64,000 nt of DNA, taken from a virus. Its lineage: Duplodnaviria; Caudoviricetes. How positions within the stretch are numbered: position 1 is the first letter of the stretch; each line of letters opens with the position of its first letter. This document shows, piece by piece, positions 1-64,000 of the stretch. The stretch lies in IMG/VR virus record IMGVR_UViG_3300028048_000042; one strand, given 5' to 3'. The notes below the pieces were generated by a model, which searched no databases, was not told the DNA's origin, and saw nothing but the letters and a program-made list of their open reading frames with translations. A program made the position numbers and the translations under genes.

Positions 1-32
1 TCCATACTTTATTATGAGAAAGAGGATAAAGA

Positions 33-212
33 ATGAAATGTGAAGATTGTACTGAGTGGGAATATTTTGATGGGTACGGATATGGATGCTTTTGCATGAA
101 AACAATGACACCTATTGATGCTAATAAGTGCGAATTTTTCGCAGAGAAAAGACCTGATATACCGCACTCATGGAAACCACCAAAGAATACTGTGACGAAA
201 ACAACAACTTAA
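33..212 (+). CDS. Small Cys-rich hypothetical protein (59 aa)
   Basis: GAGGA RBS, MKCEDC... ORF below the track cutoff, followed by a hairpin. Confidence 0.5.
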   Translation: MKCEDCTEWEYFDGYGYGCFCMKTMTPIDANKCEFFAEKRPDIPHSWKPPKNTVTKTTT

Positions 213-304
213 AATGAACAAAAAAAACCACTTCGATATTTCCAATTACGAAATACGAAGTGGTTTTTGTTTTAGTTTAATGACGTTGGATATAATGCTT
301 TTTT

Positions 305-595
305 TTAGTACAATGATAACCAACCTAATATTAACAAATCTTTAATTTCTTTTTTGTGGATAGTAATGATATTTTTATATATACTTTTACTAAAATGTTC
401 CTCTAATGAGTCAACAAACATATATTTTACAATTGATTCGTTTAACTCTGAGAATTTAACGTATTTATATATAGTTTTGGTTTCATCTTTTGTGTGAATT
501 CCGAAGTTAAAGTTAGTGCCATCTTTTTTAATTGAAAAGCGTATATCTTCTAATTGTAAAAACAATTGATTTTGTTTTTTAAATAAATAATACAA
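305..595 (-). CDS. Hypothetical protein
   Basis: 96-aa ORF with GGAGGGA RBS on the minus strand. Confidence 0.55.
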   Translation of the reverse strand: MYYLFKKQNQLFLQLEDIRFSIKKDGTNFNFGIHTKDETKTIYKYVKFSELNESIVKYMFVDSLEEHFSKSIYKNIITIHKKEIKDLLILGWLSLY

Positions 596-703
596 AAACT
601 TCCCTCCATTTCTATAATAATATTATACTTACGGAGGGAAGAAATTTATAAAAATTTCCATAAAAAATATTTGTTTTGTGAATTAAGATTAAGGGTGAAA
701 AAA

Positions 704-1171
704 ATGACTATAAGTGAACGTGTAAAATCGTTAGAAGAACAAGTTAAAAATAAGAATCTTGAATATATTGCAAGCCAAAGAAATCTTGTTGAAGCAATCA
801 CTTCTTTGAACAATTCTGTTAAGGAAATTTTTTCAATCAAGAATGCTTTGCAGATGGGGTTAAATCAAATTAAATTGTTATATTCTCATGTGGCTAAATT
901 TCAAGACTTCAATTTAAATACTGATAAAATAATCAAATCATTGATTGTGCATACAAAACAATTACAGCAAGAAAATAAAGAACTTAAACAAGAGTTGACA
1001 AAGGTTAAATCAGAATTAAAAACATTGACGGATGGGTATGAAATGGTGTCTGAACAAATTGCAATTTTGCATTTGCAAAAATCCAAAACAGAAACTGCTC
1101 CGAGAAGAAAAACAATTAAAAGCAGATTTCTTACCATTATGGAGAATGACACAAAACACCCAATTCAATAA
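704..1171 (+). CDS. Coiled-coil hypothetical protein
   Basis: Heptad-rich sequence; start moved to ATG 704. Confidence 0.65.
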   Translation: MTISERVKSLEEQVKNKNLEYIASQRNLVEAITSLNNSVKEIFSIKNALQMGLNQIKLLYSHVAKFQDFNLNTDKIIKSLIVHTKQLQQENKELKQELTKVKSELKTLTDGYEMVSEQIAILHLQKSKTETAPRRKTIKSRFLTIMENDTKHPIQ

Positions 1172-1185
1172 TAGAGGTGGTAAGA

Positions 1186-2292
1186 ATGTCTGTTTTACAA
1201 AGTAAAGATGTCGATTTGGTCATTGACAAAAATCGAAAAATAGATTTATATGACGAACAGATTTATGACAATAAGCAAAAGGCATCCCAAAATGAAACAA
1301 AAATTGGCAATATTTTGGGACGTTTACAAACAGTTGAAACGTTTATTAATAGCTTTGAAAATCGTGTAACTGTTATTGAAAAAGGAAGTTCAGGAACAGG
1401 CGTATCAAATACAGATTTTGCGAGATTGAAAAGTGATGTAAATAACAATATTTCTCCACAGGTTACAATTAATAAGAACGATATAGCTGACGTTAAAAAT
1501 CGTACTTCGAGATTGGAAAATAATTATACTGCTATGGATTCTACTGTTAGTGAGTTAGATACACAGGTTCAGAATTTGCAGACAAAGGTAAATTCGAATT
1601 CTCAAACTGACATTTCATCATTAAAAAATTCAATCACATCTTTAACAAATTCTCTTAATACTACAAATACCAACGTATCAAATCTTGAAACAAAAATTGA
1701 TTTGATAAGATTGAATAGCGGTGCTGACAATGATGATTTAAAAAACAGCATAAATAATGTTAAGACAGATGTGCAAGCCAATATTACCAAAATTTCTAGT
1801 TTGGAAACGACTTCGAATGCACATACAAATTCTATTAATTCATGTAGAAGTAGTATTAATTCAAATACAGAAAGCATTAAAGCGATTAATAGCCAATTAA
1901 CAACATTTGGTGATTCTGTTAATTCTGCAGCCGAAGGGGCAAAAAATGCAAATAATGCAATTACTTCTTTGAAGAATAACGAAATTAAAAATCACACAAA
2001 TCAAATTGCAGAAATAAAAGGTGATATGGCAAAAGTTAGAAACGCTTTAACTCCTAAAGTAACTCAGGTGACTGTTTCTGCAAATAATAGCCAAGCAATC
2101 ACTATGGAAGATGTAGACTTTTTTACAAAACAAATAACTATGTATTGCTTAGATTCGGAAGCAGGGTCAAGAACAAATGGTAAATGGCTTAATACAGAAG
2201 GTGTAGCTACTTTAGCTATTGAAAGTGAAACAAAACTTGTTATTTATAATGATTACGATACAGCACTTACTTTCAAAATCATTATTTTGTGA
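1186..2292 (+). CDS. Long coiled-coil protein with small C-terminal beta domain (possible virion fibre/fibritin-like)
   Basis: N/S/T-rich heptad repeats over ~290 aa, then a globular C-terminus; function inferred only from architecture. Confidence 0.5.
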   Translation: MSVLQSKDVDLVIDKNRKIDLYDEQIYDNKQKASQNETKIGNILGRLQTVETFINSFENRVTVIEKGSSGTGVSNTDFARLKSDVNNNISPQVTINKNDIADVKNRTSRLENNYTAMDSTVSELDTQVQNLQTKVNSNSQTDISSLKNSITSLTNSLNTTNTNVSNLETKIDLIRLNSGADNDDLKNSINNVKTDVQANITKISSLETTSNAHTNSINSCRSSINSNTESIKAINSQLTTFGDSVNSAAEGAKNANNAITSLKNNEIKNHTNQIAEIKGDMAKVRNALTPKVTQVTVSANNSQAITMEDVDFFTKQITMYCLDSEAGSRTNGKWLNTEGVATLAIESETKLVIYNDYDTALTFKIIIL

Positions 2293-2487
2293 CCCCCTAT
2301 GTGTAATTGATACAAATATTCACATCATACAAAACCACTTCATTTGAAGTGTTCATATAGATATTCCTAAATTATCAGAATATTTAGGAATTTAAAAAGC
2401 AGCACATTAAATGTGCTGCTTTTTCTTGAAAAATGTTTACTTTTGTGCTATAATAATACTATATTTTTGAGGAAAAGATGTGATAAT

Positions 2488-2805
2488 ATGAGAGTAAGTA
2501 AACATGCAACAAAACGCATTCATGAACGAATCAATATTCCTAAGTCTTCTGTGGATAGAATGGCAAAGAAAGCGATTGAAAAAGGTATTACTCACCAAGA
2601 AGCTACAGGGCATTTATGTAAGTACATGGATAAGCTATTCCTATCTCATAAAACAGCTTCTAATATCCGAGTATATAACCATAAATCATTTCTGTTTTCA
2701 AGTAATATGACATTGATTACAGTTCTTGAGTTGCCAAATAATTTGAAAAAGATTGCAGATAAGTTGAATGAAAGGAAAAAACGCAATGAGGTACAAGGTA
2801 ATTAA
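2488..2805 (+). CDS. Small basic protein, possible RelE/DUF4258-like fold
   Basis: N-terminal SKHATKRIHER and C-terminal LITV pattern; own sigmaA-like promoter. Confidence 0.4.
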   Translation: MRVSKHATKRIHERINIPKSSVDRMAKKAIEKGITHQEATGHLCKYMDKLFLSHKTASNIRVYNHKSFLFSSNMTLITVLELPNNLKKIADKLNERKKRNEVQGN

Positions 2806-3208
2806 AAATGGCAAACGTATTGTTCCTGAAAAATTGGATAACGATATGATTCTTCTGAAACATACCCATAACAATGTGGTGTATGCTAGACGTAGTGAAT
2901 GGGTAGCTGCAAAGATTAACAAGACGGTTAATCGTCAGGTAATGCTTCAGAATGCACAGAGGTTCAGCACAAAGAAAATTCCTAAATTCACAAAGAAGGA
3001 AAAGGAAATTCTTATCAAGAATACAATCAAATGCTTTATTAAATTTGCTGAAGCATTTGAGAACAAGAATAAGATTATTTCTTCTGCCATGTTTGGCGAA
3101 ATTGTAAAAGACATTAAATCTCAGAACAATTATGGTTTGCAGATTTATGGTCATATGACAGAGGAACAGTACAAAGGACTTCTTCAGGAGATTAGCTTGT
3201 TGGTATGA
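2786..3208 (+). CDS. Hypothetical basic protein
   Basis: ORF overlapping neighbours in an operon-like arrangement. Confidence 0.65.
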   Translation: MRYKVIKNGKRIVPEKLDNDMILLKHTHNNVVYARRSEWVAAKINKTVNRQVMLQNAQRFSTKKIPKFTKKEKEILIKNTIKCFIKFAEAFENKNKIISSAMFGEIVKDIKSQNNYGLQIYGHMTEEQYKGLLQEISLLV

Positions 3209-3609
3209 CGGATAAAGAGAAACGATTTATGAGCGTTGCCAAAAGCGTTTCTAAGACTTCTAACCATAAACGTATTAAAATTGGTGCTGTTGTTGCTAAT
3301 AGAAAACAAATTATTTCTGTAGGGGCGAATGAGCAAAAAACTCACCCCTTACAGAAACAATACAACGCTTATGTTCCTTATGGACATGACGATAGCTTAA
3401 AACACTGCAAACATGCTGAAATATCATGTATTATTAATGCCAAACATGATTTACATGATTGTACTATGTATATTTACCGTGAAGACAAAAATGGAAATTT
3501 AAGCATGTGCAGACCATGCAATGCTTGTTATAATATGATTAGAGATGCAGGTATTACGAATATAGTCTATACAATACCTAATGGTTATGCGAGGGAAAAG
3601 ATAACATGA
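3205..3609 (+). CDS. Zinc-dependent cytidine/deoxycytidylate deaminase family protein
   Basis: IGAVV, HAE and PCxxC (CRPCNAC) motifs. Confidence 0.88.
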   Translation: MTDKEKRFMSVAKSVSKTSNHKRIKIGAVVANRKQIISVGANEQKTHPLQKQYNAYVPYGHDDSLKHCKHAEISCIINAKHDLHDCTMYIYREDKNGNLSMCRPCNACYNMIRDAGITNIVYTIPNGYAREKIT

Positions 3610-4406
3610 AACGACTGATACAAATTGCAAGTAATGAGTTGGATGGGATGGAAGTCGCTGATTATTTCAATTCTTTGTTTAAGGATGTAAAAAAAATTCT
3701 TGAACAAGGCTTGAATTTGTCAGAAAACGATTTTGATAACAATTTAAATAAATATACTAAATTTAACAATTGTAGTTTGGAAGATTTCTTCAAATTAATT
3801 GATGGTAGTCCTCTTATGACTGAAATTGTTAATGAATTCAATTGCCCTTATGACGTTATTACACGATTTGTATTGAATGATGCTATTTGCGAAAATGGTT
3901 GTAGACAATGGTTGAAGGATTTTATGCGTAAAATCCATAATGACCCCCATTTGACAGAACAATATAAAGGATTCGGTAATTCTGTAGAAGTGATTTCGAG
4001 TGCAAAGGAATTGCTTGATATTAAAGATAAAATTGGGGATGTAACAAAACTAAAGAATTTCATTGATTTTAATAATCGTGACAAAGGTTGGCTTATTATT
4101 TATCCTAATGTTTTTCTTGAAACTAAAAATGGCGAATCTCATACAGATTGCTTGCATCGTTGGTGCAAAGAAAACAATATTGATTTTTCTTCTGATAAAA
4201 CCAAAGAACGTTTATCAAAAGACGAATTGAAAAATATTGATATAAATAAATGTTCTATGGGACATATTGTTGATAATATGGCATTTATTGAAGATATAGG
4301 CATGGGAATTACCATTCAAGAAAGTCTTAAAGTGCTTGAAAAACATAACTTTAAGAAAGTCTATGAATATATTGAAAAAGAAAAACTTGTACGGAGATTA
4401 AAATAA
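3606..4406 (+). CDS. Hypothetical protein
   Basis: 266-aa ORF with ATGA overlap. Confidence 0.7.
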   Translation: MKRLIQIASNELDGMEVADYFNSLFKDVKKILEQGLNLSENDFDNNLNKYTKFNNCSLEDFFKLIDGSPLMTEIVNEFNCPYDVITRFVLNDAICENGCRQWLKDFMRKIHNDPHLTEQYKGFGNSVEVISSAKELLDIKDKIGDVTKLKNFIDFNNRDKGWLIIYPNVFLETKNGESHTDCLHRWCKENNIDFSSDKTKERLSKDELKNIDINKCSMGHIVDNMAFIEDIGMGITIQESLKVLEKHNFKKVYEYIEKEKLVRRLK

Positions 4407-4588
4407 TGAATAATGAAAAGAAAATTACAGTAACAATTTCAAATAGCGTAAGCAAATTTAAGTTTAAATTTCGCAGCAACCAATTGATATTGTCACCTTT
4501 TTTGTTTGTAGAATTGACAAAACCACAAAAAAAATTGTATGCAGAAAATTTGGTGCAAAAATTAGTAAAACGAATAATTGATATTTAA
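4406..4588 (+). CDS. Hypothetical protein
   Basis: 60-aa ORF, TAATG coupling, followed by a hairpin. Confidence 0.5.
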   Translation: MNNEKKITVTISNSVSKFKFKFRSNQLILSPFLFVELTKPQKKLYAENLVQKLVKRIIDI

Positions 4589-4667
4589 AAAAAAGATACC
4601 CCCCTCCCTGAAAATCAGGTGAGTTATTGGGGTATCTTTTTTGTATCAAATAAAGAGTCTGTAAAAT

Positions 4668-4925
4668 TTAAGCCAATTTGTGCTTCTTCAGGACACGCAT
4701 TACAATGTGGCTGTTATTTAAGTATGCTCTTGAATCTGATGGTGTTAAACCAACAAATATTTTTTCAGGGCATCCTTTGTACTGTAGAGCCATATGTTTT
4801 CTTGTGCAATCTATTTGGAATCCTATTTTGTTCATTTTTCGTTCAAAACGAGAGAATGAATGTATTCCTTTGTACATCTTAAAGCATTCAGCAATTTCGG
4901 ACTGTAAGTTGGATATTTTGCTCAT
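4668..4925 (-). CDS. HicA-like (dsRBD-fold) small protein
   Basis: GFxx..TRKH...TPSDSRAYLN pattern typical of phage HicA-like proteins; AAAGGAG RBS and own divergent promoter. Confidence 0.55.
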   Translation of the reverse strand: MSKISNLQSEIAECFKMYKGIHSFSRFERKMNKIGFQIDCTRKHMALQYKGCPEKIFVGLTPSDSRAYLNNSHIVMRVLKKHKLA

Positions 4926-5088
4926 TTTTAAATCTCCTTTACAATTCAGCGTTTTTTACTTACAAGCTTATTATAACACGTTTGGTTAAGAAAGTCAAAC
5001 AAAATTATACAAAAAAAATATTGACAAAACTATATTCCTGTGCTACCATAAAAATAACAAATTAATTCAAAAGAAGGAGAAAGTTAAA

Positions 5089-6000
5089 ATGAATGAAATT
5101 TTGTTAAGAACTGAACAAGAAATTGATTTAGATAATAAAACTCAGCATGTTTACGAAAATATAATTAAGGCAATTGAGTTGAAAGGTGATTGGGTAAAAC
5201 TCAATTGGAATGCGGTAAACCTGTCACTTAAAGAACAATTTTGGATTAGACAAAAATTGCAGAAGCATGACAATATCATTGTTCGACTTGGAGAATACGA
5301 TAAGAACAAGTTTTCTATTCCACCATTCTCTGTTCCTTTACTATATAAGTATGTGACGGAAGAAGAAAAAAAATCTAAAAGATATGAAGCATTCTGTTAT
5401 CGAAATTTATTGGGTGAATCAAAAGAATATATCACTCATAAGTTGGACACCTCCAAAATTAAACCATTTTCTCATGTTGCAAGTATTCTTGCTGTATGCG
5501 AAAAACTTCTTACTAAACCGAATTGGGCTAGTCCTGTGGCGTTTAATAAATTCGGTTTTGAATTAGGTTTATATGAATCAGAAACTAAGCAGGTTTTTGA
5601 AGATTTAAAAAATGCAGGCGTAATTACATACAAAATCGAAAAGGTGAAAAATGCACGGCGTGGAGGAAAAACAGGCGCACGAGTAATTTATAGTTTCAAT
5701 GATTCTTCTGATGTAGATAAAGAATCTACAAACCTTTCTTCTTGTCAAAACGAAGAAACTGAAAACACATTTACAGAGACAAAGGATATGACACAAACAA
5801 AGACTGACGAGGTAAATGTCCCAACAACCTTTAAGGAACTTTTGCAGAAACAGCAAGCAGAATTAATGAGTTATTTTGAAGGAAAAGAACGTTATCTGAA
5901 AAAGAAAGAAATGGAATTGAAAAAGAAAGAAGCTGAACTGATAGAAAAAGAAGCAAAATTGGGTGCAATTTCTAAAATTATAAAAGAAGTTGTAGAATGA
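5089..6000 (+). CDS. Hypothetical protein, possible winged-helix plus C-terminal coiled coil
   Basis: FEDLKNAGVITY wHTH-like segment; promoter TTGACA 5021, RBS AAGGAG, terminator after stop. Confidence 0.6.
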   Translation: MNEILLRTEQEIDLDNKTQHVYENIIKAIELKGDWVKLNWNAVNLSLKEQFWIRQKLQKHDNIIVRLGEYDKNKFSIPPFSVPLLYKYVTEEEKKSKRYEAFCYRNLLGESKEYITHKLDTSKIKPFSHVASILAVCEKLLTKPNWASPVAFNKFGFELGLYESETKQVFEDLKNAGVITYKIEKVKNARRGGKTGARVIYSFNDSSDVDKESTNLSSCQNEETENTFTETKDMTQTKTDEVNVPTTFKELLQKQQAELMSYFEGKERYLKKKEMELKKKEAELIEKEAKLGAISKIIKEVVE

Positions 6001-6185
6001 ATACCTACCTCCCTACAAAACGTTTATGATTTTGTAGGGAGGTATTTTGCTGTAATTAAAGTGGGTGAAAAACACCCACCCCCCATACCCCCATTCATGA
6101 CCCCCCTATAGACCCCATACCTACTTTTGGAGTGGAGAGAAATGAGTGTTTTTCAAGAGTGCATATAAAGAGTTTATATATTGTG

Positions 6186-6290
6186 AATTGTCAGAAAATT
6201 TAGGAATTTTATCATATGAATTTTCTGACAATTAATTTTCTGAAAATTTAGGAATTTATTTAAAAGAATTTTCAGAAAATTTAGGAATTT
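6186..6290. promoter_or_regulatory. Cluster of four CodY-like boxes upstream of the RNA ligase promoter
   Basis: AATTGTCAGAAAATT 6186-6200, AATTTTCTGACAATT 6219-6233, and perfect consensus AATTTTCTGAAAATT 6234-6248 and AATTTTCAGAAAATT 6267-6281; three are followed by TAGGAATTT. Confidence 0.75.
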
Positions 6291-6399
6291 ATTCAATCAA
6301 AATGCCGAAAAATAATTCGTTAAAATGGTAAATTTACTTGCTTTTTGAGATGTAAAATGTTATAATAAAATTAAATATGAAATGATGGAGGTAATAAAC

Positions 6400-7593
6400 G
6401 TGATAGATATTCAAAAATTTGTTATTGAAATAAAACAAAAATATATCGAGCAAACAAATGATACAGAATGTGTTGATTTAAAAAAAATGATTACTGTATT
6501 AGATACAGATTTGTATAATTGGTTTGACCAATGTACAGTTATTGTTCAGAGAGGAGTTTATGCGTTAATTACTTATTCCCTTATAAAAGGTGGCGAAACT
6601 GACCTCTTTTCAAATCCGAACTCAATTCTTAGAAATTGTCGTGGTACAGTTATCAACATGCAGACTTGTGAACTTGTTTTGTTACCGTTCCAAAAATTCT
6701 TCAATATCAATGAAATTGAAGAATGTTCGATGGAAGTTGTAATAGAAAAAATAAAACACGCAAAAATCATTGAAATTACTGACAAGCTAGATGGTTCTAT
6801 GATTGCCATGCGTTATTACAACGATGGTATTTTTGTTGGCTCAACAGGTTCTTTGTCTGAAAGAAAAAATCCACGTTTGAAAATTTGTCGCAAATTTATT
6901 ACAGATGGTCACAAAAAAATGTTTATGGATAATTCCGATTGGACATTTATGTTTGAATGCATCTTGTTTAAATTTCCGCAGATTGTGGAATATCCAAAAG
7001 AAAAAGATGGAATTTATCTAATCGGTGCTAGGAATATTCATACAGGCGAAACATTACCTTATTATAAGTTGAAGGAATTGGCTGAAAAATATCAAATTCC
7101 CATGACGGAAATTGATACACATTCTTTAAGTGAAATTTTGACTATGCGAAATAATTATAAAGCTAATCAAAAAGAAGGTTGGGTTATTCGTGTAGATGAT
7201 ACCTTATATAAGATGAAATGTGATGATTACTTAGAAATGAATAAACTGTTAGGCACTTCACCTAACGTCATTTTACGTGCATGGTTGGCAGGTGTATTAG
7301 ATGATGCAAAAGCTTACTATACAAATCCTTATATGATTGAGTATATTGAAAGTTTTGAACGTATGTTCCAAAAGTTTGCTGATATAAATGCTCAGATTGT
7401 TAATCAATATTATGAACAATTCAAACACATTAAAGATATTAAGGATTTTGCTATTGCTGTTAAACAGTCAAAAATTCCGAAGAAATACAAAAGTTTTGTA
7501 ATGAATAAGCGAAATGGTATTGACAACTATTATTTTCACAGAGTGCGTTACCAAAAGATTGTTGATTTTTTGAACGAGCATAAAGATTATTAA
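6400..7593 (+). CDS. T4 Rnl1 (RnlA)-family RNA ligase
   Basis: KFFN, motif I TDKLDGSMI, FE, EGWVI and YKMK nucleotidyltransferase motifs; GGAGG RBS before GTG 6400; promoter TTGCTT 6338/TATAAT 6361. Confidence 0.88.
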   Translation: MIDIQKFVIEIKQKYIEQTNDTECVDLKKMITVLDTDLYNWFDQCTVIVQRGVYALITYSLIKGGETDLFSNPNSILRNCRGTVINMQTCELVLLPFQKFFNINEIEECSMEVVIEKIKHAKIIEITDKLDGSMIAMRYYNDGIFVGSTGSLSERKNPRLKICRKFITDGHKKMFMDNSDWTFMFECILFKFPQIVEYPKEKDGIYLIGARNIHTGETLPYYKLKELAEKYQIPMTEIDTHSLSEILTMRNNYKANQKEGWVIRVDDTLYKMKCDDYLEMNKLLGTSPNVILRAWLAGVLDDAKAYYTNPYMIEYIESFERMFQKFADINAQIVNQYYEQFKHIKDIKDFAIAVKQSKIPKKYKSFVMNKRNGIDNYYFHRVRYQKIVDFLNEHKDY

Positions 7594-7708
7594 TGTAGCT
7601 AAAAGCAAGCAACACACTTTGTTGTTTGCTTTTTTTTCAAATTAGGTATTGACAAACGCGCAAAAATGATGTAAAGTATAGGTACAACAGAAATAGGAGG
7701 TTTTCAAT

Positions 7709-7999
7709 ATGAAAGACGGAATTTACACACTTGACCACTTTTATGATGTGCTCAGAGATGAAATGGGTGAAGATTATTGCGAATTGTTGCAAGAACTTGT
7801 TGAACGAAAAATAGCCGAAGAAATAGAACCACTTCAAAACAATATTGATATTCTATCAAAAGGTTTTGATGAATACCAACGAGAAACAAATGCACTAGAG
7901 GATTTGAAAAATTTAAAGATGTCTATCACAACAAAATTGAATAACAAAATTTACGAAAAAATGTTCAAACCGAATTACAGTGCGGAGGTGGGAGAATGA
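7709..7999 (+). CDS. Hypothetical protein
   Basis: Promoter and AGGAGG RBS. Confidence 0.75.
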   Translation: MKDGIYTLDHFYDVLRDEMGEDYCELLQELVERKIAEEIEPLQNNIDILSKGFDEYQRETNALEDLKNLKMSITTKLNNKIYEKMFKPNYSAEVGE

Positions 8000-8406
8000 A
8001 TTTCACTACACCACCAAAAGATGACATGAACGAATTATGTAATGCATGTATTTTTCTGTATAAAGATTTCCAAACTCAGATTCGAGAGAAAATAATCCTT
8101 CATGACATTCAAAATTTGGGAATTTTCGAAGATGTGCACCAAGCACAAGAGTTTACAGAGAATGTAGATTGGGAACTATTCAAAGCACTTGCGTGCGAAT
8201 TGGTTCAGAAATATAATTCGGTTCACAATTCAAAATATGATGATTTTACAGCGATTATCATCACAAAGGAATGCCAAAAAGAAAAGGATTGGGATGAATG
8301 CTTTTTCTTAGGGAAGCAAATGGTTGAGAACAAAAACAATGTGCTAGAACAAAAAATTGATAGTATGGATATTTTCAAAGCACAAACTCAAATACATGAA
8401 GCTTAA
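7996..8406 (+). CDS. Hypothetical protein
   Basis: ATGA overlap; terminator follows. Confidence 0.7.
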   Translation: MNFTTPPKDDMNELCNACIFLYKDFQTQIREKIILHDIQNLGIFEDVHQAQEFTENVDWELFKALACELVQKYNSVHNSKYDDFTAIIITKECQKEKDWDECFFLGKQMVENKNNVLEQKIDSMDIFKAQTQIHEA

Positions 8407-8408
8407 TG

Positions 8409-8433
8409 AGCAGGGGATTTCCCCTGCTTTTTT
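8409..8433 (+). terminator. Intrinsic terminator (representative of a RCAGGG-loop-CCCTGY-T family found after most units)
   Basis: AGCAGGGG-ATTT-CCCCTGCT-TTTTT; close relatives after 14300, 31493, 40910, 43200, 45114, 53356, 63147 and others. Confidence 0.9.
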
Positions 8434-8517
8434 ATCCACGTACATTTTTTAAATTCCTAAATTTTCAGATTATTTAGGAATTTAAAAAACACAAACTATA
8501 AAAAATCAAAAAAAGTA

Positions 8518-8546
8518 TTGACATGCAAAAAGCAAAGTATTATAAT
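8518..8546 (+). promoter_or_regulatory. sigmaA-type promoter (representative of dozens in the window)
   Basis: TTGACA-17bp-TATAAT with upstream A-tract (AAAAAAGTATTGACA recurs throughout). Confidence 0.9.
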
Positions 8547-8596
8547 GTATATAACAAATGAATTCAACGAACAAAAACAGAAAGGTGTGTTTTAAA

Positions 8597-8812
8597 ATGA
8601 CAAAGGAACAGATTATTGAGAAAATCAAAAATTACATTGATGAAAAGGGGATTGAGTTTACAGGTGAATTGACTGAAGATGATTGGAATGAAATGGCTGA
8701 CGAAATAGAAAGCATTGCAGAACACAATTATCGTAGTGGGAAAGGTTATTTTATCGGTAGTGACGATATTGAAAACATGTTGTATACATGGTATTCAGAC
8801 ATAATGTGGTAA
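8597..8812 (+). CDS. Small acidic hypothetical protein
   Basis: AAAGGTG RBS, promoter upstream. Confidence 0.7.
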   Translation: MTKEQIIEKIKNYIDEKGIEFTGELTEDDWNEMADEIESIAEHNYRSGKGYFIGSDDIENMLYTWYSDIMW

Positions 8813-8893
8813 AAAAAAGTATTGACATAATACAATATATGTGATATACTTAATTCATAAGTTAAAGATGTTTTCCAAAAGGAGGAAATTAAA

Positions 8894-9448
8894 ATGGGTT
8901 GGACAGGAACAAGAAATTATTATGGTTCGATTGATGATTTTTTTGAAAATGAATTCAAATCAATCAAATGGGTTGGCAAAGGTGCATTAGTCAAACTCAA
9001 AGAATATTATCGGTGTGCGGAAAATGAAGATGGCAGACGTTGGGTTTTTGTCGCATTGATGGATTTTCACAAAGCAGATGGTTGTGATATTTTCTATAAG
9101 GATATGGACGAAAGCATGAATCCTTTTTACTATAACTGCCCTGCAAGAATTTTGGAACTTGCAGAAAAGAGTGAACCTATAAACGAATGCGCAAAAGAAT
9201 GGCGAAAAAAGGTTCGGAAAACACTTTCCAATAAAGAAAAAGCAAAATCCTTAGAGGTTGGTACAGTTATCAAATTCCCAAGAACATTCAGATTTAGTCG
9301 AGCAGGTGAACACGATACTTTTGTGGTATGTTTGAATCCTTACCGTTACGCAAAGCGAAAAACTTTATGGTTGAAAACCACGAATGGTTATTATGTAAGC
9401 ATTACAAATTGGAGAGCAATGGATTTTCAGATTGTAGGTAAACAGTGA
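8894..9448 (+). CDS. DUF6927-like phage/plasmid protein
   Basis: MGWT start and YKDMDESMNPFYYNCP motif, recognised from memory of the family. Confidence 0.6.
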   Translation: MGWTGTRNYYGSIDDFFENEFKSIKWVGKGALVKLKEYYRCAENEDGRRWVFVALMDFHKADGCDIFYKDMDESMNPFYYNCPARILELAEKSEPINECAKEWRKKVRKTLSNKEKAKSLEVGTVIKFPRTFRFSRAGEHDTFVVCLNPYRYAKRKTLWLKTTNGYYVSITNWRAMDFQIVGKQ

Positions 9449-9494
9449 TGATTAGGGGGAGGTGGTAAAACACCTCCCCATTGGAGGTATTAGT

Positions 9495-9692
9495 ATGAAA
9501 GAACTTGATAAAACAATTAAAACGTTAGAAAATAAAATCTCAAAGGCAGAAAAAGAATTAAATATTTTAAATTATTATCTCAACAAGCAGTTGACAGAAA
9601 AGAAAATTTCAAAGATTGATTTTCGCAGAAATAGAAACGAAACTATTGAATTGCAAAAGAAATTTATGAAAGAACACAATATCACAGTATAA
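9495..9692 (+). CDS. Small coiled-coil protein
   Basis: GGAGG RBS. Confidence 0.6.
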   Translation: MKELDKTIKTLENKISKAEKELNILNYYLNKQLTEKKISKIDFRRNRNETIELQKKFMKEHNITV

Positions 9693-9705
9693 GGGGTTGA
9701 TTATC

Positions 9706-10098
9706 ATGAGAATTTATGCAGATGAATACATTGGTAAGAAATATGGAAAATTGACAGTTGTTGCTTATGACCATAGCACAGAAGTAAAAACGGCAACAAG
9801 AACACGTTACACGCATTATTTTAAATTTCGGTGCGAATGCGGAAGAGAAAAAGTTATCAATATCCATAACGTTCTGAGTGGTAGAACGCAAAGTTGTGGA
9901 AAATGCCATAAGGATAAATGGATTGGTGAAAAGGTTGGAAAAACTACCATAGTATCAATCAAAAAGATTGATAACAAGTCTCGATTTGTACTTAAATGTG
10001 ATTGTGGCGAAGTGTTTGATGTTAGTCAGTCAGTTGTATCAATCAACAAAAACAATAAATATTATACTTGCAAAAAGTGCAGGAAGGTTACGAAATGA
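9706..10098 (+). CDS. Zn-binding repeat protein resembling the N-terminal repeats of phage HNH/AP2 endonucleases, no nuclease domain
   Basis: Two repeats GKKYGKLTVV...CECG...SCGKC and GEKVGKTTIV...CDCG...CKKC. Confidence 0.55.
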   Translation: MRIYADEYIGKKYGKLTVVAYDHSTEVKTATRTRYTHYFKFRCECGREKVINIHNVLSGRTQSCGKCHKDKWIGEKVGKTTIVSIKKIDNKSRFVLKCDCGEVFDVSQSVVSINKNNKYYTCKKCRKVTK

Positions 10099-10499
10099 TT
10101 GTATTACTGAGTAATGCCCTTAAAAAATTAAGTAAAAAACATGGCAAAAGAACATTATTAGCAATAGAGAATGCCACAAAAAACAATTTGTGGCACTTAT
10201 TATCGCCTTTAAAAATCTATAAAACAGAAGAAATGTTTGTCGTACAATATAAAAAAGAAATACCCCAATACGCTTTTTTGCCTAGTGATTTTAATAACTC
10301 TTTAAACATTAAGTATACAAATTTTGAAAAAGCAATAAAACGTTTTGGAGGAATGCAATTAGAAGAAAGGATTGGTTATCAAACAGGATTTAAACTTCAA
10401 TTCAAAACTGAAGTAAATGCAAAAAATTTTATAAAATGGTATAATGAGAATGTAGCAAAAAAAGCAAGGTTAATCCTTGCTAGGCATGATGGTGTATAG
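10095..10499 (+). CDS. Hypothetical protein
   Basis: ATGA overlap with the upstream gene. Confidence 0.65.
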   Translation: MIVLLSNALKKLSKKHGKRTLLAIENATKNNLWHLLSPLKIYKTEEMFVVQYKKEIPQYAFLPSDFNNSLNIKYTNFEKAIKRFGGMQLEERIGYQTGFKLQFKTEVNAKNFIKWYNENVAKKARLILARHDGV

Positions 10500-10559
10500 C
10501 GAGACAAAATTGTGTTTCGCTATACATTTTTTTATATTTTGTAATTGGTGGTGGTGTAT

Positions 10560-10835
10560 ATGGTAGGAATAACTGAAGTTATATCAGAGTCAAGGTTTTT
10601 AGCAAATCAAGAGGAATACATGATAGTATATTATGACAGGGAAAAAGATAAAGTGTTCTATAATATCTATCCATTATCTCAATCATACAAACAATACAAC
10701 TACATTGCACAAACCGTAAATTTAAAAACTATATACTTGCTTACTTTATTTTCTCCTTGTTTGAAAACTGAATCTGAGTTACAAAACTTCATAAACGATG
10801 CTATCAAAAATTTTTTGGTGGTAAAAAATTCCTAA
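10560..10835 (+). CDS. Hypothetical protein
   Basis: GGTGGTG RBS-like site. Confidence 0.55.
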   Translation: MVGITEVISESRFLANQEEYMIVYYDREKDKVFYNIYPLSQSYKQYNYIAQTVNLKTIYLLTLFSPCLKTESELQNFINDAIKNFLVVKNS

Positions 10836-10987
10836 ATTTTCAAACTATTTAGGAATTTAACAAAAAAAAGAGGTGTGTCTTGAAAATGCGACATACCTCT
10901 TTTTTGTACTTGTAGAAAAAAGTATTGACATATATAATAATATGCTTTACAATTAATATATAAGTTATTCGATAGGAGGTAGCAAAA

Positions 10988-11170
10988 ATGAGAAATGAAT
11001 GGATTATGAAAAAGGATAGCAAGAGAAAAATGGAGTTGCTGAAAATTCGTGCAAGGCATAGAAAATATCGCCACAAAAAATTCAAATTGTATTTAAAGGG
11101 TTTTGGATATACTTGCCTTTGTGGAATTTGCTTATATTTGCTGATGATTGAACTATACATTATTTTGTAA
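10988..11170 (+). CDS. Small basic protein with C-terminal TM helix (paralog of 50524)
   Basis: KDSKRKMELLKIRA shared with KDSERKIELLKIRA. Confidence 0.7.
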   Translation: MRNEWIMKKDSKRKMELLKIRARHRKYRHKKFKLYLKGFGYTCLCGICLYLLMIELYIIL

Positions 11171-11287
11171 AATGATTTCAATGAAGGGGGATTTTGTCTC
11201 CCTTTTTGTTTTAAATCCTTTTTACAAATTCTTAAATCTTCTGACAATTTAAATCAATATTTTTTTTGTAAAAAAATAAAAAAAGTA

Positions 11288-11398
11288 TTGACATATATCC
11301 TTAAATGGTGTAATATAATAAGTGTCAAGGGGATAAACAAAAAAAACTTAAAAAAGTTTTACAAAAGTGTTGACAAACTTATCCACCTATGATACAAT
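11288..11398 (+). promoter_or_regulatory. Tandem sigmaA promoters
   Basis: TTGACA 11288/TAATAT 11311 and TTGACA 11370/TACAAT 11393, both with 17-bp spacing. Confidence 0.8.
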
Positions 11399-11448
11399 AA
11401 GTACAGTAAAACAAATAACACACAGGAGTTATTAAGGAGGAAATTAAA

Positions 11449-11877
11449 ATGGAAATGGCAGTAGTTGAAAACAAGGTAGTTCTTGAACAGGCAAAGGCAG
11501 AAAAAATGCTCAAACAGTTGGCAAGCATTAGAGCACAGAAAAATGCCCTCGCAAATGAGGAAAAAAAGCTGATGGCAGAGATTAAGGAAATGGGCGTGTT
11601 CGACTTTTCCGATTACAACAAAGAACAGTTTGTAGGCGAAACTATTATCGCCAACAAAGTACCTTACTTGACAGGTACGCATTATGACCTTGAAAAGGTT
11701 CGCAAGTTGCTTGCAAGTCTGAAACTGAAACGCACCGATTACATTCACAAGGAATACAAATATGTCGTTGATGATAAGGCAATGCAGAGCCTTGTGGACA
11801 ATGACCTTGTACCACAGGAACTCATTGATAGCATGGCAATCAGAGGTAACAAGCTGACTGTTAAAATCGTTGGCTAA
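11449..11877 (+). CDS. Hypothetical protein, N-terminal coiled coil
   Basis: Tandem promoters, AAGGAGG RBS, terminator. Confidence 0.8.
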   Translation: MEMAVVENKVVLEQAKAEKMLKQLASIRAQKNALANEEKKLMAEIKEMGVFDFSDYNKEQFVGETIIANKVPYLTGTHYDLEKVRKLLASLKLKRTDYIHKEYKYVVDDKAMQSLVDNDLVPQELIDSMAIRGNKLTVKIVG

Positions 11878-12171
11878 CAAAAAGGGAGAAGGAAAAACCT
11901 TCTCCCTTTTTTATTGTCTTTTTGCTTAGTAGGTAACAAATTCCTAAATTTTCAAACTATTTAGGAATTTACTGAACATATCAGCGGTGAATTGTCAGAC
12001 AATTCATGATACTTTTTGTATGGTTTTTTAGGTATTTGTTTTGCACTTTGCTATGTTTTATACGCAACAACAAGAAAACCCTGCTTACAGGCTGAATATG
12101 AGCGTTATATGAAGGGATATTATTTCTTTATATGTGTGAAAATTTTTATATAGAAAAATATAAAAAAGGTA

Positions 12172-12288
12172 TTGACATACATGCCAATATGCTGTAATAT
12201 AATATATGTCAGCAGGGAACAAACAAAAAAATCCCTTCTGAAAAAATCAAAAAATAGTATTGACATAGATACAAAGCTATGATATACT
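12172..12288 (+). promoter_or_regulatory. Tandem sigmaA promoters
   Basis: TTGACA 12172/TAATAT 12195 and TTGACA 12260/TATACT 12283. Confidence 0.8.
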
Positions 12289-12352
12289 ATAAGAGAAGTC
12301 AAGGAAAACACGATTTAGCCAATAAGAGCTAAAATCAATGGAGGTTTTAATT

Positions 12353-13036
12353 ATGAGCAACAACAATGTAAAAATCCGTTTCGTAGGTATGAGCAAGAAT
12401 AGCAAAACAGGTATGATTAGTCAGACCTACACCACTTGCAATACCTGCCCTACACGTTGTCCCTTTGCAAAAAATGGTTGCTATGCAAAACAAGGTCACG
12501 TTCGCTTTATTTGGGATAAAACGGATAATGTCGGTGTAGCACCAAAAGACCTTAAAAAGGTTATTGATAGCACTCCACATACAAACATTGTACGCCATAA
12601 CGTTGCAGGCGATATAGCAAAAGAAGGTACTAGCGATATTGATGTAAAACTTGTCAATGAACTTATAAAGGCGTATAGTGGATTAAAAGCCTATACCTAC
12701 ACTCATTGTGCGGTCACGGAAAAAAATCTTACCATTGCCAAAAAAGCCATTGAAAAAGGTTTTGTAATCAATTTTTCAACCGAGAATCTCACTCTTGCAA
12801 AAAAAGCACATGAAGCAGGCGTACCCGTTGTTATTGCTTGTAATACCATTCACGCTAACACTGTTAGAAAAGATGGTTTAACTATTCAGCGTTGTCCTGC
12901 AACGCTTGACAAAGGTATTACTTGTGCGACTTGTGGCAAGTGTTGGAATAAAAAGCGTAAATCTGTTATCGCTTTCCCTGTTCATGGAGCAGGTAAGAAA
13001 AAAGCAATAAATGCAGGTTTCCTTGCAGACCTGTAA
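12353..13036 (+). CDS. Cys-rich GP88-like / radical-SAM-related phage protein
   Basis: NSKTG, TCPxxCP...CYA, RHNVAGD, YTYTH, CPA...TCxxCxxC motifs. Confidence 0.6.
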   Translation: MSNNNVKIRFVGMSKNSKTGMISQTYTTCNTCPTRCPFAKNGCYAKQGHVRFIWDKTDNVGVAPKDLKKVIDSTPHTNIVRHNVAGDIAKEGTSDIDVKLVNELIKAYSGLKAYTYTHCAVTEKNLTIAKKAIEKGFVINFSTENLTLAKKAHEAGVPVVIACNTIHANTVRKDGLTIQRCPATLDKGITCATCGKCWNKKRKSVIAFPVHGAGKKKAINAGFLADL

Positions 13037-13190
13037 AAACAAAGGGAAGGGAAAACCTTCCCTTTTATACTTTATCTAAAATTGTCAGAAAATTTGCAGC
13101 ATTTTTAATATTTAGGAATTTATTCAAAAATATTTTTAATATTCGTATTGACATAGCATGTAATTTATAGTAATATAATTAAAGGGAGGT

Positions 13191-14300
13191 ATGAAAATGA
13201 AAATAAACGTTAATACCGCAAACTACTTTGAATTTATTAAATTGATAAAAGAATATTGTGAATACGTTGTAAAAGAACGAAACAAATCTTGTATAAATAG
13301 TAAAAATGTGCTTGTAGGAGGATTTACTAAAGAATTATATACATTATCTTATAATAATCAATTAGAACGTATAGAAGTTCTTGAGGATAGGTCAAATACA
13401 TTTGAATGCTTGTATATTCGTGACAATATTGTTTTTACAACAATAGACTGTTTAGTAGAATTACCTGCGCATTTTGAACGAGATAATAATTTCAAATTGT
13501 GTAATATGAATAACCATACACAATTTGAAAAATATGCACTAAAATCTTTTTGCGATAAAATAACACATAATATGATAAACCGTTATCCATCATTATATGT
13601 ATTAAAAACAGAATTAGAATTTGTTTATCAAAAAAATATGTCGCAAATTTCTTTCTACAATGATTTATCATCAATGAAACACTTTATTTATGGTATGCTT
13701 GCAAATGGAAAAACAGTTTATGATATTTGCTATTCCATTGCAGGTAATAAAGGCATTGGTTCTGTAAAAAATTATGAGATGCTATATCCCGAAGCATTAT
13801 TAGGACAAATTTTCTCAGAAAAAAATTTATATAACAATCTTTTATTAGTTACATACTACTATTATTTATATTGTACTGAAAATCCTGTAAGTGAACAAGA
13901 GAAAAATCAATACAAATATATTGATAAAAGTATTGATAAAATTCACGAACAATTTAAATTAGGCAAAATGAAATCTGTTACAATTTCATATGATGTGAAT
14001 AAATTAAAAGAAACAATAAGGAAAATTATGGTACAACAAATTTCTTTGCGTATGGCAAATGAACGGAATTGTACAGACAAAATTTTACCTGTTAAACAGT
14101 ATTTTGATAATATCAATAGTGATGTGTTTAGCTTTACGATAAAGGCTGATTGTGATTGTCTTGTGGAATATTCTACTTATGTATGGCATCAAGCATGTTT
14201 AAACAGATTGGGTTTTGTCCCATATGGATTTAATATTTTTCAAAACCTATCAGACATAAAAGGTTTTTATTATCGCAAAAAAAATGTATTGGACAAATAA
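13191..14300 (+). CDS. Hypothetical protein, family A (paralogs 23424, 59114, 37717)
   Basis: KSVTISYD...YYRKKNV C-terminal pattern shared. Confidence 0.75.
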   Translation: MKMKINVNTANYFEFIKLIKEYCEYVVKERNKSCINSKNVLVGGFTKELYTLSYNNQLERIEVLEDRSNTFECLYIRDNIVFTTIDCLVELPAHFERDNNFKLCNMNNHTQFEKYALKSFCDKITHNMINRYPSLYVLKTELEFVYQKNMSQISFYNDLSSMKHFIYGMLANGKTVYDICYSIAGNKGIGSVKNYEMLYPEALLGQIFSEKNLYNNLLLVTYYYYLYCTENPVSEQEKNQYKYIDKSIDKIHEQFKLGKMKSVTISYDVNKLKETIRKIMVQQISLRMANERNCTDKILPVKQYFDNINSDVFSFTIKADCDCLVEYSTYVWHQACLNRLGFVPYGFNIFQNLSDIKGFYYRKKNVLDK

Positions 14301-14446
14301 TGGCAGGGATTTTCCCTGCTTTTTTTTTGCATTCTATTAAATTCCTAAATAGTCAGAAAATTTAGGAATTTAAGCAAGTATAAAATTGATTTTTTGAACT
14401 ATAATGTAATTGTAGGAATGAAAAAAGAATATGTGAGGTGTAGAAT

Positions 14447-14659
14447 ATGAAAGTACGATTGTACAAAAAAGTAGCCAATGAAAAGGAAATCCTAGATGAA
14501 AAAGTTGTTATCAAGACTTCCAAAAATGCTGATGACATTATGGTATACCACTTAGACAGTTATTTCTTTACTCCCTATATTACAGATGTTGTTTACGAAA
14601 ATCGTTTAAATGAATGGTTCACTGTAAACGATAATGAATATCTTTTTGAAATTAAATAA
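14447..14659 (+). CDS. Hypothetical protein
   Basis: GAGGTG RBS, promoter upstream. Confidence 0.65.
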   Translation: MKVRLYKKVANEKEILDEKVVIKTSKNADDIMVYHLDSYFFTPYITDVVYENRLNEWFTVNDNEYLFEIK

Positions 14660-14725
14660 AGTATTGACAAACTCCTGAAATTGTGATATTATTATATCAA
14701 TCAAAAAAACAGGAGGTTTTTTATT

Positions 14726-15061
14726 ATGGATGTATATCAGAATTATTGCAAATGTAAAGAGCTTTTGGGTGAACTTCAGTATCTCAGTTCTCGGAAAAGA
14801 CAGAAAGAACGTCAACTTGTAAGTGACTATGCATTGGATAGTGGGTCAAAGAATGAACTCGCAAAAAGAATAAATAGCATCAAACATGCTAATGTTCTTG
14901 ACGGCTATAGCGATGTAATGAAGAGAGAAATTGCAATCATGAAAACTTTAACCGTTAACGAATTGGCTTTCGTTCCGTGGACTCCTGATAAGTATTTTAA
15001 TGCAGGCGTTGCGAATGGTCGCAAGAATTTAAATTCTGCAATTACAATTTTTGGTGATTGA
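14726..15061 (+). CDS. Hypothetical protein
   Basis: Promoter and AGGAGG RBS. Confidence 0.75.
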   Translation: MDVYQNYCKCKELLGELQYLSSRKRQKERQLVSDYALDSGSKNELAKRINSIKHANVLDGYSDVMKREIAIMKTLTVNELAFVPWTPDKYFNAGVANGRKNLNSAITIFGD

Positions 15062-15843
15062 TTATGAAAATGTCCATGCCTGAAATTTGGAGGGAAGATG
15101 ACACCTTTGTTGGATATAAATTGCAAGAAGGTGGAGCAAGCGAACACGAATGGGGAATTGATGATTTAGCACGTTGTTTTGGCATATGGAATTGTAACCA
15201 TTGTGGCAAAAAAGAAGTAATTAATTCATTAAATCCCACTCTCTACAAAGAAGATGATTATATACCCTTATTGGGTATTGAAGGGAATACTGTTCATATT
15301 AATGATTTGTCGGATATTAAAAAAGCTGATACAAGAACACCGAATGTGTATTATATTTACGGAGCGTTGAGTTGGTTGGGGGAATACAAGCCTAATCAAT
15401 CGTTGATGAATTCAATAGATTTTTTCAACAAAAAGAGATGCGCAGAATGGTCACAGGCAGGATTTTGTATCGTAGATAAATCCTTAAAAAAGTTACAACG
15501 GATTAAACAAGCATTTGATGAAGGTGATGCGATAATCCGTTATCACACAGAATTTTCTGAAAAAGCTCATGATACTTCTTTGGTTATAGCAATTAAATCA
15601 AAAATCCCTCAAAAGGTAAAGTCTTTATGGTATAAAATTGATGAATATAATTATAATGCATGGTCAGCATTGTTTCAAACAAACCTTGTGAATAAGGTGA
15701 AGTTTCCTATGAATGACCTGTTTCCATTCTTAACAAAAAAGAACAAACTGCTTGTGCTATATAATCGAAAATGGTATACTGTACAGGAGTTAAATGATGT
15801 ATTGGACGAGGTGAAACAGGTTGGCAACATTCGAGCAAATTAA
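15058..15843 (+). CDS. Hypothetical protein
   Basis: 261-aa ORF coupled to the upstream gene. Confidence 0.7.
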   Translation: MIMKMSMPEIWREDDTFVGYKLQEGGASEHEWGIDDLARCFGIWNCNHCGKKEVINSLNPTLYKEDDYIPLLGIEGNTVHINDLSDIKKADTRTPNVYYIYGALSWLGEYKPNQSLMNSIDFFNKKRCAEWSQAGFCIVDKSLKKLQRIKQAFDEGDAIIRYHTEFSEKAHDTSLVIAIKSKIPQKVKSLWYKIDEYNYNAWSALFQTNLVNKVKFPMNDLFPFLTKKNKLLVLYNRKWYTVQELNDVLDEVKQVGNIRAN

Positions 15844-16216
15844 AAACAATTTAAAAATTCATTATTGCGAAATGGATTGGGAACGTTTTGAAGAATTAAA
15901 AAAAATGGTTGTAGATAATTCTGTACCTATTAAAAAAGTCAATCAGGTCAGAATTGAGTTTAAATATCATAGAATGTATTTATATACTAATCGTGAAAAC
16001 GGCAAAGCATATATTGAAGTAGAGTGTTTCCCTTGCAACAAATTTTCGTTATGTCCTCATAAGTTTTATTATGAAAAGGATGTAAGAAATCTAACTTACA
16101 ACGAATTTATGAATTTGTTGTATATTGACTTAGCAAACACATTGGTATATGATTTGTCACAAAAGGCAATCACAGAAAAACAAGCATTATCGCTTGCATA
16201 TAATCGTAATGAATAA
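15821..16216 (+). CDS. Hypothetical protein
   Basis: GAGGTG RBS before TTG; terminator follows. Confidence 0.65.
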   Translation: MATFEQIKNNLKIHYCEMDWERFEELKKMVVDNSVPIKKVNQVRIEFKYHRMYLYTNRENGKAYIEVECFPCNKFSLCPHKFYYEKDVRNLTYNEFMNLLYIDLANTLVYDLSQKAITEKQALSLAYNRNE

Positions 16217-16347
16217 TGGGAAGAAAATCTCCCCATTATTTTTTTCTTACGATAAAAATTCCTAAACTTTCAGATAATTTAGGAATATAATAAATAGATG
16301 AAAGCGAATAATATATATATTTGAATATTGTAAGGAGTGATAGCTTT

Positions 16348-16791
16348 ATGAAATTTGTTCCATACAAAAACAATTTATCTGATTTGATAGCAGAAAATAA
16401 AATTGAACCATTTGCAGTGGGAATGTTGGTGGCTCTTGCAGATAGAATACAAAAGGATATAAACCAATTGATTTTAGATACTACAATAGATAAAATCATT
16501 AGGGATAATTACAGGGCTTTAACCATTTCTGAAAATATCATTGATAATTCGGTTGTGGAATATTTCTTAATCATTACACAAAATATTAAACAGGTATGGT
16601 ATAACAAACCTTTTTCTAAGCAAGATGGTTTTGATTTCTTCTATAATCTAATCAGAGCAGATTGGAGTGAAGATGTAGATTCTTCACAAGAATTTATCTA
16701 TGAAGAATACAATAAGACTTTTGCAAAGTCAACACCGCTTTTGCAACTCATTGACGAAAAAGGCGAAACTCTTTACAAAATCATTTTTTAA
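16348..16791 (+). CDS. Hypothetical protein, family B (paralog of 20760; distantly 33404, 47689)
   Basis: IEPFAVGMLVALAD vs IEPFCYGMLEGLAD; GFDFFYNL vs GFNFFNEL. Confidence 0.72.
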   Translation: MKFVPYKNNLSDLIAENKIEPFAVGMLVALADRIQKDINQLILDTTIDKIIRDNYRALTISENIIDNSVVEYFLIITQNIKQVWYNKPFSKQDGFDFFYNLIRADWSEDVDSSQEFIYEEYNKTFAKSTPLLQLIDEKGETLYKIIF

Positions 16792-16806
16792 ATGTGGTGG
16801 TATATC

Positions 16807-17133
16807 GTGCCAACAATTGAGAGTTTTGAAATGTTGTATACTTATCAAAGGGATTTATTGACCCAAAAAGTACAACTAGCAGTAATTGAAACCTATTTGA
16901 CTTTTTTGGACAAAGATTCGCAAGAATGGAAAATAGTTCAAAAGTTATATGAAGATTACTTAAAAATCATCAAAGAAAAAACAGAATTGATACTATTGTA
17001 TTTGAGCAATCATCAGTTGTCTAAGATTCAAACGTTTGAAATTTTTCTCATTACACCAAACAACAATGTAGCAGACAAGATGTATTCTTACATTAATTCA
17101 TTAGTTAAAGGCGATAATTTTGTTTTTGATTAA
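16807..17133 (+). CDS. Hypothetical protein
   Basis: GTGGTGG RBS-like site before GTG. Confidence 0.55.
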   Translation: MPTIESFEMLYTYQRDLLTQKVQLAVIETYLTFLDKDSQEWKIVQKLYEDYLKIIKEKTELILLYLSNHQLSKIQTFEIFLITPNNNVADKMYSYINSLVKGDNFVFD

Positions 17134-17309
17134 TTGGAACACAAAAGCGGTAATAGAAAGGTAGCTATTTTGCTGCCTTTTTTAAATTCCTAAATGTTCA
17201 GACAATTCGTTATGAAAAATAGTCAAAAAAAGTATTGACATGCGCATAAAAAAGAGTATAATATAAGTATAAATTGATTTTGATGGTTATCCAATAGGAG
17301 GTAATAAAA

Positions 17310-17957
17310 ATGTATATCGTAACGGTTCAATTGTCAGCTTATAATAGTGAATGTGGTAATGTGAAATTCTATGGTTATCGGAACAAAGAGAACGCCATGA
17401 AAGCATTTGAAACTTATGTCAATAAATATTTGGATGAATTGAGATTTGCGCCGATTGACTTTAAAACTTTACCAAAAGATATGACAGAACACGAATTGAA
17501 TAATCGCGCAACTTTTTGGTACAATTATTACGAAAAAAAATGCGAAAGAAATTTCATCCTAAGTGGAGAAAATACTTTTGGCGATTGTTTTGAAGTCTAT
17601 TTAAATAAAGTTGATGGAGATAATGTATATGTAGTTTGTGATGATTGTACATATGTAGATGATATAAACGATGTGTATTTGAACTTTTATACAGATGAAG
17701 AAACAACAATATTAAACTTTTCGCAATTTTGTATGCAAGCATTGGATTATTTTGATATTGACAATGATTATATCAAATCACAAAACAAAACTTGCGAAAC
17801 GATTTTTAATGAACTCCTAAAAGAAAAAGAACTTGAAACGAAGAATGTATATGATGATACATTGTATTTAGAACGTTATGGCGAAAATGAATTTGGAGTT
17901 GCAGATGATGAAAACAAGGAATTTATTTTTTGTCAAAAAGTAAATTGTGTAGACTAA
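17310..17957 (+). CDS. Acidic hypothetical protein with internal duplication
   Basis: LSGENTFG / RYGENEFG repeated; promoter, RBS and terminator. Confidence 0.75.
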   Translation: MYIVTVQLSAYNSECGNVKFYGYRNKENAMKAFETYVNKYLDELRFAPIDFKTLPKDMTEHELNNRATFWYNYYEKKCERNFILSGENTFGDCFEVYLNKVDGDNVYVVCDDCTYVDDINDVYLNFYTDEETTILNFSQFCMQALDYFDIDNDYIKSQNKTCETIFNELLKEKELETKNVYDDTLYLERYGENEFGVADDENKEFIFCQKVNCVD

Positions 17958-18075
17958 AAAAAAGGGGGGGAATATTCCCCTTTTTTTTACAAAAAACATT
18001 GACATACATAACAACATTTAGTATAATATTAAATGTAGGAAATAGTAAAAAAGAAACTATTTGGAGGTTTAATTT

Positions 18076-19158
18076 ATGAAAGTTTTATCGTTATTTAGTG
18101 GAATTGGTGCTTTTGAAAAAGCGTTGGAAAAACAGAATATTCCTTATGAATTGGTTAATTATTGTGAAATAGATAGTTATGCAGGAAAAGCATATTCAAT
18201 CATTCACAACGAATCGGAGGATAAAAACCTTAAAGATGTTTGTACTGTAAATGTGACAGGCGATATAGATTTGCTTGTGCATGGTTCTCCTTGTCAGTCT
18301 GTTTCCATTGCAGGCAAGCAGGAAGGGGCGGTCAAAGGTAGTGGCACTCGTTCCGCATTGATTTATGAATCTATGCGAATTATCCAAAACACTATGCCGA
18401 AGGTTATTGTATATGAAAATGTAAAAAACCTTCTGTCTAGCAAACATGCTCCTGTTTTTGAAGATTATTTGCAGACTTTGGAAAACTTGGGATATAAAAA
18501 CTCTTTCAAGGTTCTCAATTCGAAAGACTTTGGCGTTGCGCAAAATCGTGAACGAATTTTCGTTGTGTCGGTTTTGGGAGAACAGGAATTTGTTTTCACA
18601 GACCACAATCCTGTTAGACAGACATTAAAGGAAGTTGTTGAACCTGTCGAAGATGTAGCAGACAAGTATTACCTTAAAGATGAATATATTCAGTCTTATG
18701 TAATTAATACAATCCAATACAAACCTGAAAATATTATGAAGGTTGGAACAATTCTCGGCATGAATGGGCATGATATTTTAAAAAGAGTTTATAGTCAGCT
18801 TGGCATTGCTCCTACGCTTACCACAGGTGTAACAGGCAATTCTATTCCCAAAATTATTGCATTGCGTGGTAGACCTCATAATGGGAAAAATTATCAAATG
18901 CTTGAACCACAGGCAGGAGATTTTTCGAACACGTTGACTACTTTCACAAAAGACAATCTTTGTGCAGATGGAATCAGTATTCGAAAACTAACACCTTTGG
19001 AATATTTCAGATTGCAGGGTTTTGATGACAATGACTATTTTAAATTGAGAGAAAACAAATTCTCAGATAGTCAAATGTATAAAATGCTAGGCAATTCCAT
19101 TACTGTCAATGTACTTGAATATATTTTCAAAAATCTCAAAAAGCAGAACTTAATTTAA
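18076..19158 (+). CDS. dcm: DNA (cytosine-5) methyltransferase, orphan
   Basis: LSLFSGIG (motif I), GSPCQ (IV), ENVKNL (VI), QNRERIF (VIII), LGNSI (X); promoter TTGACA 17999/TATAAT 18022. Confidence 0.95.
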   Translation: MKVLSLFSGIGAFEKALEKQNIPYELVNYCEIDSYAGKAYSIIHNESEDKNLKDVCTVNVTGDIDLLVHGSPCQSVSIAGKQEGAVKGSGTRSALIYESMRIIQNTMPKVIVYENVKNLLSSKHAPVFEDYLQTLENLGYKNSFKVLNSKDFGVAQNRERIFVVSVLGEQEFVFTDHNPVRQTLKEVVEPVEDVADKYYLKDEYIQSYVINTIQYKPENIMKVGTILGMNGHDILKRVYSQLGIAPTLTTGVTGNSIPKIIALRGRPHNGKNYQMLEPQAGDFSNTLTTFTKDNLCADGISIRKLTPLEYFRLQGFDDNDYFKLRENKFSDSQMYKMLGNSITVNVLEYIFKNLKKQNLI

Positions 19159-19242
19159 TTCTTATATCCTGCCATAATTGGCAGGATATAATTTTGTGTA
19201 AAATAATCAGACTGTTTAGGAATTTTAAAAGGGGATTTTACA

Positions 19243-19641
19243 ATGTTTGTTATCGTTATGATAATCTTGATTATATATTTGTTCTGCTATTTGTTGTTCA
19301 ATTGTGATGACAAAATATATATGATATATGACGAAAAAGAAAAGGTTATTAAATATGTTGAAGAAAAAGATTTGACAAACGTACAAAAGTATTATCTTTC
19401 TCACAATCCATACGAATACACATACAGTTCCACAAACAATACAGAAACCTTGTATATGGTTGTTTGTGAGCAATCAAATTTGTGTTATTGGTGCGATTGG
19501 GAGAATTTAACACGAGAACAAAAACAGTTTTTAAATCAAAGAGAACAATATGTAAACACCTTAAACAAAAACAAAACATGGATTTATGGAAAAATGAAAT
19601 GCGGATTGGTTGATTGGATTGAAGAACCTACAAATTCATAA
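19243..19641 (+). CDS. Hypothetical protein with N-terminal membrane anchor
   Basis: Hydrophobic first 20 residues. Confidence 0.6.
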   Translation: MFVIVMIILIIYLFCYLLFNCDDKIYMIYDEKEKVIKYVEEKDLTNVQKYYLSHNPYEYTYSSTNNTETLYMVVCEQSNLCYWCDWENLTREQKQFLNQREQYVNTLNKNKTWIYGKMKCGLVDWIEEPTNS

Positions 19642-19794
19642 ATGTTCAGATTATTTAGGAATTTAGTAAAAAAGCCTGTAATATTACAGGCTTTTATGTT
19701 TGGTTATTTAAAAAAAATGTTGACAAAATAAGAAAATGGGTATATAATTAATTTGTAAAACAAATAAAGCCAATACAACAGGAGGTTGGTAAAA

Positions 19795-20115
19795 ATGAAA
19801 AAAGCGATTTTGAAACCGTGTGAGAATTGCATGAAAAACGGTTATGATGATGAATGCTATTGTGTGGGTTTTCATTGTGGTTCGCTTATAATGCAGAATG
19901 ATAACATGTATGTTCTTCTAACCACTTCAGATGATGAAATCCTTGCACCTGTTGGAGTGTCAGATAATGACATGCTTGTTGCAGTTATCCCTGCACATGA
20001 AGAACTTTGTGCGGAAGTGGTTGCAATTCCGCTAACAACTATGGGAATGTGTAATGAGTGTGACGAGGAAAAGCCATTAAGCGAATTTGTAGAAATTGTT
20101 GATATTGAGGTGTAA
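19795..20115 (+). CDS. Acidic Cys-rich hypothetical protein
   Basis: CxxC motifs; promoter and RBS. Confidence 0.7.
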   Translation: MKKAILKPCENCMKNGYDDECYCVGFHCGSLIMQNDNMYVLLTTSDDEILAPVGVSDNDMLVAVIPAHEELCAEVVAIPLTTMGMCNECDEEKPLSEFVEIVDIEV

Positions 20116-20118
20116 ACA

Positions 20119-20295
20119 ATGAATGATATTTTAAATATAGTAGCACAAGTAATTATGTATGTATTTATCATTGGATTGTGTGTAAGTTCTCAATTCTTTT
20201 TTCGGCTTACAGTTGGTTTAGGTATTATTGGTATACTTGATGAACTCGAAAAAGTATTGCATCTTTTGACTGAAATCGCTGACAAAATGCCTTAA
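20119..20295 (+). CDS. Small membrane protein (58 aa)
   Basis: GAGGTG RBS; MNDILNIVAQVIMYVFIIGLC...; below the track cutoff. Confidence 0.55.
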   Translation: MNDILNIVAQVIMYVFIIGLCVSSQFFFRLTVGLGIIGILDELEKVLHLLTEIADKMP

Positions 20296-20324
20296 AAAAT
20301 TTACTAGAAGGAGCATGACAAAAT

Positions 20325-20555
20325 ATGGCAATGAAACATTTTACTTTTAAACACAAAATTGAGGATTTTTATAATTTGCTTGCTACTGATGAAAAGTTTA
20401 GAAAAATTATGAGTAAGTATGAAACAGAGGGACGTTCTGAGGTAATAGATAATAATGGATATATTCATATTTGGAACGTTGAACTCGAAGCAAATGATAA
20501 AGACGTTTGTTATATGGTCAATGCCTTAACATCTATTGAATATTTGTTTGTGTAA
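20325..20555 (+). CDS. Hypothetical protein
   Basis: AAGGAG RBS, terminator. Confidence 0.7.
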   Translation: MAMKHFTFKHKIEDFYNLLATDEKFRKIMSKYETEGRSEVIDNNGYIHIWNVELEANDKDVCYMVNALTSIEYLFV

Positions 20556-20759
20556 GCAAGGGGATTTTCCCTTGCCTTTTTTTGAATTTGCGTTAAATAA
20601 ATTCCTAAATAGTGCGAAAATTTAGGAATTTAATAAAAAAGAGGTTTATCACGTTTTCAAGATAACCCTCTTTTTTGTAATTGTAAAAAAAAGTATTGAT
20701 AAATTAACAAAAATGTTGTATAATTGAAATATGAAAACTCTAATAGGAGGTTTGATAAT

Positions 20760-21203
20760 ATGAGAATGAAAACAAATCGGCTTGTAATTGATAGTTTAAC
20801 TATTGAGCCATTTTGCTATGGTATGCTTGAAGGTTTGGCAGATTTTGTTACGAACAATACTTTGTTTTACTTTTTATACCATGCAGACAAAGAAACCAAA
20901 CAGTTCTTTGATGAAAATGATATTAATGTTAATTGCATCAGTAATGATGTAATTACTATGTTCAACAATATTACACAAGAAATCAAGACTGTTTGGAATA
21001 GCGAAAAACAATTTGACAGATTGGCAGGTTTTAACTTCTTTAATGAATTGTATTTTGAAGAATACAACAAAGAAGATTTGACACAGGCTGAAAATGAACT
21101 ATATGATAAATATGTTCGAGAATTCAGTGAAATGCTTATTGATATTCAAACAGATGTTGTAGATGAAGAAAAAGAATTTGGCGTAATTATGAGAGTTGCT
21201 TAA
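20760..21203 (+). CDS. Hypothetical protein, family B
   Basis: Paralog of 16348; AGGAGG RBS. Confidence 0.75.
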   Translation: MRMKTNRLVIDSLTIEPFCYGMLEGLADFVTNNTLFYFLYHADKETKQFFDENDINVNCISNDVITMFNNITQEIKTVWNSEKQFDRLAGFNFFNELYFEEYNKEDLTQAENELYDKYVREFSEMLIDIQTDVVDEEKEFGVIMRVA

Positions 21204-21291
21204 AAAGTATTGACAAATAATACTGACAATGTTATAATAAGACTGTAAATAAAAATCCTAACAAGAAGATTTAAGAGAGGAATGATGTAAA

Positions 21292-21579
21292 ATGTTAGCA
21301 CGACACATGAACAGTAAAAATGGTGGTATCAGCGGTAATAATATTATTATCGTAGATGACGACAACAACAAGTATTTTCAGTCCTATGAAAAAGTGGTTG
21401 CAAAGTATTATCCGCTTACAGGAACTTATGAAATTCTTGACGAAGAACTTACACGCACCACAACAAACTATCTTGGTAGTTTTATCAAGATTTGTTCTCG
21501 GCAGAACGCAATTAACATGGAGGAAATTAAAGCCCTCTCCAATGTAAAGTTCGTTAATCGTATTGGCGAAACTGCATAA
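21292..21579 (+). CDS. Small phage early protein (paralog of 39375)
   Basis: FQSYEKVVA...TRTTTNYLGSF vs FVSYTTKIA...SQTTSKWLYHF. Confidence 0.72.
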   Translation: MLARHMNSKNGGISGNNIIIVDDDNNKYFQSYEKVVAKYYPLTGTYEILDEELTRTTTNYLGSFIKICSRQNAINMEEIKALSNVKFVNRIGETA

Positions 21580-21594
21580 TGGAGGTGTTTTACA

Positions 21595-22113
21595 ATGAGT
21601 GTTGATACGAATGGTTTTCTGAAACAAGGTGTAAATCCTTTTGAACTTAAAAAATATCTTGAAAAAAAATATTCCAAAGTTGAAGTAAGAAATGAAAATT
21701 CTGAGACTTTTCCTTTTTATGTTTTTGATTTCAAAGATGGAAAAGATTGTCGAACTTTGTTCGTTTCATTGTGTGTATATGATGACGAGGATGATTCTTT
21801 CCCTGTACCTGTTGAAAAGAACGTTTCGTGTTCTTTATGCTTGGGATGTTGGGGCAATTCTGTTGAAATTATGACAGATATTATTCAGAATTTTGGGGGA
21901 GGGTTTGTACTCCCTAGCGATAGCGGTTATGATGGCACAGGTTGGGAATTCGTTGCGCCGATTGAAAATAGTAAACACATTGGGTTTTCTGACCTAGAAG
22001 TTGCGATATTTAACCTTATCAAGAAAAACTGCAAAACCAAAGGTCTGTCGGATAAAGATTATGCCATTTTTAACTTTGTTGTCAATAACATTGATGAATT
22101 GAAAAAGATGTGA
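21595..22113 (+). CDS. Hypothetical protein
   Basis: GGAGG RBS, terminator. Confidence 0.75.
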   Translation: MSVDTNGFLKQGVNPFELKKYLEKKYSKVEVRNENSETFPFYVFDFKDGKDCRTLFVSLCVYDDEDDSFPVPVEKNVSCSLCLGCWGNSVEIMTDIIQNFGGGFVLPSDSGYDGTGWEFVAPIENSKHIGFSDLEVAIFNLIKKNCKTKGLSDKDYAIFNFVVNNIDELKKM

Positions 22114-22268
22114 CATATTAGCAAAAACCTGCTATTCATGAATAGCAGGTTTTTTGTTTTTTATGTATATTTTCAAAAAAATATTTTAAAAAAGTATTGA
22201 CATACATACATAAAGATGATATACTAATTACAGTTAAAAGATGAATTACTTATTAGGAGGTAATTAAA

Positions 22269-22727
22269 ATGACGATTGAAGAAATTTACAAAGAAGAATA
22301 TGTTCCTGCTTGGGAAGGTTGTCACGAAGATGGTGAACCTGCTTGTTTTGAAGAATGGAAAGAGAATGATTTCAAAGAATCTCTTGAAAACTTCCTTGAT
22401 GATATGTCCTATCAGCAGAAGGTAGCAATTATGATGTCTTACTGTCAAAATAATCGTACTTGCAGTATTCCTTATCCTGACTATATGGAAAGCATTGACG
22501 AATGTGGAACTTTTTCAGATTTGTATGACAAAATCGACCATGACAATTTCAATATTCGCCATGATTTGTTCTATGAAGAATGTTCTTGCCTTGTGTCTTG
22601 CAATTTTGGCGATTTTGTCAATGAATATTGGGATTTGGACGATATGACAGAATATGTTATGGACAATTTCAATGATTTGTATAACAACGATTATATCATT
22701 GATGATTTTGAATATGAGTATAAATAA
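22269..22727 (+). CDS. Highly acidic protein (paralog of 42697), DNA-mimic/antirestriction candidate
   Basis: Very D/E-rich; KIDHDNFNIRHDLFY vs KIDKQKFDIDHEIFWY. Confidence 0.65.
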   Translation: MTIEEIYKEEYVPAWEGCHEDGEPACFEEWKENDFKESLENFLDDMSYQQKVAIMMSYCQNNRTCSIPYPDYMESIDECGTFSDLYDKIDHDNFNIRHDLFYEECSCLVSCNFGDFVNEYWDLDDMTEYVMDNFNDLYNNDYIIDDFEYEYK

Positions 22728-22936
22728 CAATGACATGGGGGGGGGATTTCCCTCCATGTTTTTTTATTTACATTAAACAAATTCCTAAATTTTCAGATTA
22801 TTTAGGAATTTAATGGTTTTTGAAAATATGTAAAAAGAAATCATAACATACTAAAAAATACTTGCAATAAGTCGCGAACTGTGTTATAATAAAGACAGTT
22901 AAGAAATAAGTAGTTCATAATAGGAGGAACAAGGTT

Positions 22937-23353
22937 ATGGAAATCAAAGTTAGCTTTTTGGCAAACGTAAAAGACAATCACGATATGTATGAAGTATCTC
23001 GTGCATTGCAGAAATGTGGTGCAGAGATTGTAGGTAATGAATTGGACGAAATGCAGAATATTGGTTATTTCAAGGTGGAACGTACCGACAATGCAGGAGA
23101 ACAGGTAGCAGGAGAAATCAGCAATGCGGTAAATTGTCATGATAGGGCGTTTTTACAGCAGATGTTAGATTTTTTCAGTAAAGACCATAGATACTTACAG
23201 GGAGAAGAAATCAAGGCAATGCTTATCTTTATGAAGATGTTTTCTGAAGTCGGTACTGATGGACGAAACGAATATGAAGTAGCTTTCATGAAGAAGATTG
23301 TAAATTATATTGAAAATGATTTGCAGTACGGCGAAATTCCTTCGAGATTTTAA
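22937..23353 (+). CDS. Hypothetical protein
   Basis: Promoter, RBS, terminator. Confidence 0.75.
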   Translation: MEIKVSFLANVKDNHDMYEVSRALQKCGAEIVGNELDEMQNIGYFKVERTDNAGEQVAGEISNAVNCHDRAFLQQMLDFFSKDHRYLQGEEIKAMLIFMKMFSEVGTDGRNEYEVAFMKKIVNYIENDLQYGEIPSRF

Positions 23354-23423
23354 TAAAGAATAAAAATCGAAAATGGCATTAAGTCATTTTCGATTTTTTG
23401 TAAAATAAAGGAGTAAAAACAAA

Positions 23424-24569
23424 ATGAGTCTTGAAAAAGATTTAAAAAATTTTTGTGAATTGATTAAAAATGAAAATGATTTTGTTTGCTTTTTGGATGA
23501 TTCACATGAAAAAGTCGTAAATAAGATTGACAATTTTATTTACATAACCAATCCAAAAAGCAAGCAAACAAGCCACAAAGTAGGTTATTGTGATGGAACT
23601 AAATTTGTTTCGTTTGACAATTTACACCGTGTATTTGATTTTCCTCCTGCTTTTAAGGCTTTATGTCTTAAATATGAAAAAAATCAAACCTTTAAGGAAC
23701 TTTGGGAAGCTACAAGTAACGGATTAGAATTTGTGTCTGTTGGTACTGCGGTTAAAAAATTCAAAAACCAATATCATGAATATATTATGGAATTGATTAA
23801 AAAGAAATATCCAAACGGAAGAAAAATGCATGATAAAGTAAAACTAACGGCAGAACTTTTAATCAAAAACAAATATGATATAATTGTTTCAAAACGAATC
23901 CTAAAAGGGACAATGGATATTTATAACGAACATCAAATAAATTATTCTGTTGATGAATGTATAATTGCTAGTTTTGATGATGGCACAATTAAAGAATATG
24001 CAAGTAAAGACTTTGAAAACACCTTGCACGATATTTCACTTGATAAATCTACTTATGGAATCACATTGGATAGCAATTATATTTTTTGTCATTTAGTTGA
24101 ATGGTATTTGGAAAATGAATTCAAGAGGAATAATTGCCTTGAATTAGAAAAAGAAAAGCATAAACACTATTTGCCATTCCTTGAAGTGTTAAATAATAAA
24201 GATAAAATGGAAAATAAAAAGTCACTTACATTCATTTATAATGCTGAACCGTTGTTAGAATTATTAAGGGTGGAACTGAAAAAAGAAACAATTCGTAGAT
24301 TGACAGGAGAAAAAAACAAACTTGATAGTATATCTAGCACAATAAAACAGATTGAAAGAAGTAAAACAATTACTTGCAAAATCCCCACTGACCATATTCG
24401 TACAGAAAACTTGTTTAAGCCACATTTTTACTATATTTACGATATTGTAAGCTCTAGTGAATATCCTTTGTTGGAAGTTTTTATAGATACAAGTGATTTG
24501 AAAAATTTCTTTTATGACACAGTAAATATTAAGGATATTGTTTATAGGAAAAAGAGTATCGTAAAATAA
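23424..24569 (+). CDS. Hypothetical protein, family A
   Basis: KSLTFIYN...VYRKKSI. Confidence 0.75.
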   Translation: MSLEKDLKNFCELIKNENDFVCFLDDSHEKVVNKIDNFIYITNPKSKQTSHKVGYCDGTKFVSFDNLHRVFDFPPAFKALCLKYEKNQTFKELWEATSNGLEFVSVGTAVKKFKNQYHEYIMELIKKKYPNGRKMHDKVKLTAELLIKNKYDIIVSKRILKGTMDIYNEHQINYSVDECIIASFDDGTIKEYASKDFENTLHDISLDKSTYGITLDSNYIFCHLVEWYLENEFKRNNCLELEKEKHKHYLPFLEVLNNKDKMENKKSLTFIYNAEPLLELLRVELKKETIRRLTGEKNKLDSISSTIKQIERSKTITCKIPTDHIRTENLFKPHFYYIYDIVSSSEYPLLEVFIDTSDLKNFFYDTVNIKDIVYRKKSIVK

Positions 24570-24797
24570 TTGCATAGGTGGATTTTTCTCCACCTATTTT
24601 TCTTTTTGTTCATATTGGTAAAATTCCTAAATAGTTTGAAAATTTATGAATTTGTTTGTAGGATAAATTGTATTGACATATATTATGATTTTTGATATAA
24701 TACTTATGGATTTGGGGAATTTGTAAACTAAAAATTTGAACTGTAAATTATTTTAGTTTACAACTGAAAATTTTAATTAACAGGAGGATTGTGATTT

Positions 24798-25220
24798 ATG
24801 TCTAAGAAGATTGGGTTTTTGGTTGCTATGCTGATGATGTTTATGAGTGTATCTTTTGCACATCCTTGGGCAGGTACAAGGTGGTATGATAACAACTTAA
24901 TCATTGTATCTGATGATTACTATCAGACAGGCAAAGCAATGTTTTTGATGGACACCACGAGCGTTTATCAGACCTCGGAGATGGTCAATAAGGACGATAC
25001 AAAGGTAACTATGTATGCCATTGTATATGACGCTGATAACCTGTCTAACACCGCCACATTGAAATATTGGTATTATACTAATGATTATATTGGAGAATAT
25101 GGATATGCGTTCTGTTTTGAGGATGTGAACGGAAACGGTAATATCCATAGTGCAACTATTAACGGTGAATGCAATTTGGGATATAACTTCTTCCATTATA
25201 TGAAAGATTTTGTAAAGTAA
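24798..25220 (+). CDS. Secreted protein with Sec signal peptide
   Basis: MSKK + hydrophobic core + VSFA cleavage-like site. Confidence 0.7.
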   Translation: MSKKIGFLVAMLMMFMSVSFAHPWAGTRWYDNNLIIVSDDYYQTGKAMFLMDTTSVYQTSEMVNKDDTKVTMYAIVYDADNLSNTATLKYWYYTNDYIGEYGYAFCFEDVNGNGNIHSATINGECNLGYNFFHYMKDFVK

Positions 25221-25373
25221 CTACTAAAAAGTAGTTACTTTTTTTTTAAAAAAAAGTATAAACATATTTATAAAAACTGTTGCATATACTCTTAAAATGT
25301 GTTATACTATAAGAGAAGTTAAGAAATGATACAATCCAACCAAAAAGAGTTGGAATCAATGGAGGTAAATGAC

Positions 25374-25961
25374 ATGCAATTATTAGGAATGAGAGAAATG
25401 GAAACAAAAGTAAGAATGCTGACCTATGCTTTACGCAAAGAATTAGAAAAAGCAGGTTTGGACATGTACCCACTTGTTGATGTAACAGTTACTAGATGTT
25501 GTACTAGACGTTTTGGATTATGCCACTACAATACGAAATATGATTTTAAAAAAGGTAAAAGCGTAATTGACAGTTGCAATATTGTAATTTCAGACCTTTG
25601 TTTTCATAATACAGAGAATTGTTTGAGAGATACAATTTTGCACGAATTGGTACATACTGTAAAAGGTTGTCAAAATCACAGAACACCATTCCACAATACC
25701 GCAAGAAAAGTCATGAGATTGTTTCCTGATGCTCACATTGATACACATTGTAGCAAAGAGGAAAGTCAAAAATTAAGAGAATTTAACAAACAGGTTGGCA
25801 GGGTAAGAGTTGCAAAATACAAAGTGACTTGTAACAAGTGCGGTTGTAGTTGGGAATATAAACGCAAAACGAAACTTGTTACCGCATTGTTAGAAGGAAG
25901 AAAACATGGTTATCGTCACACAAAATGCGGTTGTCATGACTTTTCTTTGGAAATTTTGTAA
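25374..25961 (+). CDS. SprT-like zinc metalloprotease with C-terminal Zn ribbon
   Basis: TILHELVH (HExxH), HxxxF, YKVTCNKCG...KCG. Confidence 0.8.
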   Translation: MQLLGMREMETKVRMLTYALRKELEKAGLDMYPLVDVTVTRCCTRRFGLCHYNTKYDFKKGKSVIDSCNIVISDLCFHNTENCLRDTILHELVHTVKGCQNHRTPFHNTARKVMRLFPDAHIDTHCSKEESQKLREFNKQVGRVRVAKYKVTCNKCGCSWEYKRKTKLVTALLEGRKHGYRHTKCGCHDFSLEIL

Positions 25962-26194
25962 CCACAAGTTAGTACAAGACAGGGAATATTCCCTGTCTTT
26001 TTGTTATCCACAAAATTATCAACATATCCACAGTATATAAATTCCTAAATAATCAGAAAATTTAGGAATTTATCAAATTTGAAAAGCAAAAATTTTTCAT
26101 AACATATTTGAAAAAGTGCTTGACTTTTGGCTAACAACTGATATAATAAATATTGTAAAGAGAAACCACAAGAATAAAATTGGAGGAATACAAA

Positions 26195-26311
26195 ATGAAC
26201 ATTGAAACCATACAGACTATCAACACTTACGAGATTCCGAAGAATTTGAATGAAAACGAAATGCTTGATTATCTGAAAAATTTGATTAAAGAAAAACAGA
26301 TTGTCGCATAA
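26195..26311 (+). CDS. Small protein (38 aa)
   Basis: Own promoter, GGAGG RBS; MNIETIQTINTYEIPKN... Confidence 0.6.
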   Translation: MNIETIQTINTYEIPKNLNENEMLDYLKNLIKEKQIVA

Positions 26312-26363
26312 GAAAATTTAAAAAAGTGTTGACAAACAATATAAACTCTGATATAATATAATC

Positions 26364-26716
26364 AAGATAAAGGAAAGGAAAGTAAAAGAAGAGGGGAATT
26401 AAAGTTCAAACAAACAGAAGGGAGGAACTTACAATGACCGCCACAGGACAAGCGGTAACGCACCATATTCGTGACAGTGATAACTAACTGCTAAATCTGT
26501 CATAGAATATAGAGTTTAGCAGTTTTGCCGATTCGTAAATTACCTTTAAAAATTTGCGAATATAAAATTTGATTGGGCGTGGTTCGCTCATGGTATGCTA
26601 GGATAGCGGAAAGAACGAGGTTGAATGATGATTAGAGATAAGCCGTAATTGAATTTAATTTATTGTTAAGAATTTTAGGCTATTAAAAACAGGCAAGATT
26701 AACCTTGCCTGTTTTA
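26364..26716 (+). ncRNA. Putative structured small RNA / peptide-encoding RNA
   Basis: Promoter-to-terminator unit without a normal ORF; stems 26486-26495/26515-26524 and 26531-26540/26552-26561; terminator 26685-26716. Confidence 0.45.
26434..26487 (+). CDS. 17-aa peptide MTATGQAVTHHIRDSDN
   Basis: GGAGG RBS 8 nt before ATG, promoter TTGACA 26329/TATAAT 26352. Confidence 0.4.
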   Translation: MTATGQAVTHHIRDSDN

Positions 26717-26815
26717 TTTATAAATTTATTTAACAAAAGTATTGACATACATATTTAAATATGATATTATAATGGTGTAAGGAAAAATGAATTATCTAAT
26801 AGGAGGTAGTTGACA

Positions 26816-27472
26816 ATGGATTATAACGTTTTAGAAGTAGTGTTAGAGGATTGGGAGGAAACCCATAACGGTTTTGACTTAAAAAGGGAAAAATCGTTTG
26901 TATCGGTTTTACCAAAATATGTTGATAGCATAATTTTGGAAATGTGGAATATCAAAGATGATATGGACACAGAAACTTTACTTCTCGATATTGCATGGGA
27001 AGTTGCTTGCAGGATTACAGATGAAGGTTTCGTAAACAACAAAAAGTTGTTGCATTTTATCATTAACAATTACTTGGACAATTTGATTAAAGACGAAGGT
27101 TATGAAGATGATGAAACTTTCAATGATACAATTAAACGTGCCATTGATTATGCTATGAGAGAATTGCTTTTTGGCTACGGTGTAATTAATTATTACACAA
27201 AACAACACCTTATTCGTTATTACAAGGAAAATATTGACGCTGATTTGATTAACTTCCCTCATGACGAAGTAGATGAAATCATGGAAAATGAAACAAATGG
27301 AGGTCATTGGGAGAACATCAAAGCAGTTTGTGATGAAATCATCAAGGATTGTTTTGAACCTCTTAAACGCAAGAGTATAACGTTTGAAATTGAATTACCT
27401 GCTAGTGCTGATGTAAATGACATTGTTGGTTATATTCGTGATAAGTTTGATGGCAACGTAACAATTAAATAA
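26816..27472 (+). CDS. Acidic hypothetical protein
   Basis: Promoter and AGGAGG RBS. Confidence 0.75.
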   Translation: MDYNVLEVVLEDWEETHNGFDLKREKSFVSVLPKYVDSIILEMWNIKDDMDTETLLLDIAWEVACRITDEGFVNNKKLLHFIINNYLDNLIKDEGYEDDETFNDTIKRAIDYAMRELLFGYGVINYYTKQHLIRYYKENIDADLINFPHDEVDEIMENETNGGHWENIKAVCDEIIKDCFEPLKRKSITFEIELPASADVNDIVGYIRDKFDGNVTIK

Positions 27473-27586
27473 ACCTTTTACAAAAGTGTTGCGTTTTTTA
27501 TCAATCTATGATATACTGTAAATGTATTGGGGAGGGTAAAACCTCCCTTAGAAATGAAAATGAAAACGAATGGAGAGGTATTTATT

Positions 27587-27979
27587 ATGGAAACGAATTT
27601 TGAAAAAGAATTAAAAAAAGCACTGTTCATGAATGGTCACAAAGCTATCGAAGATTTTCTTGGCTATGATAGTGATGATTATGATGTAAATGAGGATAGA
27701 GCCATTACAGAAAAACGTATAGATGATGTTATGGCACAAATGCCAATGGACGAACAAATGGAATTTTACGCAAAGTATGGCGAAACAAAAGTGCTTACGT
27801 TGGATTGTACCGCACTTATCAGCTATACGCAAAACGTTTGTGTTCCGAAAGACCTTACCAAAGAACAAGCCATTGATTTTATCAAAGACATTTTTATGGA
27901 TTTATCAAGACCTTGCGATTTTGAATTTGTGCCTGAAAGCGATACAATTAACGAAGAATTGTCAGAATTCGATTCTTAA
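27587..27979 (+). CDS. Acidic hypothetical protein
   Basis: GAGGT RBS, terminator. Confidence 0.72.
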   Translation: METNFEKELKKALFMNGHKAIEDFLGYDSDDYDVNEDRAITEKRIDDVMAQMPMDEQMEFYAKYGETKVLTLDCTALISYTQNVCVPKDLTKEQAIDFIKDIFMDLSRPCDFEFVPESDTINEELSEFDS

Positions 27980-28131
27980 AAAAAGCATGGTAGAATTTTT
28001 CTACCATGCTTTTTTACTTCCATAATTGTCTGAACATTTAGGAATTTGTAGATAATATAAGGTTTAAAAATGAGCAAAAATTTTTTTCAAAATCTGTTAT
28101 ACATTGGCTGAACAAGAACTATAATTATAGT

Positions 28132-28900
28132 GTAAAAGAAAACACAATGGAGCAGGGTTAAAAATTTTAATCTTGTTGTGTTGAGTGGTTTTTTACTTGT
28201 TGAATGACTCCCTATAGTGCAAGTATGTAGTATAGAGAGCCATTGAACAATTTCTATCTTGAAATAAGATATACAAATTGCATATAGAAAAATCACACTA
28301 GGAATGAGCATAAAAACCTAGTATAAAAAAACCGTGTCCCAAAAATTGTAGGTTTACGAATAATTATCGTTCGTGTTAAAGACAATGTGAAAAACTTGAA
28401 CCTTCACTGCTATGTTATAAGCCTATTGCCTGTGAGTATTGTTAAAAGTCAATGCCACGAATAGACAAAACTTTAATTGATTTGTGATATTCAAAACGTT
28501 ATTAAATAACACATGAATACACATATTCCACTTGTCACGAATTGACATTAGGAATGAAAATTATCACAAATGGTTGGAGCAGGTCGGCAGTAGATTAAGA
28601 GGATAATATCCGCAGGTTATAACTCCGTCAACTATTAAGATACCCCATTCGTAGTGCCTATGGCAGGGATGACGGAAGGAAATGCCTATCCTGTTAAGTG
28701 ATTCAGTGAAGTATTATATGGTTAAGCTACAATCGGACATATTTTCCTTCCGTTGGTAGAAACCTCATTGTGAATATATAATAGCAATATTGTATACTGA
28801 CAATAAGGCTTGTACCCTCATTCTCTTACAAAGTAAGGGGAAAAGTATTTCCTATTGTGAAATACCACTTTCACTTGAAATACTTTGCAAACTATGCTGA
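28132..28900 (+). ncRNA. Putative large structured non-coding RNA (~770 nt; ends approximate)
   Basis: Only long ORF-free stretch inside the early region; promoter TTATAC 28097/TATAAT 28120; many stems with G-U pairs on the + strand, e.g. 28152-28161/28167-28176, 28471-28489/28562-28579, 28671-28682/28743-28754, 28842-28851/28877-28886. Confidence 0.7.
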
Positions 28901-28915
28901 AATGCTAACATTTAT

Positions 28916-28960
28916 ATATTTTGGAATATAATATTTTAGAATATAATATTTTGAAATATA
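28916..28960 (+). repeat. Three tandem 15-bp repeats ATATTTTRRAATATA
   Basis: ATATTTTGGAATATA, ATATTTTAGAATATA, ATATTTTGAAATATA. Confidence 0.85.
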
Positions 28961-28978
28961 TTAGAGGAATGATTAAAT

Positions 28979-29152
28979 ATGATGGTATGGAGAGATAAAA
29001 AGAATAAAAGGGCAAATAGGCGTGAGCAAAGAAAACGTACTGAGTTTGACAGAAATTATCGTAAAAACTGTGGCGTTTTGCTTAGACGATATGCAAGTCG
29101 TGAAGAAGTAGAGCAAATGATAGCTGAAACTATGGCAAGAAGCAAGAGATAA
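28979..29152 (+). CDS. Arg/Lys-rich small protein (57 aa), possible RNA-binding peptide
   Basis: MMVWRDKKNKRANRREQRKRTEFDRNYRK...; AGAGGA RBS; terminator 29137-29165. Confidence 0.6.
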   Translation: MMVWRDKKNKRANRREQRKRTEFDRNYRKNCGVLLRRYASREEVEQMIAETMARSKR

Positions 29153-29297
29153 TCTTGCTTCTTTTATATTCCTAAATAATCTGAAAATTTAGGAATATGT
29201 TTTTTATTTCTTTTAAAAAAAGTATTGACATGATACAATATGTGTGATATACTTAACTCATAAAGCTAAAGATGTTTTCCAAAAGGAGGAAGTAAAA

Positions 29298-29912
29298 ATG
29301 ATTAACAAAGAGATTAAAGATTGGATTTTCAACAGACAAGTTGATATTAATGTAACAGTTTTTGATAAGATAAGGTCTGATGTTATTAACGAATGGAGTA
29401 CGGATAGGGATTGTACTTTTGAAGGATTTGTCAAAACAAAAGCATATAACGTTATTTATAATACTATTGTCGATTCTGAAGAAACCGTAGATAAATATAT
29501 TAAAACGTATATTTTTAAAGAACTTCTTTGGGATTATATTTGTGCGAACAATCAAGAATATAGCCCTATGATAGTTCTTTACTGCAATATCATTACAGAG
29601 GAATTTATGAAGTGGATGTCTACATTAAAAGATGAAATTTATCAAAACTTTGTAACCGATATTATAAAAAAACATTATACAAATTCTCTCAAGATTGAAA
29701 TGGGTAGTGAATTGGATGAATTGCTTTCAATTTTCATTAAATGTGTGGGGAAAACCCATACATGTCGAGAAATTGACCATGATATTAAAGCGATTCTTAA
29801 CCATCAAACTGTAAAACTTTCTTTCAAAGTTCCTAAAAACTTATCGGATGAAGAACTTGTCAAACATCTGACACTTCTTGTAAAGAACAAATGCTTTTTA
29901 ACGGAAGGTTGA
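29298..29912 (+). CDS. Hypothetical protein
   Basis: Promoter/leader nearly identical to that of 8894. Confidence 0.75.
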   Translation: MINKEIKDWIFNRQVDINVTVFDKIRSDVINEWSTDRDCTFEGFVKTKAYNVIYNTIVDSEETVDKYIKTYIFKELLWDYICANNQEYSPMIVLYCNIITEEFMKWMSTLKDEIYQNFVTDIIKKHYTNSLKIEMGSELDELLSIFIKCVGKTHTCREIDHDIKAILNHQTVKLSFKVPKNLSDEELVKHLTLLVKNKCFLTEG

Positions 29913-30001
29913 AAAAATAAGCAGGATGGCAATATATCCTGCTTATTTCAATTTATTTCTTATTTAGTGATAAGATAAATAAAAAGCGAGGTTTATATAA
30001 A

Positions 30002-30430
30002 ATGGTTGATATTAAAAATAACAGTGAGTTAAAAGCCGATTTGGAAAGTTTTCTTTCAAATTATGTGTATTCTCTTGCCGAAGAAATTGAAAGTGGACAG
30101 GTAAGCATTGACTCCGTAGAAGATGGAATGGATAAGATTGGCGAATACATTGACGAAGGTATCAAAAAAGAAGAGCCTACAAATCATAATATGGGCGATA
30201 TTCTTGCGTATTATTGCGAAGAAGATATGTCTGACGAAGAATTTGATAAATTCTTAAATAAGTACATTGATGAAATGTGTGATGTGTTGGATGATATTTA
30301 TGGCGAAAATTACGCTAAATATGAACGTATGATTGGTAACGCTTTTGATGAACATAAAGAAAATGTTTCTGATGATGGTATTGCGAGTGAATATTCTCAT
30401 GACCGATATAATGAATTGAATAGAGATTAA
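30002..30430 (+). CDS. Highly acidic hypothetical protein
   Basis: D/E-rich; GAGGT RBS; terminator. Confidence 0.7.
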   Translation: MVDIKNNSELKADLESFLSNYVYSLAEEIESGQVSIDSVEDGMDKIGEYIDEGIKKEEPTNHNMGDILAYYCEEDMSDEEFDKFLNKYIDEMCDVLDDIYGENYAKYERMIGNAFDEHKENVSDDGIASEYSHDRYNELNRD

Positions 30431-30627
30431 CAATATGTGAGAGTGGAAATTCCCACTCTTTTTTTTATGTTTAAAAATTCCTAAACTTTCAGATAATTTA
30501 GGAATTTATTTGACACAGACGTTGTAAAAAAAAGTCATGACATATTTGAAAAAATACTTGCAAAACATTTCTTCCTATGATATAATAAAGACAGTTAAAA
30601 GAGAGTTCACAAAAGGAGGAACTGATT

Positions 30628-31224
30628 ATGGATATGGAAAAATACTCAATTAGCAAGATGAATGGTAGTTATAGTGGTGGCGGTTGGGAAGGTAATAATT
30701 CCCATAAACACTTATATGGTGCAGAATTAGCAAAGGCAATTCGTGAAGAATTTAAAGCCAACAAAATAAAAGGTGTTACGGTTCGTTCTGAAACTTATAG
30801 CGGAGGTCAGAGTATTACAATTACACTTAGACCAAAAATGACGGATTTCATTCCTTTCGTTGACTATGAAGGGATTAAGATGGAAAATATCAATCCTTAT
30901 CAATTTGGAAGTCGTGTAAAGGATTTGAATGGGAATTGGATTAGTATTGATGAAATGTATAATCTTCCTCGTGAAGAATACATTGCAATTTACAAACAAA
31001 TGATTCTTGAATACTATGAGGAACATGTCAATACAGGCAAAAGTGGAACAAGCGTAAATGAACACAATTTTGATTTATACGATTTCTTTACTGAGGAATA
31101 TCGCAATAAATTAAAAGCGATTAAAATGATTGTGGATAGTTTTAACTATGATGATAGCGATATTATGACGGATTATTTTTGTCGTGGATTCTATGACCAC
31201 TATACATTGGTTTGTAATTTGTAA
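30628..31224 (+). CDS. LPD29 (large polyvalent protein-associated domain)-like protein
   Basis: AKAIR...VRSETYSGGQSI and FNYDDSDIMTDYF motifs. Confidence 0.65.
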   Translation: MDMEKYSISKMNGSYSGGGWEGNNSHKHLYGAELAKAIREEFKANKIKGVTVRSETYSGGQSITITLRPKMTDFIPFVDYEGIKMENINPYQFGSRVKDLNGNWISIDEMYNLPREEYIAIYKQMILEYYEEHVNTGKSGTSVNEHNFDLYDFFTEEYRNKLKAIKMIVDSFNYDDSDIMTDYFCRGFYDHYTLVCNL

Positions 31225-31247
31225 TGAAGGTAAGGAGAATGATAAAT

Positions 31248-31493
31248 ATGAAATTGGACAATGTTTGTAACATTATCGTGCAGGACACTCGTGGAGAATC
31301 TATTTTGAAAATTGTTTCTATGTCGGCTGATAGTACAGAAGAAGAAATTGAAAAAGAAGTAAAGAAGGTACTTGAAGAATTTAAAGTATATTTGACCGAT
31401 GAAGCATTTGAATATTTTATGGATGAAGGTTATGCGACTTTTGTAAATGATGAATTTGTATATTACACATTCTTCATTCATCATTCTGAATAA
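31248..31493 (+). CDS. Small acidic protein (similar to N-terminus of 34017)
   Basis: EEEIEKEVKKVLEEF...MDEGY vs EDDLEMEVAKKLDEY...MEDGY. Confidence 0.68.
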   Translation: MKLDNVCNIIVQDTRGESILKIVSMSADSTEEEIEKEVKKVLEEFKVYLTDEAFEYFMDEGYATFVNDEFVYYTFFIHHSE

Positions 31494-31700
31494 CAGGAAG
31501 CAGGGAGAAATCCCTGTTTTTTCTTGGTTTAAATAAATTAAATTCCTAAATTGTCTGAAAGTTTAGGAATTTAATGATTTTTGAAATATGTGAAAAAAAA
31601 TCATAACATACTTTAAAAAAATACTTGCAAAATACTCATATACGTGCTATACTATATACAGAAATGAGATAAGAGGTTCTACTAAAGGAGGAACAAAATT

Positions 31701-32510
31701 ATGAAAAACGAAATGAAAATAAGCAAGATTACGGAGTTGCGACTTCTGAAACAATTTGCAAATTTGAAATTCTATGTAAATAGTCAAATCAATAATAATT
31801 ATTACGTTGATTTCAATGAACTGATTCGTGGCGGTGCAATTGAGATTGATGTAGAAAAAGACAAATTCAGCGTTGGAAACTTTTTCTTGCTTCGAGATAA
31901 AAATGGAGGTATACACCTTTTCTTAGGTCACAAACCATTCAATTATCAAGGGCTTCATTCTAAAAAAGGCAAAAACATGAAAAAATATGTTGTAGAAAAC
32001 AACATTGTGCAGGGATTTATGTTTAAAAAATCAATCCATGATTGCGCTAAAGTTCGCAGAGTTCGTCCTATGCTCAATTGGGAAAAATGCTCTAACGTAC
32101 ATCTTTTTATCGAAAAACGTTTGTCAGTTCGTCATGCAAGTGAAAAAGAAAAGGAAATTGTAGGTGTTGAGATTCGTAAATATAAACGAAACCATAGAGC
32201 ATTTGATTATGAGGATGAATTGAAGTGGTGCAAAACAAATTTGAAAAATCGGTTAAGACAATACAAGGAAAATAAGGTTGAAAAAATTCCTCTTGATGTG
32301 ATTTCCAATAGGGTTGCGGAAGTCATGAAAGATTATGCCGATTGTGCTACCAAAAATGATTTTTCTCTCATATTGAAAAAATATCCTTATTCAAAGTCTT
32401 TGAGTGCGCATGATTACATTGCTAATATTGCGGTTAAATACGGACGTATTGTTAATTTTGATGATATTGGCGTAAAATCACACCTTTGGGAAATGCTTAA
32501 AAAGCAATAA
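31701..32510 (+). CDS. Basic hypothetical protein (paralog of 48536)
   Basis: FLGHKP...KKGKNMKKYVVENN vs FLGNKP...KRGKNVRKYIVENN. Confidence 0.78.
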   Translation: MKNEMKISKITELRLLKQFANLKFYVNSQINNNYYVDFNELIRGGAIEIDVEKDKFSVGNFFLLRDKNGGIHLFLGHKPFNYQGLHSKKGKNMKKYVVENNIVQGFMFKKSIHDCAKVRRVRPMLNWEKCSNVHLFIEKRLSVRHASEKEKEIVGVEIRKYKRNHRAFDYEDELKWCKTNLKNRLRQYKENKVEKIPLDVISNRVAEVMKDYADCATKNDFSLILKKYPYSKSLSAHDYIANIAVKYGRIVNFDDIGVKSHLWEMLKKQ

Positions 32511-32583
32511 TGATTTCAATTTGTAATAACAAGCAAGCCTACATAATATGTAGGCTTGCTATTGTATCTATTGGAGGATATAT

Positions 32584-32829
32584 ATGAGTTGTAAATTTTG
32601 TGATAAAACTAATGCAGATACAATCAAAGCAAGAATGTTTATTGATAGACCTAATGGAAAAACACTTATAGAGAAAGCAAATGCTTTTATTGACAGAACA
32701 GATAAAGGAGATACAAAATTGGTTATAGATGGTTTTTGGGTTGGGTTTGGCAATAAAGGTGATAGTATTGATAAAGTCGAATTTCATATCCGTTTTTGCC
32801 CTTTTTGTGGAAAGAAAATAGGAAGTTGA
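32584..32829 (+). CDS. Small Zn-finger protein
   Basis: CKFC...FCPFCG. Confidence 0.72.
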   Translation: MSCKFCDKTNADTIKARMFIDRPNGKTLIEKANAFIDRTDKGDTKLVIDGFWVGFGNKGDSIDKVEFHIRFCPFCGKKIGS

Positions 32830-32924
32830 TTTATTTGAAAATAGACTTGAAATCAACAAAAGAATATGTTATACTAAAGACAGTTAAAGAAGTTAATTAT
32901 ATTCCATAATAGGAGGAATTAAAA

Positions 32925-33326
32925 ATGATGATTGTCAATTTACCTAAAGATAAAAAACACGTTGTAAAAGATGAAAAAGAAACACAGGAAATCTTAGATA
33001 GAATGGAACGCCTTTCAAAAATAGTGTCCTTATATAGAGAGGTTCGTAAATTCCTAAATGAAGTGGCTGATTCAGATGAACGTTTTAGTTTTTTCGACAG
33101 TCCTTCTATTGCCAACAACAAGACAATCTATATTCTTTGGGATAAAGAGGTCTTTGGAGAGTTCTATATAAAATTCAGAAGTGACGGAGATTCGATTGTT
33201 TTTATTCATGGCAATGCAGAATATTCTTATGAGTGGAAAGAATTGAAAAATAACCTGCCAAAATTAAAAGATTTGCTCATTGCGTATATTGCAGGATTTG
33301 ATGAATTTGAAAAAATGATTAACTAA
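32925..33326 (+). CDS. Hypothetical protein
   Basis: Promoter and AGGAGG RBS. Confidence 0.75.
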   Translation: MMIVNLPKDKKHVVKDEKETQEILDRMERLSKIVSLYREVRKFLNEVADSDERFSFFDSPSIANNKTIYILWDKEVFGEFYIKFRSDGDSIVFIHGNAEYSYEWKELKNNLPKLKDLLIAYIAGFDEFEKMIN

Positions 33327-33403
33327 AAAACACTTGCAATATTGAGTAATCTATGATACACTATATATAGTGATAATTGAGTTCTTAAAAGGAGGAACAA
33401 ATC

Positions 33404-33811
33404 ATGAAGATTTATGACAATGGATGTTATATGTGGGAAAAAATTGTTCTTGGTATGGCTAGAGCAATGGTAAGTGAAGCAAAAACAATTTTGCAGGGAG
33501 AAAATGGCGATAGGTATAACGAAATTATTGATAAAATTGACGAAAACGCCATTGACAAAAATGCTTTGATTTTGCTTGTCAAAACGGCTACGGCATATTG
33601 CAAGGCAGGGCTTTTGAAGAATACCACAAATGAAGGTATGCAGGATGAAGGAGTTGACCTTTTCTTCGACCTTTATTTTGGCAATAATTATCATTTGTTG
33701 CGTGAAAACGATAGTGCCAATGAGTTCTATGAAAAATACCAAAGAATTTTTGAGAAATCACTTACTATTGGCGAATCCGTAGATGATGATATTCGAGTAT
33801 TTTTTGAATGA
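33404..33811 (+). CDS. Hypothetical protein (distant family B)
   Basis: EKIVLGMARAM; GVDLFFDLY. Confidence 0.72.
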   Translation: MKIYDNGCYMWEKIVLGMARAMVSEAKTILQGENGDRYNEIIDKIDENAIDKNALILLVKTATAYCKAGLLKNTTNEGMQDEGVDLFFDLYFGNNYHLLRENDSANEFYEKYQRIFEKSLTIGESVDDDIRVFFE

Positions 33812-34016
33812 TAAATATGAGCAGGTAGGAAAATCCTACCTGCTTTTTTTGTACGCATTTCAGTTAAATTCCTAAATAGTCTGAATTTTTAGGAATTTAG
33901 CAAAGTAGTGAAACAAAAAAATGTTATATGTTAAAAAAAGATATTGACATACTTACATATATATGGTAATATAATGGTGTAAGAAGAAATAAGCACTCAA
34001 TAGGAGGTCGTTTGAA

Positions 34017-34463
34017 ATGGAATTGGATAGCATGAAAGTTCTCACTGTGATGAAAGAAGGTTCTTTGTATCGAAACTATGTTTATCCTGCTGATATTGCA
34101 GAAGATGATTTAGAAATGGAGGTGGCAAAAAAACTCGATGAATATGATGTAGACGATAGTTCGGATTTACTCTTTGACCTTATGGAAGATGGTTATATTT
34201 GTTATAACGATTTTGAGTTTTATTTGTCTGAAACAATTAAGGAAAATCCCAAAAAGGTACACATTAAACCGTTTACATTGGTTGGTGTTGATGGTAACGC
34301 ATGGTTTATCATGGGATATGTGCAGAATGCTATGAGAACTGCAAAAATGAGCAATGATGAAATCAAAGAGTATCACGGTAATGCTACAAGTGGAGACTAC
34401 AATCATTTGTTGTGTGTATCTATGGAAATGATTGATAAATGTAATAAAATGTTGGGGTTGTAA
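34017..34463 (+). CDS. Two-domain hypothetical protein
   Basis: Acidic N-domain like 31248 fused to a LVGVDGNA...SGDYNHLL domain common in mobile elements. Confidence 0.72.
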   Translation: MELDSMKVLTVMKEGSLYRNYVYPADIAEDDLEMEVAKKLDEYDVDDSSDLLFDLMEDGYICYNDFEFYLSETIKENPKKVHIKPFTLVGVDGNAWFIMGYVQNAMRTAKMSNDEIKEYHGNATSGDYNHLLCVSMEMIDKCNKMLGL

Positions 34464-34680
34464 AAACAAGGGGAATTTTCCCCTTGTTTTTTTTGTTTAC
34501 ATATTGAACAAATTCCTAAATAGTTTGAAAATTTAGGTGCTTAACGAAAAAGAGGTCTGCCACGAATTGCTGACAAACTTCTTTTTCGTAAATGTAAAAA
34601 TTTTTCTTGACATACATACATATATGTGGTAATATAATGGTGTAAGGGAAATTAAGGTTCTTGATTAGGAGGAACATAAA

Positions 34681-35217
34681 ATGATTAAGGTAAACGGCTT
34701 TGCACTCAAAAACTTCACTACTTGCATGACTGATGATGGATTCTTTATGGACGGAATACTTACCTATAATGGAAAGAACGTTGTGAGTTTCCATGATGAT
34801 GGTCGTGGTGGTGGAATGTATTTTAGAGATGGCAGTAAGAATGTTGGGGAATTGCAGGAAAGCATTCTCGCCACTTATAAAAAGCATGGATTGGATGATG
34901 ATTCAGAATGGTTCGGTAAAGAATTTGCTATGGAATGTTTTATAAATGATATGGCAAATCTTTATGACTTGATTAAAAAGATGAAAAAGCGCAAATGCGT
35001 AGGGGACAGACCTATTGTGTATTCTATTCTGCGTGAACAGAAGGGAATGAATCGCAAACATCTTTCTTTTGTCGGCGTATACTTGAACGATAAATGTCCT
35101 GCTGATTATCCTAAAGTCGTTTCTCAGATTGAGGAAAGTGAAAATGGCAAGGTTGTTGGTTACGTGGACGATATTAAAAATCGTACCATCAATGCTGAAA
35201 TTTTCAACATGGCTTGA
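34681..35217 (+). CDS. Hypothetical protein
   Basis: DDGRGG motif; promoter and RBS. Confidence 0.75.
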   Translation: MIKVNGFALKNFTTCMTDDGFFMDGILTYNGKNVVSFHDDGRGGGMYFRDGSKNVGELQESILATYKKHGLDDDSEWFGKEFAMECFINDMANLYDLIKKMKKRKCVGDRPIVYSILREQKGMNRKHLSFVGVYLNDKCPADYPKVVSQIEESENGKVVGYVDDIKNRTINAEIFNMA

Positions 35218-35231
35218 TGGAGGAATGAAAA

Positions 35232-35483
35232 GTGACGAATGAAAGAAAAGAAGAAATTAAAATGTTGCTTGATGAACATTTTGATAAAATCGGTGCAATT
35301 ATTCCAACATTTAAGGAAACGTTGAAGGAAATTCTTAAAAACGCACCTACGGAACACGAAATTAAAGAAGTCAATGAAGGGAGACTCGTTGACCTGTATG
35401 CGGAATTACATTGCCTGTATGCAGAAATAACAAATGTTGTGGATGAATATAATGATGTAAAAGAATATAAAGACAAAAAATAA
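35232..35483 (+). CDS. Hypothetical protein
   Basis: GGAGG RBS before GTG. Confidence 0.68.
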   Translation: MTNERKEEIKMLLDEHFDKIGAIIPTFKETLKEILKNAPTEHEIKEVNEGRLVDLYAELHCLYAEITNVVDEYNDVKEYKDKK

Positions 35484-35660
35484 AAAAAAGGGAGAAAACT
35501 CCCTTTTTTTTCTTGTCGAAATTCTTAAATTGTCTGAACATTTATGAATTTGTATATTAAAAAAATGGTGGTTTTGTTTGCGTAAGAATAAAAATTTTTC
35601 TTGACATACATTGTATATTATGATACTATAGTATTGTAAGTTTTTAAGGAGGTGTGTGAA

Positions 35661-35822
35661 ATGGCTAAGAATAAATTTGTTTCTTATGAGAAACTTTCCA
35701 AGAAGGAACAGAAGAAACGTAACGCGCAAAAGCGTGGTGATTGGGGACTAACCAAACCCATCACAAAGGTTGTACCTTCTAAGAAGGTTTATAACCGAAA
35801 AAAAGAGAAGTTTATTGCATAG
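35661..35822 (+). CDS. Small basic protein (53 aa)
   Basis: MAKNKFVSYEKLSKKEQKKRNAQKRGDWG...; own promoter and AAGGAGG RBS. Confidence 0.7.
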   Translation: MAKNKFVSYEKLSKKEQKKRNAQKRGDWGLTKPITKVVPSKKVYNRKKEKFIA

Positions 35823-35920
35823 CTTCTCTTTTTTTTCGAAATAACAAAAAAAATATCATAACATACTTGATTTTTTCAACTTATTGTGTTATACTAAGTG
35901 TGATGTGAGGGAGGACAAAT

Positions 35921-36262
35921 ATGATGGAAAAGATTCAAGAAATACTGTTAAAAGATGGTCGGAAAATATCATTATACAACAAAGAAGGTTTGATGGCGTA
36001 TGGGTTTTCTACTCCACAAATAGATGCTTTGCCTTTTTGTGTGGATATAGAAAATGACGATTTACAAAATGCGTTTATCAAAACAAAAAGGTTAAATTTC
36101 TATAATATGATGGGTAAATACATTGGTATGATAGATAATGCACGGACAGGGTTTATGGAGCTTTTATCAGACATTAACACATATCATTTACAAGATTGTG
36201 TTGAAATGAAAAATAATTGCACCATGATAAAAGCTGAATTAATGACACGATTTAAATTCTAA
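35921..36262 (+). CDS. Hypothetical protein
   Basis: Promoter and GGAGG RBS. Confidence 0.7.
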   Translation: MMEKIQEILLKDGRKISLYNKEGLMAYGFSTPQIDALPFCVDIENDDLQNAFIKTKRLNFYNMMGKYIGMIDNARTGFMELLSDINTYHLQDCVEMKNNCTMIKAELMTRFKF

Positions 36263-36317
36263 AATACAAAATGCCCCATGCTAAACTGACATGGGGCGTT
36301 TAGAAAGGATAATAACA

Positions 36318-36587
36318 ATGAGAATGATGAAGCCATTAGGCAAAAGAATGGAAAAATATGATTCTGAACGTAGGAAATTGATTAAAGAAATTTCAACAAG
36401 CAAATATATGAGGATTGAAGCAACTGCAAAACGAGAACCAAAGATTGTAAAGAACAACTTCATAAGACCTTATGTTTGCAAAGCCTGTGGACAGTTTTGT
36501 GAATGTATTCTTATTTCTCATGCAGAGCAACACGGATTTAAGACAAAGCAGGAATTTCTTGATAGTGGTTTGTTAGTACAAGTATGA
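36318..36587 (+). CDS. Zn-finger protein (tandem paralog of 36611; Ros/MucR-like C2H2 pattern)
   Basis: YVCKACGQFCEC...HAEQHG. Confidence 0.65.
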   Translation: MRMMKPLGKRMEKYDSERRKLIKEISTSKYMRIEATAKREPKIVKNNFIRPYVCKACGQFCECILISHAEQHGFKTKQEFLDSGLLVQV

Positions 36588-36610
36588 ACAATTTGAGGGA
36601 GTGGCAATAA

Positions 36611-36838
36611 TTGAAGCACGATGTTAGTAAATGTGAAAGAAAAACAAAACGAGCAATATATGATGAAATTGAAAGGGAAAATCATCGGTTAAAAATCAAA
36701 CGTCCTAGCTATAATGGCAATTATGTTTGCAAATTGTGTGGTCAGTATTGCGAATGTGTGCTAACAATCCATGCAGAGCAACATGGATATAAAACAAAAA
36801 AAGAATTCCTTGAAAGTGGTAATCTTGTAGCGGTTTGA
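36611..36838 (+). CDS. Zn-finger protein (tandem paralog of 36318)
   Basis: YVCKLCGQYCEC...HAEQHG. Confidence 0.65.
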   Translation: MKHDVSKCERKTKRAIYDEIERENHRLKIKRPSYNGNYVCKLCGQYCECVLTIHAEQHGYKTKKEFLESGNLVAV

Positions 36839-37069
36839 GAATTGGGGGCATAATCCCCAATTCTTTTTTTGTTGTTTATACGCACTATCCCCAAATTCCT
36901 AAATAATCTGAAAATTTAGGAATTTGTCATAAGATAAAACTCTCCGCTTTTTGACATTTTTTCACAACGTGTAATGGCAAAATTTTTAAAAAAAAAAGAT
37001 ATTGACATACATACCAATGTATGATATTATAATAGTGTAAGCAAAAAACGTTTTCGGAGGTATAAAATC

Positions 37070-37285
37070 ATGGTACACATTGTTATTGAAAGTTTGAACG
37101 ATTTGGACGATACGACAAAAATTGTTGGTGTTTTCAACAACATTGAAAAGGCACAGGCTTGTTTTGAAAATTTGTTGAACAAATATGATGTAACAAATGA
37201 AGTCGAATATACAAATGCTTTGCAGGATTTGTATTACAGTGATGGTGGTGTGGAATTTCATGTGGAAAGTTGGGAGGTTGCTTAA
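37070..37285 (+). CDS. Small acidic protein
   Basis: VGVFNNIEKA motif, similar to 44818. Confidence 0.7.
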   Translation: MVHIVIESLNDLDDTTKIVGVFNNIEKAQACFENLLNKYDVTNEVEYTNALQDLYYSDGGVEFHVESWEVA

Positions 37286-37286
37286 A

Positions 37287-37493
37287 ATGACATACAAGGA
37301 AAAATATTGCGCTTATATCCATAAGTCTTTCAAACAGATTTGGAAGGAGTTTGAAGATGTTCTTTTCGATGAAGTAAATGGAGAATTAATACTTTCCGAG
37401 GATTGGGAAATATACGATAAAGGTACATCAAGGGAATACATTTGGGCAAGCATGGAGGAAATTTTTGGTATCGTTATTGGAGAATATTTGTAA
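37287..37493 (+). CDS. Small acidic protein
   Basis: GGAGG RBS. Confidence 0.68.
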   Translation: MTYKEKYCAYIHKSFKQIWKEFEDVLFDEVNGELILSEDWEIYDKGTSREYIWASMEEIFGIVIGEYL

Positions 37494-37716
37494 AATTCAT
37501 CACAAAGATATATTAAAGAAGGTTTTGTAAGTGGTCGTAGTAAGATGGTTGGATGATACGTGGCAAGTACATAATACAACAGTTGAAGTAGATACCTTGT
37601 CAAAAGCAGAATGGAAAATTTGGCAAGAAAACAAAAACTGTATAAGCATTATGTTTTCAAAATTCAATTGACAAAAACCTCCCTATTTGATATAATTTCA
37701 ATAGGGAGGTTTTTGT

Positions 37717-38415
37717 ATGGTTTCTGATGAAGATATATTGAAATTTGTAAGTCTCAGCAGATTGATGATGTGCTTACCACAAAATCATGTTCAAAAAATG
37801 GTACATTGCTATTTGGCTTGTCAATGTGATAAATCTAATGAAAGTTGGAGTATACCAATAAAAGAAAAAGAACTCTCGACAAGGATGATAATTCATTTTT
37901 TACAAACAACTTGTTTTAAAGATATGTTACAATATGAATTGTTTTGGAAAATTGCAAGCATATTGACGAAGCGATTTTATCTTAAAGTGATGGAAATTAG
38001 TTTTGAACAAGCGGTGGAAAATATGAAAATGTTTTTGACACATTTTTCATCTTTGAATGTTCCACAAAATTGTCAAGTGAATTATGTATATCATTCTGAC
38101 AAGCTAATTAAAACTTTAGAAAAACTTGAAAAAAATCATTGTATAAGAAGAATAACAGGACAGTTTAATACTTTAAATGAAATAAAAGAAATTATTGCAG
38201 ACGTAAAAGCAGAAAGCAAAAACAATGAATTTGTTTGCACAAGCAATTTTTATTCAATAAATAACCAACTGCCATTAATAACTTTTTGGTATTTAATACC
38301 ATTGAATCATGTATTTTCAAAATTATTAACTGTTGATACATTTTCCACTATATATAATATTGAAAATTTGAAAAAAATCAATTATACAACTATTACAGAC
38401 TTTATCTATGCGTAA
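37717..38415 (+). CDS. Hypothetical protein (divergent family A)
   Basis: YVYHSDKLIKTLEK...IRRITG resembles FIYNAEPLLELLR...IRRLTG of 23424. Confidence 0.65.
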   Translation: MVSDEDILKFVSLSRLMMCLPQNHVQKMVHCYLACQCDKSNESWSIPIKEKELSTRMIIHFLQTTCFKDMLQYELFWKIASILTKRFYLKVMEISFEQAVENMKMFLTHFSSLNVPQNCQVNYVYHSDKLIKTLEKLEKNHCIRRITGQFNTLNEIKEIIADVKAESKNNEFVCTSNFYSINNQLPLITFWYLIPLNHVFSKLLTVDTFSTIYNIENLKKINYTTITDFIYA

Positions 38416-38685
38416 AAAAAAAGAGAAGGTTTATTCCTTCTCTTTTTTTTTACCGTTCTATTTATATCTTTAGGAGGTAAATTCCTAAACTGTCTGAAAA
38501 TTTAGGAATTTGTACAAGGGGGGAGTTACCTTGCGACTTAACCATGAAAAAGTATCTTGCACCATTAAAAAAATACTTACAATAACTTAAAATATAATAA
38601 CAAATGAAAATAAATTTTGTTGACTTGTATATGAAATTGTGGTAACATGATAATGTAAATGAAATTGAGTTAAGGAGAAATAATT

Positions 38686-39192
38686 ATGCTTAAAGATACC
38701 ATAAAATCTATGCTGACAAACAGAAGGGAAAGACTTGTCGGTGAAGCGAAAAAAGAAAAAGAAAACTTTGAAAATCAAATGAAAAGATTGAAAAGTCTAA
38801 TGGTTTTGTTACAAGAAGATGTAGAAATTAGAAAAATGATTCATGAAGAAGGACTCGCATCTTATCTCGATGATTTTTTGTGGAATGCAAGGGATAATTC
38901 AATGGGATTTGCTCTTTATGCTAATAACAGTGAATTTCGTATTGGCGAAATCGTGCAAGATTTGAAATTTCTAGGTTTTTACAACGCAACATTACTCGTA
39001 GGCATTAACCCAACAGAGGAATCTTTTATCGTTGAAAGTTTTAACAGTCGAATGAGATATATTGATATAGACGAAGCTCCCCAATGTATGCAAACTTCTA
39101 ATTTTTTGAAGCGTTTTTGTGATGATTTAGAAGCGTTTCACACAGATTTTCAAAAATATGTAAAATCAATTAAATGGGAAGAAATTGATTAA
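38686..39192 (+). CDS. Hypothetical protein
   Basis: Promoter, RBS, terminator. Confidence 0.75.
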   Translation: MLKDTIKSMLTNRRERLVGEAKKEKENFENQMKRLKSLMVLLQEDVEIRKMIHEEGLASYLDDFLWNARDNSMGFALYANNSEFRIGEIVQDLKFLGFYNATLLVGINPTEESFIVESFNSRMRYIDIDEAPQCMQTSNFLKRFCDDLEAFHTDFQKYVKSIKWEEID

Positions 39193-39374
39193 GAACAGGG
39201 ATTTTCCTTGTTCTTTTTTTAATTGTTAGAATAAATTCCTAAAGATTCTGACTATTTAGAATTTCATATAGAAAGATAACAAAAAAATCTCATAACATAC
39301 TTGACAAAACTCCTAAAAGTGATATAATGATTATAGTAAATGAAATTGAGTTATCTAATAGGAGGTAATTTATT

Positions 39375-39653
39375 ATGACGAAGAATCTTATCAGCCCTGC
39401 AAGTGGTGCAAAGGTAGCTAATCAGTTTGAAGTGGTGGAAGGTAACAAAACAACCTTTGTATCTTACACAACGAAAATTGCAGAATTAGAAGGGGACAAA
39501 ATTACGTTGGATAACAACGCATTGGATTATAGCCAAACTACTTCTAAATGGTTATATCACTTCTTGCGTACTCATTTGGGTGGTAATTTTAATCGTTCAA
39601 TCATTTTGAGAAAGATTAAGGCAGGTAAAATTGCTACTGCAAATCTTAACTGA
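39375..39653 (+). CDS. Small phage early protein (paralog of 21292)
   Basis: NQF...FVSY...DYSQTTSKWL. Confidence 0.75.
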   Translation: MTKNLISPASGAKVANQFEVVEGNKTTFVSYTTKIAELEGDKITLDNNALDYSQTTSKWLYHFLRTHLGGNFNRSIILRKIKAGKIATANLN

Positions 39654-39695
39654 ACAAATAAGATGGATAATTTTTAATAAAAATATTGGGAGGAA

Positions 39696-40271
39696 TTGAA
39701 AATGACGAAAGAACATTTAGAGGAACTTATCAACGGAGTAATTAACCATATTGCGGTTGCCAATTCTGTTAGTGAACAGATTGAAGAACTTGACCGAATG
39801 GGCTTTACGAAAGATGATTTGCTTTACTTTGGCTATTCCAAAGAAGATTTAAAAGACCATTTTTCCGAAACTTTTCTATCGTTGTTTAAAGAATTGTATG
39901 ACGATACAGGCATTATTTGTGATGAAAATATGGATTTGTCACGATTGCTTCCTAGCAATGCAATGGATATTGCCATTAAAGTGGTAGAAGAATATGGCTA
40001 CAATACGAATTATGAGGATTTTACATGGGACAAAGTGCTTGATATGTGTAATGATATTGCTTGTGAGATTTGCAAAATTGACTTGGCAGATACAAGAAAA
40101 TGGAATGATATTTCAGAAGTTATGATGAAATACTTCTTTACTGATTATATAGATTCTCATGGTTATGATAAAAACCAAACTATGCAAATGGTTATTGGGG
40201 AATGTTATCACGAAGCTATTGCCAATCTTTGCACAGAACCTTCTGTTTTAGAATATTTTAAAAGAGTGTGA
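39696..40271 (+). CDS. Acidic hypothetical protein
   Basis: GGAGG RBS, terminator. Confidence 0.72.
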   Translation: MKMTKEHLEELINGVINHIAVANSVSEQIEELDRMGFTKDDLLYFGYSKEDLKDHFSETFLSLFKELYDDTGIICDENMDLSRLLPSNAMDIAIKVVEEYGYNTNYEDFTWDKVLDMCNDIACEICKIDLADTRKWNDISEVMMKYFFTDYIDSHGYDKNQTMQMVIGECYHEAIANLCTEPSVLEYFKRV

Positions 40272-40415
40272 TACATAAAGGCAGGGAACAAAATACCCTG
40301 CCTTTATATTTATTTAAAATAAAAAAAATCCCATAACATACTTGACAAAACTCTTAAAAGTGATATAATGATTATAGTAAATGAAATTGTGTTATCTAAT
40401 AGGAGGTAATTCATT

Positions 40416-40910
40416 ATGGCAAAGAAAATTATTTGGACAAGTGAAATTAATATGGAAGATTGGAAAGAATTTTTAGAAGAAGAATATCCTAAAATAAAAG
40501 ATAAAAACGAACAATATGACCTTGTTCGTGATTATATCATTCGTAATTTAGAAGATGAACGTCAAAATCTTAACATTCCTACCAATGGAAGAATCCTTAT
40601 GATTGCAGATTTGGGTTTGTGGGATGGGCGTAGAAGTGGCTATATGATTATTGATAAACGAAACATCAATGCCATTCTTACAAATTACTATGAAGGAGAG
40701 ACTGAATATTACTCTGATGGGTGGAATATCAAAGGGGTTTGGAAGCATCATGACGGTACGAATTATTACGAATTTCGTGAAATTCGTGAAGGTAAGCACA
40801 TTGATAACCTTTTAAATCGTTTGTATTGTGGAAAACCTGTTAATCGCAAGATGATTAACTATTACACAAAATCAATTGCACCACAGGTAAATGCAGTATA
40901 TGGTTGGTAA
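40416..40910 (+). CDS. Hypothetical protein
   Basis: ADLGLWDGR and HHDGTN motifs; leader nearly identical to that of 39375. Confidence 0.78.
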   Translation: MAKKIIWTSEINMEDWKEFLEEEYPKIKDKNEQYDLVRDYIIRNLEDERQNLNIPTNGRILMIADLGLWDGRRSGYMIIDKRNINAILTNYYEGETEYYSDGWNIKGVWKHHDGTNYYEFREIREGKHIDNLLNRLYCGKPVNRKMINYYTKSIAPQVNAVYGW

Positions 40911-41162
40911 AAAAAAGCAGGGAAACCTGCTTTTTTTTGTAATTATTCTTTGGCAAATTCCTAAACTTTCAGACTATTTAGGAATTTGCCAAGGAAATCT
41001 AAAATTGCTTATTTCCTCCAATAAGTATCGTAAAATGATATTTATTGGAGGAAATAGGCATATTTTTTAAAAAAGTTTCATATCATACTTGACATATATA
41101 CATATATATGGTAATATAATATTGTAAATGAAATTAAGCTATCCAACAGGAGGTAATCAAAA

Positions 41163-41606
41163 ATGGAAATGACAAAAACCAATTTGAAAAAGTTTCGTGC
41201 TGATTTCGCTAAAGCAGTGAAAGTCCTTGAAAAAAGTTATGGTGTAAAGTTGGAATTGGGTTCGATTTCGTATTCTGAAAACAACTTTACCACAAGACTG
41301 ACTGTTACCAATGGCGGTGATAACAGTGAGGTGGAAAAGACAAAATTTGAATGTGCAATTATCAATTTTTCTATGTATGGACTGACAAAAACTGATTATC
41401 GTAAAGAGTTTAAAGGAAAAGATGGAAAAACGTATCGGCTTGTAGGTGTAAAACCTAGAGCACGGAAAAACCCTTTTGTTATTGAGACAGTTGGCGGTAC
41501 ACGTTATACTTGTGCGCCTGAATTTTTGGGATTGGAAATGAATTTCAAAGGTTGGACTGTTACAGAACACAAAGCTGATGGCTCAATGAATACAATTAAT
41601 CTTTAA
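41163..41606 (+). CDS. Hypothetical protein
   Basis: LVGVKPRARKNP motif; promoter, RBS, terminator. Confidence 0.78.
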   Translation: MEMTKTNLKKFRADFAKAVKVLEKSYGVKLELGSISYSENNFTTRLTVTNGGDNSEVEKTKFECAIINFSMYGLTKTDYRKEFKGKDGKTYRLVGVKPRARKNPFVIETVGGTRYTCAPEFLGLEMNFKGWTVTEHKADGSMNTINL

Positions 41607-41743
41607 TGACAGTAAAAGCAAGGTAAAATTTTGCCTTGCTTTTTTTGATATGATAAATTTAAAAAAACTGTTGACATACATATACAAATATGGTAATATA
41701 ATATTGTAAATGAAATTAAACTATCCAATAGGAGGTAATTAAA

Positions 41744-42151
41744 ATGAGTAGAGAAGCAAATGTAGAATTTAACGTTGAAGATACGGAAGCGGTTGTTGAA
41801 TGGTTTACTACTTTTTGTTGCATTGCCGAGGTGCACAACGATAATTTATGGATTTACGTTGATTGGGGAGAAACGGTCAAAGACACTTTGGAAAAATTTA
41901 TCAAAGATAATCCTACTATTGCAATAGATGTATTTGTAGACCAAGATGAAGCAGGTTATAGTGAGGATTGTCAAACAGATTATTACGTTCGCAATGGTAA
42001 AATCATTACTGTTGACGATAACAATACTACAATTTCCTTAGATAAATTGTCTAAAATGACAAGCAGTGAAATTAGAGATTGTATCGCAAATTATAAAGCC
42101 TTAATGGAGTCAATTAAGCCATTAGAAGAATGTGTTAAGGGGGATAAATAA
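41744..42151 (+). CDS. Acidic hypothetical protein
   Basis: Promoter and AGGAGG RBS. Confidence 0.75.
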   Translation: MSREANVEFNVEDTEAVVEWFTTFCCIAEVHNDNLWIYVDWGETVKDTLEKFIKDNPTIAIDVFVDQDEAGYSEDCQTDYYVRNGKIITVDDNNTTISLDKLSKMTSSEIRDCIANYKALMESIKPLEECVKGDK

Positions 42152-42153
42152 TT

Positions 42154-42492
42154 ATGGATAGCAAAAAACATAAAATCAACATTACGAATTTACTTCTTCG
42201 CTTGAAAAAGGAACAAAAGAAAAACAATTTGGAGTATATTGACTTGTACGATTGTATTTTTGAACATGATGTTGAACACATGGTAGAAGTTTTGCGAGAA
42301 ATGGGAGAAAAGAAATTCTTGATTTCAGTCAAGCAAACAAATGTGGTTGACATTATTGCGATGTTTGAAAAACAGGGATTTAAACTGATTGGTGTTGTCG
42401 AAGTCACTGATTGCTATGGTCATTATGAATATGATGAAAATGGCAATTCAAAATTATCCACTAAAAACGCTTTTTTGATGGAAGTTCGATAA
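42154..42492 (+). CDS. Hypothetical protein (DUF7698-like)
   Basis: VEVLREMG...FEKQGFKLIGVVEV pattern, recognised from memory only. Confidence 0.55.
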   Translation: MDSKKHKINITNLLLRLKKEQKKNNLEYIDLYDCIFEHDVEHMVEVLREMGEKKFLISVKQTNVVDIIAMFEKQGFKLIGVVEVTDCYGHYEYDENGNSKLSTKNAFLMEVR

Positions 42493-42696
42493 TGAAAAGA
42501 CAGGGAAATTTCCCTGTCTTTTTGTTTACTATCATATTTATTAAATTCCTAAACAATCTGAAAATTTGGGAATTTAATAAATTGCGAGATTGGTAGGAAT
42601 ATATTTTTCAAAAAAAAAGTATTGACATGCATGGTTATTTATGATACAATGATATTGTAAATAAGAAATGGTTACTTTGAAAGGAAAGTGATTATA

Positions 42697-43200
42697 ATGG
42701 AAATTATGGAAATTTTGAATGCTGATATTTACGCTATTGGTGATGTAGAAAAACTTAACTCTATGCTTGATGTTTTACAACAGGCAGAAACCGACAAGTA
42801 CAATAGCTTTGAGGATTTTGTAGAAAATCTTGACACAAAAGATAAAGCAAGGTTGTATCAGTCTTATGCGGAAGCAACAAATAATGAAACGTTTTACACC
42901 ATGGATATGATTGATGAAGTGATGTGCGATTTGCCTTTTTCTGAAGCAATTCGCAAGATTGATAAACAGAAGTTTGATATTGACCATGAAATCTTTTGGT
43001 ATGACCGTTTTGGTGATATTGTAAGTGGTTCTATTGATGAATTTGTAGAGGAAAATTTCTATACGACTGATATTGTGCAGTGGTTAGAGCGTTGTGACTA
43101 TGAAGATGGTTGCGGTGTGATTAGTGACTTTGTTGACGAATTGACCGCTATTACAGAGAAAATTGATGAAGTGCAGGAGCAGTTAGAAGAAATTGGATAA
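42697..43200 (+). CDS. Highly acidic protein (paralog of 22269), DNA-mimic/antirestriction candidate
   Basis: Very D/E-rich; YTMDMIDE...FWYDRFGDIVS. Confidence 0.68.
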   Translation: MEIMEILNADIYAIGDVEKLNSMLDVLQQAETDKYNSFEDFVENLDTKDKARLYQSYAEATNNETFYTMDMIDEVMCDLPFSEAIRKIDKQKFDIDHEIFWYDRFGDIVSGSIDEFVEENFYTTDIVQWLERCDYEDGCGVISDFVDELTAITEKIDEVQEQLEEIG

Positions 43201-43384
43201 AATATGGCAGGGAGTAAAATCCCTGCCTTTTTGTTTTACTTGCTTTCGATAAATTCATATATTGTCTTATATACGTGGTAGGTAAAAACATATTTAAAAA
43301 AAAGTATTGATATATATGGTTATTTATGGTACAATGATATTGTAAATGAGAGATGGTTACTATGAAATGAAAGGTGTGGTAATT

Positions 43385-43567
43385 ATGTTATGCGCTAGAT
43401 GTGGGCGAGAAAAAGGCATAAAAGAATTTGAAGATGAACTACTTTGCTCTCATTGCTTTGATATTAGAATTAAAGCACATAGAATCCTAGAATTTGCCTG
43501 TGGTGATAAATTCAGTTATAAAGATAGACTAGCAATAGAAAGATTAATAGAAAAATATGAAAAATAA
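43385..43567 (+). CDS. Small Zn-finger protein
   Basis: CARCG...CSHC. Confidence 0.65.
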   Translation: MLCARCGREKGIKEFEDELLCSHCFDIRIKAHRILEFACGDKFSYKDRLAIERLIEKYEK

Positions 43568-43813
43568 GAGGAAACCTTTTCCTCTTATTTTATCGAGGAT
43601 TGTATTGACAATGCTATACAAGTATATTGTTTGTTTACAATAAAGTAAATTCCTAAATTTTCAAACTATTTAGGAATTTATTGAAAGAGGTTTATCACGA
43701 ATTGTTGACAAACCTTTTTTAACAAAATGTAAAAATTTTTCTTGACATACATACATGTATATGATAATATAATAGTGCAAATGAAATTTAGTTATCTAAT
43801 AGGAGGTAGTGAA

Positions 43814-44368
43814 ATGTATGAAAGTAAAATAATTTTGATGGATAAACTCACGGATAAGCAAATCGAATTTAAGGTAAATGCTCATGGTGATATTGAGATT
43901 TTGCCAATCAAAAATGAAAATTCTTCCGTTACATTATGTCAAATTACATTTACTCCTATGCTTGTTAAAATCAAAGGGAAGCGAAAAGAATGGCAAATTG
44001 AAGCGGATGGCGAACGTCTTGAAAAAGTGTTCGACGAATTTGTTTCTTTCATATTCTATAATGAATATACAAAAGATATGTCAGCAATTGTGGATGTTTG
44101 GATAGAAAAATGTACGGAAAAGCATACATGCCCTATTTGTGGTAAAAAAATTCCTGTATTGTCAACAGAATGGTATGATGTAGTAAATATCAATGATGGA
44201 AATGATGTTTACGATAGTGTTTGTGAAGATTGTGTTGAAGCTAATAGTGCCTTTGATATTTACAAAAAAACAGGCGGTATTTTGTTTGATGATTTCGATA
44301 CAGAGATTGGGTATGATATTCGTACTTTTGTAAAACTCAAACAAAAATTAGAAGCAACTAAAAAATAA
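43814..44368 (+). CDS. Hypothetical protein with Zn ribbon (paralog of 45955)
   Basis: HTCPICG...CEDC...DIYKKTGGI shared. Confidence 0.75.
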   Translation: MYESKIILMDKLTDKQIEFKVNAHGDIEILPIKNENSSVTLCQITFTPMLVKIKGKRKEWQIEADGERLEKVFDEFVSFIFYNEYTKDMSAIVDVWIEKCTEKHTCPICGKKIPVLSTEWYDVVNINDGNDVYDSVCEDCVEANSAFDIYKKTGGILFDDFDTEIGYDIRTFVKLKQKLEATKK

Positions 44369-44446
44369 GTATTGACATATTGTTGTTTTTTTGATATAAT
44401 AAGTATATCAAATAGAAAAACATGTATTCAGTAGGAGGTAAAAAAA

Positions 44447-44797
44447 ATGAATAAGACTGATAAGGTGTATGATATTGAATGGGACGTTGACTTTGATGGA
44501 GTTATCAATACCATTATGGAATGGACTCCACAGAGCGTGGCAGAAGTGCTGAATAACATTTCTGAAAAAGAATGGATGGCAATGAACGACAAAGAAAAAA
44601 GCGATTTTGTTTTTGATAGTGTATACTATAATGGGGAAACCAATCATGAATTAGTTGCAAACATTATGGATTTGCCGAGAGAAGTTGAACTCCCCTTTAC
44701 GGTAAACAAGACGAATCCAAATTGGGTTGATGATGTTGCAGACTATTTGAGCGATGAATATGAGTTCACCGTAGGTGGTTTCAAATTGAAAGATTGA
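44447..44797 (+). CDS. Acidic hypothetical protein
   Basis: DIEWD...LPREV...DYLSDEY. Confidence 0.75.
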   Translation: MNKTDKVYDIEWDVDFDGVINTIMEWTPQSVAEVLNNISEKEWMAMNDKEKSDFVFDSVYYNGETNHELVANIMDLPREVELPFTVNKTNPNWVDDVADYLSDEYEFTVGGFKLKD

Positions 44798-44817
44798 CTA
44801 AGAGAGGATTGATATAT

Positions 44818-45114
44818 ATGTTCGCCATTATGAATACTATTCGTGATAATCAGCAATTTTCAAAAACAGTTGCTATCTTTGAGACTGAGGAACAGGCAAA
44901 TAAGAAATTTGAAGAACTTGTAAGCAATACTTATGACGATTTTGGATTCCCTTCTGAGGAACTTGACTTTTCGCAAACTGTAAACGAAAAAGACGGAGGT
45001 TGCTTCGTATTTGTAGCTACTGAAAAATCTTATCGTAATGCTATCCTTGAAAAGGGTTCGGACTTTGGTCAGTATATCACCAAAACAGAATATCAGATGG
45101 GTAAATTTATCTAA
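44818..45114 (+). CDS. Hypothetical protein
   Basis: AGAGGA RBS, terminator. Confidence 0.7.
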   Translation: MFAIMNTIRDNQQFSKTVAIFETEEQANKKFEELVSNTYDDFGFPSEELDFSQTVNEKDGGCFVFVATEKSYRNAILEKGSDFGQYITKTEYQMGKFI

Positions 45115-45316
45115 AGCAAAACAGGGAGAAATCCCTGTTTTTTTTGCTTGTAATGTTTTAACAAATTCCTAAATTTTCAAACTATTTAGGAATTTGTTAA
45201 ATATGGTGGTAAAAACTTTTATAAAAAATCAAAAATAAGTATTGACATACAAGTAGATATTTGATATAATGAATTACAGATAAGGAAGAACGTATCAATA
45301 AAAGGAGAGATATTTT

Positions 45317-45706
45317 ATGACTAACTATCCAAAACTTAAAGATATGACTAAAAAAGATTGGCTAACTCTTATCAATGATGGCGTTGCCAAAGGTCTTGTT
45401 AAAGTTGTTGATTCTGATAATTTAGATAAGGAATACGGAACGCAAGGTATTGTTTGTAATATTGGTGATAATGCGTTTTATTGTTTTGAAAAAGCTGACG
45501 AATATGACAATGCAAATGGTAATGGTTTAGAACAGTTTATGAAGGATTTTTCGCAAGAAGAAATCAATGAACAAATTGTAGACCAACTTCTCGCTATGCA
45601 AGAAGAATATGTAGCCAACTTCGAAAACAATGGAGATAAAGAAATTTATGGTGAATTTGAACCAGAATACTCTTATTATTACTATCATCTTATAGACAAT
45701 ATGTAA
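45317..45706 (+). CDS. Acidic hypothetical protein
   Basis: Promoter and AAGGAG RBS. Confidence 0.75.
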   Translation: MTNYPKLKDMTKKDWLTLINDGVAKGLVKVVDSDNLDKEYGTQGIVCNIGDNAFYCFEKADEYDNANGNGLEQFMKDFSQEEINEQIVDQLLAMQEEYVANFENNGDKEIYGEFEPEYSYYYYHLIDNM

Positions 45707-45954
45707 ATTTCAAAATAACAAAAAATAACAAAATGATGGGAAGCAGGGAGAAATCTCTGTTTTCTTTTTGTTCTACATCTAACAAATTCCTAAATAATTT
45801 GAAAATTTAGGAATTTGTTAAAAGGGAAGTTATTACCAAACTTGGTAAAGAATTTTCTTTTGTTAATGTAAAAGTTTTTCTTGACATACACACAAAATTA
45901 TGATATTATAATAGTGTAAAAGTGGTTCTGAATAAAAATTTGGAGGGAATAATA

Positions 45955-46338
45955 ATGTATAAAAATCATTTAAAACTTGCAGAAATATTGATGATTAATT
46001 CTATTCCGTTTAAGGTTTCTGAAAAATGTCAGTTTGAAATTGAAATGAATGATGGTAAATTTGAGATTCTAATTAATTCTGTTGTTGTCACAATGATAGA
46101 CAAGAATAAAGATAGAACGTGGTATTTTGAAACGGATAGCGACAAAATTGAGGAAATGTATAAGGCATTTATTCTATATATGTTGCATTATCATTCAAAT
46201 ATGGCTATCAAAATGATGAATGATTACATTGATAATAATTGTAAAAAACATCGTTGTCCTATTTGCGAAGATTGTCTTGATGAACCTTCTGTTGTAGATA
46301 TTTATAAAAAAACAGGCGGTATTTATGGGTTGTTTTAG
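45955..46338 (+). CDS. Hypothetical protein (paralog of 43814, internally shortened)
   Basis: HRCPICEDC...DIYKKTGGI. Confidence 0.7.
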   Translation: MYKNHLKLAEILMINSIPFKVSEKCQFEIEMNDGKFEILINSVVVTMIDKNKDRTWYFETDSDKIEEMYKAFILYMLHYHSNMAIKMMNDYIDNNCKKHRCPICEDCLDEPSVVDIYKKTGGIYGLF

Positions 46339-46432
46339 TAAGAAAAATTAATTTTAAGTATTGACATACAAATGAAAGTGTGTTAATATAGAAGCATGAA
46401 CAAAGTGTTTATCTAATAGGAGGTAATGAATT

Positions 46433-47044
46433 ATGGGTCAGTATTATTATCCTGTCGTAGGGAATGCAGAAGGTAAGGACATTACGGTATTTGACCGTAG
46501 TGTGAATGGTGAGTACACTATGGCAAAACTTATGGAGCATTCGTGGTGGAAAAATGACTGTATGATGAATATGGTTAAATTGCTTGTTCACAATCCTGTA
46601 CGTTTGGCTTGGGTTGGTGACTATGCAGAGCAGGACGATTTCGCAGAACCATTTGCAAGTGAACGAAATATCCCTAGTGATGTAGAACTTCCTAACGTTG
46701 AATATGTTTGGGAAGATGATACAGAAAAATACGGTTTTATCGGTAAAGGTGTTTCTTTGTATGGCAAATTCCTTGTAAACCATGATAAGAAAATGTACTT
46801 CAATTGTACGAAATGGTATAATTTGGCAAAGAAACAAAGTGGTAATTGGTGGGTTGTTCACCCTCTTTCCTTGCTTACCGCAGTAGGCAATGACCGTGGA
46901 GGTGGAGATTATCACGAAGGACACCTTAACTTTGATATGGTTGGCATTTGGGCTTGGAATTTGTTGAGCGTTGAAACCAAAGATACAATTCCTGCCGATT
47001 ATGAAGAAATTACAGAATTGCAGGATATAATCTTTGCAGAATAA
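46433..47044 (+). CDS. Conserved-looking phage protein (MGQYY family)
   Basis: MGQYY, KLMEHSW, WVGDYA, HPLSLLTA.GN.RGGGDY motifs. Confidence 0.78.
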   Translation: MGQYYYPVVGNAEGKDITVFDRSVNGEYTMAKLMEHSWWKNDCMMNMVKLLVHNPVRLAWVGDYAEQDDFAEPFASERNIPSDVELPNVEYVWEDDTEKYGFIGKGVSLYGKFLVNHDKKMYFNCTKWYNLAKKQSGNWWVVHPLSLLTAVGNDRGGGDYHEGHLNFDMVGIWAWNLLSVETKDTIPADYEEITELQDIIFAE

Positions 47045-47165
47045 AAAAAGCAAATCCCCATCAAAAGATGGGGATTTTTTAGGTTTTAAGAAAAAAATAT
47101 CTTGACATATAAACATATTTTTGTTATACTGTTTATAGAAAATGAATTACATAATAGGAGGTAAA

Positions 47166-47393
47166 ATGATGATTAATGATGTAATGTGGCGGTTTTGTGA
47201 AACATTAGGGGAACAGTTTGCAATAGTTGAACTAAATCCTAATCGAAAAGAATCGGAATATTTTAATCGACTTGTGGCTGATTATAACAATTACAAAAGA
47301 ACTGCCACAAAAGAAGATATTGAGCAATGCGAAGTTGTGATTGAACGTTCTCGCTGTAAGTTTCTTAATGAATGTCTTAGCGTTGGGGAATGA
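47166..47393 (+). CDS. Hypothetical protein
   Basis: AGGAGG RBS. Confidence 0.68.
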   Translation: MMINDVMWRFCETLGEQFAIVELNPNRKESEYFNRLVADYNNYKRTATKEDIEQCEVVIERSRCKFLNECLSVGE

Positions 47394-47688
47394 ATCAAAA
47401 AAGGTTATATTTTGAAATGAAGAAAACAGGGATTTCTCCCTGTTTTTCTGTTTCTGCATTTATTAAATTCCTAAATTTTCAAACTATTTAGGAATTTATC
47501 GAAAAAGAGGTCTGTCACGAATAATTGATAAGGTTCTTTTTTGTAAAATGCAAAACTTTTTATTTTATGAAGTTTTTTTATAAAATACAAAAAAAACGTA
47601 TTGACATATACTGCAAAATAGTGTAATATATTAAGTGTCGAAGGGATAATCCCTTAGTTAATCAGTTATCCAATAGGAGGTAATAATT

Positions 47689-48117
47689 ATGAAAAAGTAT
47701 AACAACGAAGCATTGAATGTTGCAAAACTCACAAAGTTTGAGGTGGCTTTCCTTACTGCTATGGCAGAAGAAGCACAAAGAGTGTATAACGATACCAAAA
47801 ATGACAGAATGGAACTTAGTGATGTAGCCAAGAATTTGATTGATGTAATTAAATTCGATATGTTCTGCATTGATGAAGATGTTGCCAATTATTATATTGG
47901 CATTGCAAAACAGATTGAAAAAATCTTTGCAAATCAAATCAACACCATGACCGAAAGCGTTGTCGCAGAGGATATTATTTGTGATATGTTTTGGGACACG
48001 GATTACACAAATTATAATATGGGTTGGACAAAAGAACAGGAGGAATTTGTAAAGAGCAAACCACTTACAATTCCTATCATTGATTTCGTTAACGGAAGCG
48101 TTCGTATTTACGGTTAA
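47689..48117 (+). CDS. Hypothetical protein (distant family B)
   Basis: FEVAFLTAMAE; PLTIPIID C-terminus. Confidence 0.72.
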   Translation: MKKYNNEALNVAKLTKFEVAFLTAMAEEAQRVYNDTKNDRMELSDVAKNLIDVIKFDMFCIDEDVANYYIGIAKQIEKIFANQINTMTESVVAEDIICDMFWDTDYTNYNMGWTKEQEEFVKSKPLTIPIIDFVNGSVRIYG

Positions 48118-48207
48118 TGGCATTTCAACGCCACTTGTAAAAAAGTAGCAAGTGGCGTTACTCTAAATGTTAATTTGTAATATGATATATTTAAGGAGTG
48201 AAGAATT

Positions 48208-48339
48208 ATGTTGAAAAATATTATTGCGTGGACAGGTGTATTTTTTGCTACTGTTTTAGGTGTACTGATTGGGGTATTTTTAAAGGCGTTGCCTTGGATT
48301 GCAGTAATTGGATTTTGTTATTGGTTGTTCTTTATGTGA
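48208..48339 (+). CDS. Small membrane protein (43 aa)
   Basis: AAGGAG RBS; MLKNIIAWTGVFFATVLGVLIGVFLKALPW...; different frame from the track ORF at 48198. Confidence 0.65.
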   Translation: MLKNIIAWTGVFFATVLGVLIGVFLKALPWIAVIGFCYWLFFM

Positions 48340-48535
48340 AAAAAAGGAAGGTTTATCCTTCCTTTTTTTTATGCTATTTTTTATATTTAAATTCCTAAAT
48401 AGTTTGAAAATTTTAGGAATTTAAAATGAAGTTTTTGCAAAATAACTTTAAAAATAGTATTGACAAACACACTAAAATATAGTACAATATTTATAAATCA
48501 AGAAAACATAGTTACTTATAAGGAGGTAACAAAAA

Positions 48536-49354
48536 ATGATTAGTTATGAATTGTTCAAAAAAATCCACAAGCAAATTACAATCGGTCATAGAGCATTACA
48601 AAAAGCACTTGTGACAAAGCGTTACAAAATAAACACCAATGAACTTGGTATGCGAGAAAACATCACGGAAGTGCTTGATATAGAAAACGAAAACTATAAA
48701 GACAATGATACCACCATTTATGTCTTTATGGATAAACATGGATGGCTTGAAGTTTTTCTTGGCAATAAACCTTTGTCAACTATCATCAGTGCAAAACGTG
48801 GAAAGAACGTTCGCAAATACATTGTGGAAAATAATATTTGTCGTGTTTTTAAAACAATAAAAGGCGTTCGTTTTTTTGTAGAACCTAGACGAGATTCTAG
48901 CGATAGTGAGTACATTCGATATTCTCATATTCATCACAATGGTTATAACCATGACTTGCGTAACGCAGATACCGAAAAAAAACGAAATGAAATTTATTTA
49001 AAGATTAGTAAAGATAAGCGTGAGCGTAGAGAATATGAGCGATATACAAAATATCGCGATATACGATATGGATTATATAATCGACTGGAAAAATACAAAC
49101 AAAGCAAGGTTGAAAATGTATCGGACGAAAATATTAGATTAAAAATGAGTGCTTTTTTCAGTCTGTATGCGAATTGCGTTGCACAGAACGATTATACAAC
49201 TATTCGTGACAATTTTGGCAAATATATGTCAAATTTTGATAACGAATTTGATTGGTGTAGAAAAACTGTTGAACGTTTTAATGAATACACTAAATATCCA
49301 AACGATTTGCAAAATAAGGTAAAACTTATTGAAATGTTACAGATTGAGCATTGA
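48536..49354 (+). CDS. Basic hypothetical protein (paralog of 31701)
   Basis: Shared motifs; promoter, RBS, terminator. Confidence 0.78.
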   Translation: MISYELFKKIHKQITIGHRALQKALVTKRYKINTNELGMRENITEVLDIENENYKDNDTTIYVFMDKHGWLEVFLGNKPLSTIISAKRGKNVRKYIVENNICRVFKTIKGVRFFVEPRRDSSDSEYIRYSHIHHNGYNHDLRNADTEKKRNEIYLKISKDKRERREYERYTKYRDIRYGLYNRLEKYKQSKVENVSDENIRLKMSAFFSLYANCVAQNDYTTIRDNFGKYMSNFDNEFDWCRKTVERFNEYTKYPNDLQNKVKLIEMLQIEH

Positions 49355-49567
49355 TATTTTCCCCCACTTCTTAAAGTGGGGGATTTTCTATTTCTTTTTT
49401 TTGTATCTTACACAGACTCCATAATAATCAGACAATTTAGGAATTTGTCAAATCACAAAAAGAAAAATCATAACATGCGTGAAAAAAGTGCTTGCAATAT
49501 TTTGTGACTTATGGTATAGTATATATAGTGAATGAAATAAGTAGGTTCTTAGAAGGAGGAACTAATC

Positions 49568-49981
49568 ATGAAGAATTTTTATTTGAGCGAAAAGGATTAT
49601 ACAGATATGGTAAATAGCTCTTACGTGAAAGAGTATCTTAATCCACAGTTTGATTTCTACAATTCCGCTGAACATATCAAGGAAAAATTGGAAAATGGCG
49701 AATTTGTCGTAAGAGATGGCGTTGTATATCACGTATATCACAATCCTACTGAATACAAAGTATCTCAATACGATATAGCACAGTTTGCACGTTTCCTTGG
49801 CTATCCTGTTGATTTACCAAAGCATAAGCAGGTGCGTGATAAAGACGTTCGAGATATGATTGCTAAAATGAGGGAACATGATGAACACATTTCAGCCGAA
49901 GAACGTTTCGAAATGGAATGTGCGTTTGGTAAAGGTACAACTGTTGTAAATATCATTACAGGCAAAACGATTCAGTTATAA
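49568..49981 (+). CDS. Hypothetical protein
   Basis: EM..AFG.GTTVVNIITG C-terminal motif. Confidence 0.78.
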   Translation: MKNFYLSEKDYTDMVNSSYVKEYLNPQFDFYNSAEHIKEKLENGEFVVRDGVVYHVYHNPTEYKVSQYDIAQFARFLGYPVDLPKHKQVRDKDVRDMIAKMREHDEHISAEERFEMECAFGKGTTVVNIITGKTIQL

Positions 49982-50022
49982 TGTGAGGGAGGATTTACCT
50001 CCCCACTTAGGGGGAATATAAT

Positions 50023-50304
50023 ATGTTGTATGAAGAAATGAATAAAGTAAACGAACTTATTGAACAGGCTCGTGAATTAGATAATTTTATTTCTAGTCTT
50101 GATGATGCCATGAAAGCAGAAAAAAGGGTAATTGTTCACTTTGAAGGTAAACAGTATAATCAATGTATCAATTATCCTATAAAAGAACTTAACTTAGAGT
50201 GTGTACAGTTTATTCGGTCTGTATATTATAAAAAATTGGAAGAACTTGATAAAAAAATCAAAAAAGAAATGAAATCTATTGCAGAAAACATGGATGGTTA
50301 TTGA
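50023..50304 (+). CDS. Hypothetical protein
   Basis: AGGGGG RBS, terminator. Confidence 0.68.
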   Translation: MLYEEMNKVNELIEQARELDNFISSLDDAMKAEKRVIVHFEGKQYNQCINYPIKELNLECVQFIRSVYYKKLEELDKKIKKEMKSIAENMDGY

Positions 50305-50523
50305 AAACAGGGGGGAGAAATCCCCCATTTTTGTTTCTGAAGTCATTAACAAATTCCTAAATAGTCTGAAAGTTTAGGAATTTGTTGTATATATTCTTGC
50401 GATAAAAAATAACAAAAAAAATAAAAAATGTATTGACATATACTTAAAAATAGTGTAATATATAAATTGTCAAAGGGAGTTACCCAATAAGAGATAACTG
50501 TAACCGACAAGGAGGAAAAACCG

Positions 50524-50712
50524 ATGAAAACTGTAAATGATGTAATTATGAGTAAAGATTCCGAAAGAAAAATTGAACTTTTGAAAATTCGTGCTAATGC
50601 TAGAGCAGAACGCAATGCAAAAGTACGTGAGTATGCAAAAATGCTTGTTGGTGGTGCTATTGGTGCTATCGGCTTGTATGTCACCGCTATTGGCTTGTAT
50701 GTTATTCATTGA
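50524..50712 (+). CDS. Small protein with C-terminal TM helix (paralog of 10988)
   Basis: Shared KDSxRKxELLKIRA. Confidence 0.72.
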   Translation: MKTVNDVIMSKDSERKIELLKIRANARAERNAKVREYAKMLVGGAIGAIGLYVTAIGLYVIH

Positions 50713-50727
50713 TAGGAGGTAATTAAA

Positions 50728-51303
50728 ATGGCACATAATATTGAATATGCTCATTATGAAGAAAATGTAAACAAAATGGAAGTGCAGGCTGAATGGGACG
50801 ATTATGTAAGTCGTGAAGATTGGCAAGAAGGTTGTAGCGGTTTACCTAATAAAATACGTTGGATAAATCATGTTTGCGATTCTAACGAACAGGCAGAAGA
50901 ATATATTCGTAATCATGATAAAGGTTGGTATGACCAATTAGCAGTAAAATATAGAACCACTGTAACGCCCACAACTCAGACCTACAAGAAACTTGTAGCT
51001 AGGAGACAGGAAATCAGCAACACCTTAAACGAACGTGAGCACAAAATTCACTATTCGGCAGAGAATACAAAATCAGAATATGTGGCTTGCAAATGTTGCG
51101 GTTCACGCCTTGCAACAAAATATATCCGTTCTAACACCTGCCCTTTGTGCAAAGCAGACCTTCGCCCTGCTAGTGCATTAAATGCTATTGAAACATCAAA
51201 GAAAATGTTGAGGGGTATTGATAAAAAGATTAAAGAACTTGAAGTTAAGGCAAGTAAAAAAGCAAAAATTGCATGGCTTGTGAAAATTGAATATCACACC
51301 TAA
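50728..51303 (+). CDS. Hypothetical protein with Zn ribbon in a coiled coil
   Basis: CKCCG...CPLC. Confidence 0.78.
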   Translation: MAHNIEYAHYEENVNKMEVQAEWDDYVSREDWQEGCSGLPNKIRWINHVCDSNEQAEEYIRNHDKGWYDQLAVKYRTTVTPTTQTYKKLVARRQEISNTLNEREHKIHYSAENTKSEYVACKCCGSRLATKYIRSNTCPLCKADLRPASALNAIETSKKMLRGIDKKIKELEVKASKKAKIAWLVKIEYHT

Positions 51304-51429
51304 ATAGAAAAGGGGAGAAATCCCCTTTTTTTAATATATTTTAAAAAAAGTATTGACATATATGGTAAACAATAGTATAATGTAATTAAAGATAAGGAAC
51401 TAACGGATAGAAGTTGGAGGTAAAAAATC

Positions 51430-51708
51430 ATGGACACGAAAAAAATTATGCAGGTAGAAAAAAACATCATCAAAATTATGGAAGAAAAGAAAATCTATGG
51501 TGGCGAAGTGTATTGCGACGATTCCCTGCCTGTTGTGTTTGTTGAAATTGAAGGGGATTGGAAACATGAACACCTTTTCTTGGATAATCTTCTAAAAAAA
51601 CATGGGTACGTTCCCATGAACAAAGAAATCCTTTCAAGTGATGGTGGGGATTGGTATACCGCAAAACACGCTTTCATTATTCCTAACGAAAGTTTGGTAC
51701 AAATCTAA
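51430..51708 (+). CDS. Hypothetical protein
   Basis: GDWKHEH motif; promoter, RBS, terminator. Confidence 0.75.
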   Translation: MDTKKIMQVEKNIIKIMEEKKIYGGEVYCDDSLPVVFVEIEGDWKHEHLFLDNLLKKHGYVPMNKEILSSDGGDWYTAKHAFIIPNESLVQI

Positions 51709-51885
51709 AAGGAAGGGGAAATTTCCCCTTCCTTTTTTTTATTAAGAGTTTTTTTGCAGTTTGAAGTAACCCAATTTCTATTAAGATAAATTCCTAAATT
51801 TTCAAACTATTTAGGAATTTATCTTACTTGACAAGTTTACATTTTTGGGGTATAATTAATGTAAATACAAAGGGAGGTTTTTGCT

Positions 51886-52215
51886 ATGCACTTGAAAAAG
51901 AGCCAAAACAAAATTTTTGAAGAAATGGATATTCTCGAAGAACAGTTACAAGAGGATATTCTTCCAAATCTCTCTAAGCCTGATAAGGTTAGGCTATTAA
52001 ACAAGTTCCATGAAGAAATCGGCATTGAAAGAGTAAATGAACTCGATGAAGATTTGTTCATGAGTTGTGTGTTTTTGCTTGCTGAATGCTTGCACAACAA
52101 TGATTATATCTGCGATGAATTAAAATCAAAGAAATACCACAGGTGGGAGCATAAGCATAACAAGCTATTTCAGCAATGTTATGAAATGGAAACCGCCATG
52201 TATTATCAAGGTTAA
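51886..52215 (+). CDS. Hypothetical protein
   Basis: Promoter 7 bp after a palindrome; GGAGG RBS. Confidence 0.72.
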   Translation: MHLKKSQNKIFEEMDILEEQLQEDILPNLSKPDKVRLLNKFHEEIGIERVNELDEDLFMSCVFLLAECLHNNDYICDELKSKKYHRWEHKHNKLFQQCYEMETAMYYQG

Positions 52216-52329
52216 TCCTTGTGACAAAGAGGGGTAAATTCCCCTTTTTGTTTTACAAAATATTGAAAAAAAGTATTGACATATACACAGATATGTGGTA
52301 ATATATAATCAATGAAAGGGGAGATATAT

Positions 52330-52503
52330 ATGAAAACACTTAGAATTTCAGTAACAGGCATTGTGGACATTCCAGTGCCTAAAGAACTTGAAAATGAGGA
52401 TATTGATACCGTTTGGGAGAAAATGCAGGATGAAGTGTCAGGCATTAATTGCGGAGACTTATATTCCATTGATAGTGAGCCTTTGGATTTGGACGAGGAG
52501 TGA
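52330..52503 (+). CDS. Small acidic protein
   Basis: Promoter, RBS, terminator; similar in pattern to 57368. Confidence 0.68.
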   Translation: MKTLRISVTGIVDIPVPKELENEDIDTVWEKMQDEVSGINCGDLYSIDSEPLDLDEE

Positions 52504-52606
52504 ATAATTGCGATAAGGAAGGGGTTTTCCCTTCCTTTGAATTATGTTTGAATAAAGGATAAGACAGAAAAATTTGCCTTTGCACTTGTATTATAGGGGG
52601 AGAGAA

Positions 52607-52810
52607 ATGATTAAACTATTAATCAATATGGGGACACCTAAAATCGTAGCAGTAATAATGATTTGTTCTGCCATATTATATGGTTGTTTAATGCGATTTA
52701 TTCCACAAGATTTTCAAGCACTTTATGTTTTTCTTGGTTTGTTTTTTGTACCATTTTATGTTGCAATAATAGCTATATTAGTAGCTATTGTTAAGTTAAA
52801 ATATTCATAA
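52607..52810 (+). CDS. Small two-TM membrane protein
   Basis: Two hydrophobic segments. Confidence 0.62.
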   Translation: MIKLLINMGTPKIVAVIMICSAILYGCLMRFIPQDFQALYVFLGLFFVPFYVAIIAILVAIVKLKYS

Positions 52811-52824
52811 TGGAGGTAATTAAA

Positions 52825-53139
52825 ATGAAATGTGTAATTTGTGGTAAGGAAATAAAAAAAAGTATGTATATGAATGCGGTTCTTTGCAGTGATAAGTGTT
52901 TTTCTAAGCACTTTTGGCAGGAAACTCTTGACGATAATGCTATTATCATCAATGGAAAATGTTATCATATAGGAGATGAAAACGATACAGGTTATTTCCG
53001 TGGCTTTGGCGGTGCTAAATATACCATTAAAAAACATGATGGAACAATCATAGAAACGACAAATCTTTGGCTGAATGGCATTATCCCTAAAGAACTTTAT
53101 AAAGGCGATAACGCTGAATTTGTTTGGGATTATAAATAA
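52825..53139 (+). CDS. Zn-finger protein (close paralog of 54293)
   Basis: CVICG...CSDKC; GFGG...TTNLW. Confidence 0.78.
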   Translation: MKCVICGKEIKKSMYMNAVLCSDKCFSKHFWQETLDDNAIIINGKCYHIGDENDTGYFRGFGGAKYTIKKHDGTIIETTNLWLNGIIPKELYKGDNAEFVWDYK

Positions 53140-53152
53140 TTGGAGGGTAAAA

Positions 53153-53356
53153 ATGAATAACGATACACTAAAACGAAAAAACCTTATATGGCTTGATGGT
53201 GGCGAAGTTAAGAGTGTTGATTTTGGCTATGATTGGCATACAAATGTCAAACCGCAAGCATTCATTAAAGCGGAGTCTGAGGTAGAAGTTGATAACAAGG
53301 CAGTTATTTACGACAGAAAACGCGATGGAGAAAAACACAGAAGTATATTGGATTGA
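53153..53356 (+). CDS. Hypothetical protein
   Basis: GGAGG RBS, terminator. Confidence 0.62.
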   Translation: MNNDTLKRKNLIWLDGGEVKSVDFGYDWHTNVKPQAFIKAESEVEVDNKAVIYDRKRDGEKHRSILD

Positions 53357-53551
53357 GGATAAAAGCAGGGAAAAATAACCCCTGCTTTTTGTTTATTTAC
53401 AATAAGGTAAATTCCTAAATAATCAGACAATTTAGGAATTTATATAAAGAATACAATAAAAAGTAACGACATACAAATAAAAAACTTGAATTCTTTTGCG
53501 AAAGATGTTACAATATAGGTAAAGAAAAATACATAACAGGAGGTAATTAAA

Positions 53552-53797
53552 ATGACTAAAAACATTAATGTTCGAGGATTAAGAGAAATATTAAGGAAGT
53601 TTGATGAAGATGGCTACCATGTGCAAGCTACTCATTGGTCTATTGGTAGAGGTGGATATGACCTTCAATGGGAATTATATTATGACGGAATCCCTGTTGT
53701 TGATTGTGTAGATGATGAAATTTCGAATCTTTGTTTATCAGAAAAAGATTTCAAACGAATAGCAAAAATCATTCGTGAGGAATATTCCATACGCTAA
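53552..53797 (+). CDS. Hypothetical protein
   Basis: Promoter and AGGAGG RBS. Confidence 0.72.
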   Translation: MTKNINVRGLREILRKFDEDGYHVQATHWSIGRGGYDLQWELYYDGIPVVDCVDDEISNLCLSEKDFKRIAKIIREEYSIR

Positions 53798-53921
53798 AAA
53801 AATCTTAAAATTTTTCAAAATAAGTATTGACATGCACGCAGAACAATGGTATAATATAATTAAAGATAAGGGATAAAACAAATCCCACAAAGTGTGTTTT
53901 AACCAATAGGAGGTAGTCAAA

Positions 53922-54023
53922 ATGAACAAGAACTCAAAGACCATCAAAGTTGCCAACATGAGCAAGGACGAATTTCGTAAACTGATTCAGACTTTGCAGG
54001 AAGTCGCCCATTTCAGCAAATAA
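53922..54023 (+). CDS. 33-aa peptide
   Basis: AGGAGG RBS; MNKNSKTIKVANMSKDEFRKLIQTLQEVAHFSK. Confidence 0.62.
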   Translation: MNKNSKTIKVANMSKDEFRKLIQTLQEVAHFSK

Positions 54024-54046
54024 CAATCAAAAGGGAGGTAATTAAA

Positions 54047-54154
54047 ATGAAGGTTCAATACATTAACAAAAATTGGAATACCATCAATTATCGTTACCGC
54101 CGTATCAAAGCAATTCTTAAAGCAACGTTGCTGACGAAAACAGTTACCGCTTGA
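54047..54154 (+). CDS. 35-aa basic peptide
   Basis: GGAGG RBS; MKVQYINKNWNTINYRYRRIKAILK...; terminator follows. Confidence 0.62.
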   Translation: MKVQYINKNWNTINYRYRRIKAILKATLLTKTVTA

Positions 54155-54292
54155 TTGAAAGGGGAGGAAATTCCTCCCTTTTTTATTTTAATCAGTATGC
54201 GATATTTTTTAAAAAAAGTATTGACATATATATATAATTATGATATTATAATAATGTAAACAAAAACAAATACCCAATAGGAGGTAATTGAA

Positions 54293-54601
54293 ATGAAATG
54301 TGTAGTTTGCGGAAAAGAAATTAAAGAATCCATGTTTAGTGATGATGTTATTTGTAGCCATGATTGCTTTACCAAGCACTTTTGGGAAAAAACGCTTGAT
54401 AAAAAAGCCATTATCATTAATGGAGAATGTTACCATATCGGTGAGGAAAGTGGTAGATATTGTGGCGTTGGTGGTGCTAAATATACCATTAAAAAGCATA
54501 ATGGAAAAATCGTAGAAACAACGCATCTTTGGCAAAGCGGAACTATCCCTAAAGAATTCTATAAAGGGGATAATGCTGAATTTGTTTGGAATCGTAAATA
54601 A
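54293..54601 (+). CDS. Zn-finger protein (close paralog of 52825)
   Basis: CVVCG...CSHDC; near-identical C-terminus. Confidence 0.78.
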   Translation: MKCVVCGKEIKESMFSDDVICSHDCFTKHFWEKTLDKKAIIINGECYHIGEESGRYCGVGGAKYTIKKHNGKIVETTHLWQSGTIPKEFYKGDNAEFVWNRK

Positions 54602-54616
54602 TTGGAGGGAAACAAA

Positions 54617-54886
54617 ATGAGAATCAAACATTGGCAGGGATATGGAATTATCAACGCTTTTCGTATTAAAGATAGGTCAGCTACACTTCATATTCAAGTA
54701 AAGGGAAATCATGAATATGGTATTGAATGTCCTACGCATATTGTTTATGATTGGCTTGTTCGTAGATTTGACAAAAGTTTTGACAGTCAATCAGAATGGG
54801 AGAAACGTTATCCAAAGATTGAAACGAAAAGCAGTTATGATTATGAAAAGCATGAAGATGTTTGCGATTATTACTTTTACTATTGA
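54617..54886 (+). CDS. Hypothetical protein
   Basis: GGAGG RBS. Confidence 0.72.
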   Translation: MRIKHWQGYGIINAFRIKDRSATLHIQVKGNHEYGIECPTHIVYDWLVRRFDKSFDSQSEWEKRYPKIETKSSYDYEKHEDVCDYYFYY

Positions 54887-55104
54887 AAAGTTATCAATCA
54901 AGAACTAACTGAGTTTAACACAAGCAGGGAAAACAATCCCTGCTTATTGTTTATTCACAAGAAAGTAAATTCCTAAACTTTCAGACTATTTAGGAATTTG
55001 TATAAAAAACATTCTCAAAAAAAAGTATTGACATATATATACCGTTCTGTTATAATAGAATCATAGAGAAAAGATAACGAATAGATGTTATGGAGGTATT
55101 TATC

Positions 55105-55476
55105 ATGAAAATCACTCGTTCAGAAATCAAAACCGAAGTTAGCTATGAGGTTCGTTTTTTTGTTGATAAAAACGGTGGCTATGGTTTCCCTTGTGATGAA
55201 TATGGGAACATTTTGAAAGATGAAATGACTAAGCAGGCTATCGAAAACTATGAATGGTGTCTGAGTAGGGAAGAAGAATTTCCTTACCTTTTCAATGATG
55301 TTGTGAAAAAAACGCATACTTACCGTGAACCTGCTCATGGCACTTGCAAATGCGGTGAGGAAGTTTATATGGTTAATGATTATATGGGAGCAGTACAATG
55401 CCCTAAATGCGGTCAGTGGTATAATTTGTTCGGACAAGAACTTCTTCCTCCTGAACAGTGGGAAGAAGATTATTAA
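55105..55476 (+). CDS. Zn-ribbon protein
   Basis: CKCG...CPKCGQWYNLFGQEL. Confidence 0.75.
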   Translation: MKITRSEIKTEVSYEVRFFVDKNGGYGFPCDEYGNILKDEMTKQAIENYEWCLSREEEFPYLFNDVVKKTHTYREPAHGTCKCGEEVYMVNDYMGAVQCPKCGQWYNLFGQELLPPEQWEEDY

Positions 55477-55547
55477 GAGGGAAGCAGGTCATTAAGACCT
55501 GCATGGTTACAAAGTTGATTAAGATAATGTTTTGGAGGTTGATTAAA

Positions 55548-55730
55548 ATGACAATGGAACAGGTAGCAAAACAGTTGTTTGATGGTATGGAAATGCAATA
55601 CGAACACGAAAAAACGTTTATTTTGGAACGTTTGGAAGAATTGCGAAAAGAGCATAATTGGACGATTGAGCAATTAAATGAATATTGTTGGGAGGATTCC
55701 ACTAGAGCATTTGATTACATTTTTGGTTGA
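55548..55730 (+). CDS. Small acidic protein
   Basis: GGAGG RBS. Confidence 0.68.
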   Translation: MTMEQVAKQLFDGMEMQYEHEKTFILERLEELRKEHNWTIEQLNEYCWEDSTRAFDYIFG

Positions 55731-56055
55731 TGCTTGTAGACCTTAATAGTGAAAATCTATTAAGGTTTTTTATTTTTGGTATTGACATACATATCAATCC
55801 TTGGTATAATATACTTGTAAATGATATTACATTAACAAATGGGGAAGGTGAAAAACACCTTCCTTTTTTATGTTCAAAAAGATTACCAATCCTTCGGATT
55901 ATCTATTCTTCTAATTCCTAAATTTTCAGACTATTTAGGAATTAGTCACAAGCCACTCATTCAAAATTTTTCATAACATATATCAAAAATACTTGACTTT
56001 TCTCTTATTTGTGTTATAATGTACTTGAAAATAATCTCAACAGGGGGTAATTGAA

Positions 56056-56322
56056 ATGAAAACGAAAATTGCTTATATTACAAAAGATGATAAAATGTTT
56101 TTTAATAAATCCGAAGCTATTGAGCACGAAGCTAAACTGTTTGGATTGACTGTTGATGAATACCATACGCTTAAAAAGTTGGAACAGATTGAACGTGATT
56201 GTTCTTTTGCAATCTCACATAGCAAAAATGAGGAAACGGAAAAGGCTTTTGATAAAGCTATTAATGATGTTATAATTTTCAGAAAAGCCCATAACCTTGA
56301 TGAAACGGATAACCTTATTTAA
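56056..56322 (+). CDS. Hypothetical protein
   Basis: Promoter and RBS. Confidence 0.72.
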   Translation: MKTKIAYITKDDKMFFNKSEAIEHEAKLFGLTVDEYHTLKKLEQIERDCSFAISHSKNEETEKAFDKAINDVIIFRKAHNLDETDNLI

Positions 56323-56337
56323 CAGAGGTGGACAAAA

Positions 56338-57288
56338 ATGGATATTATCGAGGTTTCTGAATTAGCTAAACGCTACTTTGAAAACATTGATTTGTTAGCA
56401 AAAAATCATTTTACCCATTGCAATCCTTGTTTTAAAAATATGAAACTAACGTTTGCTACAACCAACTTAGAACAAAGTACCGCAGTTGATTATATTAACA
56501 AATGTGGATTTACACATGGCGAAATAATTTGCAAAACAATTACATTGTCGGAAGAAGATAAAGTCAAATATCGTAAACAAGATTTGCAGATATATGAATT
56601 GGCATTTGCCAATATTAACAAAAAACTAAATACGAACTATACAATTATGAATTTTCCTTTTATGCCTAACAAGCATGATGTAAATAATGCTATTCGTCTA
56701 TTTAGAAAACGTTTGGTTACAAATGGATTCTTAAATGCTAAATATCGCCTTGAATACAAGGTAAATATGTATGTTGATTCTGAAATTGTAAATTTCGGTT
56801 CTTATGCAATTTGCCTTGATGAATTTGGCACACCGATTGATGATACATATCTAATATTAAATAGCGACAGTTGGTTTCTTAATAAAATGTCTGATTTGGA
56901 CGTTGATTATGATGAACGTTTACAGGCTAGTTGTGTAATTAAACTATTTAATGAGTTTATCTATTTTGCGTTACAAATGATGAACTGTAACAATGTGGTG
57001 GTTGATGTTCCTAAAAAACACAATCATATACATAAGAAAAAACATAAAAAGAATACTCATTATACTGTTACAATTGTCCCTTATGGCAATAGAAAACGTT
57101 ATGTAGGGGAAACTATACATACAGGCGATAAGCGTGCCTTACACAAGCGCAGAGGTCATTTCAAGGACTATACAAAGGGTAAAGGTCTGTTTGGCAGATT
57201 GAAAGGTATCTATTGGTTTGAGGAACTTGTGGCAGGTTCACTTAATGAAGGTCTTTCCACAAAAGATTATAAAGTTACTTTTTCATAA
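56338..57288 (+). CDS. Hypothetical protein with basic C-terminal HxRRGH motif
   Basis: RALHKRRGHFK...IYW; 316 aa. Confidence 0.75.
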   Translation: MDIIEVSELAKRYFENIDLLAKNHFTHCNPCFKNMKLTFATTNLEQSTAVDYINKCGFTHGEIICKTITLSEEDKVKYRKQDLQIYELAFANINKKLNTNYTIMNFPFMPNKHDVNNAIRLFRKRLVTNGFLNAKYRLEYKVNMYVDSEIVNFGSYAICLDEFGTPIDDTYLILNSDSWFLNKMSDLDVDYDERLQASCVIKLFNEFIYFALQMMNCNNVVVDVPKKHNHIHKKKHKKNTHYTVTIVPYGNRKRYVGETIHTGDKRALHKRRGHFKDYTKGKGLFGRLKGIYWFEELVAGSLNEGLSTKDYKVTFS

Positions 57289-57367
57289 AAAAAATGCTTG
57301 ACATACATTCATATATATGTTATTATAACAATGTAAACAAAAACAAAACATTATGGAGGTCTTACTT

Positions 57368-57601
57368 ATGAAAAAGTTGTATGTAGAAGCCACAGAGGTT
57401 GTTAATTGGAAGGGTTATATTGAAGTGCCTGACGATTTCGATTTGGAAAAAGCAAAAGAGGAAGAAAACAGATTTTCAAATAGCTCTTGGATTTCTGATG
57501 ATGCTTTGAACGAATATCTTTTGGAAGCACAGGACAACACCATGTTCGTGGCAGATTGTGATGGTATGATTCTTCGACACATTGATGAAGAAGAAAGATA
57601 A
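57368..57601 (+). CDS. Small acidic protein
   Basis: Promoter, GGAGG RBS, terminator. Confidence 0.72.
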   Translation: MKKLYVEATEVVNWKGYIEVPDDFDLEKAKEEENRFSNSSWISDDALNEYLLEAQDNTMFVADCDGMILRHIDEEER

Positions 57602-57837
57602 AACATATCTTATCAGAACAAAAAAGAGACAGGGATTTAACCACCTGTCTTTTTTTTGTTCTACACATTATACAAATTCCTAAAAATTCAGACAATTTAG
57701 GAATTTTTTCTAATAAAATTAAACAAAAAGTTTTTCACAACATACGCTTGCATTTTATATTTTTCTGTGATATAATGAACACATAAGGTTAAGAGATGCT
57801 TTGTAGAAAATCAACTACCATATAGGAGGTAATTAAA

Positions 57838-58104
57838 ATGAATATGATTAGTTGTTGGGAAAAGATGTTGACTTTGATTTCACCATTGGAAAATGGAGAT
57901 ATTGAAGAAGGAAAAACTATATTCCTTGATGAAAGTTTTACGGAGTTTTTGGACTTTTGTAAGGAGAAAGGTTGTTTCCCTACGGAAGATGTATTTACGG
58001 TTATTCGTTACGGCGTATGTGATTATGAAGATGGAGACAGTAATTATTCCGAGGAAAACTATGAACGTAAAAATCAGCTTTTGAACGTTTTGTTTGATGA
58101 ATAA
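57838..58104 (+). CDS. Small acidic protein
   Basis: Promoter and AGGAGG RBS. Confidence 0.72.
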   Translation: MNMISCWEKMLTLISPLENGDIEEGKTIFLDESFTEFLDFCKEKGCFPTEDVFTVIRYGVCDYEDGDSNYSEENYERKNQLLNVLFDE

Positions 58105-58136
58105 ATACCAACATTTGATATTGGGAGGTAAGTACA

Positions 58137-58295
58137 ATGACTTATGAAAATGCGAAGAACCTTCACAACGAAGATGAAGTGGTTGTAAAGAAAACAGGTG
58201 CAATTATGCAGGTAGTAGAAACTACTGTATTCAATGATTTCGTGGAAGTTATGTTGGAAGATGGCAACACCTATCGTCACGATGAATTGAAATAA
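58137..58295 (+). CDS. Small protein (52 aa)
   Basis: GGAGG RBS; MTYENAKNLHNEDEVVVKKTG... Confidence 0.65.
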   Translation: MTYENAKNLHNEDEVVVKKTGAIMQVVETTVFNDFVEVMLEDGNTYRHDELK

Positions 58296-58354
58296 TTATG
58301 ATTTTAACAAAATATAGTATTGACAATTAACTCTTGTTTGTGATATAATTAAAA

Positions 58355-58678
58355 CATAAAGAATCACATTTGAAAGGTGGTGAATGACAATGTTGAAATA
58401 CGCAGTTATGCGAAAACTTTTCAAGATGGCAATAGTCGGCTTTCGTTAGTTATCTTAACTGAATTTACAACGATTATTTAATTAAAAAATTTAACTAATA
58501 TTTAAGAGAAAGACAGGGAATACTCGGCAATTGTCGAAAGCCTTGTATCGTCCCTGCTCTTTGATGATTTTCTGAACAACAAATGGTTCAACCGTAACTC
58601 CCATTTGTTATCTGAAATGACTAACTGTATATATCTGAATCATAAGAAAGACAGGAACTCAACCGCCTGTCTTTTTTT
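58355..58678 (+). ncRNA. Putative structured small RNA / peptide-encoding RNA
   Basis: Promoter-to-terminator unit; stems 58514-58523/58545-58556 and 58578-58586/58601-58609; terminator 58647-58678. Confidence 0.45.
58390..58449 (+). CDS. 19-aa basic/hydrophobic peptide MLKYAVMRKLFKMAIVGFR
   Basis: AAAGGTGGTG RBS; own promoter TTGACA 58320/TATAAT 58344. Confidence 0.45.
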   Translation: MLKYAVMRKLFKMAIVGFR

Positions 58679-58826
58679 ATACTTTACATTAAATAAATTC
58701 CTAAATTTTCAAACTATTTAGGAATTTATAGAATCATTTAAGATGTTCTTGGAGTTAAAAAATATTGACTGAGTATATTGTTTATTGTATAATAAGATTA
58801 GAATAATAAAAAAGAGGGAAATTCTA

Positions 58827-59024
58827 ATGGGGAAATTCAAAAGTTGCGAAAATTGCAAACACGCTCAAATTGATTGGTTTGGATTTTGGTTCGGTAGTGG
58901 GCCTTTTTTTTATCAATTTGAATGTAATGCAAAAAATATATGTGATATGAAATCTCGTGATGAAATATATGAGGAAACGAATTGCGATAAATGGCAAGAT
59001 TGTGAAATGGATAATTCACATTAA
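58827..59024 (+). CDS. Small Cys-rich protein
   Basis: CENCKH...C...C pattern; GAGGG RBS. Confidence 0.62.
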   Translation: MGKFKSCENCKHAQIDWFGFWFGSGPFFYQFECNAKNICDMKSRDEIYEETNCDKWQDCEMDNSH

Positions 59025-59113
59025 ATTCTATTTCGTAAAAAAAAGTATTGACAAAGCACATTATTTTTGATACAATATAACCATAAAGGAACACCTAATA
59101 GGAGGTAATAAAA

Positions 59114-60190
59114 ATGGATATTAAAAATTTGGCGCAATTCTTAAACAATGGCAATGATAAGGTTTTACAGGTAGAATATGACGGACGACTTCGCCTATTC
59201 GTTAAAATCGTTGATGAAAAAACACAAAGCGTTGATGTTTTTTGTGGGACTTTTGGGACAAGAGAATCAAACCATACTTTAAAGAAATGTTTTACGTTCT
59301 TCCCTAAAAAAAATACCATTGTGTTTGTTGATGGGCTTCCGCATGAAATGTTTATTTTGTATGGATTTGACGATAAAAATATAATGGAACTTTTGAAAGA
59401 ACAAGGATTTGTTTGCACCACTTTTAAGGACTTGACAAAGGAATTGGTAAACAAATATACAGACTATGTTAAAACAAGTCTTATGAAAAAATATCCAACG
59501 TTTGAATCCCTTAAAGAACAGTACGACCAACATTATAATGAGGATTGGTATAACTCGCAAGCTAAACAGTATCTTATGGCAAAAAAAGAACCTACATTAA
59601 TAATTGATATTCCGTCCTCTATTCAACAAAGCAATGAGGGTTTGTTAATTGATATTTGGGCAAATGATAATGTGCAGACAGCCGTAGAGATATATGCTGA
59701 ACGAATGGAAAGTCAGAATATCCAATTGTTGTTTTCATACTATGCAATGTTAAAAGCAATGAAGGACAACAAACTGACAAATGAAGAAAAAGAAGCATCT
59801 GACAAAGCAAATAAAATCTTGAATTTTGTCAAAATCAATAAAGCAAAATCCGTTACTATGGTATATGACACTGCGGAAATGCTTGCAAAAGCCAATGAAA
59901 TTGTCAACTGTGATGATTTTGAAACAAAACATCGTTATGGCTATCAGTCAAGCATGAAACAAATTTTAAGCTATTTGAAAGAACATAATGAAATTGAATT
60001 TAAAGTAAAAAACGAATACGGAGATATTGTTAAATCTAGCACCACTGATTTTTTAAGTACATATAATACCAATTTAAGTTCTATATTTAGGTTGGGAAGA
60101 TATGATTCGTTCCCTATTGAAATTGCGAAAATGTTTGGAAACCCAAAATACATGAAAGATTGTCTGTATCGAGGTAAATCTATTCTGTGA
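59114..60190 (+). CDS. Hypothetical protein, family A
   Basis: KSVTMVYD...LYRGKSI. Confidence 0.78.
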   Translation: MDIKNLAQFLNNGNDKVLQVEYDGRLRLFVKIVDEKTQSVDVFCGTFGTRESNHTLKKCFTFFPKKNTIVFVDGLPHEMFILYGFDDKNIMELLKEQGFVCTTFKDLTKELVNKYTDYVKTSLMKKYPTFESLKEQYDQHYNEDWYNSQAKQYLMAKKEPTLIIDIPSSIQQSNEGLLIDIWANDNVQTAVEIYAERMESQNIQLLFSYYAMLKAMKDNKLTNEEKEASDKANKILNFVKINKAKSVTMVYDTAEMLAKANEIVNCDDFETKHRYGYQSSMKQILSYLKEHNEIEFKVKNEYGDIVKSSTTDFLSTYNTNLSSIFRLGRYDSFPIEIAKMFGNPKYMKDCLYRGKSIL

Positions 60191-60427
60191 TTAACATTGA
60201 TAAATGGGTAGGTGAGAAATCACCTGCCTTTTTATTTGCTCAAAACTGCTATATAAATTCCTAAATTTTCAAACTATTTAGGAATTTATATAATTATTTT
60301 TTTAAAAATTTTTTTAAAAAAAAATGTATAAACATGGTTGACATATACTCAATTTTTTGATACAATAAAGTCATGAGGTTGAGACATACCTTATAGAAAA
60401 TCAACTACCATGTAGGAGGTAATTAAA

Positions 60428-60781
60428 ATGATTTTTTGGGTAAAGGATTTGGAAAACCACGATACGATTTATTATGGCGAAGATAAACGAGAAATGAGAA
60501 AGGCAATTCGGTCTTATGCGGAGCAGGTCGAAGGTATGGAGTTCTTAGATTACTCTATTGCAAAAATCGAACCAATTGGTTTAAATGCAAAGGAAATAAA
60601 AAACGTCCTCAGTTATACAGTAAGGGATTGGGATAAGCCGAAAGGACAGAAAACCTTGTTTTATAAAGGTACTTCCTTGAAGGAAGCAAAGGAAATTGCA
60701 AAGAAACACAATCTTGACCGCATCAACAGATGGACAATTATGGAATGTGTTTGTAATCACACCATGACATATACATTCTAA
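60428..60781 (+). CDS. Hypothetical protein with internal duplication
   Basis: WVKDLE...IYYGEDKRE / TVRDWD...FYKGTSLKE. Confidence 0.72.
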   Translation: MIFWVKDLENHDTIYYGEDKREMRKAIRSYAEQVEGMEFLDYSIAKIEPIGLNAKEIKNVLSYTVRDWDKPKGQKTLFYKGTSLKEAKEIAKKHNLDRINRWTIMECVCNHTMTYTF

Positions 60782-60973
60782 ACAAAGAGGGGAGAAATCC
60801 CCTCTTTTATTTTCTTCATATTTATATAAATTCCTAAATTTTCAAACTATTTAGGAATTTACCCAATTATTATCGCAAAATTTTTTTCAATAAATATAAA
60901 AAAACACTTGTATTTACATGCGTGAAATGTTATAATTAGATTATAGAAAAACACCTAACAGGAGGGAATTGAA

Positions 60974-62044
60974 ATGTCGAATAACAAATTTGATGAACGC
61001 TTTACAAATGCCTTGGAAGAACTCTCAGAATCCTTATTGAAAGTGGCTCAGTTATGTGATGATGAAACACATGGCGAAGATTTTAATACAGAAATCCTTG
61101 CTATTAAACTAGGTCACTTGTGGGGTAAACCGCTTGATGAAATGGCAGGAGATATAAAGGACGTTGTAGAAGAAATGAGAAATAAACTTATTGAAACAAA
61201 AATGAAAAAGATTGAGTTGGCAAAAATGTTTATGCAACCATACATTACTTTGAAAAAAGTAACGTCTATAAAAAACACAATTAATGGAAACGAATGTTTT
61301 TCTGTCGTACTTACGCATCAACGTGCGTTTTCCAACATGTTCGGAATTACAGATGAAGATGTGCAAAAAGGTTGTTATAGATTCTTGGTTAAAAATCCTT
61401 TTGAGGTCTTTCAAGCTACTTATAATGGCGTGGATATGATATATACCTATAATACAGAAAAGAATGAATACGTGCCTGTATGCTCTTGTGATGAATTGAA
61501 AACGAATGACGAACTTGCCGAAAAACTCAAACATTATTTGACTTTGAATGAAACCTTTGGCGATACTACAAAAATTTTGGAAAACTCTTTTGAAAATCCA
61601 CACGATGTTGATTTGTTGATTAAACAGGGAGATAATGAAATCGTTTGTAGTGCTATTCCTTTTTGCTATCCTGTGGGAAGATTTTTAGTGCCTGTTCGTG
61701 CTGACAATGAAAATGGTTTTGTGCTGACGGATGTGCCTTTTGAATATTCATTTTATCGCACAAGTTATTCCGATAAGGCTAGTTATGTTGTAGTGCCAAA
61801 AAATACACCAATTTTCTTTGAAACTACTTTTTACAGTGATTGCAAGTGCCTTGAGTATTTTTCGAATCAACATTTAACAGTTAAATTCTTTGAGTCTAAT
61901 ATAGAACGTTCTTATAATAGTCTTGGTGAATTTGTGAAAGATAAGCAGGTTGTTGAGATTTGCAAAAACAATGCCTTAGATAAATTAACTCTGATTGACC
62001 CCAAAGCAAAAGACACAAAAGTTTTTATGGTTGGGGAGGTATAA
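60974..62044 (+). CDS. Hypothetical protein
   Basis: 356-aa ORF with promoter, RBS and terminator. Confidence 0.78.
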   Translation: MSNNKFDERFTNALEELSESLLKVAQLCDDETHGEDFNTEILAIKLGHLWGKPLDEMAGDIKDVVEEMRNKLIETKMKKIELAKMFMQPYITLKKVTSIKNTINGNECFSVVLTHQRAFSNMFGITDEDVQKGCYRFLVKNPFEVFQATYNGVDMIYTYNTEKNEYVPVCSCDELKTNDELAEKLKHYLTLNETFGDTTKILENSFENPHDVDLLIKQGDNEIVCSAIPFCYPVGRFLVPVRADNENGFVLTDVPFEYSFYRTSYSDKASYVVVPKNTPIFFETTFYSDCKCLEYFSNQHLTVKFFESNIERSYNSLGEFVKDKQVVEICKNNALDKLTLIDPKAKDTKVFMVGEV

Positions 62045-62267
62045 ATAAAATTAAGACAGGGAGTAAAATCCCTGTCTGTTTTTTTTGTTATTTAATAATT
62101 CAAATTCCTAAATTTTCTGATAATTTATGAATTTGATTGGACACCTTTTTTGAAAAATCTTTTCAAAAAAAATTATTGACATATATATAATCATCTGCTA
62201 TAATATAATCAAAGGTTGAGAGAAAAATAACTCAACGAAAAAGTTTCTACAACAGGAGGAAATCACC

Positions 62268-62561
62268 ATGAAAATGAACATCAACAATGCAGGAGACTTC
62301 GTGAAGGACGCTTTTCTGAATGGCTATCTGAAAGCCTTACAGGATTTGGCTGATTGGGAGATTAACCATCTCGACCAAGATGATTCCAATGCAGTAAAAG
62401 AGTGGGACAATAACTACGCTGTTAGGGTTGTTATGAGAGGTAAAATCCTCGGTATCAGTGAGGAAACGTCCAACGAGAATTATGCCAAAGTCCTTGAAGC
62501 CAAGGTCAATGCAATGGCTACTCCGTGGAAAGAATACAACGTTGATGTCGTGGTCGCTTAA
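62268..62561 (+). CDS. Hypothetical protein
   Basis: Promoter, AGGAGG RBS, terminator. Confidence 0.75.
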   Translation: MKMNINNAGDFVKDAFLNGYLKALQDLADWEINHLDQDDSNAVKEWDNNYAVRVVMRGKILGISEETSNENYAKVLEAKVNAMATPWKEYNVDVVVA

Positions 62562-62802
62562 CTGACAAGTCATATAATCTGAGGGGGAGAAATCCCCTTC
62601 TTTTGCGTTCGTTTTTTTTTGCAGCATATCTGTATAAATTCCTAAATAGTCTGAACATTTAGGAATTTAATTAAGCACCTTTAAAAAAAACCTTTTATTT
62701 TTTTAAAAAATGTATTGACATACATACAAAATTTTGGTACAATATATTTGTAAGGTTGAGAGATACCTAAGAAATAAAATTACCCAATAGGAGGAATTTA
62801 AC

Positions 62803-63147
62803 ATGTTAGAATTTGTAAAGGTAGAAGAAAAGGAAAGTCGTTTTTTTGAAGGTGCAATTACAGAGGTTTTTGAAAGCCATAATAAGCTGAATGGTAGAAC
62901 GTACCTGTTTGAAATAACCACTGATGATAATATCGCTAGTGTATCGGTGTTGCGTTTGCGCAAAGGGAGTAAGTTCCTGTATGACCAAACTTATATCCTC
63001 GACAAAATATCCTTCAATTATGATGATAACGCCGATAAAAAGCGTATGAGAGAAATATTGCTTCGGAATTGCATCAAAAAATACGCTACATATAAGAGCG
63101 ACCTGTATCAGTTCTTCTCTTTGACATTGGCTAATATCGCTTATTAA
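62803..63147 (+). CDS. Hypothetical protein
   Basis: Promoter, RBS, terminator; last gene of the array. Confidence 0.75.
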   Translation: MLEFVKVEEKESRFFEGAITEVFESHNKLNGRTYLFEITTDDNIASVSVLRLRKGSKFLYDQTYILDKISFNYDDNADKKRMREILLRNCIKKYATYKSDLYQFFSLTLANIAY

Positions 63148-63187
63148 AAAATGGCAGGGATAATCCCTGCTTTTTTATTTCACGTTA

Positions 63188-63245
63188 AATTGTCAGAACA
63201 TTTAGGAATTTATTTGCTCTGAATTGTCTGAATATTTAGGAATAT
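63188..63245. promoter_or_regulatory. Two 24-bp (two-box) copies of the CodY-like element at the end of the early region
   Basis: AATTGTCAGAACATTTAGGAATTT 63188-63211 and AATTGTCTGAATATTTAGGAATAT 63222-63245. Confidence 0.7.
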
Positions 63246-63444
63246 ATATTCTAAAACCGTGCATTTTTTTAAAGCCGTTTTTAGGGGTATTTTTACCCCC
63301 TATATGGCGAACCCATCGCTCAAAAATCACATGAAAATTTTTAGGCTTTTTTGCAGAATCTCTTACGGAGCGTAGGCAATAAGTGCCAATAAGTGTGGAG
63401 GGAGCATATACATTGAGTGCAGAGAAAAGGAAAAACACTTTTTC

Positions 63445-63910
63445 GAAATCAAAAAATCTCATTTAAAAAATTTTTCAAAAAAATTTTAGACCTTTTTTTG
63501 TAAAGGGAATATATGGGGCAGAGGGGACAAAGGGAATAAAAGTGTTGGGGGACTAAGGGGGGAATTTGGGGAAATATTTTTGGAGAGATTGTGTATTGAG
63601 TAGAATTTGAGCAATAGCGATTAAAACGGCAATGCACTGTTGATTTAATCGAAACAAATAACATTGTGGACGGATAGACGAGCGTAGGAACAAAAAAAAC
63701 GAAAAACTGAAATCGAAAAATCTCATTTAAAAAAATTTTCAAAAAAATTTTTAGACCTTTTTTTGGAATGATGAAATAGCACAAGAATAGGAATGGTGCA
63801 AAATGGAACGAAGATTTGAAGTGAGGTTGGCAGAAGGGGAAACGCAGTTTCCGAAATGCAAAAATCTCATTTAAAAAATTTTTCAAAAAAATTTTTAAGC
63901 CTTTTTTTTG
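63445..63910 (+). repeat. Three ~56-bp direct repeats
   Basis: GAAAT..AAAAATCTCATTTAAAAAA(A/T)TTTTCAAAAAAATTTT..CCTTTTTTTG at 63445-63500, 63709-63765, 63853-63910. Confidence 0.92.
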
Positions 63911-64000
63911 AAAAATCGAGCCTACGGCGATAGAGGTTAGAATATGGCTTGGTAATGAATAGCACTTTACAAGAATGGTGCAATGTGCTATAATGTAAAT

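Follow-up and report, generated by a model that had tools for sequence, protein, structure and literature searches.

Introduction

In iteron plasmids, Rep monomers bind direct iterons and Rep dimers bind inverted repeats, a single operator lying at the rep promoter. Dispersed operators of phages have precedents in SPBRE/MrpR and in the stoperators. SPBRE, a short conserved motif of 15 bp that recurs between genes and in promoters of a large temperate Bacillota prophage with many small genes, gives ~10 ChAP-seq peaks and had been proposed as an operator on in silico grounds years before its binder MrpR/YopR, a protein of recombinase fold that could not be recognised by sequence, was found (PMC10516654). 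The stoperators of L5 and other cluster A mycobacteriophages, sites of one repressor dispersed in dozens of copies over short intergenic spaces, bring about genome-wide silencing; they are 13 bp long, asymmetric, monomer-bound and orientation-dependent, and are found in DNA that is transcribed, where they stop elongation (PMC9283540, PMC6550527). In the hyperplastic early regions of T4-type phages, cassettes of small ORFans are accompanied by PeSL repeats, each a strong host-type promoter with a stem-loop terminator, and where close relatives differ by indels or replacements, the differences end in these repeats (PMC2839356, PMC4122927). Finally, CodY, to which the dominant regulatory role in low-G+C Firmicutes has been ascribed, recognises DNA mainly by its shape and accepts sequences that vary greatly; its operators normally contain overlapping boxes (PMC10415144, PMC5314169, PMC9318921), and three dimers bind a triple overlapping site whose boxes carry 5, 2 and 3 mismatches (PMC10415144).

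Here we describe ~50 copies of a 33-bp palindrome that are interspersed with the small early genes of a ~318-kb uncultured jumbo phage of the gut, analysed in a stretch of 64 kb (the window). Like SPBRE, the element is a conserved motif repeated between many small genes, but it lies upstream of promoters and not necessarily within them, and its putative binder is a winged helix and not a recombinase fold. The dozens of copies in short intergenic spaces recall the stoperators, from which they differ in being palindromic, orientation-free and mostly located behind terminators. The PeSL-like arrangement of cassettes, promoters and terminators is shared as well; here, however, a third, AT-rich palindrome between terminator and promoter is the most conserved part, and it has a conserved centre and half-site derivatives. 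As in overlapping CodY operators, the middle 15 bp of the element agree with the consensus, also at the T and A that CodY reads base-specifically, and AT-rich flank segments lie in the matching 9-bp overlapping register, whereas the flank boxes hold invariant non-consensus bases, conservation peaks outside the central box and the copies are near-identical instead of highly variable. The half-site forms tandem direct repeats beside a winged-helix gene and inverted repeats elsewhere, as in iteron plasmids, but ~40 inverted sites extend over 61 kb and the candidate protein is not a recognisable member of a Rep family.

Results

Full copies, defined by arm anchoring (at most one mismatch per arm, 11-bp spacer), number 35 and are accompanied by 5 near-full and ~12 partial copies (Table 1). 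These ~52 copies, with a mean spacing of ~1.2 kb in the window, agree with the ~50, one per ~1.2 kb, counted in a first-pass annotation, and none is expected by chance: the consensus 33-mer has 27 matches with at most three mismatches, against 0 in 100 shuffles. Both arms are perfect in 26/35 full copies, and none of the 35 is a perfect palindrome. The commonest 33-mer is present in nine copies and no more, and identical 33-mers sit in unrelated flanks. The same annotation had placed the palindrome almost exclusively between genes and its partial copies in unit sizes, and both statements hold. All copies are intergenic, apart from an overlap of at most 9 bp with a stop codon in four of them, and the nine single-arm matches within genes all lack the centre motif and represent background. 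Partial copies consist of core plus right arm (6186, 6234, 6267, 19202, 63188, 63222), left arm plus core (11226, 17184) or the core alone (6219, 11990, 13080). Such modular units favour protein binding over a pure hairpin.

Table 1. Copies of the 33-bp element and neighbouring features in the window (F and R, core orientation).
Position	Strand	Feature	Evidence or remark
2361–2393	.	Full copy	Arm mismatches 1+0; precedes terminator 2397–2421
5089–6000	+	Candidate binder, 303 aa, predicted winged helix and coiled coil	AF2; no Pfam/PHROG match
6061–6180	.	Conserved non-coding block (C-tracts, hairpin), left of half-site cluster	~95 bp 100% identical to L074
6185–6209	.	Half copy (core + right arm), first of tandem direct cluster	
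6218–6233	.	Core-only unit	
6233–6257	.	Half copy; core a perfect CodY-box 15-mer	CodY-box scan
6266–6290	.	Half copy; core a perfect CodY-box 15-mer	CodY-box scan
8451–8483	.	Full copy, F; palindrome extended 6 bp	Arm anchoring
10826–10858	.	Full copy, F, commonest 33-mer	Stop-codon overlap; second terminator hairpin follows
11226–11258	.	Decayed copy (left arm + core)	Arm anchoring
11938–11970	.	Full copy, F, commonest 33-mer	Arm anchoring
11989–12005	.	Core-only palindrome	
13080–13121	.	Core-only unit 13080–13094 and separate right arm 13111–13121	
14339–14371	.	Full copy, R	Arm anchoring
16256–16288	.	Full copy, F	Arm mismatches 0+1
17184–17207	.	Partial copy (left arm + core)	
19202–19225	.	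Partial copy (core + right arm)	
19632–19664	.	Full copy, F	Overlaps stop codon; then terminator
20599–20631	.	Full copy, R	Terminator on both sides
22779–22811	.	Full copy, F	Arm anchoring
24621–24653	.	Full copy, R	Arm mismatches 0+1
26039–26071	.	Full copy, R	Arm anchoring
28015–28047	.	Near-full copy, variant left arm	
29166–29198	.	Full copy, R	Compensated change 2/32; exactly inverted core in orthologue L016:301
30475–30507	.	Full copy, F	Arm anchoring
31540–31572	.	Full copy, R	Arm anchoring
33866–33898	.	Full copy, R	Arm anchoring
34510–34542	.	Near-full copy, decayed right arm	Inverted core in orthologue L020:672
35519–35551	.	Full copy, R	Paired positions 7 and 27 changed
36893–36925	.	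Full copy, R	Arm anchoring
38479–38511	.	Full copy, R	Arm anchoring
39233–39265	.	Near-full copy	Right arm with 1-bp deletion
40955–40987	.	Full copy, F	Palindrome extended 5 bp
42543–42575	.	Full copy, R	Palindrome extended 7 bp
43647–43679	.	Full copy, F, commonest 33-mer	Second hairpin follows
45163–45195	.	Full copy, F, commonest 33-mer	Extended 6 bp
45784–45816	.	Full copy, R	Extended 4 bp
47465–47497	.	Full copy, F, commonest 33-mer	Inverted core in L013:23
48389–48422	.	Near-full copy, R, 1-bp insertion	Overlaps stop codon
49414–49446	.	Near-full copy, variant left arm	Arms intact in relatives L013, L025
50351–50383	.	Full copy, R	Arm anchoring
51788–51820	.	Full copy, F, commonest 33-mer	Extended 6 bp
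53409–53441	.	Full copy, core orientation ambiguous	Arm anchoring
54967–54999	.	Full copy, F	Arm anchoring
55912–55944	.	Full copy, F	Compensated change 1/33; overlaps stop codon
57674–57706	.	Full copy, core orientation ambiguous	Arm anchoring
58695–58727	.	Full copy, F, commonest 33-mer	Arm anchoring
60255–60287	.	Full copy, F, commonest 33-mer	Extended 5 bp
60828–60860	.	Full copy, F, commonest 33-mer	Extra cassette here in relative L014
62102–62134	.	Full copy, F	Arm mismatches 0+1
62636–62668	.	Full copy, R	Arm anchoring
63187–63211	.	Half copy (core + right arm), right array edge	
63221–63245	.	Half copy, tandem with 63187 copy (34-bp period)	

Conservation within the 33-mer resides in the arms (positions 1–11 and 23–33) and in the centre T15, C16, W17, G18 and A19 (TCWGA), three blocks about one helical turn apart. 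The 11-bp arms are near-invariant, the dinucleotides at 13–14 and 20–21 beside TCWGA vary freely, and conservation falls sharply at positions 0 and 34. Each arm holds ~18.6 bits against 11 bits for the core, and the total of ~48 bits is far above what specifying ~50 sites needs. T15 and A19 are invariant in 35/35 copies, as are A10 and T24. In the commonest core (nine identical copies), the G of TCWGA is replaced by A. The core is oriented F in 18 copies and R in 14. Changes in the arms are mostly single and uncompensated (2361, 16256, 19632, 24621, 62102). Outer-arm changes are compensated in two copies (29166, 55912), and the palindrome is extended by at least 4 bp, in a copy-specific manner, in 7/35 copies (0.7% by chance), observations that speak against protein binding alone. 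In single-stranded DNA, the element can form a hairpin with a 12-bp stem (about −7.8 kcal/mol, −15 in extended copies).

The elements are located in the spacer between the terminator of an early gene and the next host-type promoter, which is normally untranscribed, at 2–59 bp (median ~20) from the terminator and 7–103 bp upstream of the −35 box. Five copies are bracketed by two terminators, and at least five lie within 3′ UTRs (2361, 10826, 19632, 48389 and 55912, the last four being those that overlap a stop codon). About half of the terminator-promoter junctions lack an element. All genes of the array are on the + strand and are served by Bacillota-type promoters, ribosome-binding sites and terminators. 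No helical phasing of the elements with the −35 box was detected (Rayleigh p 0.14–0.27). At these distances and without phasing the elements cannot occlude the promoter, and any repression would need looping or spreading.

In 14 orthologous pairs with intact arms, 3/308 arm positions differ (99% identity), while identity is 92% in orthologous cores, ~84% in the flanks and 75–93% over the aligned DNA around them, both coding and non-coding. This indicates purifying selection on the arm sequence and not only on its pairing. Among ~20 orthologous pairs, three show an exact inversion of the core (29166, 34510, 47465), and comparison of the window with the relative L074 shows 3/4 central W bases to be swapped. 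That both orientations are tolerated and flip between orthologues fits recognition of double-stranded DNA and disfavours a strand-specific role in RNA. Tandem direct half-sites, which are unable to form a hairpin, stand at both edges of the array (6185–6290 and 63187–63245) and are kept in L074. Gains, losses, replacements and reorderings of cassettes among relatives end at or near elements (L014, L006, L019, L022, L023), and the extra cassette of L014 is bounded by a duplicated terminator and element; some junctions fall in terminators and promoters too. An element with its hairpin module also occurs in L007 and L026, two contigs whose proteins show no similarity to those of the window. No element was found in 11 kb of the more distant relative L073, which shows that it is dispensable for early expression as such.

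Searches of the ~110 ORFs of the window with Pfam and PHROGs detected no DNA-binding gene, and no transposase, RAYT or recombinase family. The AF2 model of ORF 5089–6000 (pLDDT 77, pTM 0.61) shows a predicted winged-helix region (residues ~108–208, with three helices and two beta strands at 128–203 and a basic wing) and a 55-residue coiled coil (248–302). By structural alignment with VIA-align, it resembles the DNA-binding domain of PerR/Fur (Z 6.3, rmsd 2.0 over 82 residues) and RepA_N initiators (Z 5.1–5.4), all matches being below Z 8 and therefore indicative only of a generic winged helix; its language-model look-alikes are all HTH_36/DnaD_N. The ORF is situated 177 bp upstream of the cluster of tandem half-sites, to which it stays adjacent in L074, and a remote homologue is located between UvrD and SNF2 helicases. 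As the window covers 64 of ~318 kb, the rest of the genome may encode a better candidate.

Discussion

We tentatively favour the reading that the element is an operator or iteron-like site for a sequence-specific protein encoded by the phage, with the 33-mer as a dyad-symmetric recognition site in double-stranded DNA composed of two 11-bp arms and the TCWGA centre. The likeness of the core to a CodY box is left unexplained by a phage protein. It had led the first-pass annotation to regard each element as a three-dimer CodY site. For the central part the resemblance is confirmed: the core matches the box at 12–13/15 in all full copies, a score reached by 0.11% of window positions, the perfect matches reported at 6234 and 6267 are real, those at 6186, 6219 and 13080 have a single mismatch, and the invariant T15/A19 and A10/T24 correspond to the most conserved positions of the CodY box, the only ones that are read base-specifically. 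The expression signals of Bacillota type would also suit this regulator, and given the known triple site, a pattern of 5/2–3/5 mismatches is not absurd. The flanks fit less well. Their reported 10/15 agreement is correct but is attained by 1.3–1.5% of random positions, and the arms are near-invariant at non-consensus bases (TTAGG and CCTAA where CodY has TCWGA) and more conserved than the core although CodY reads mostly shape, so that something other than CodY must constrain them. Furthermore, the commonest core departs from TCWGA, 29 CodY matches with up to three mismatches are expected by chance per 64 kb, the elements lie upstream of promoters and not over them, and a phage winged-helix protein is encoded beside the best half-site cluster. 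Binding of host CodY, in which one dimer would occupy the core and further dimers perhaps bind the flanks cooperatively, is possible, but we consider it unlikely as the explanation of the element; it would tie the early region to branched-chain amino acid/GTP status, titrate CodY during phage DNA replication or, as the first-pass annotation also proposed, coat the DNA, and CodY on the core would be compatible with a phage factor bound to the arms.

Equally doubtful is a repeat without a dedicated binder that propagates itself or is maintained by recombination, similar to REP elements or as a third component of PeSL, whose main effect, through a hairpin or cruciform, would be to drive recombination and reshuffle the cassettes of a hyperplastic early region. 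The precedent of PeSL, the core inversions and W swaps, the extensions, compensated changes and hairpin stability, the unrelated flanks, the cassette changes at elements, the occurrence in contigs without shared proteins and the absence from L073 all agree with such a repeat. However, the arm sequence itself is kept beyond pairing, gene conversion over both arms would homogenise the core too, which is not the case, the palindromic TCWGA is conserved within the supposed loop, and hairpin-incapable half-sites are conserved at both array edges; in addition, there is neither a GTAG-type REP signature nor a target-site duplication, nor, among the ~110 ORFs of the window, a mobility gene of the families searched. 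A function in RNA, as back-up terminator on read-through, site for RNase III or other processing, or 3′ stabiliser, could be imagined from the possible 12-bp stem, the position just downstream of terminators and the copies in 3′ UTRs, but it is very improbable, as most copies lie beyond an intrinsic terminator, the stem has no U-tract behind it, the two core orientations give different loops and flip between orthologues, half-sites cannot fold and most changes in the arms lack compensation. The inverted arms and asymmetric spacer of elements at cassette boundaries also bring to mind lox/FRT-like or attC-like targets of a cassette-moving phage site-specific recombinase. This is scarcely credible with a spacer of 9–11 instead of 6–8 bp, no recombinase detected in the window, junctions also within terminators and promoters, and ~45 sites in both spacer orientations, which would scramble or invert an array whose genes are all still on one strand.

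Under the favoured phage-encoded binder, the best candidate would be the putative winged-helix and coiled-coil protein beside the tandem half-sites. Since the site is palindromic, hairpin-mediated template switching may take place at it and would account for core inversions and arm extension, and the element with its adjacent terminator and promoter could serve as a homology patch for cassette exchange. The element is specific to a lineage of ~318-kb jumbo phages with a Bacillota-type host of the ruminant and pig gut, in which a sequence-specific phage protein would bind the copies and act on the whole 61-kb early domain, perhaps shutting it off in a coordinated way or silencing it, by bridging of ~45 sites or spreading from them, or exerting an initiator-type control like that of iteron plasmids, with direct half-sites binding monomers and inverted sites dimers.

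Sequence context of the element array

The window has a G+C content of 31% and its genes lie essentially all on the + strand. Most of the ~115 ORFs are small and have no recognisable function; those that could be recognised encode an Rnl1-type RNA ligase, a C5 DNA methyltransferase, a dCMP deaminase, an HNH endonuclease and a SprT-like protein, and no tRNAs were found within the window. The longest contig carrying a window protein measures 318,451 bp, which makes this a jumbo phage. Near-identical DNA is present in bovine and pig gut runs, and metagenome contigs contain fragments 75-93% identical to the window. A nucleotide search with the window matched no GenBank phage.

Copies and anatomy of the palindromic element

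The 33-bp consensus of the element, two arms (positions 1-11 and 23-33) enclosing a core centred on TCWGA, matched the window 27 times with at most 3 mismatches, as against 0 matches in 100 shuffles. When a full copy is defined as both 11-bp arms, with at most one mismatch per arm, around an 11-bp spacer, the window contains 35 of them (26 with perfect arms), next to 5 near-full and about 12 partial copies. Nine single-arm matches fall within genes and, having no centre, count as background. The partial units described in the first-pass annotation were recovered in kind and place, as were its perfect CodY-type 15-mers at 6234 and 6267. The array is real and striking: many copies of one conserved intergenic motif stand in a single phage genome, as they likewise do in the SPBRE, stoperator and P1 C1 operator arrays.

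Across the 35 full copies the two arms are essentially invariant; conservation extends to T15, C16, W17, G18 and A19 but not to positions 13-14 and 20-21, which vary, and positions 0 and 34 fall to background information save for a Y/R preference. Each arm carries ~18.6 bits versus ~11 bits for the core, and the sum of ~48 bits is far above what 50 sites would need. In other systems such a surplus reflects several recognisers or shared descent. The centres of the three conserved blocks are spaced ~10.5 bp apart, so that the blocks share one helix face. A late-promoter or alternative-sigma reading was discarded on the finding that no conserved sequence follows position 34.

Features of the array and neighbouring non-coding DNA
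Feature	Coordinates	Remarks
Core + right arm, in tandem	6185-6290; 63187-63245	
Left arm + core	17184; 11226	
Core only	6219; 11990; 13080	
Second hairpin	10859-10905; 20632-20680; 34543-34590; 43680-43725; 47498-47545; L007:11047-11094; L026	directly 3' of element
Inverted-core pairs (window/relative)	29166/L016:301; 34510/L020:672; 47465/L013:23	core exact reverse complement, arms identical
Conserved non-coding block	6061-6180	just left of half-site cluster
DnaA-box-like 9-mers	25995-26038	between terminator and element 26039
ORF-free intervals	26072-26809 (~740 bp); 28048-28978 (~930 bp)	with promoters; after elements 26039 and 28015
Right-edge non-coding DNA	63250-64000	at least 750 bp
65-nt A/T-rich repeat	63440; 63704; 63848	three copies
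G-tract blocks	63515-63571	

The usual spacer runs from the stop codon through a G+C-rich intrinsic terminator, 2-59 bp (median ~20), the element and a further 7-103 bp to a promoter, which consists of an A-rich upstream region and near-consensus -35 and -10 boxes, often with an extended -10, and is followed by AGGAGG and the start codon. Among the 85 gaps of at least 40 bp, 39 hold an element and 25 the full combination of terminator, element and promoter; element-free gaps include 12 with terminator and promoter and 16 with a promoter only. Over the whole window, strong + strand promoters number 94 and terminators 67, and the first 20 kb alone has 32 terminators where 6.9 would be expected. 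In five copies the element stands ahead of a terminator or overlaps with a stop codon, and in five it is bracketed by two terminators. The distance from element to -35 box shows no helical phasing (Rayleigh p 0.14-0.27). Sites in known operator arrays overlap promoters or sit in the transcribed path, where they block RNA polymerase; here the -35 box comes 7-103 bp after the element, and most copies stand behind terminators. The layout is shared with PeSL cassettes, in which a composite of strong host-type early promoter and stem-loop terminator is likewise repeated between small ORFs.

Several other features were observed in these spacers. Directly after five elements comes a second terminator hairpin that looks bidirectional, with an A-tract, a GAGG-type stem and a T-tract, and this module of element plus hairpin also occurs on contigs without protein similarity to the window, among them L007, taken from a 129-kb contig. 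One of the two DnaA-box-like 9-mers is perfect (TTATCCACA), and element 8451 has a similar motif upstream. The two ORF-free intervals may encode non-coding RNAs; in the RNA runs, compared over 8-27 kb, summed contig depth peaks in the 25752-27000 bins. The minus-strand ORFs of the right-edge region, including 63449-64000, were rejected as genes because they are translated repeats.

Conservation, flipping and extension of the palindrome

Orthologous copies in related contigs were paired by a mapping anchored on long HSPs. Fourteen pairs have intact arms, and their 308 arm positions show only 3 differences (99% identity), while same-orientation cores are 92% identical and the surrounding aligned DNA 75-93%. 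Shared descent alone is excluded, since the arms exceed both cores and surroundings in identity. Gene conversion spanning both arms would have homogenised the core as well, which it has not, and this comparison of orthologues therefore argues that the arms are under selection for their sequence. No match to the full element pattern was found in IMG/VR. The 44 IMG/VR loci hit by a 17-mer half-site were all chance matches or unrelated tandem repeats, and two genome contigs (L001, L002) and six metagenome contigs (L003, L005, L008, L009, L011, L012) were set aside as chance matches since the centre motif is missing. In the literature, the arm motif turned up in primers only.

The asymmetric core occurs in both orientations, 18 copies against 14, and is inverted between window and relative in three orthologous pairs. 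Comparison of the 6.2-kb half-site cluster with that of the relative L074 shows the central W swapped in 3 of 4 sites although the region is 93% identical. In 7 of 35 copies the palindrome is extended by 4-7 copy-specific bp (0.7% expected), and in two copies the outermost positions have changed in a compensated way; inner arm changes, mostly at positions 7 and 27, are single and uncompensated. In single-stranded form the element gives a hairpin with a stem of 12 bp and a loop of 9 nt (~-7.8 kcal/mol). We read the inversions, extensions and compensated changes as by-products of template switching within the palindrome, and they show that arm pairing takes place in vivo at least now and then. 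By simple counts, the core has orientation R in 9 of 10 copies between 24.6 and 38.5 kb, and F in 13 of 18 between 40 and 62 kb.

Exchange of cassettes between relatives

Related contigs differ from the window in their gene cassettes. L014 has an extra cassette of ~750 bp after element 60828, flanked by a 79-bp duplicate of terminator and element; in L006 the gene flanked by terminator 22123-22154 and element 22779 is replaced; the cassette order is changed in L019, and L022 and L023 are without cassettes present in the window. The ends of these indels and replacements fall in repeats, as they do between close relatives carrying PeSL cassettes, in what are few cases on short contigs. In the more distant relative L073 (methyltransferase 68% identical) genes are tightly packed and 11 kb contain 0 elements. 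Judging by these gains and losses and by the element-free L073, the array has been elaborated, in one lineage, from a cassette region of the PeSL kind. Elements in L004, L015 and L026 adjoin genes absent from the window, and element-flanked cassettes with such genes occur in L006 and L019 as well; the pool of early cassettes in the population is therefore larger than that of any one genome.

A candidate DNA-binding protein

Profile searches of the ~110 window ORFs against Pfam and PHROGs revealed no DNA-binding or HTH families. The candidate binder, ORF 5089-6000 (303 aa), ends 177 bp before the half-site cluster, with 3-4 direct half-sites 177-290 bp after it. It gave nothing in a PDB sequence search or against Pfam, and its language-model look-alikes were uniformly HTH_36/DnaD_N (score 0.85), which we take as a lead only. 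An exhaustive HMMER search yielded 15 relatives, and AF2 run with their sequences (pLDDT 77, pTM 0.61) predicted that residues 128-203 form a winged helix and that the C-terminus is a coiled coil of 55 residues. VIA-align superposed residues 108-208 of the model on the DNA-binding domains of Fur/PerR, TFE, CAP and RepA_N (Z 5-6.3); a wide VIA search was filled by coiled-coil matches. The modelled fold is that of a generic winged helix, not specifically of CodY: CodY was the top Foldseek row (E 0.026, TM 0.2) but fell outside the best 50 of VIA-align. An Atlas search with ORF 3606-4406 gave no usable match.

A ~440-aa remote homologue of ORF 5089-6000 (P0125 on contig L075) is encoded between UvrD-type and SNF2-type helicase genes, a neighbourhood that suggests a role of the family in DNA metabolism. 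L074 keeps the gene, the half-sites and the non-coding block between them together. This block contains C-tracts and a small hairpin, and ~95 bp of it are 100% identical to L074, compared with only 82% for the protein of the neighbouring gene. Possible roles of the block are those of an origin, a non-coding RNA or a promoter recognised by a non-host polymerase, its minus-strand sequence being CTATAGGGGGG.

What binds the element

The first-pass annotation had interpreted each element as three overlapping operators of CodY. CodY recognises a 15-nt consensus box, and its overlapping boxes share 6 nt (PMC10415144, PMC5314169, PMC9318921); DNA shape accounts for most of its recognition, each half-site adding two base-specific contacts, and three dimers bind a triple site whose boxes carry 5, 2 and 3 mismatches (PMC10415144). 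The core does resemble such a box, scoring 12-13 of 15 in 32 of the 35 full copies (a score found at 0.11% of positions), and the critical T15 and A19, flanking CWG, are invariant. The sequence thus makes it plausible that CodY, if the host has it, binds at least the perfect boxes at 6.2 kb. The commonest core, however, lacks the G of TCWGA, and chance alone would yield 29 matches with at most 3 mismatches. The proposed overlap at 9-bp offset, as in the 24-nt overlapped motif, keeps the T and A of the shared half-sites, but the flank boxes reach only 10/15, as do 1.3-1.5% of random positions, and are centred on invariant non-consensus pentamers. Five mismatches in one box are nonetheless accepted for triple sites in the literature. 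Conservation also runs opposite to the pattern of CodY sites, in which contacted positions are kept and the rest varies: the arms are conserved far above the core, and a tolerant, shape-reading regulator does not account for 22 invariant arm positions. We consider it unlikely that host CodY binds the elements. Still less probable is a genuine host CodY array, in which ~50 core boxes with phage-specific arms would read nutrient status across the early domain or soak up CodY during replication; on the arms, CodY might then meet competition or cooperation from the winged-helix protein of the phage.

We favour, tentatively and with slightly less than even confidence, an operator or iteron-like site for a phage-encoded protein. 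This protein would recognise the element across the whole early domain, and hairpin-driven core flipping and cassette exchange would be side effects of the site. Iteron systems typically have direct half-sites near the initiator gene and inverted sites elsewhere, and by analogy the direct half-sites beside the winged-helix gene could be of this kind, but ORF 5089-6000 has no Pfam match and RepA_N structures align only at Z 5.1-5.4. A recombination-prone or REP-like palindrome without any binder would agree with the flipping, yet the ~110 ORFs of the window, which covers 64 of the ~318 kb of the genome, include no Y1 HUH (RAYT) transposase family and the element has no GTAG signature, and we judge this improbable as well. 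That the element functions as RNA seems very improbable; the RNA contigs listed (8-27 kb) lie inside gene bodies and none bridges a palindrome, but DNA contigs break there too (a k-mer repeat), so that these breaks are uninformative on its transcription. A recombinase target is the least credible reading of all: the spacer measures 9-11 bp rather than the 6-8 bp of lox/FRT-type sites, no recombinase family was found within the window, and the genes are all co-oriented despite the mixed spacer orientation.

Implications for jumbo phages

The array is a variant on dispersed phage operators and PeSL cassettes, both of known kinds. Should CodY bind after all, it would be the first phage array to read or titrate a global nutrient regulator. 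Jumbo phages carry long runs of unassigned early genes whose joint switch-off and turnover are poorly understood. Here, one highly conserved site stands at around half the boundaries between transcription units in a 61-kb early domain, with clear half-site derivatives at both edges. With the 33-mer as a probe and one testable candidate protein, it offers a concrete handle in the search for a domain-wide regulator of a jumbo phage, as well as a natural case of small phage palindromes that flip and extend and a marker of cassette exchange in gut phage populations.

Follow-up and report, generated by a model that had tools for sequence, protein, structure and literature searches.

What does a phage keep in a kilobase-long interval that carries no recognisable gene, inside an otherwise gene-dense array? 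The interval lies in a window of 64,000 nucleotides (the whole stretch of DNA analysed here, 64 kb) from a 318,451-bp (318-kb) phage contig, and PHROG matches as well as one cytosine methyltransferase were found within this window. The interval is bounded by a 150-aa gene that ends at 27979 and a 57-aa ORF that starts at 28979. The longest plus-strand ORF between them (27980-28978) is 48 aa, stop codons are present in all frames, and reading TGA, TAG or TAA as sense gives a maximum of 75 aa on the plus strand and 112 aa on the minus strand. The original prediction described it as the only long ORF-free interval of the array. No stretch of the window without a plus-strand ORF of at least 60 aa is longer than this one (1218 nt), but 11 other gaps of at least 250 nt exist, the next longest at 25962-26809 (848 nt). 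None of the internal short ORFs has a family match in Pfam or PHROGs, and the ATG at 28682 is absent from two relatives (L003 and L004). The RNA region is non-coding.

In the second-longest ORF-poor stretch (25962-26809, 848 nt), gene callers give only a 38-aa gene in relatives, and another small-peptide or RNA unit may be located there. The preceding gene in this early cassette array (25326-25961) encodes a SprT-like metalloprotease domain protein (Pfam PF10263, E 3.7e-6) and is kept in every relative fetched.

The interval and its surroundings are organised as follows:

27979-28015 (no strand assigned): terminator that closes the 150-aa gene upstream, an inverted repeat of 17 bp without mismatch (100% complementary) followed by a T-run
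28018-28045 (no strand assigned): left copy of a ~33-bp palindromic array element, which recurs between the cassettes of the array
28098-28125 (plus strand): sigma-A-type promoter TATACA-16-TATAAT, 10 of 12 matches, with an A/T-rich tract upstream
28916-28960 (plus strand): three tandem 15-bp A/T-rich units (ATATTTTRRAATATA) in a poorly conserved spacer, containing promoter-like hexamers
28979-29152 (plus strand): gene of the basic 57-aa protein, whose translation contains 19 Arg+Lys versus 8 Asp+Glu
29137-29163 (plus strand): intrinsic terminator, the first one after the RNA promoter, retained in relatives that lack the cassette
29166-29198 (no strand assigned): right copy of the ~33-bp palindromic array element, from repeat and inverted-repeat analysis

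A palindrome followed by a promoter had been predicted ahead of the RNA, and both were recovered, the former as a palindrome arm at 28018-28045 and the latter in the form TATACA-16-TATAAT (28098-28125). Transcription would start near 28131-28133. In relative L004 both promoter hexamers are kept although the surrounding DNA is only ~55% identical. The terminator at 27979-28015 isolates the RNA unit from upstream transcription, and nearly every cassette in the array is closed by a terminator. We found no predicted terminator between the RNA and the 57-aa gene; since the sole downstream terminator (29137-29163) comes after the 57-aa ORF, RNA region and gene are predicted to be transcribed as a single unit, and for the same reason the RNA may be a leader of the 57-aa gene instead of an independent transcript. 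The 15-bp units at 28916-28960 vary in copy number (two units in L003) and may be an operator or promoter of the peptide gene. They also resemble one arm of the array palindrome. Minus-strand genes of 124-143 aa were called across the terminator, palindrome, promoter and 5' hairpins in one relative (L005:2912-3343) and in one ENA contig; these calls are probably spurious, because the minus-strand ORF of the window is only 74 aa and the L004 sequence is unrelated there.

Relatives of the locus were obtained via the flanking proteins and the peptide from Logan, ENA and JGI assemblies. Judging by record names, RNAs of the window type (type A) seem to come from rumen studies, and a distant type (type B, described below) from a sewage study. 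The promoter, the RNA, the gene for the 57-aa basic protein and the terminator constitute a cassette (28045-29136). Two relatives (L001 and L002) lack exactly 28045-29136, with identities of 97-98% upstream and 92% downstream, and the left breakpoint of this presence/absence is at 28044/28045. This precise absence indicates a dispensable block in which promoter, RNA and peptide ORF come and go together. In the empty slot (L001:5203-5440), the left palindrome is followed by the terminator hairpin and the right palindrome, while promoter, RNA and ORF are gone; the terminator stem retained in the cassette-less relatives carries a C-G to U-A compensatory change. In L004 the core of the RNA is preceded by another terminator, another palindrome and another 5' leader than in the window, and the module is thus not tied to a single context. 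Haplotype groups coincide between the RNA and the peptide gene.

Two parts of the RNA stand out by sequence conservation:

28245-28897 (plus strand): sequence-conserved RNA core, 97.0-98.7% identical in L003, L004, L005, L007, L008, L020 and L022, and 97.4-98.7% when tallied over 8 distinct relatives
28580-28780 (plus strand): ultra-conserved block, 1 of 201 sites variable among 8 sequences, within which both strands of a 12-bp helix (described below) are located

In the same relatives, identities are 92-95% for the 57-aa gene, 80-93% for the spacers and 71-95% for the downstream gene, and the core remains above 98% where the downstream gene falls to 71-74%. The RNA had been estimated at ~770 nt. 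Its conservation in sequence is confined to the core (~28245-28897), whereas the first ~110 nt (28131-28244) keep their shape and not their sequence. The 57-aa ORF provides an internal reference. Most pairs of sequences differ by 9-12 synonymous versus 1-2 non-synonymous codon changes (5 versus 3 in L022), and on this sequence evidence the ORF is a real gene under protein-level purifying selection; its silent sites therefore serve as a local neutral yardstick. Among the 8 sequences, 17 of 380 columns are variable in 28518-28897, compared with 14 of the 58 third positions of codons in the peptide gene (Fisher p 5e-6) and 31 of 81 columns in the spacer (28898-28978). Divergence is 1.6-3.0% in the core and 4.6-7.6% in the adjacent peptide gene, mostly synonymous in the latter, in a comparison that comprises only 8 distinct sequences diverged by at most 3% in the core. 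Judged against this yardstick, the core is under nucleotide-level purifying selection, although part of its low divergence could reflect genealogy, given the recombination mosaics in the array. One such mosaic is L020, which over window positions 27587-29152 has 0 of 273 differences in the upstream gene, 2.2% in the core and 7.5% in the peptide gene.

These rates bear on the simplest account of the interval, that it is a decayed protein gene or a functionless spacer. Stops in all frames are what such an account predicts. The region, however, changes several-fold more slowly than third-codon positions in the gene next to it, just the reverse of what a pseudogene would do, and its internal ORFs are without family match, which leaves this account hardly credible.

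At the 5' end of the RNA, three hairpins were recognised:

28132-28196 (plus strand): HP1, a G-U-rich 5' hairpin with the apex GCAGGGTTAA/TTAATCTTGT; its sequence varies among relatives and the hairpin is kept
28197-28250 (plus strand): HP2, the second 5' hairpin, from folding and the covariance model
28255-28271 (plus strand): HP3, a hairpin of 6 bp whose loop (28261-28265) is a GAAAN pentaloop, from the alignment and the covariance model

HP1 and HP2 begin one or two bases from the predicted start site, and the segment that contains them (28131-28244) folds with a z of -6.6 on the plus strand versus -3.5 on the minus strand. The stem bases that can be aligned show an A-U to G-C change in HP1 and a G-C to A-U change in HP2. 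Within HP2, a G/G mismatch is replaced by G-C in L020, and U-A by U-G and A-U by G-U in L005. The first ~110 nt of L004 are 53% identical to the window and have the same two-hairpin layout, with an HP2 interior that is unrelated but self-complementary; folding of this region gives a z of -5.4, against -6.3 for the window (28131-28250; 200 shuffles each). A covariance model of the window-type 5' region (HP1-HP3) detects the 5' region of L004 at E 4e-6. The loop of HP3 is GAAAU, GAAAC or GAAAA, its G-A-A-A being invariant. Hairpins at 5' ends are an established stabiliser of bacterial transcripts, and the 5' hairpins would fit an RNA meant to persist.

The predicted structure of the core contains three prominent elements:

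28471-28579 (plus strand): long stem of 18 pairs (4 G-U in the window) that encloses two sub-hairpins, in the MFE and alifold structures, z -3.6
28755-28816 (plus strand): long hairpin with a GNRA tetraloop at 28784-28787, from structure prediction and the alignment
28842-28886 (plus strand): 3' hairpin of 10 + 6 pairs with a variable hexaloop, the final structured element of the core

The tetraloop at 28784-28787 is GCAA, GUGA or GCGA across relatives and thus GNRA throughout. Three pairs of the stem at 28471-28579 vary (U-G to or from U-A, or A-U to or from G-U), and one pair breaks in L022. The stem AAAGTATTTC/GAAATACTTT is present in both MFE and alifold structures, so that the three stems listed in the original prediction (GCAGGGTTAA/TTAATCTTGT, the one at 28471-28579 with its two sub-hairpins, and AAAGTATTTC/GAAATACTTT) all appear in the computed structures. 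Less came of the long-range and alternative pairings. For the TGACGGA motif, two alternative partners had been proposed: the downstream one forms part of a 12-bp helix (28671-28682 with 28743-28754) of -18.6 kcal/mol, compared with -9.2 +/- 1.8 in shuffles (matched by 0 of 300), while pairing with the upstream TCCGTCA is reached by 6% of shuffles and is not significant. A riboswitch-like switch between alternative pairings is accordingly not supported, the upstream alternative being no better than chance (the same 6% of shuffles). Nor is there support for the suggested pseudoknot between 28335-28351 and 28727-28739: the segments are complementary, but the segment pairs better elsewhere, and 5% of shuffles match its best duplex. 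Multistem junctions occur in the predicted structures, and covariation is too shallow to define them.

Folding that surpasses shuffled sequence was expected of such an RNA. Across the whole 776 nt this holds, with a z of -7.3 on the plus strand and -4.9 on the minus strand (20 shuffles). The signal is uneven along the RNA (-1.9 for 28245-28470, -3.6 for 28471-28580, +0.7 for 28581-28760 and -5.3 for 28761-28900), and the z of the whole RNA therefore owes much to the terminal hairpins. The two 400-nt windows of the core (z -2.5 and -3.6) lie inside the genome background (400-nt windows with mean z -1.9, sd 1.8 and minimum -5.9) and are thus not exceptional, and the overall predicted fold of the ultra-conserved block (28580-28780) is no better than shuffles.

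The second expectation concerned covariation among homologues. We counted changes in a 577-column alignment of the 8 distinct sequences on the MFE structure of the window (185 pairs). Nine changes within pairs are one-sided and leave the bases paired, two break a pair and none is double-sided; the core thus shows pair-preserving changes (9 of 11) without double compensation. Slid controls gave 2-4 further pair types, compared with the 9 of 11 kept here. Variable columns make up 11.1% of hairpin loops, 6.9% of other unpaired positions and 3.0% of paired positions (p 0.008). The pair-preserving changes are almost all A to G or G to A opposite U (A-U to or from G-U), which would give A-C mismatches on the minus strand or in a DNA cruciform; the constraint therefore acts on the plus-strand RNA.

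The same substitutions weigh against a DNA-level cause of the conservation that is independent of RNA, for example an origin, a site of packaging or recombination, or a platform for protein binding. The missing thermodynamic folding signal of the 200 bp conserved best and the recurrent palindromes that flank the unit are both in line with such an element. It is nevertheless highly improbable, as the changes are strand-specific (A-U to or from G-U on the plus strand only), loops vary more than stems, the core contains no iterons or repeats, the unit is dispensable in close relatives, and it is bracketed by a promoter and a terminator, as a transcript would be. We consider it very likely that a functional structured RNA exists at this locus, and from the sequence comparisons the region from 28131 to ~28900 is a conserved plus-strand structured RNA of ~770 nt that is a candidate for a new class.

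The protein encoded downstream is predicted to consist of a long N-terminal helix, rich in arginine and lysine, and a short helix (mean pLDDT 72). It belongs to no Pfam or PHROG family, and its matches in the Atlas are below a meaningful score. An exhaustive phmmer search of 1.84 billion representatives returned only its own cluster and one other (P0023), a protein of 50 aa that is 46% identical (E 4e-7) and has the motifs EFD[RK]NYxKNCG and AS[RK]EE in common with the 57-aa peptide. P0023 is present on six short contigs. Its upstream region was read on the contigs that extend far enough (L012, L013 and L016), and consists of a consensus TTGACA-17-TATAAT promoter and ~500 nt free of ORFs in L012 and L013, and of a variant form in L016. 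This type-B RNA folds with a z of -3.2, and comparison of its two variants (L013 versus L016) shows three double-compensatory pairs and several A-U/G-U changes. Its 5' end is variable. In another type-B contig the first ~130 nt of the RNA are replaced by unrelated sequence (L014:1-82); this may mean that the 5' module varies here as it does in type A, or that the contig is a chimera of the assembly.

No relation between type A and type B RNAs was detected by blastn, nhmmer, a shared-word count or the covariance model (R1). The two types have one 11-mer in common, where 0.39 are expected by chance. The sequence AGTAGATTAAG, present in both, was dismissed as a sign of homology: it does not reach significance, and its type-B copy falls in the part absent from L014. 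The two RNAs may be homologues that can no longer be recognised as such, a plausible outcome where the proteins are 46% identical, or else the peptide may work with RNAs of separate kinds. By sequence, what the types demonstrably share is the peptide and not the RNA. Searches of GenBank phages with the peptides (tblastn) gave only chance-level matches (E=3) inside a 310-aa Streptococcus phage protein, which were rejected. Scans of IMG/VR with the two flanking proteins, the peptide alignment, the degenerate EFDxNYxKNCG pattern and exact words of the RNA gave no match, nor did scans of GTDB genome contigs with the peptide pattern and a 22-mer of the core. A scan of JGI metagenomes with the peptide alignment found two near-identical loci only.

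The arrangement at both types of loci invites the view that the ~850 nt preceding the ORF are a cis-acting leader, a 5' UTR that senses a signal or protein and controls the translation or stability of the 57-aa protein, which would be the effector. The missing terminator between RNA and ORF is compatible with this, as are the repetition of promoter, long leader and peptide at the P0023 loci and the fact that the peptide is homologous between types while the RNAs are unalignable. Conservation is distributed the other way, however: the 650-nt core is stricter than the protein that it would regulate, and the spacer and ribosome-binding region beside the ORF are the least conserved (31 of 81 columns variable, with a 15-bp unit lost in L003). 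Furthermore, the promoter-like hexamers in the spacer could express the peptide independently, and a constrained core of 650 nt exceeds by far, to our knowledge, the known bacterial leaders. We regard a leader as rather unlikely.

A large RNA in a phage also calls for comparison with the described classes, and membership in GOLLD or ROOL had been put forward beside a new class. No Rfam 15 family matched the 64-kb window at gathering score, and GOLLD, ROOL, OLE, HEARO, RNase P, tmRNA and introns were absent from 27900-29300 even at E<=10. The sub-threshold matches in 27900-29300 are terminator-like hairpins at 27950-28060 and, elsewhere, chance-level models of snoRNAs, miRNAs, sRNAs and riboswitches; covariance models of 6S or riboswitch families (Rfam 15) gave no meaningful match. 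Type-B loci showed no ROOL or other meaningful Rfam family (E<=1 across loci, E<=10 on L013). ARAGORN detected no tRNA or tmRNA in the 64-kb window, blastn against GenBank phages left the RNA region without match, and neither type of RNA has a paralogue elsewhere in the window. Membership in GOLLD or ROOL is therefore not supported, there being no covariance match (gathering score or E<=10) and no tRNA gene in 64 kb, whereas the alternative of a new class stands, as this conserved plus-strand structured RNA is absent from Rfam.

In the genomes of phages and prophages, ROOL and GOLLD RNAs are often neighbours of tRNA genes or islands. GOLLD (RF01998), ~800 nt long and encoded by phages or prophages, has no known function; its 3' part is conserved and its 5' part less so (PMC12286853). 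ROOL (RF03087), a large ornate RNA that phages also carry, was discovered in metagenomes of the cow rumen (PMC5737381). The window RNA resembles GOLLD in being ~770 nt long and phage-borne, with a variable 5' region (53% in L004) and a conserved core, which is a resemblance only. It differs in lacking a covariance match and nearby tRNA genes, in its predicted co-transcription with the gene of a small basic protein, and in being known from only a handful of metagenome contigs. With ROOL it has in common that it is a large phage RNA from rumen-type samples, and the type-B leader (~500 nt) is similar in size; unlike ROOL, neither the window nor the type-B loci have an Rfam match to it or a tRNA context. 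An assembly of the GOLLD/ROOL kind, a protein-free multimer with a peptide gene that is merely co-transcribed, would account for the size class, the phage location, the rumen-type samples and the variable 5' and conserved 3' parts as in GOLLD. It is improbable in view of the missing Rfam match at the thresholds used, the missing tRNA neighbourhood and the linkage to the peptide, which repeats in a distant relative.

The small phage RNA of phi29 offers a further comparison. The pRNA is an early, phage-encoded structured RNA, as the window RNA would be (we infer early expression here), and it acts with phage proteins. In contrast to the window unit, which is dispensable and much larger, pRNA is 174 nt long, essential for packaging and conserved in position.

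The basic peptide and the hairpins of the RNA recall antitermination systems. In lambda, an arginine-rich helix binds boxB, a GAAAA or GAAGA pentaloop folded much like a GNRA loop. Like lambda N/nut boxB and HK022 put, the locus would combine a small arginine-rich protein and a GAAAN/GNRA-type hairpin on one predicted early transcript, and the two hairpins directly after the promoter of the window RNA are reminiscent of put in particular. On this analogy, the arginine-rich N-terminus of the peptide would bind the GAAAN pentaloop or the GNRA hairpin while the RNA is nascent, and would modify RNA polymerase to let it read through the cassette terminators. The Arg/Lys-rich N-terminal helix of the peptide, the GAAAN hairpin near the 5' end with its invariant GAAA and free last base, and the terminators after nearly every cassette of the array speak for it. 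Known nut and put sites comprise 15-70 nt, however, and cannot account for a constrained core of 650 nt. Nor is read-through obviously needed, as every cassette has its own promoter, and the type-B peptide is lysine-rich, with no pentaloop matching HP3 found in the type-B RNA. In addition, and unlike lambda N or put, the window RNA is ten times larger, the peptide gene lies downstream of the RNA, and we found neither sequence similarity to these systems nor homology of the 57-aa peptide to lambda N. Antitermination is thus a doubtful explanation.

The reading that we prefer is that of a stable RNA which, early in infection, forms a small ribonucleoprotein with its peptide and acts in that form. 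A host-type promoter (28098-28125) would drive a single transcript that starts with two stabilising 5' hairpins, continues with the ~650-nt core and the gene for the helical basic protein of 57 aa and ends at the terminator at 29137-29163. The RNA would itself be a stable and functional product, most likely in complex with the basic protein encoded beside it, and its role could be an accessory early function, such as host takeover or counter-defence, and not core replication or packaging. We infer the binding of peptide to RNA purely by reasoning from this arrangement, and we give the statement as a whole about an even chance. A bolder version, which we hold tentatively and consider possible but clearly less probable, is that the window RNA is the first of a new class of giant phage RNAs with a dedicated basic peptide, in contrast to GOLLD and ROOL. 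RNA and peptide would form an early particle of a jumbo phage, encoded by a swappable cassette and targeting host RNA or defence, and the ~500-nt type-B RNA would be a diverged second member.

Large ornate RNAs of bacteria and phages are rare, and GOLLD, ROOL and OLE are without assigned function, while recent cryo-EM has shown striking assemblies of such RNAs. A further phage RNA of ~770 nt would offer a new entry point to what they do. The candidate class, which rests on few and closely related sequences, is set apart by its dedicated peptide and the mobility of its cassette. Given a host or an in-vitro system, the linked 57-aa basic protein as a putative partner and the natural cassette-less variants would ease tests of binding, structure and phenotype.
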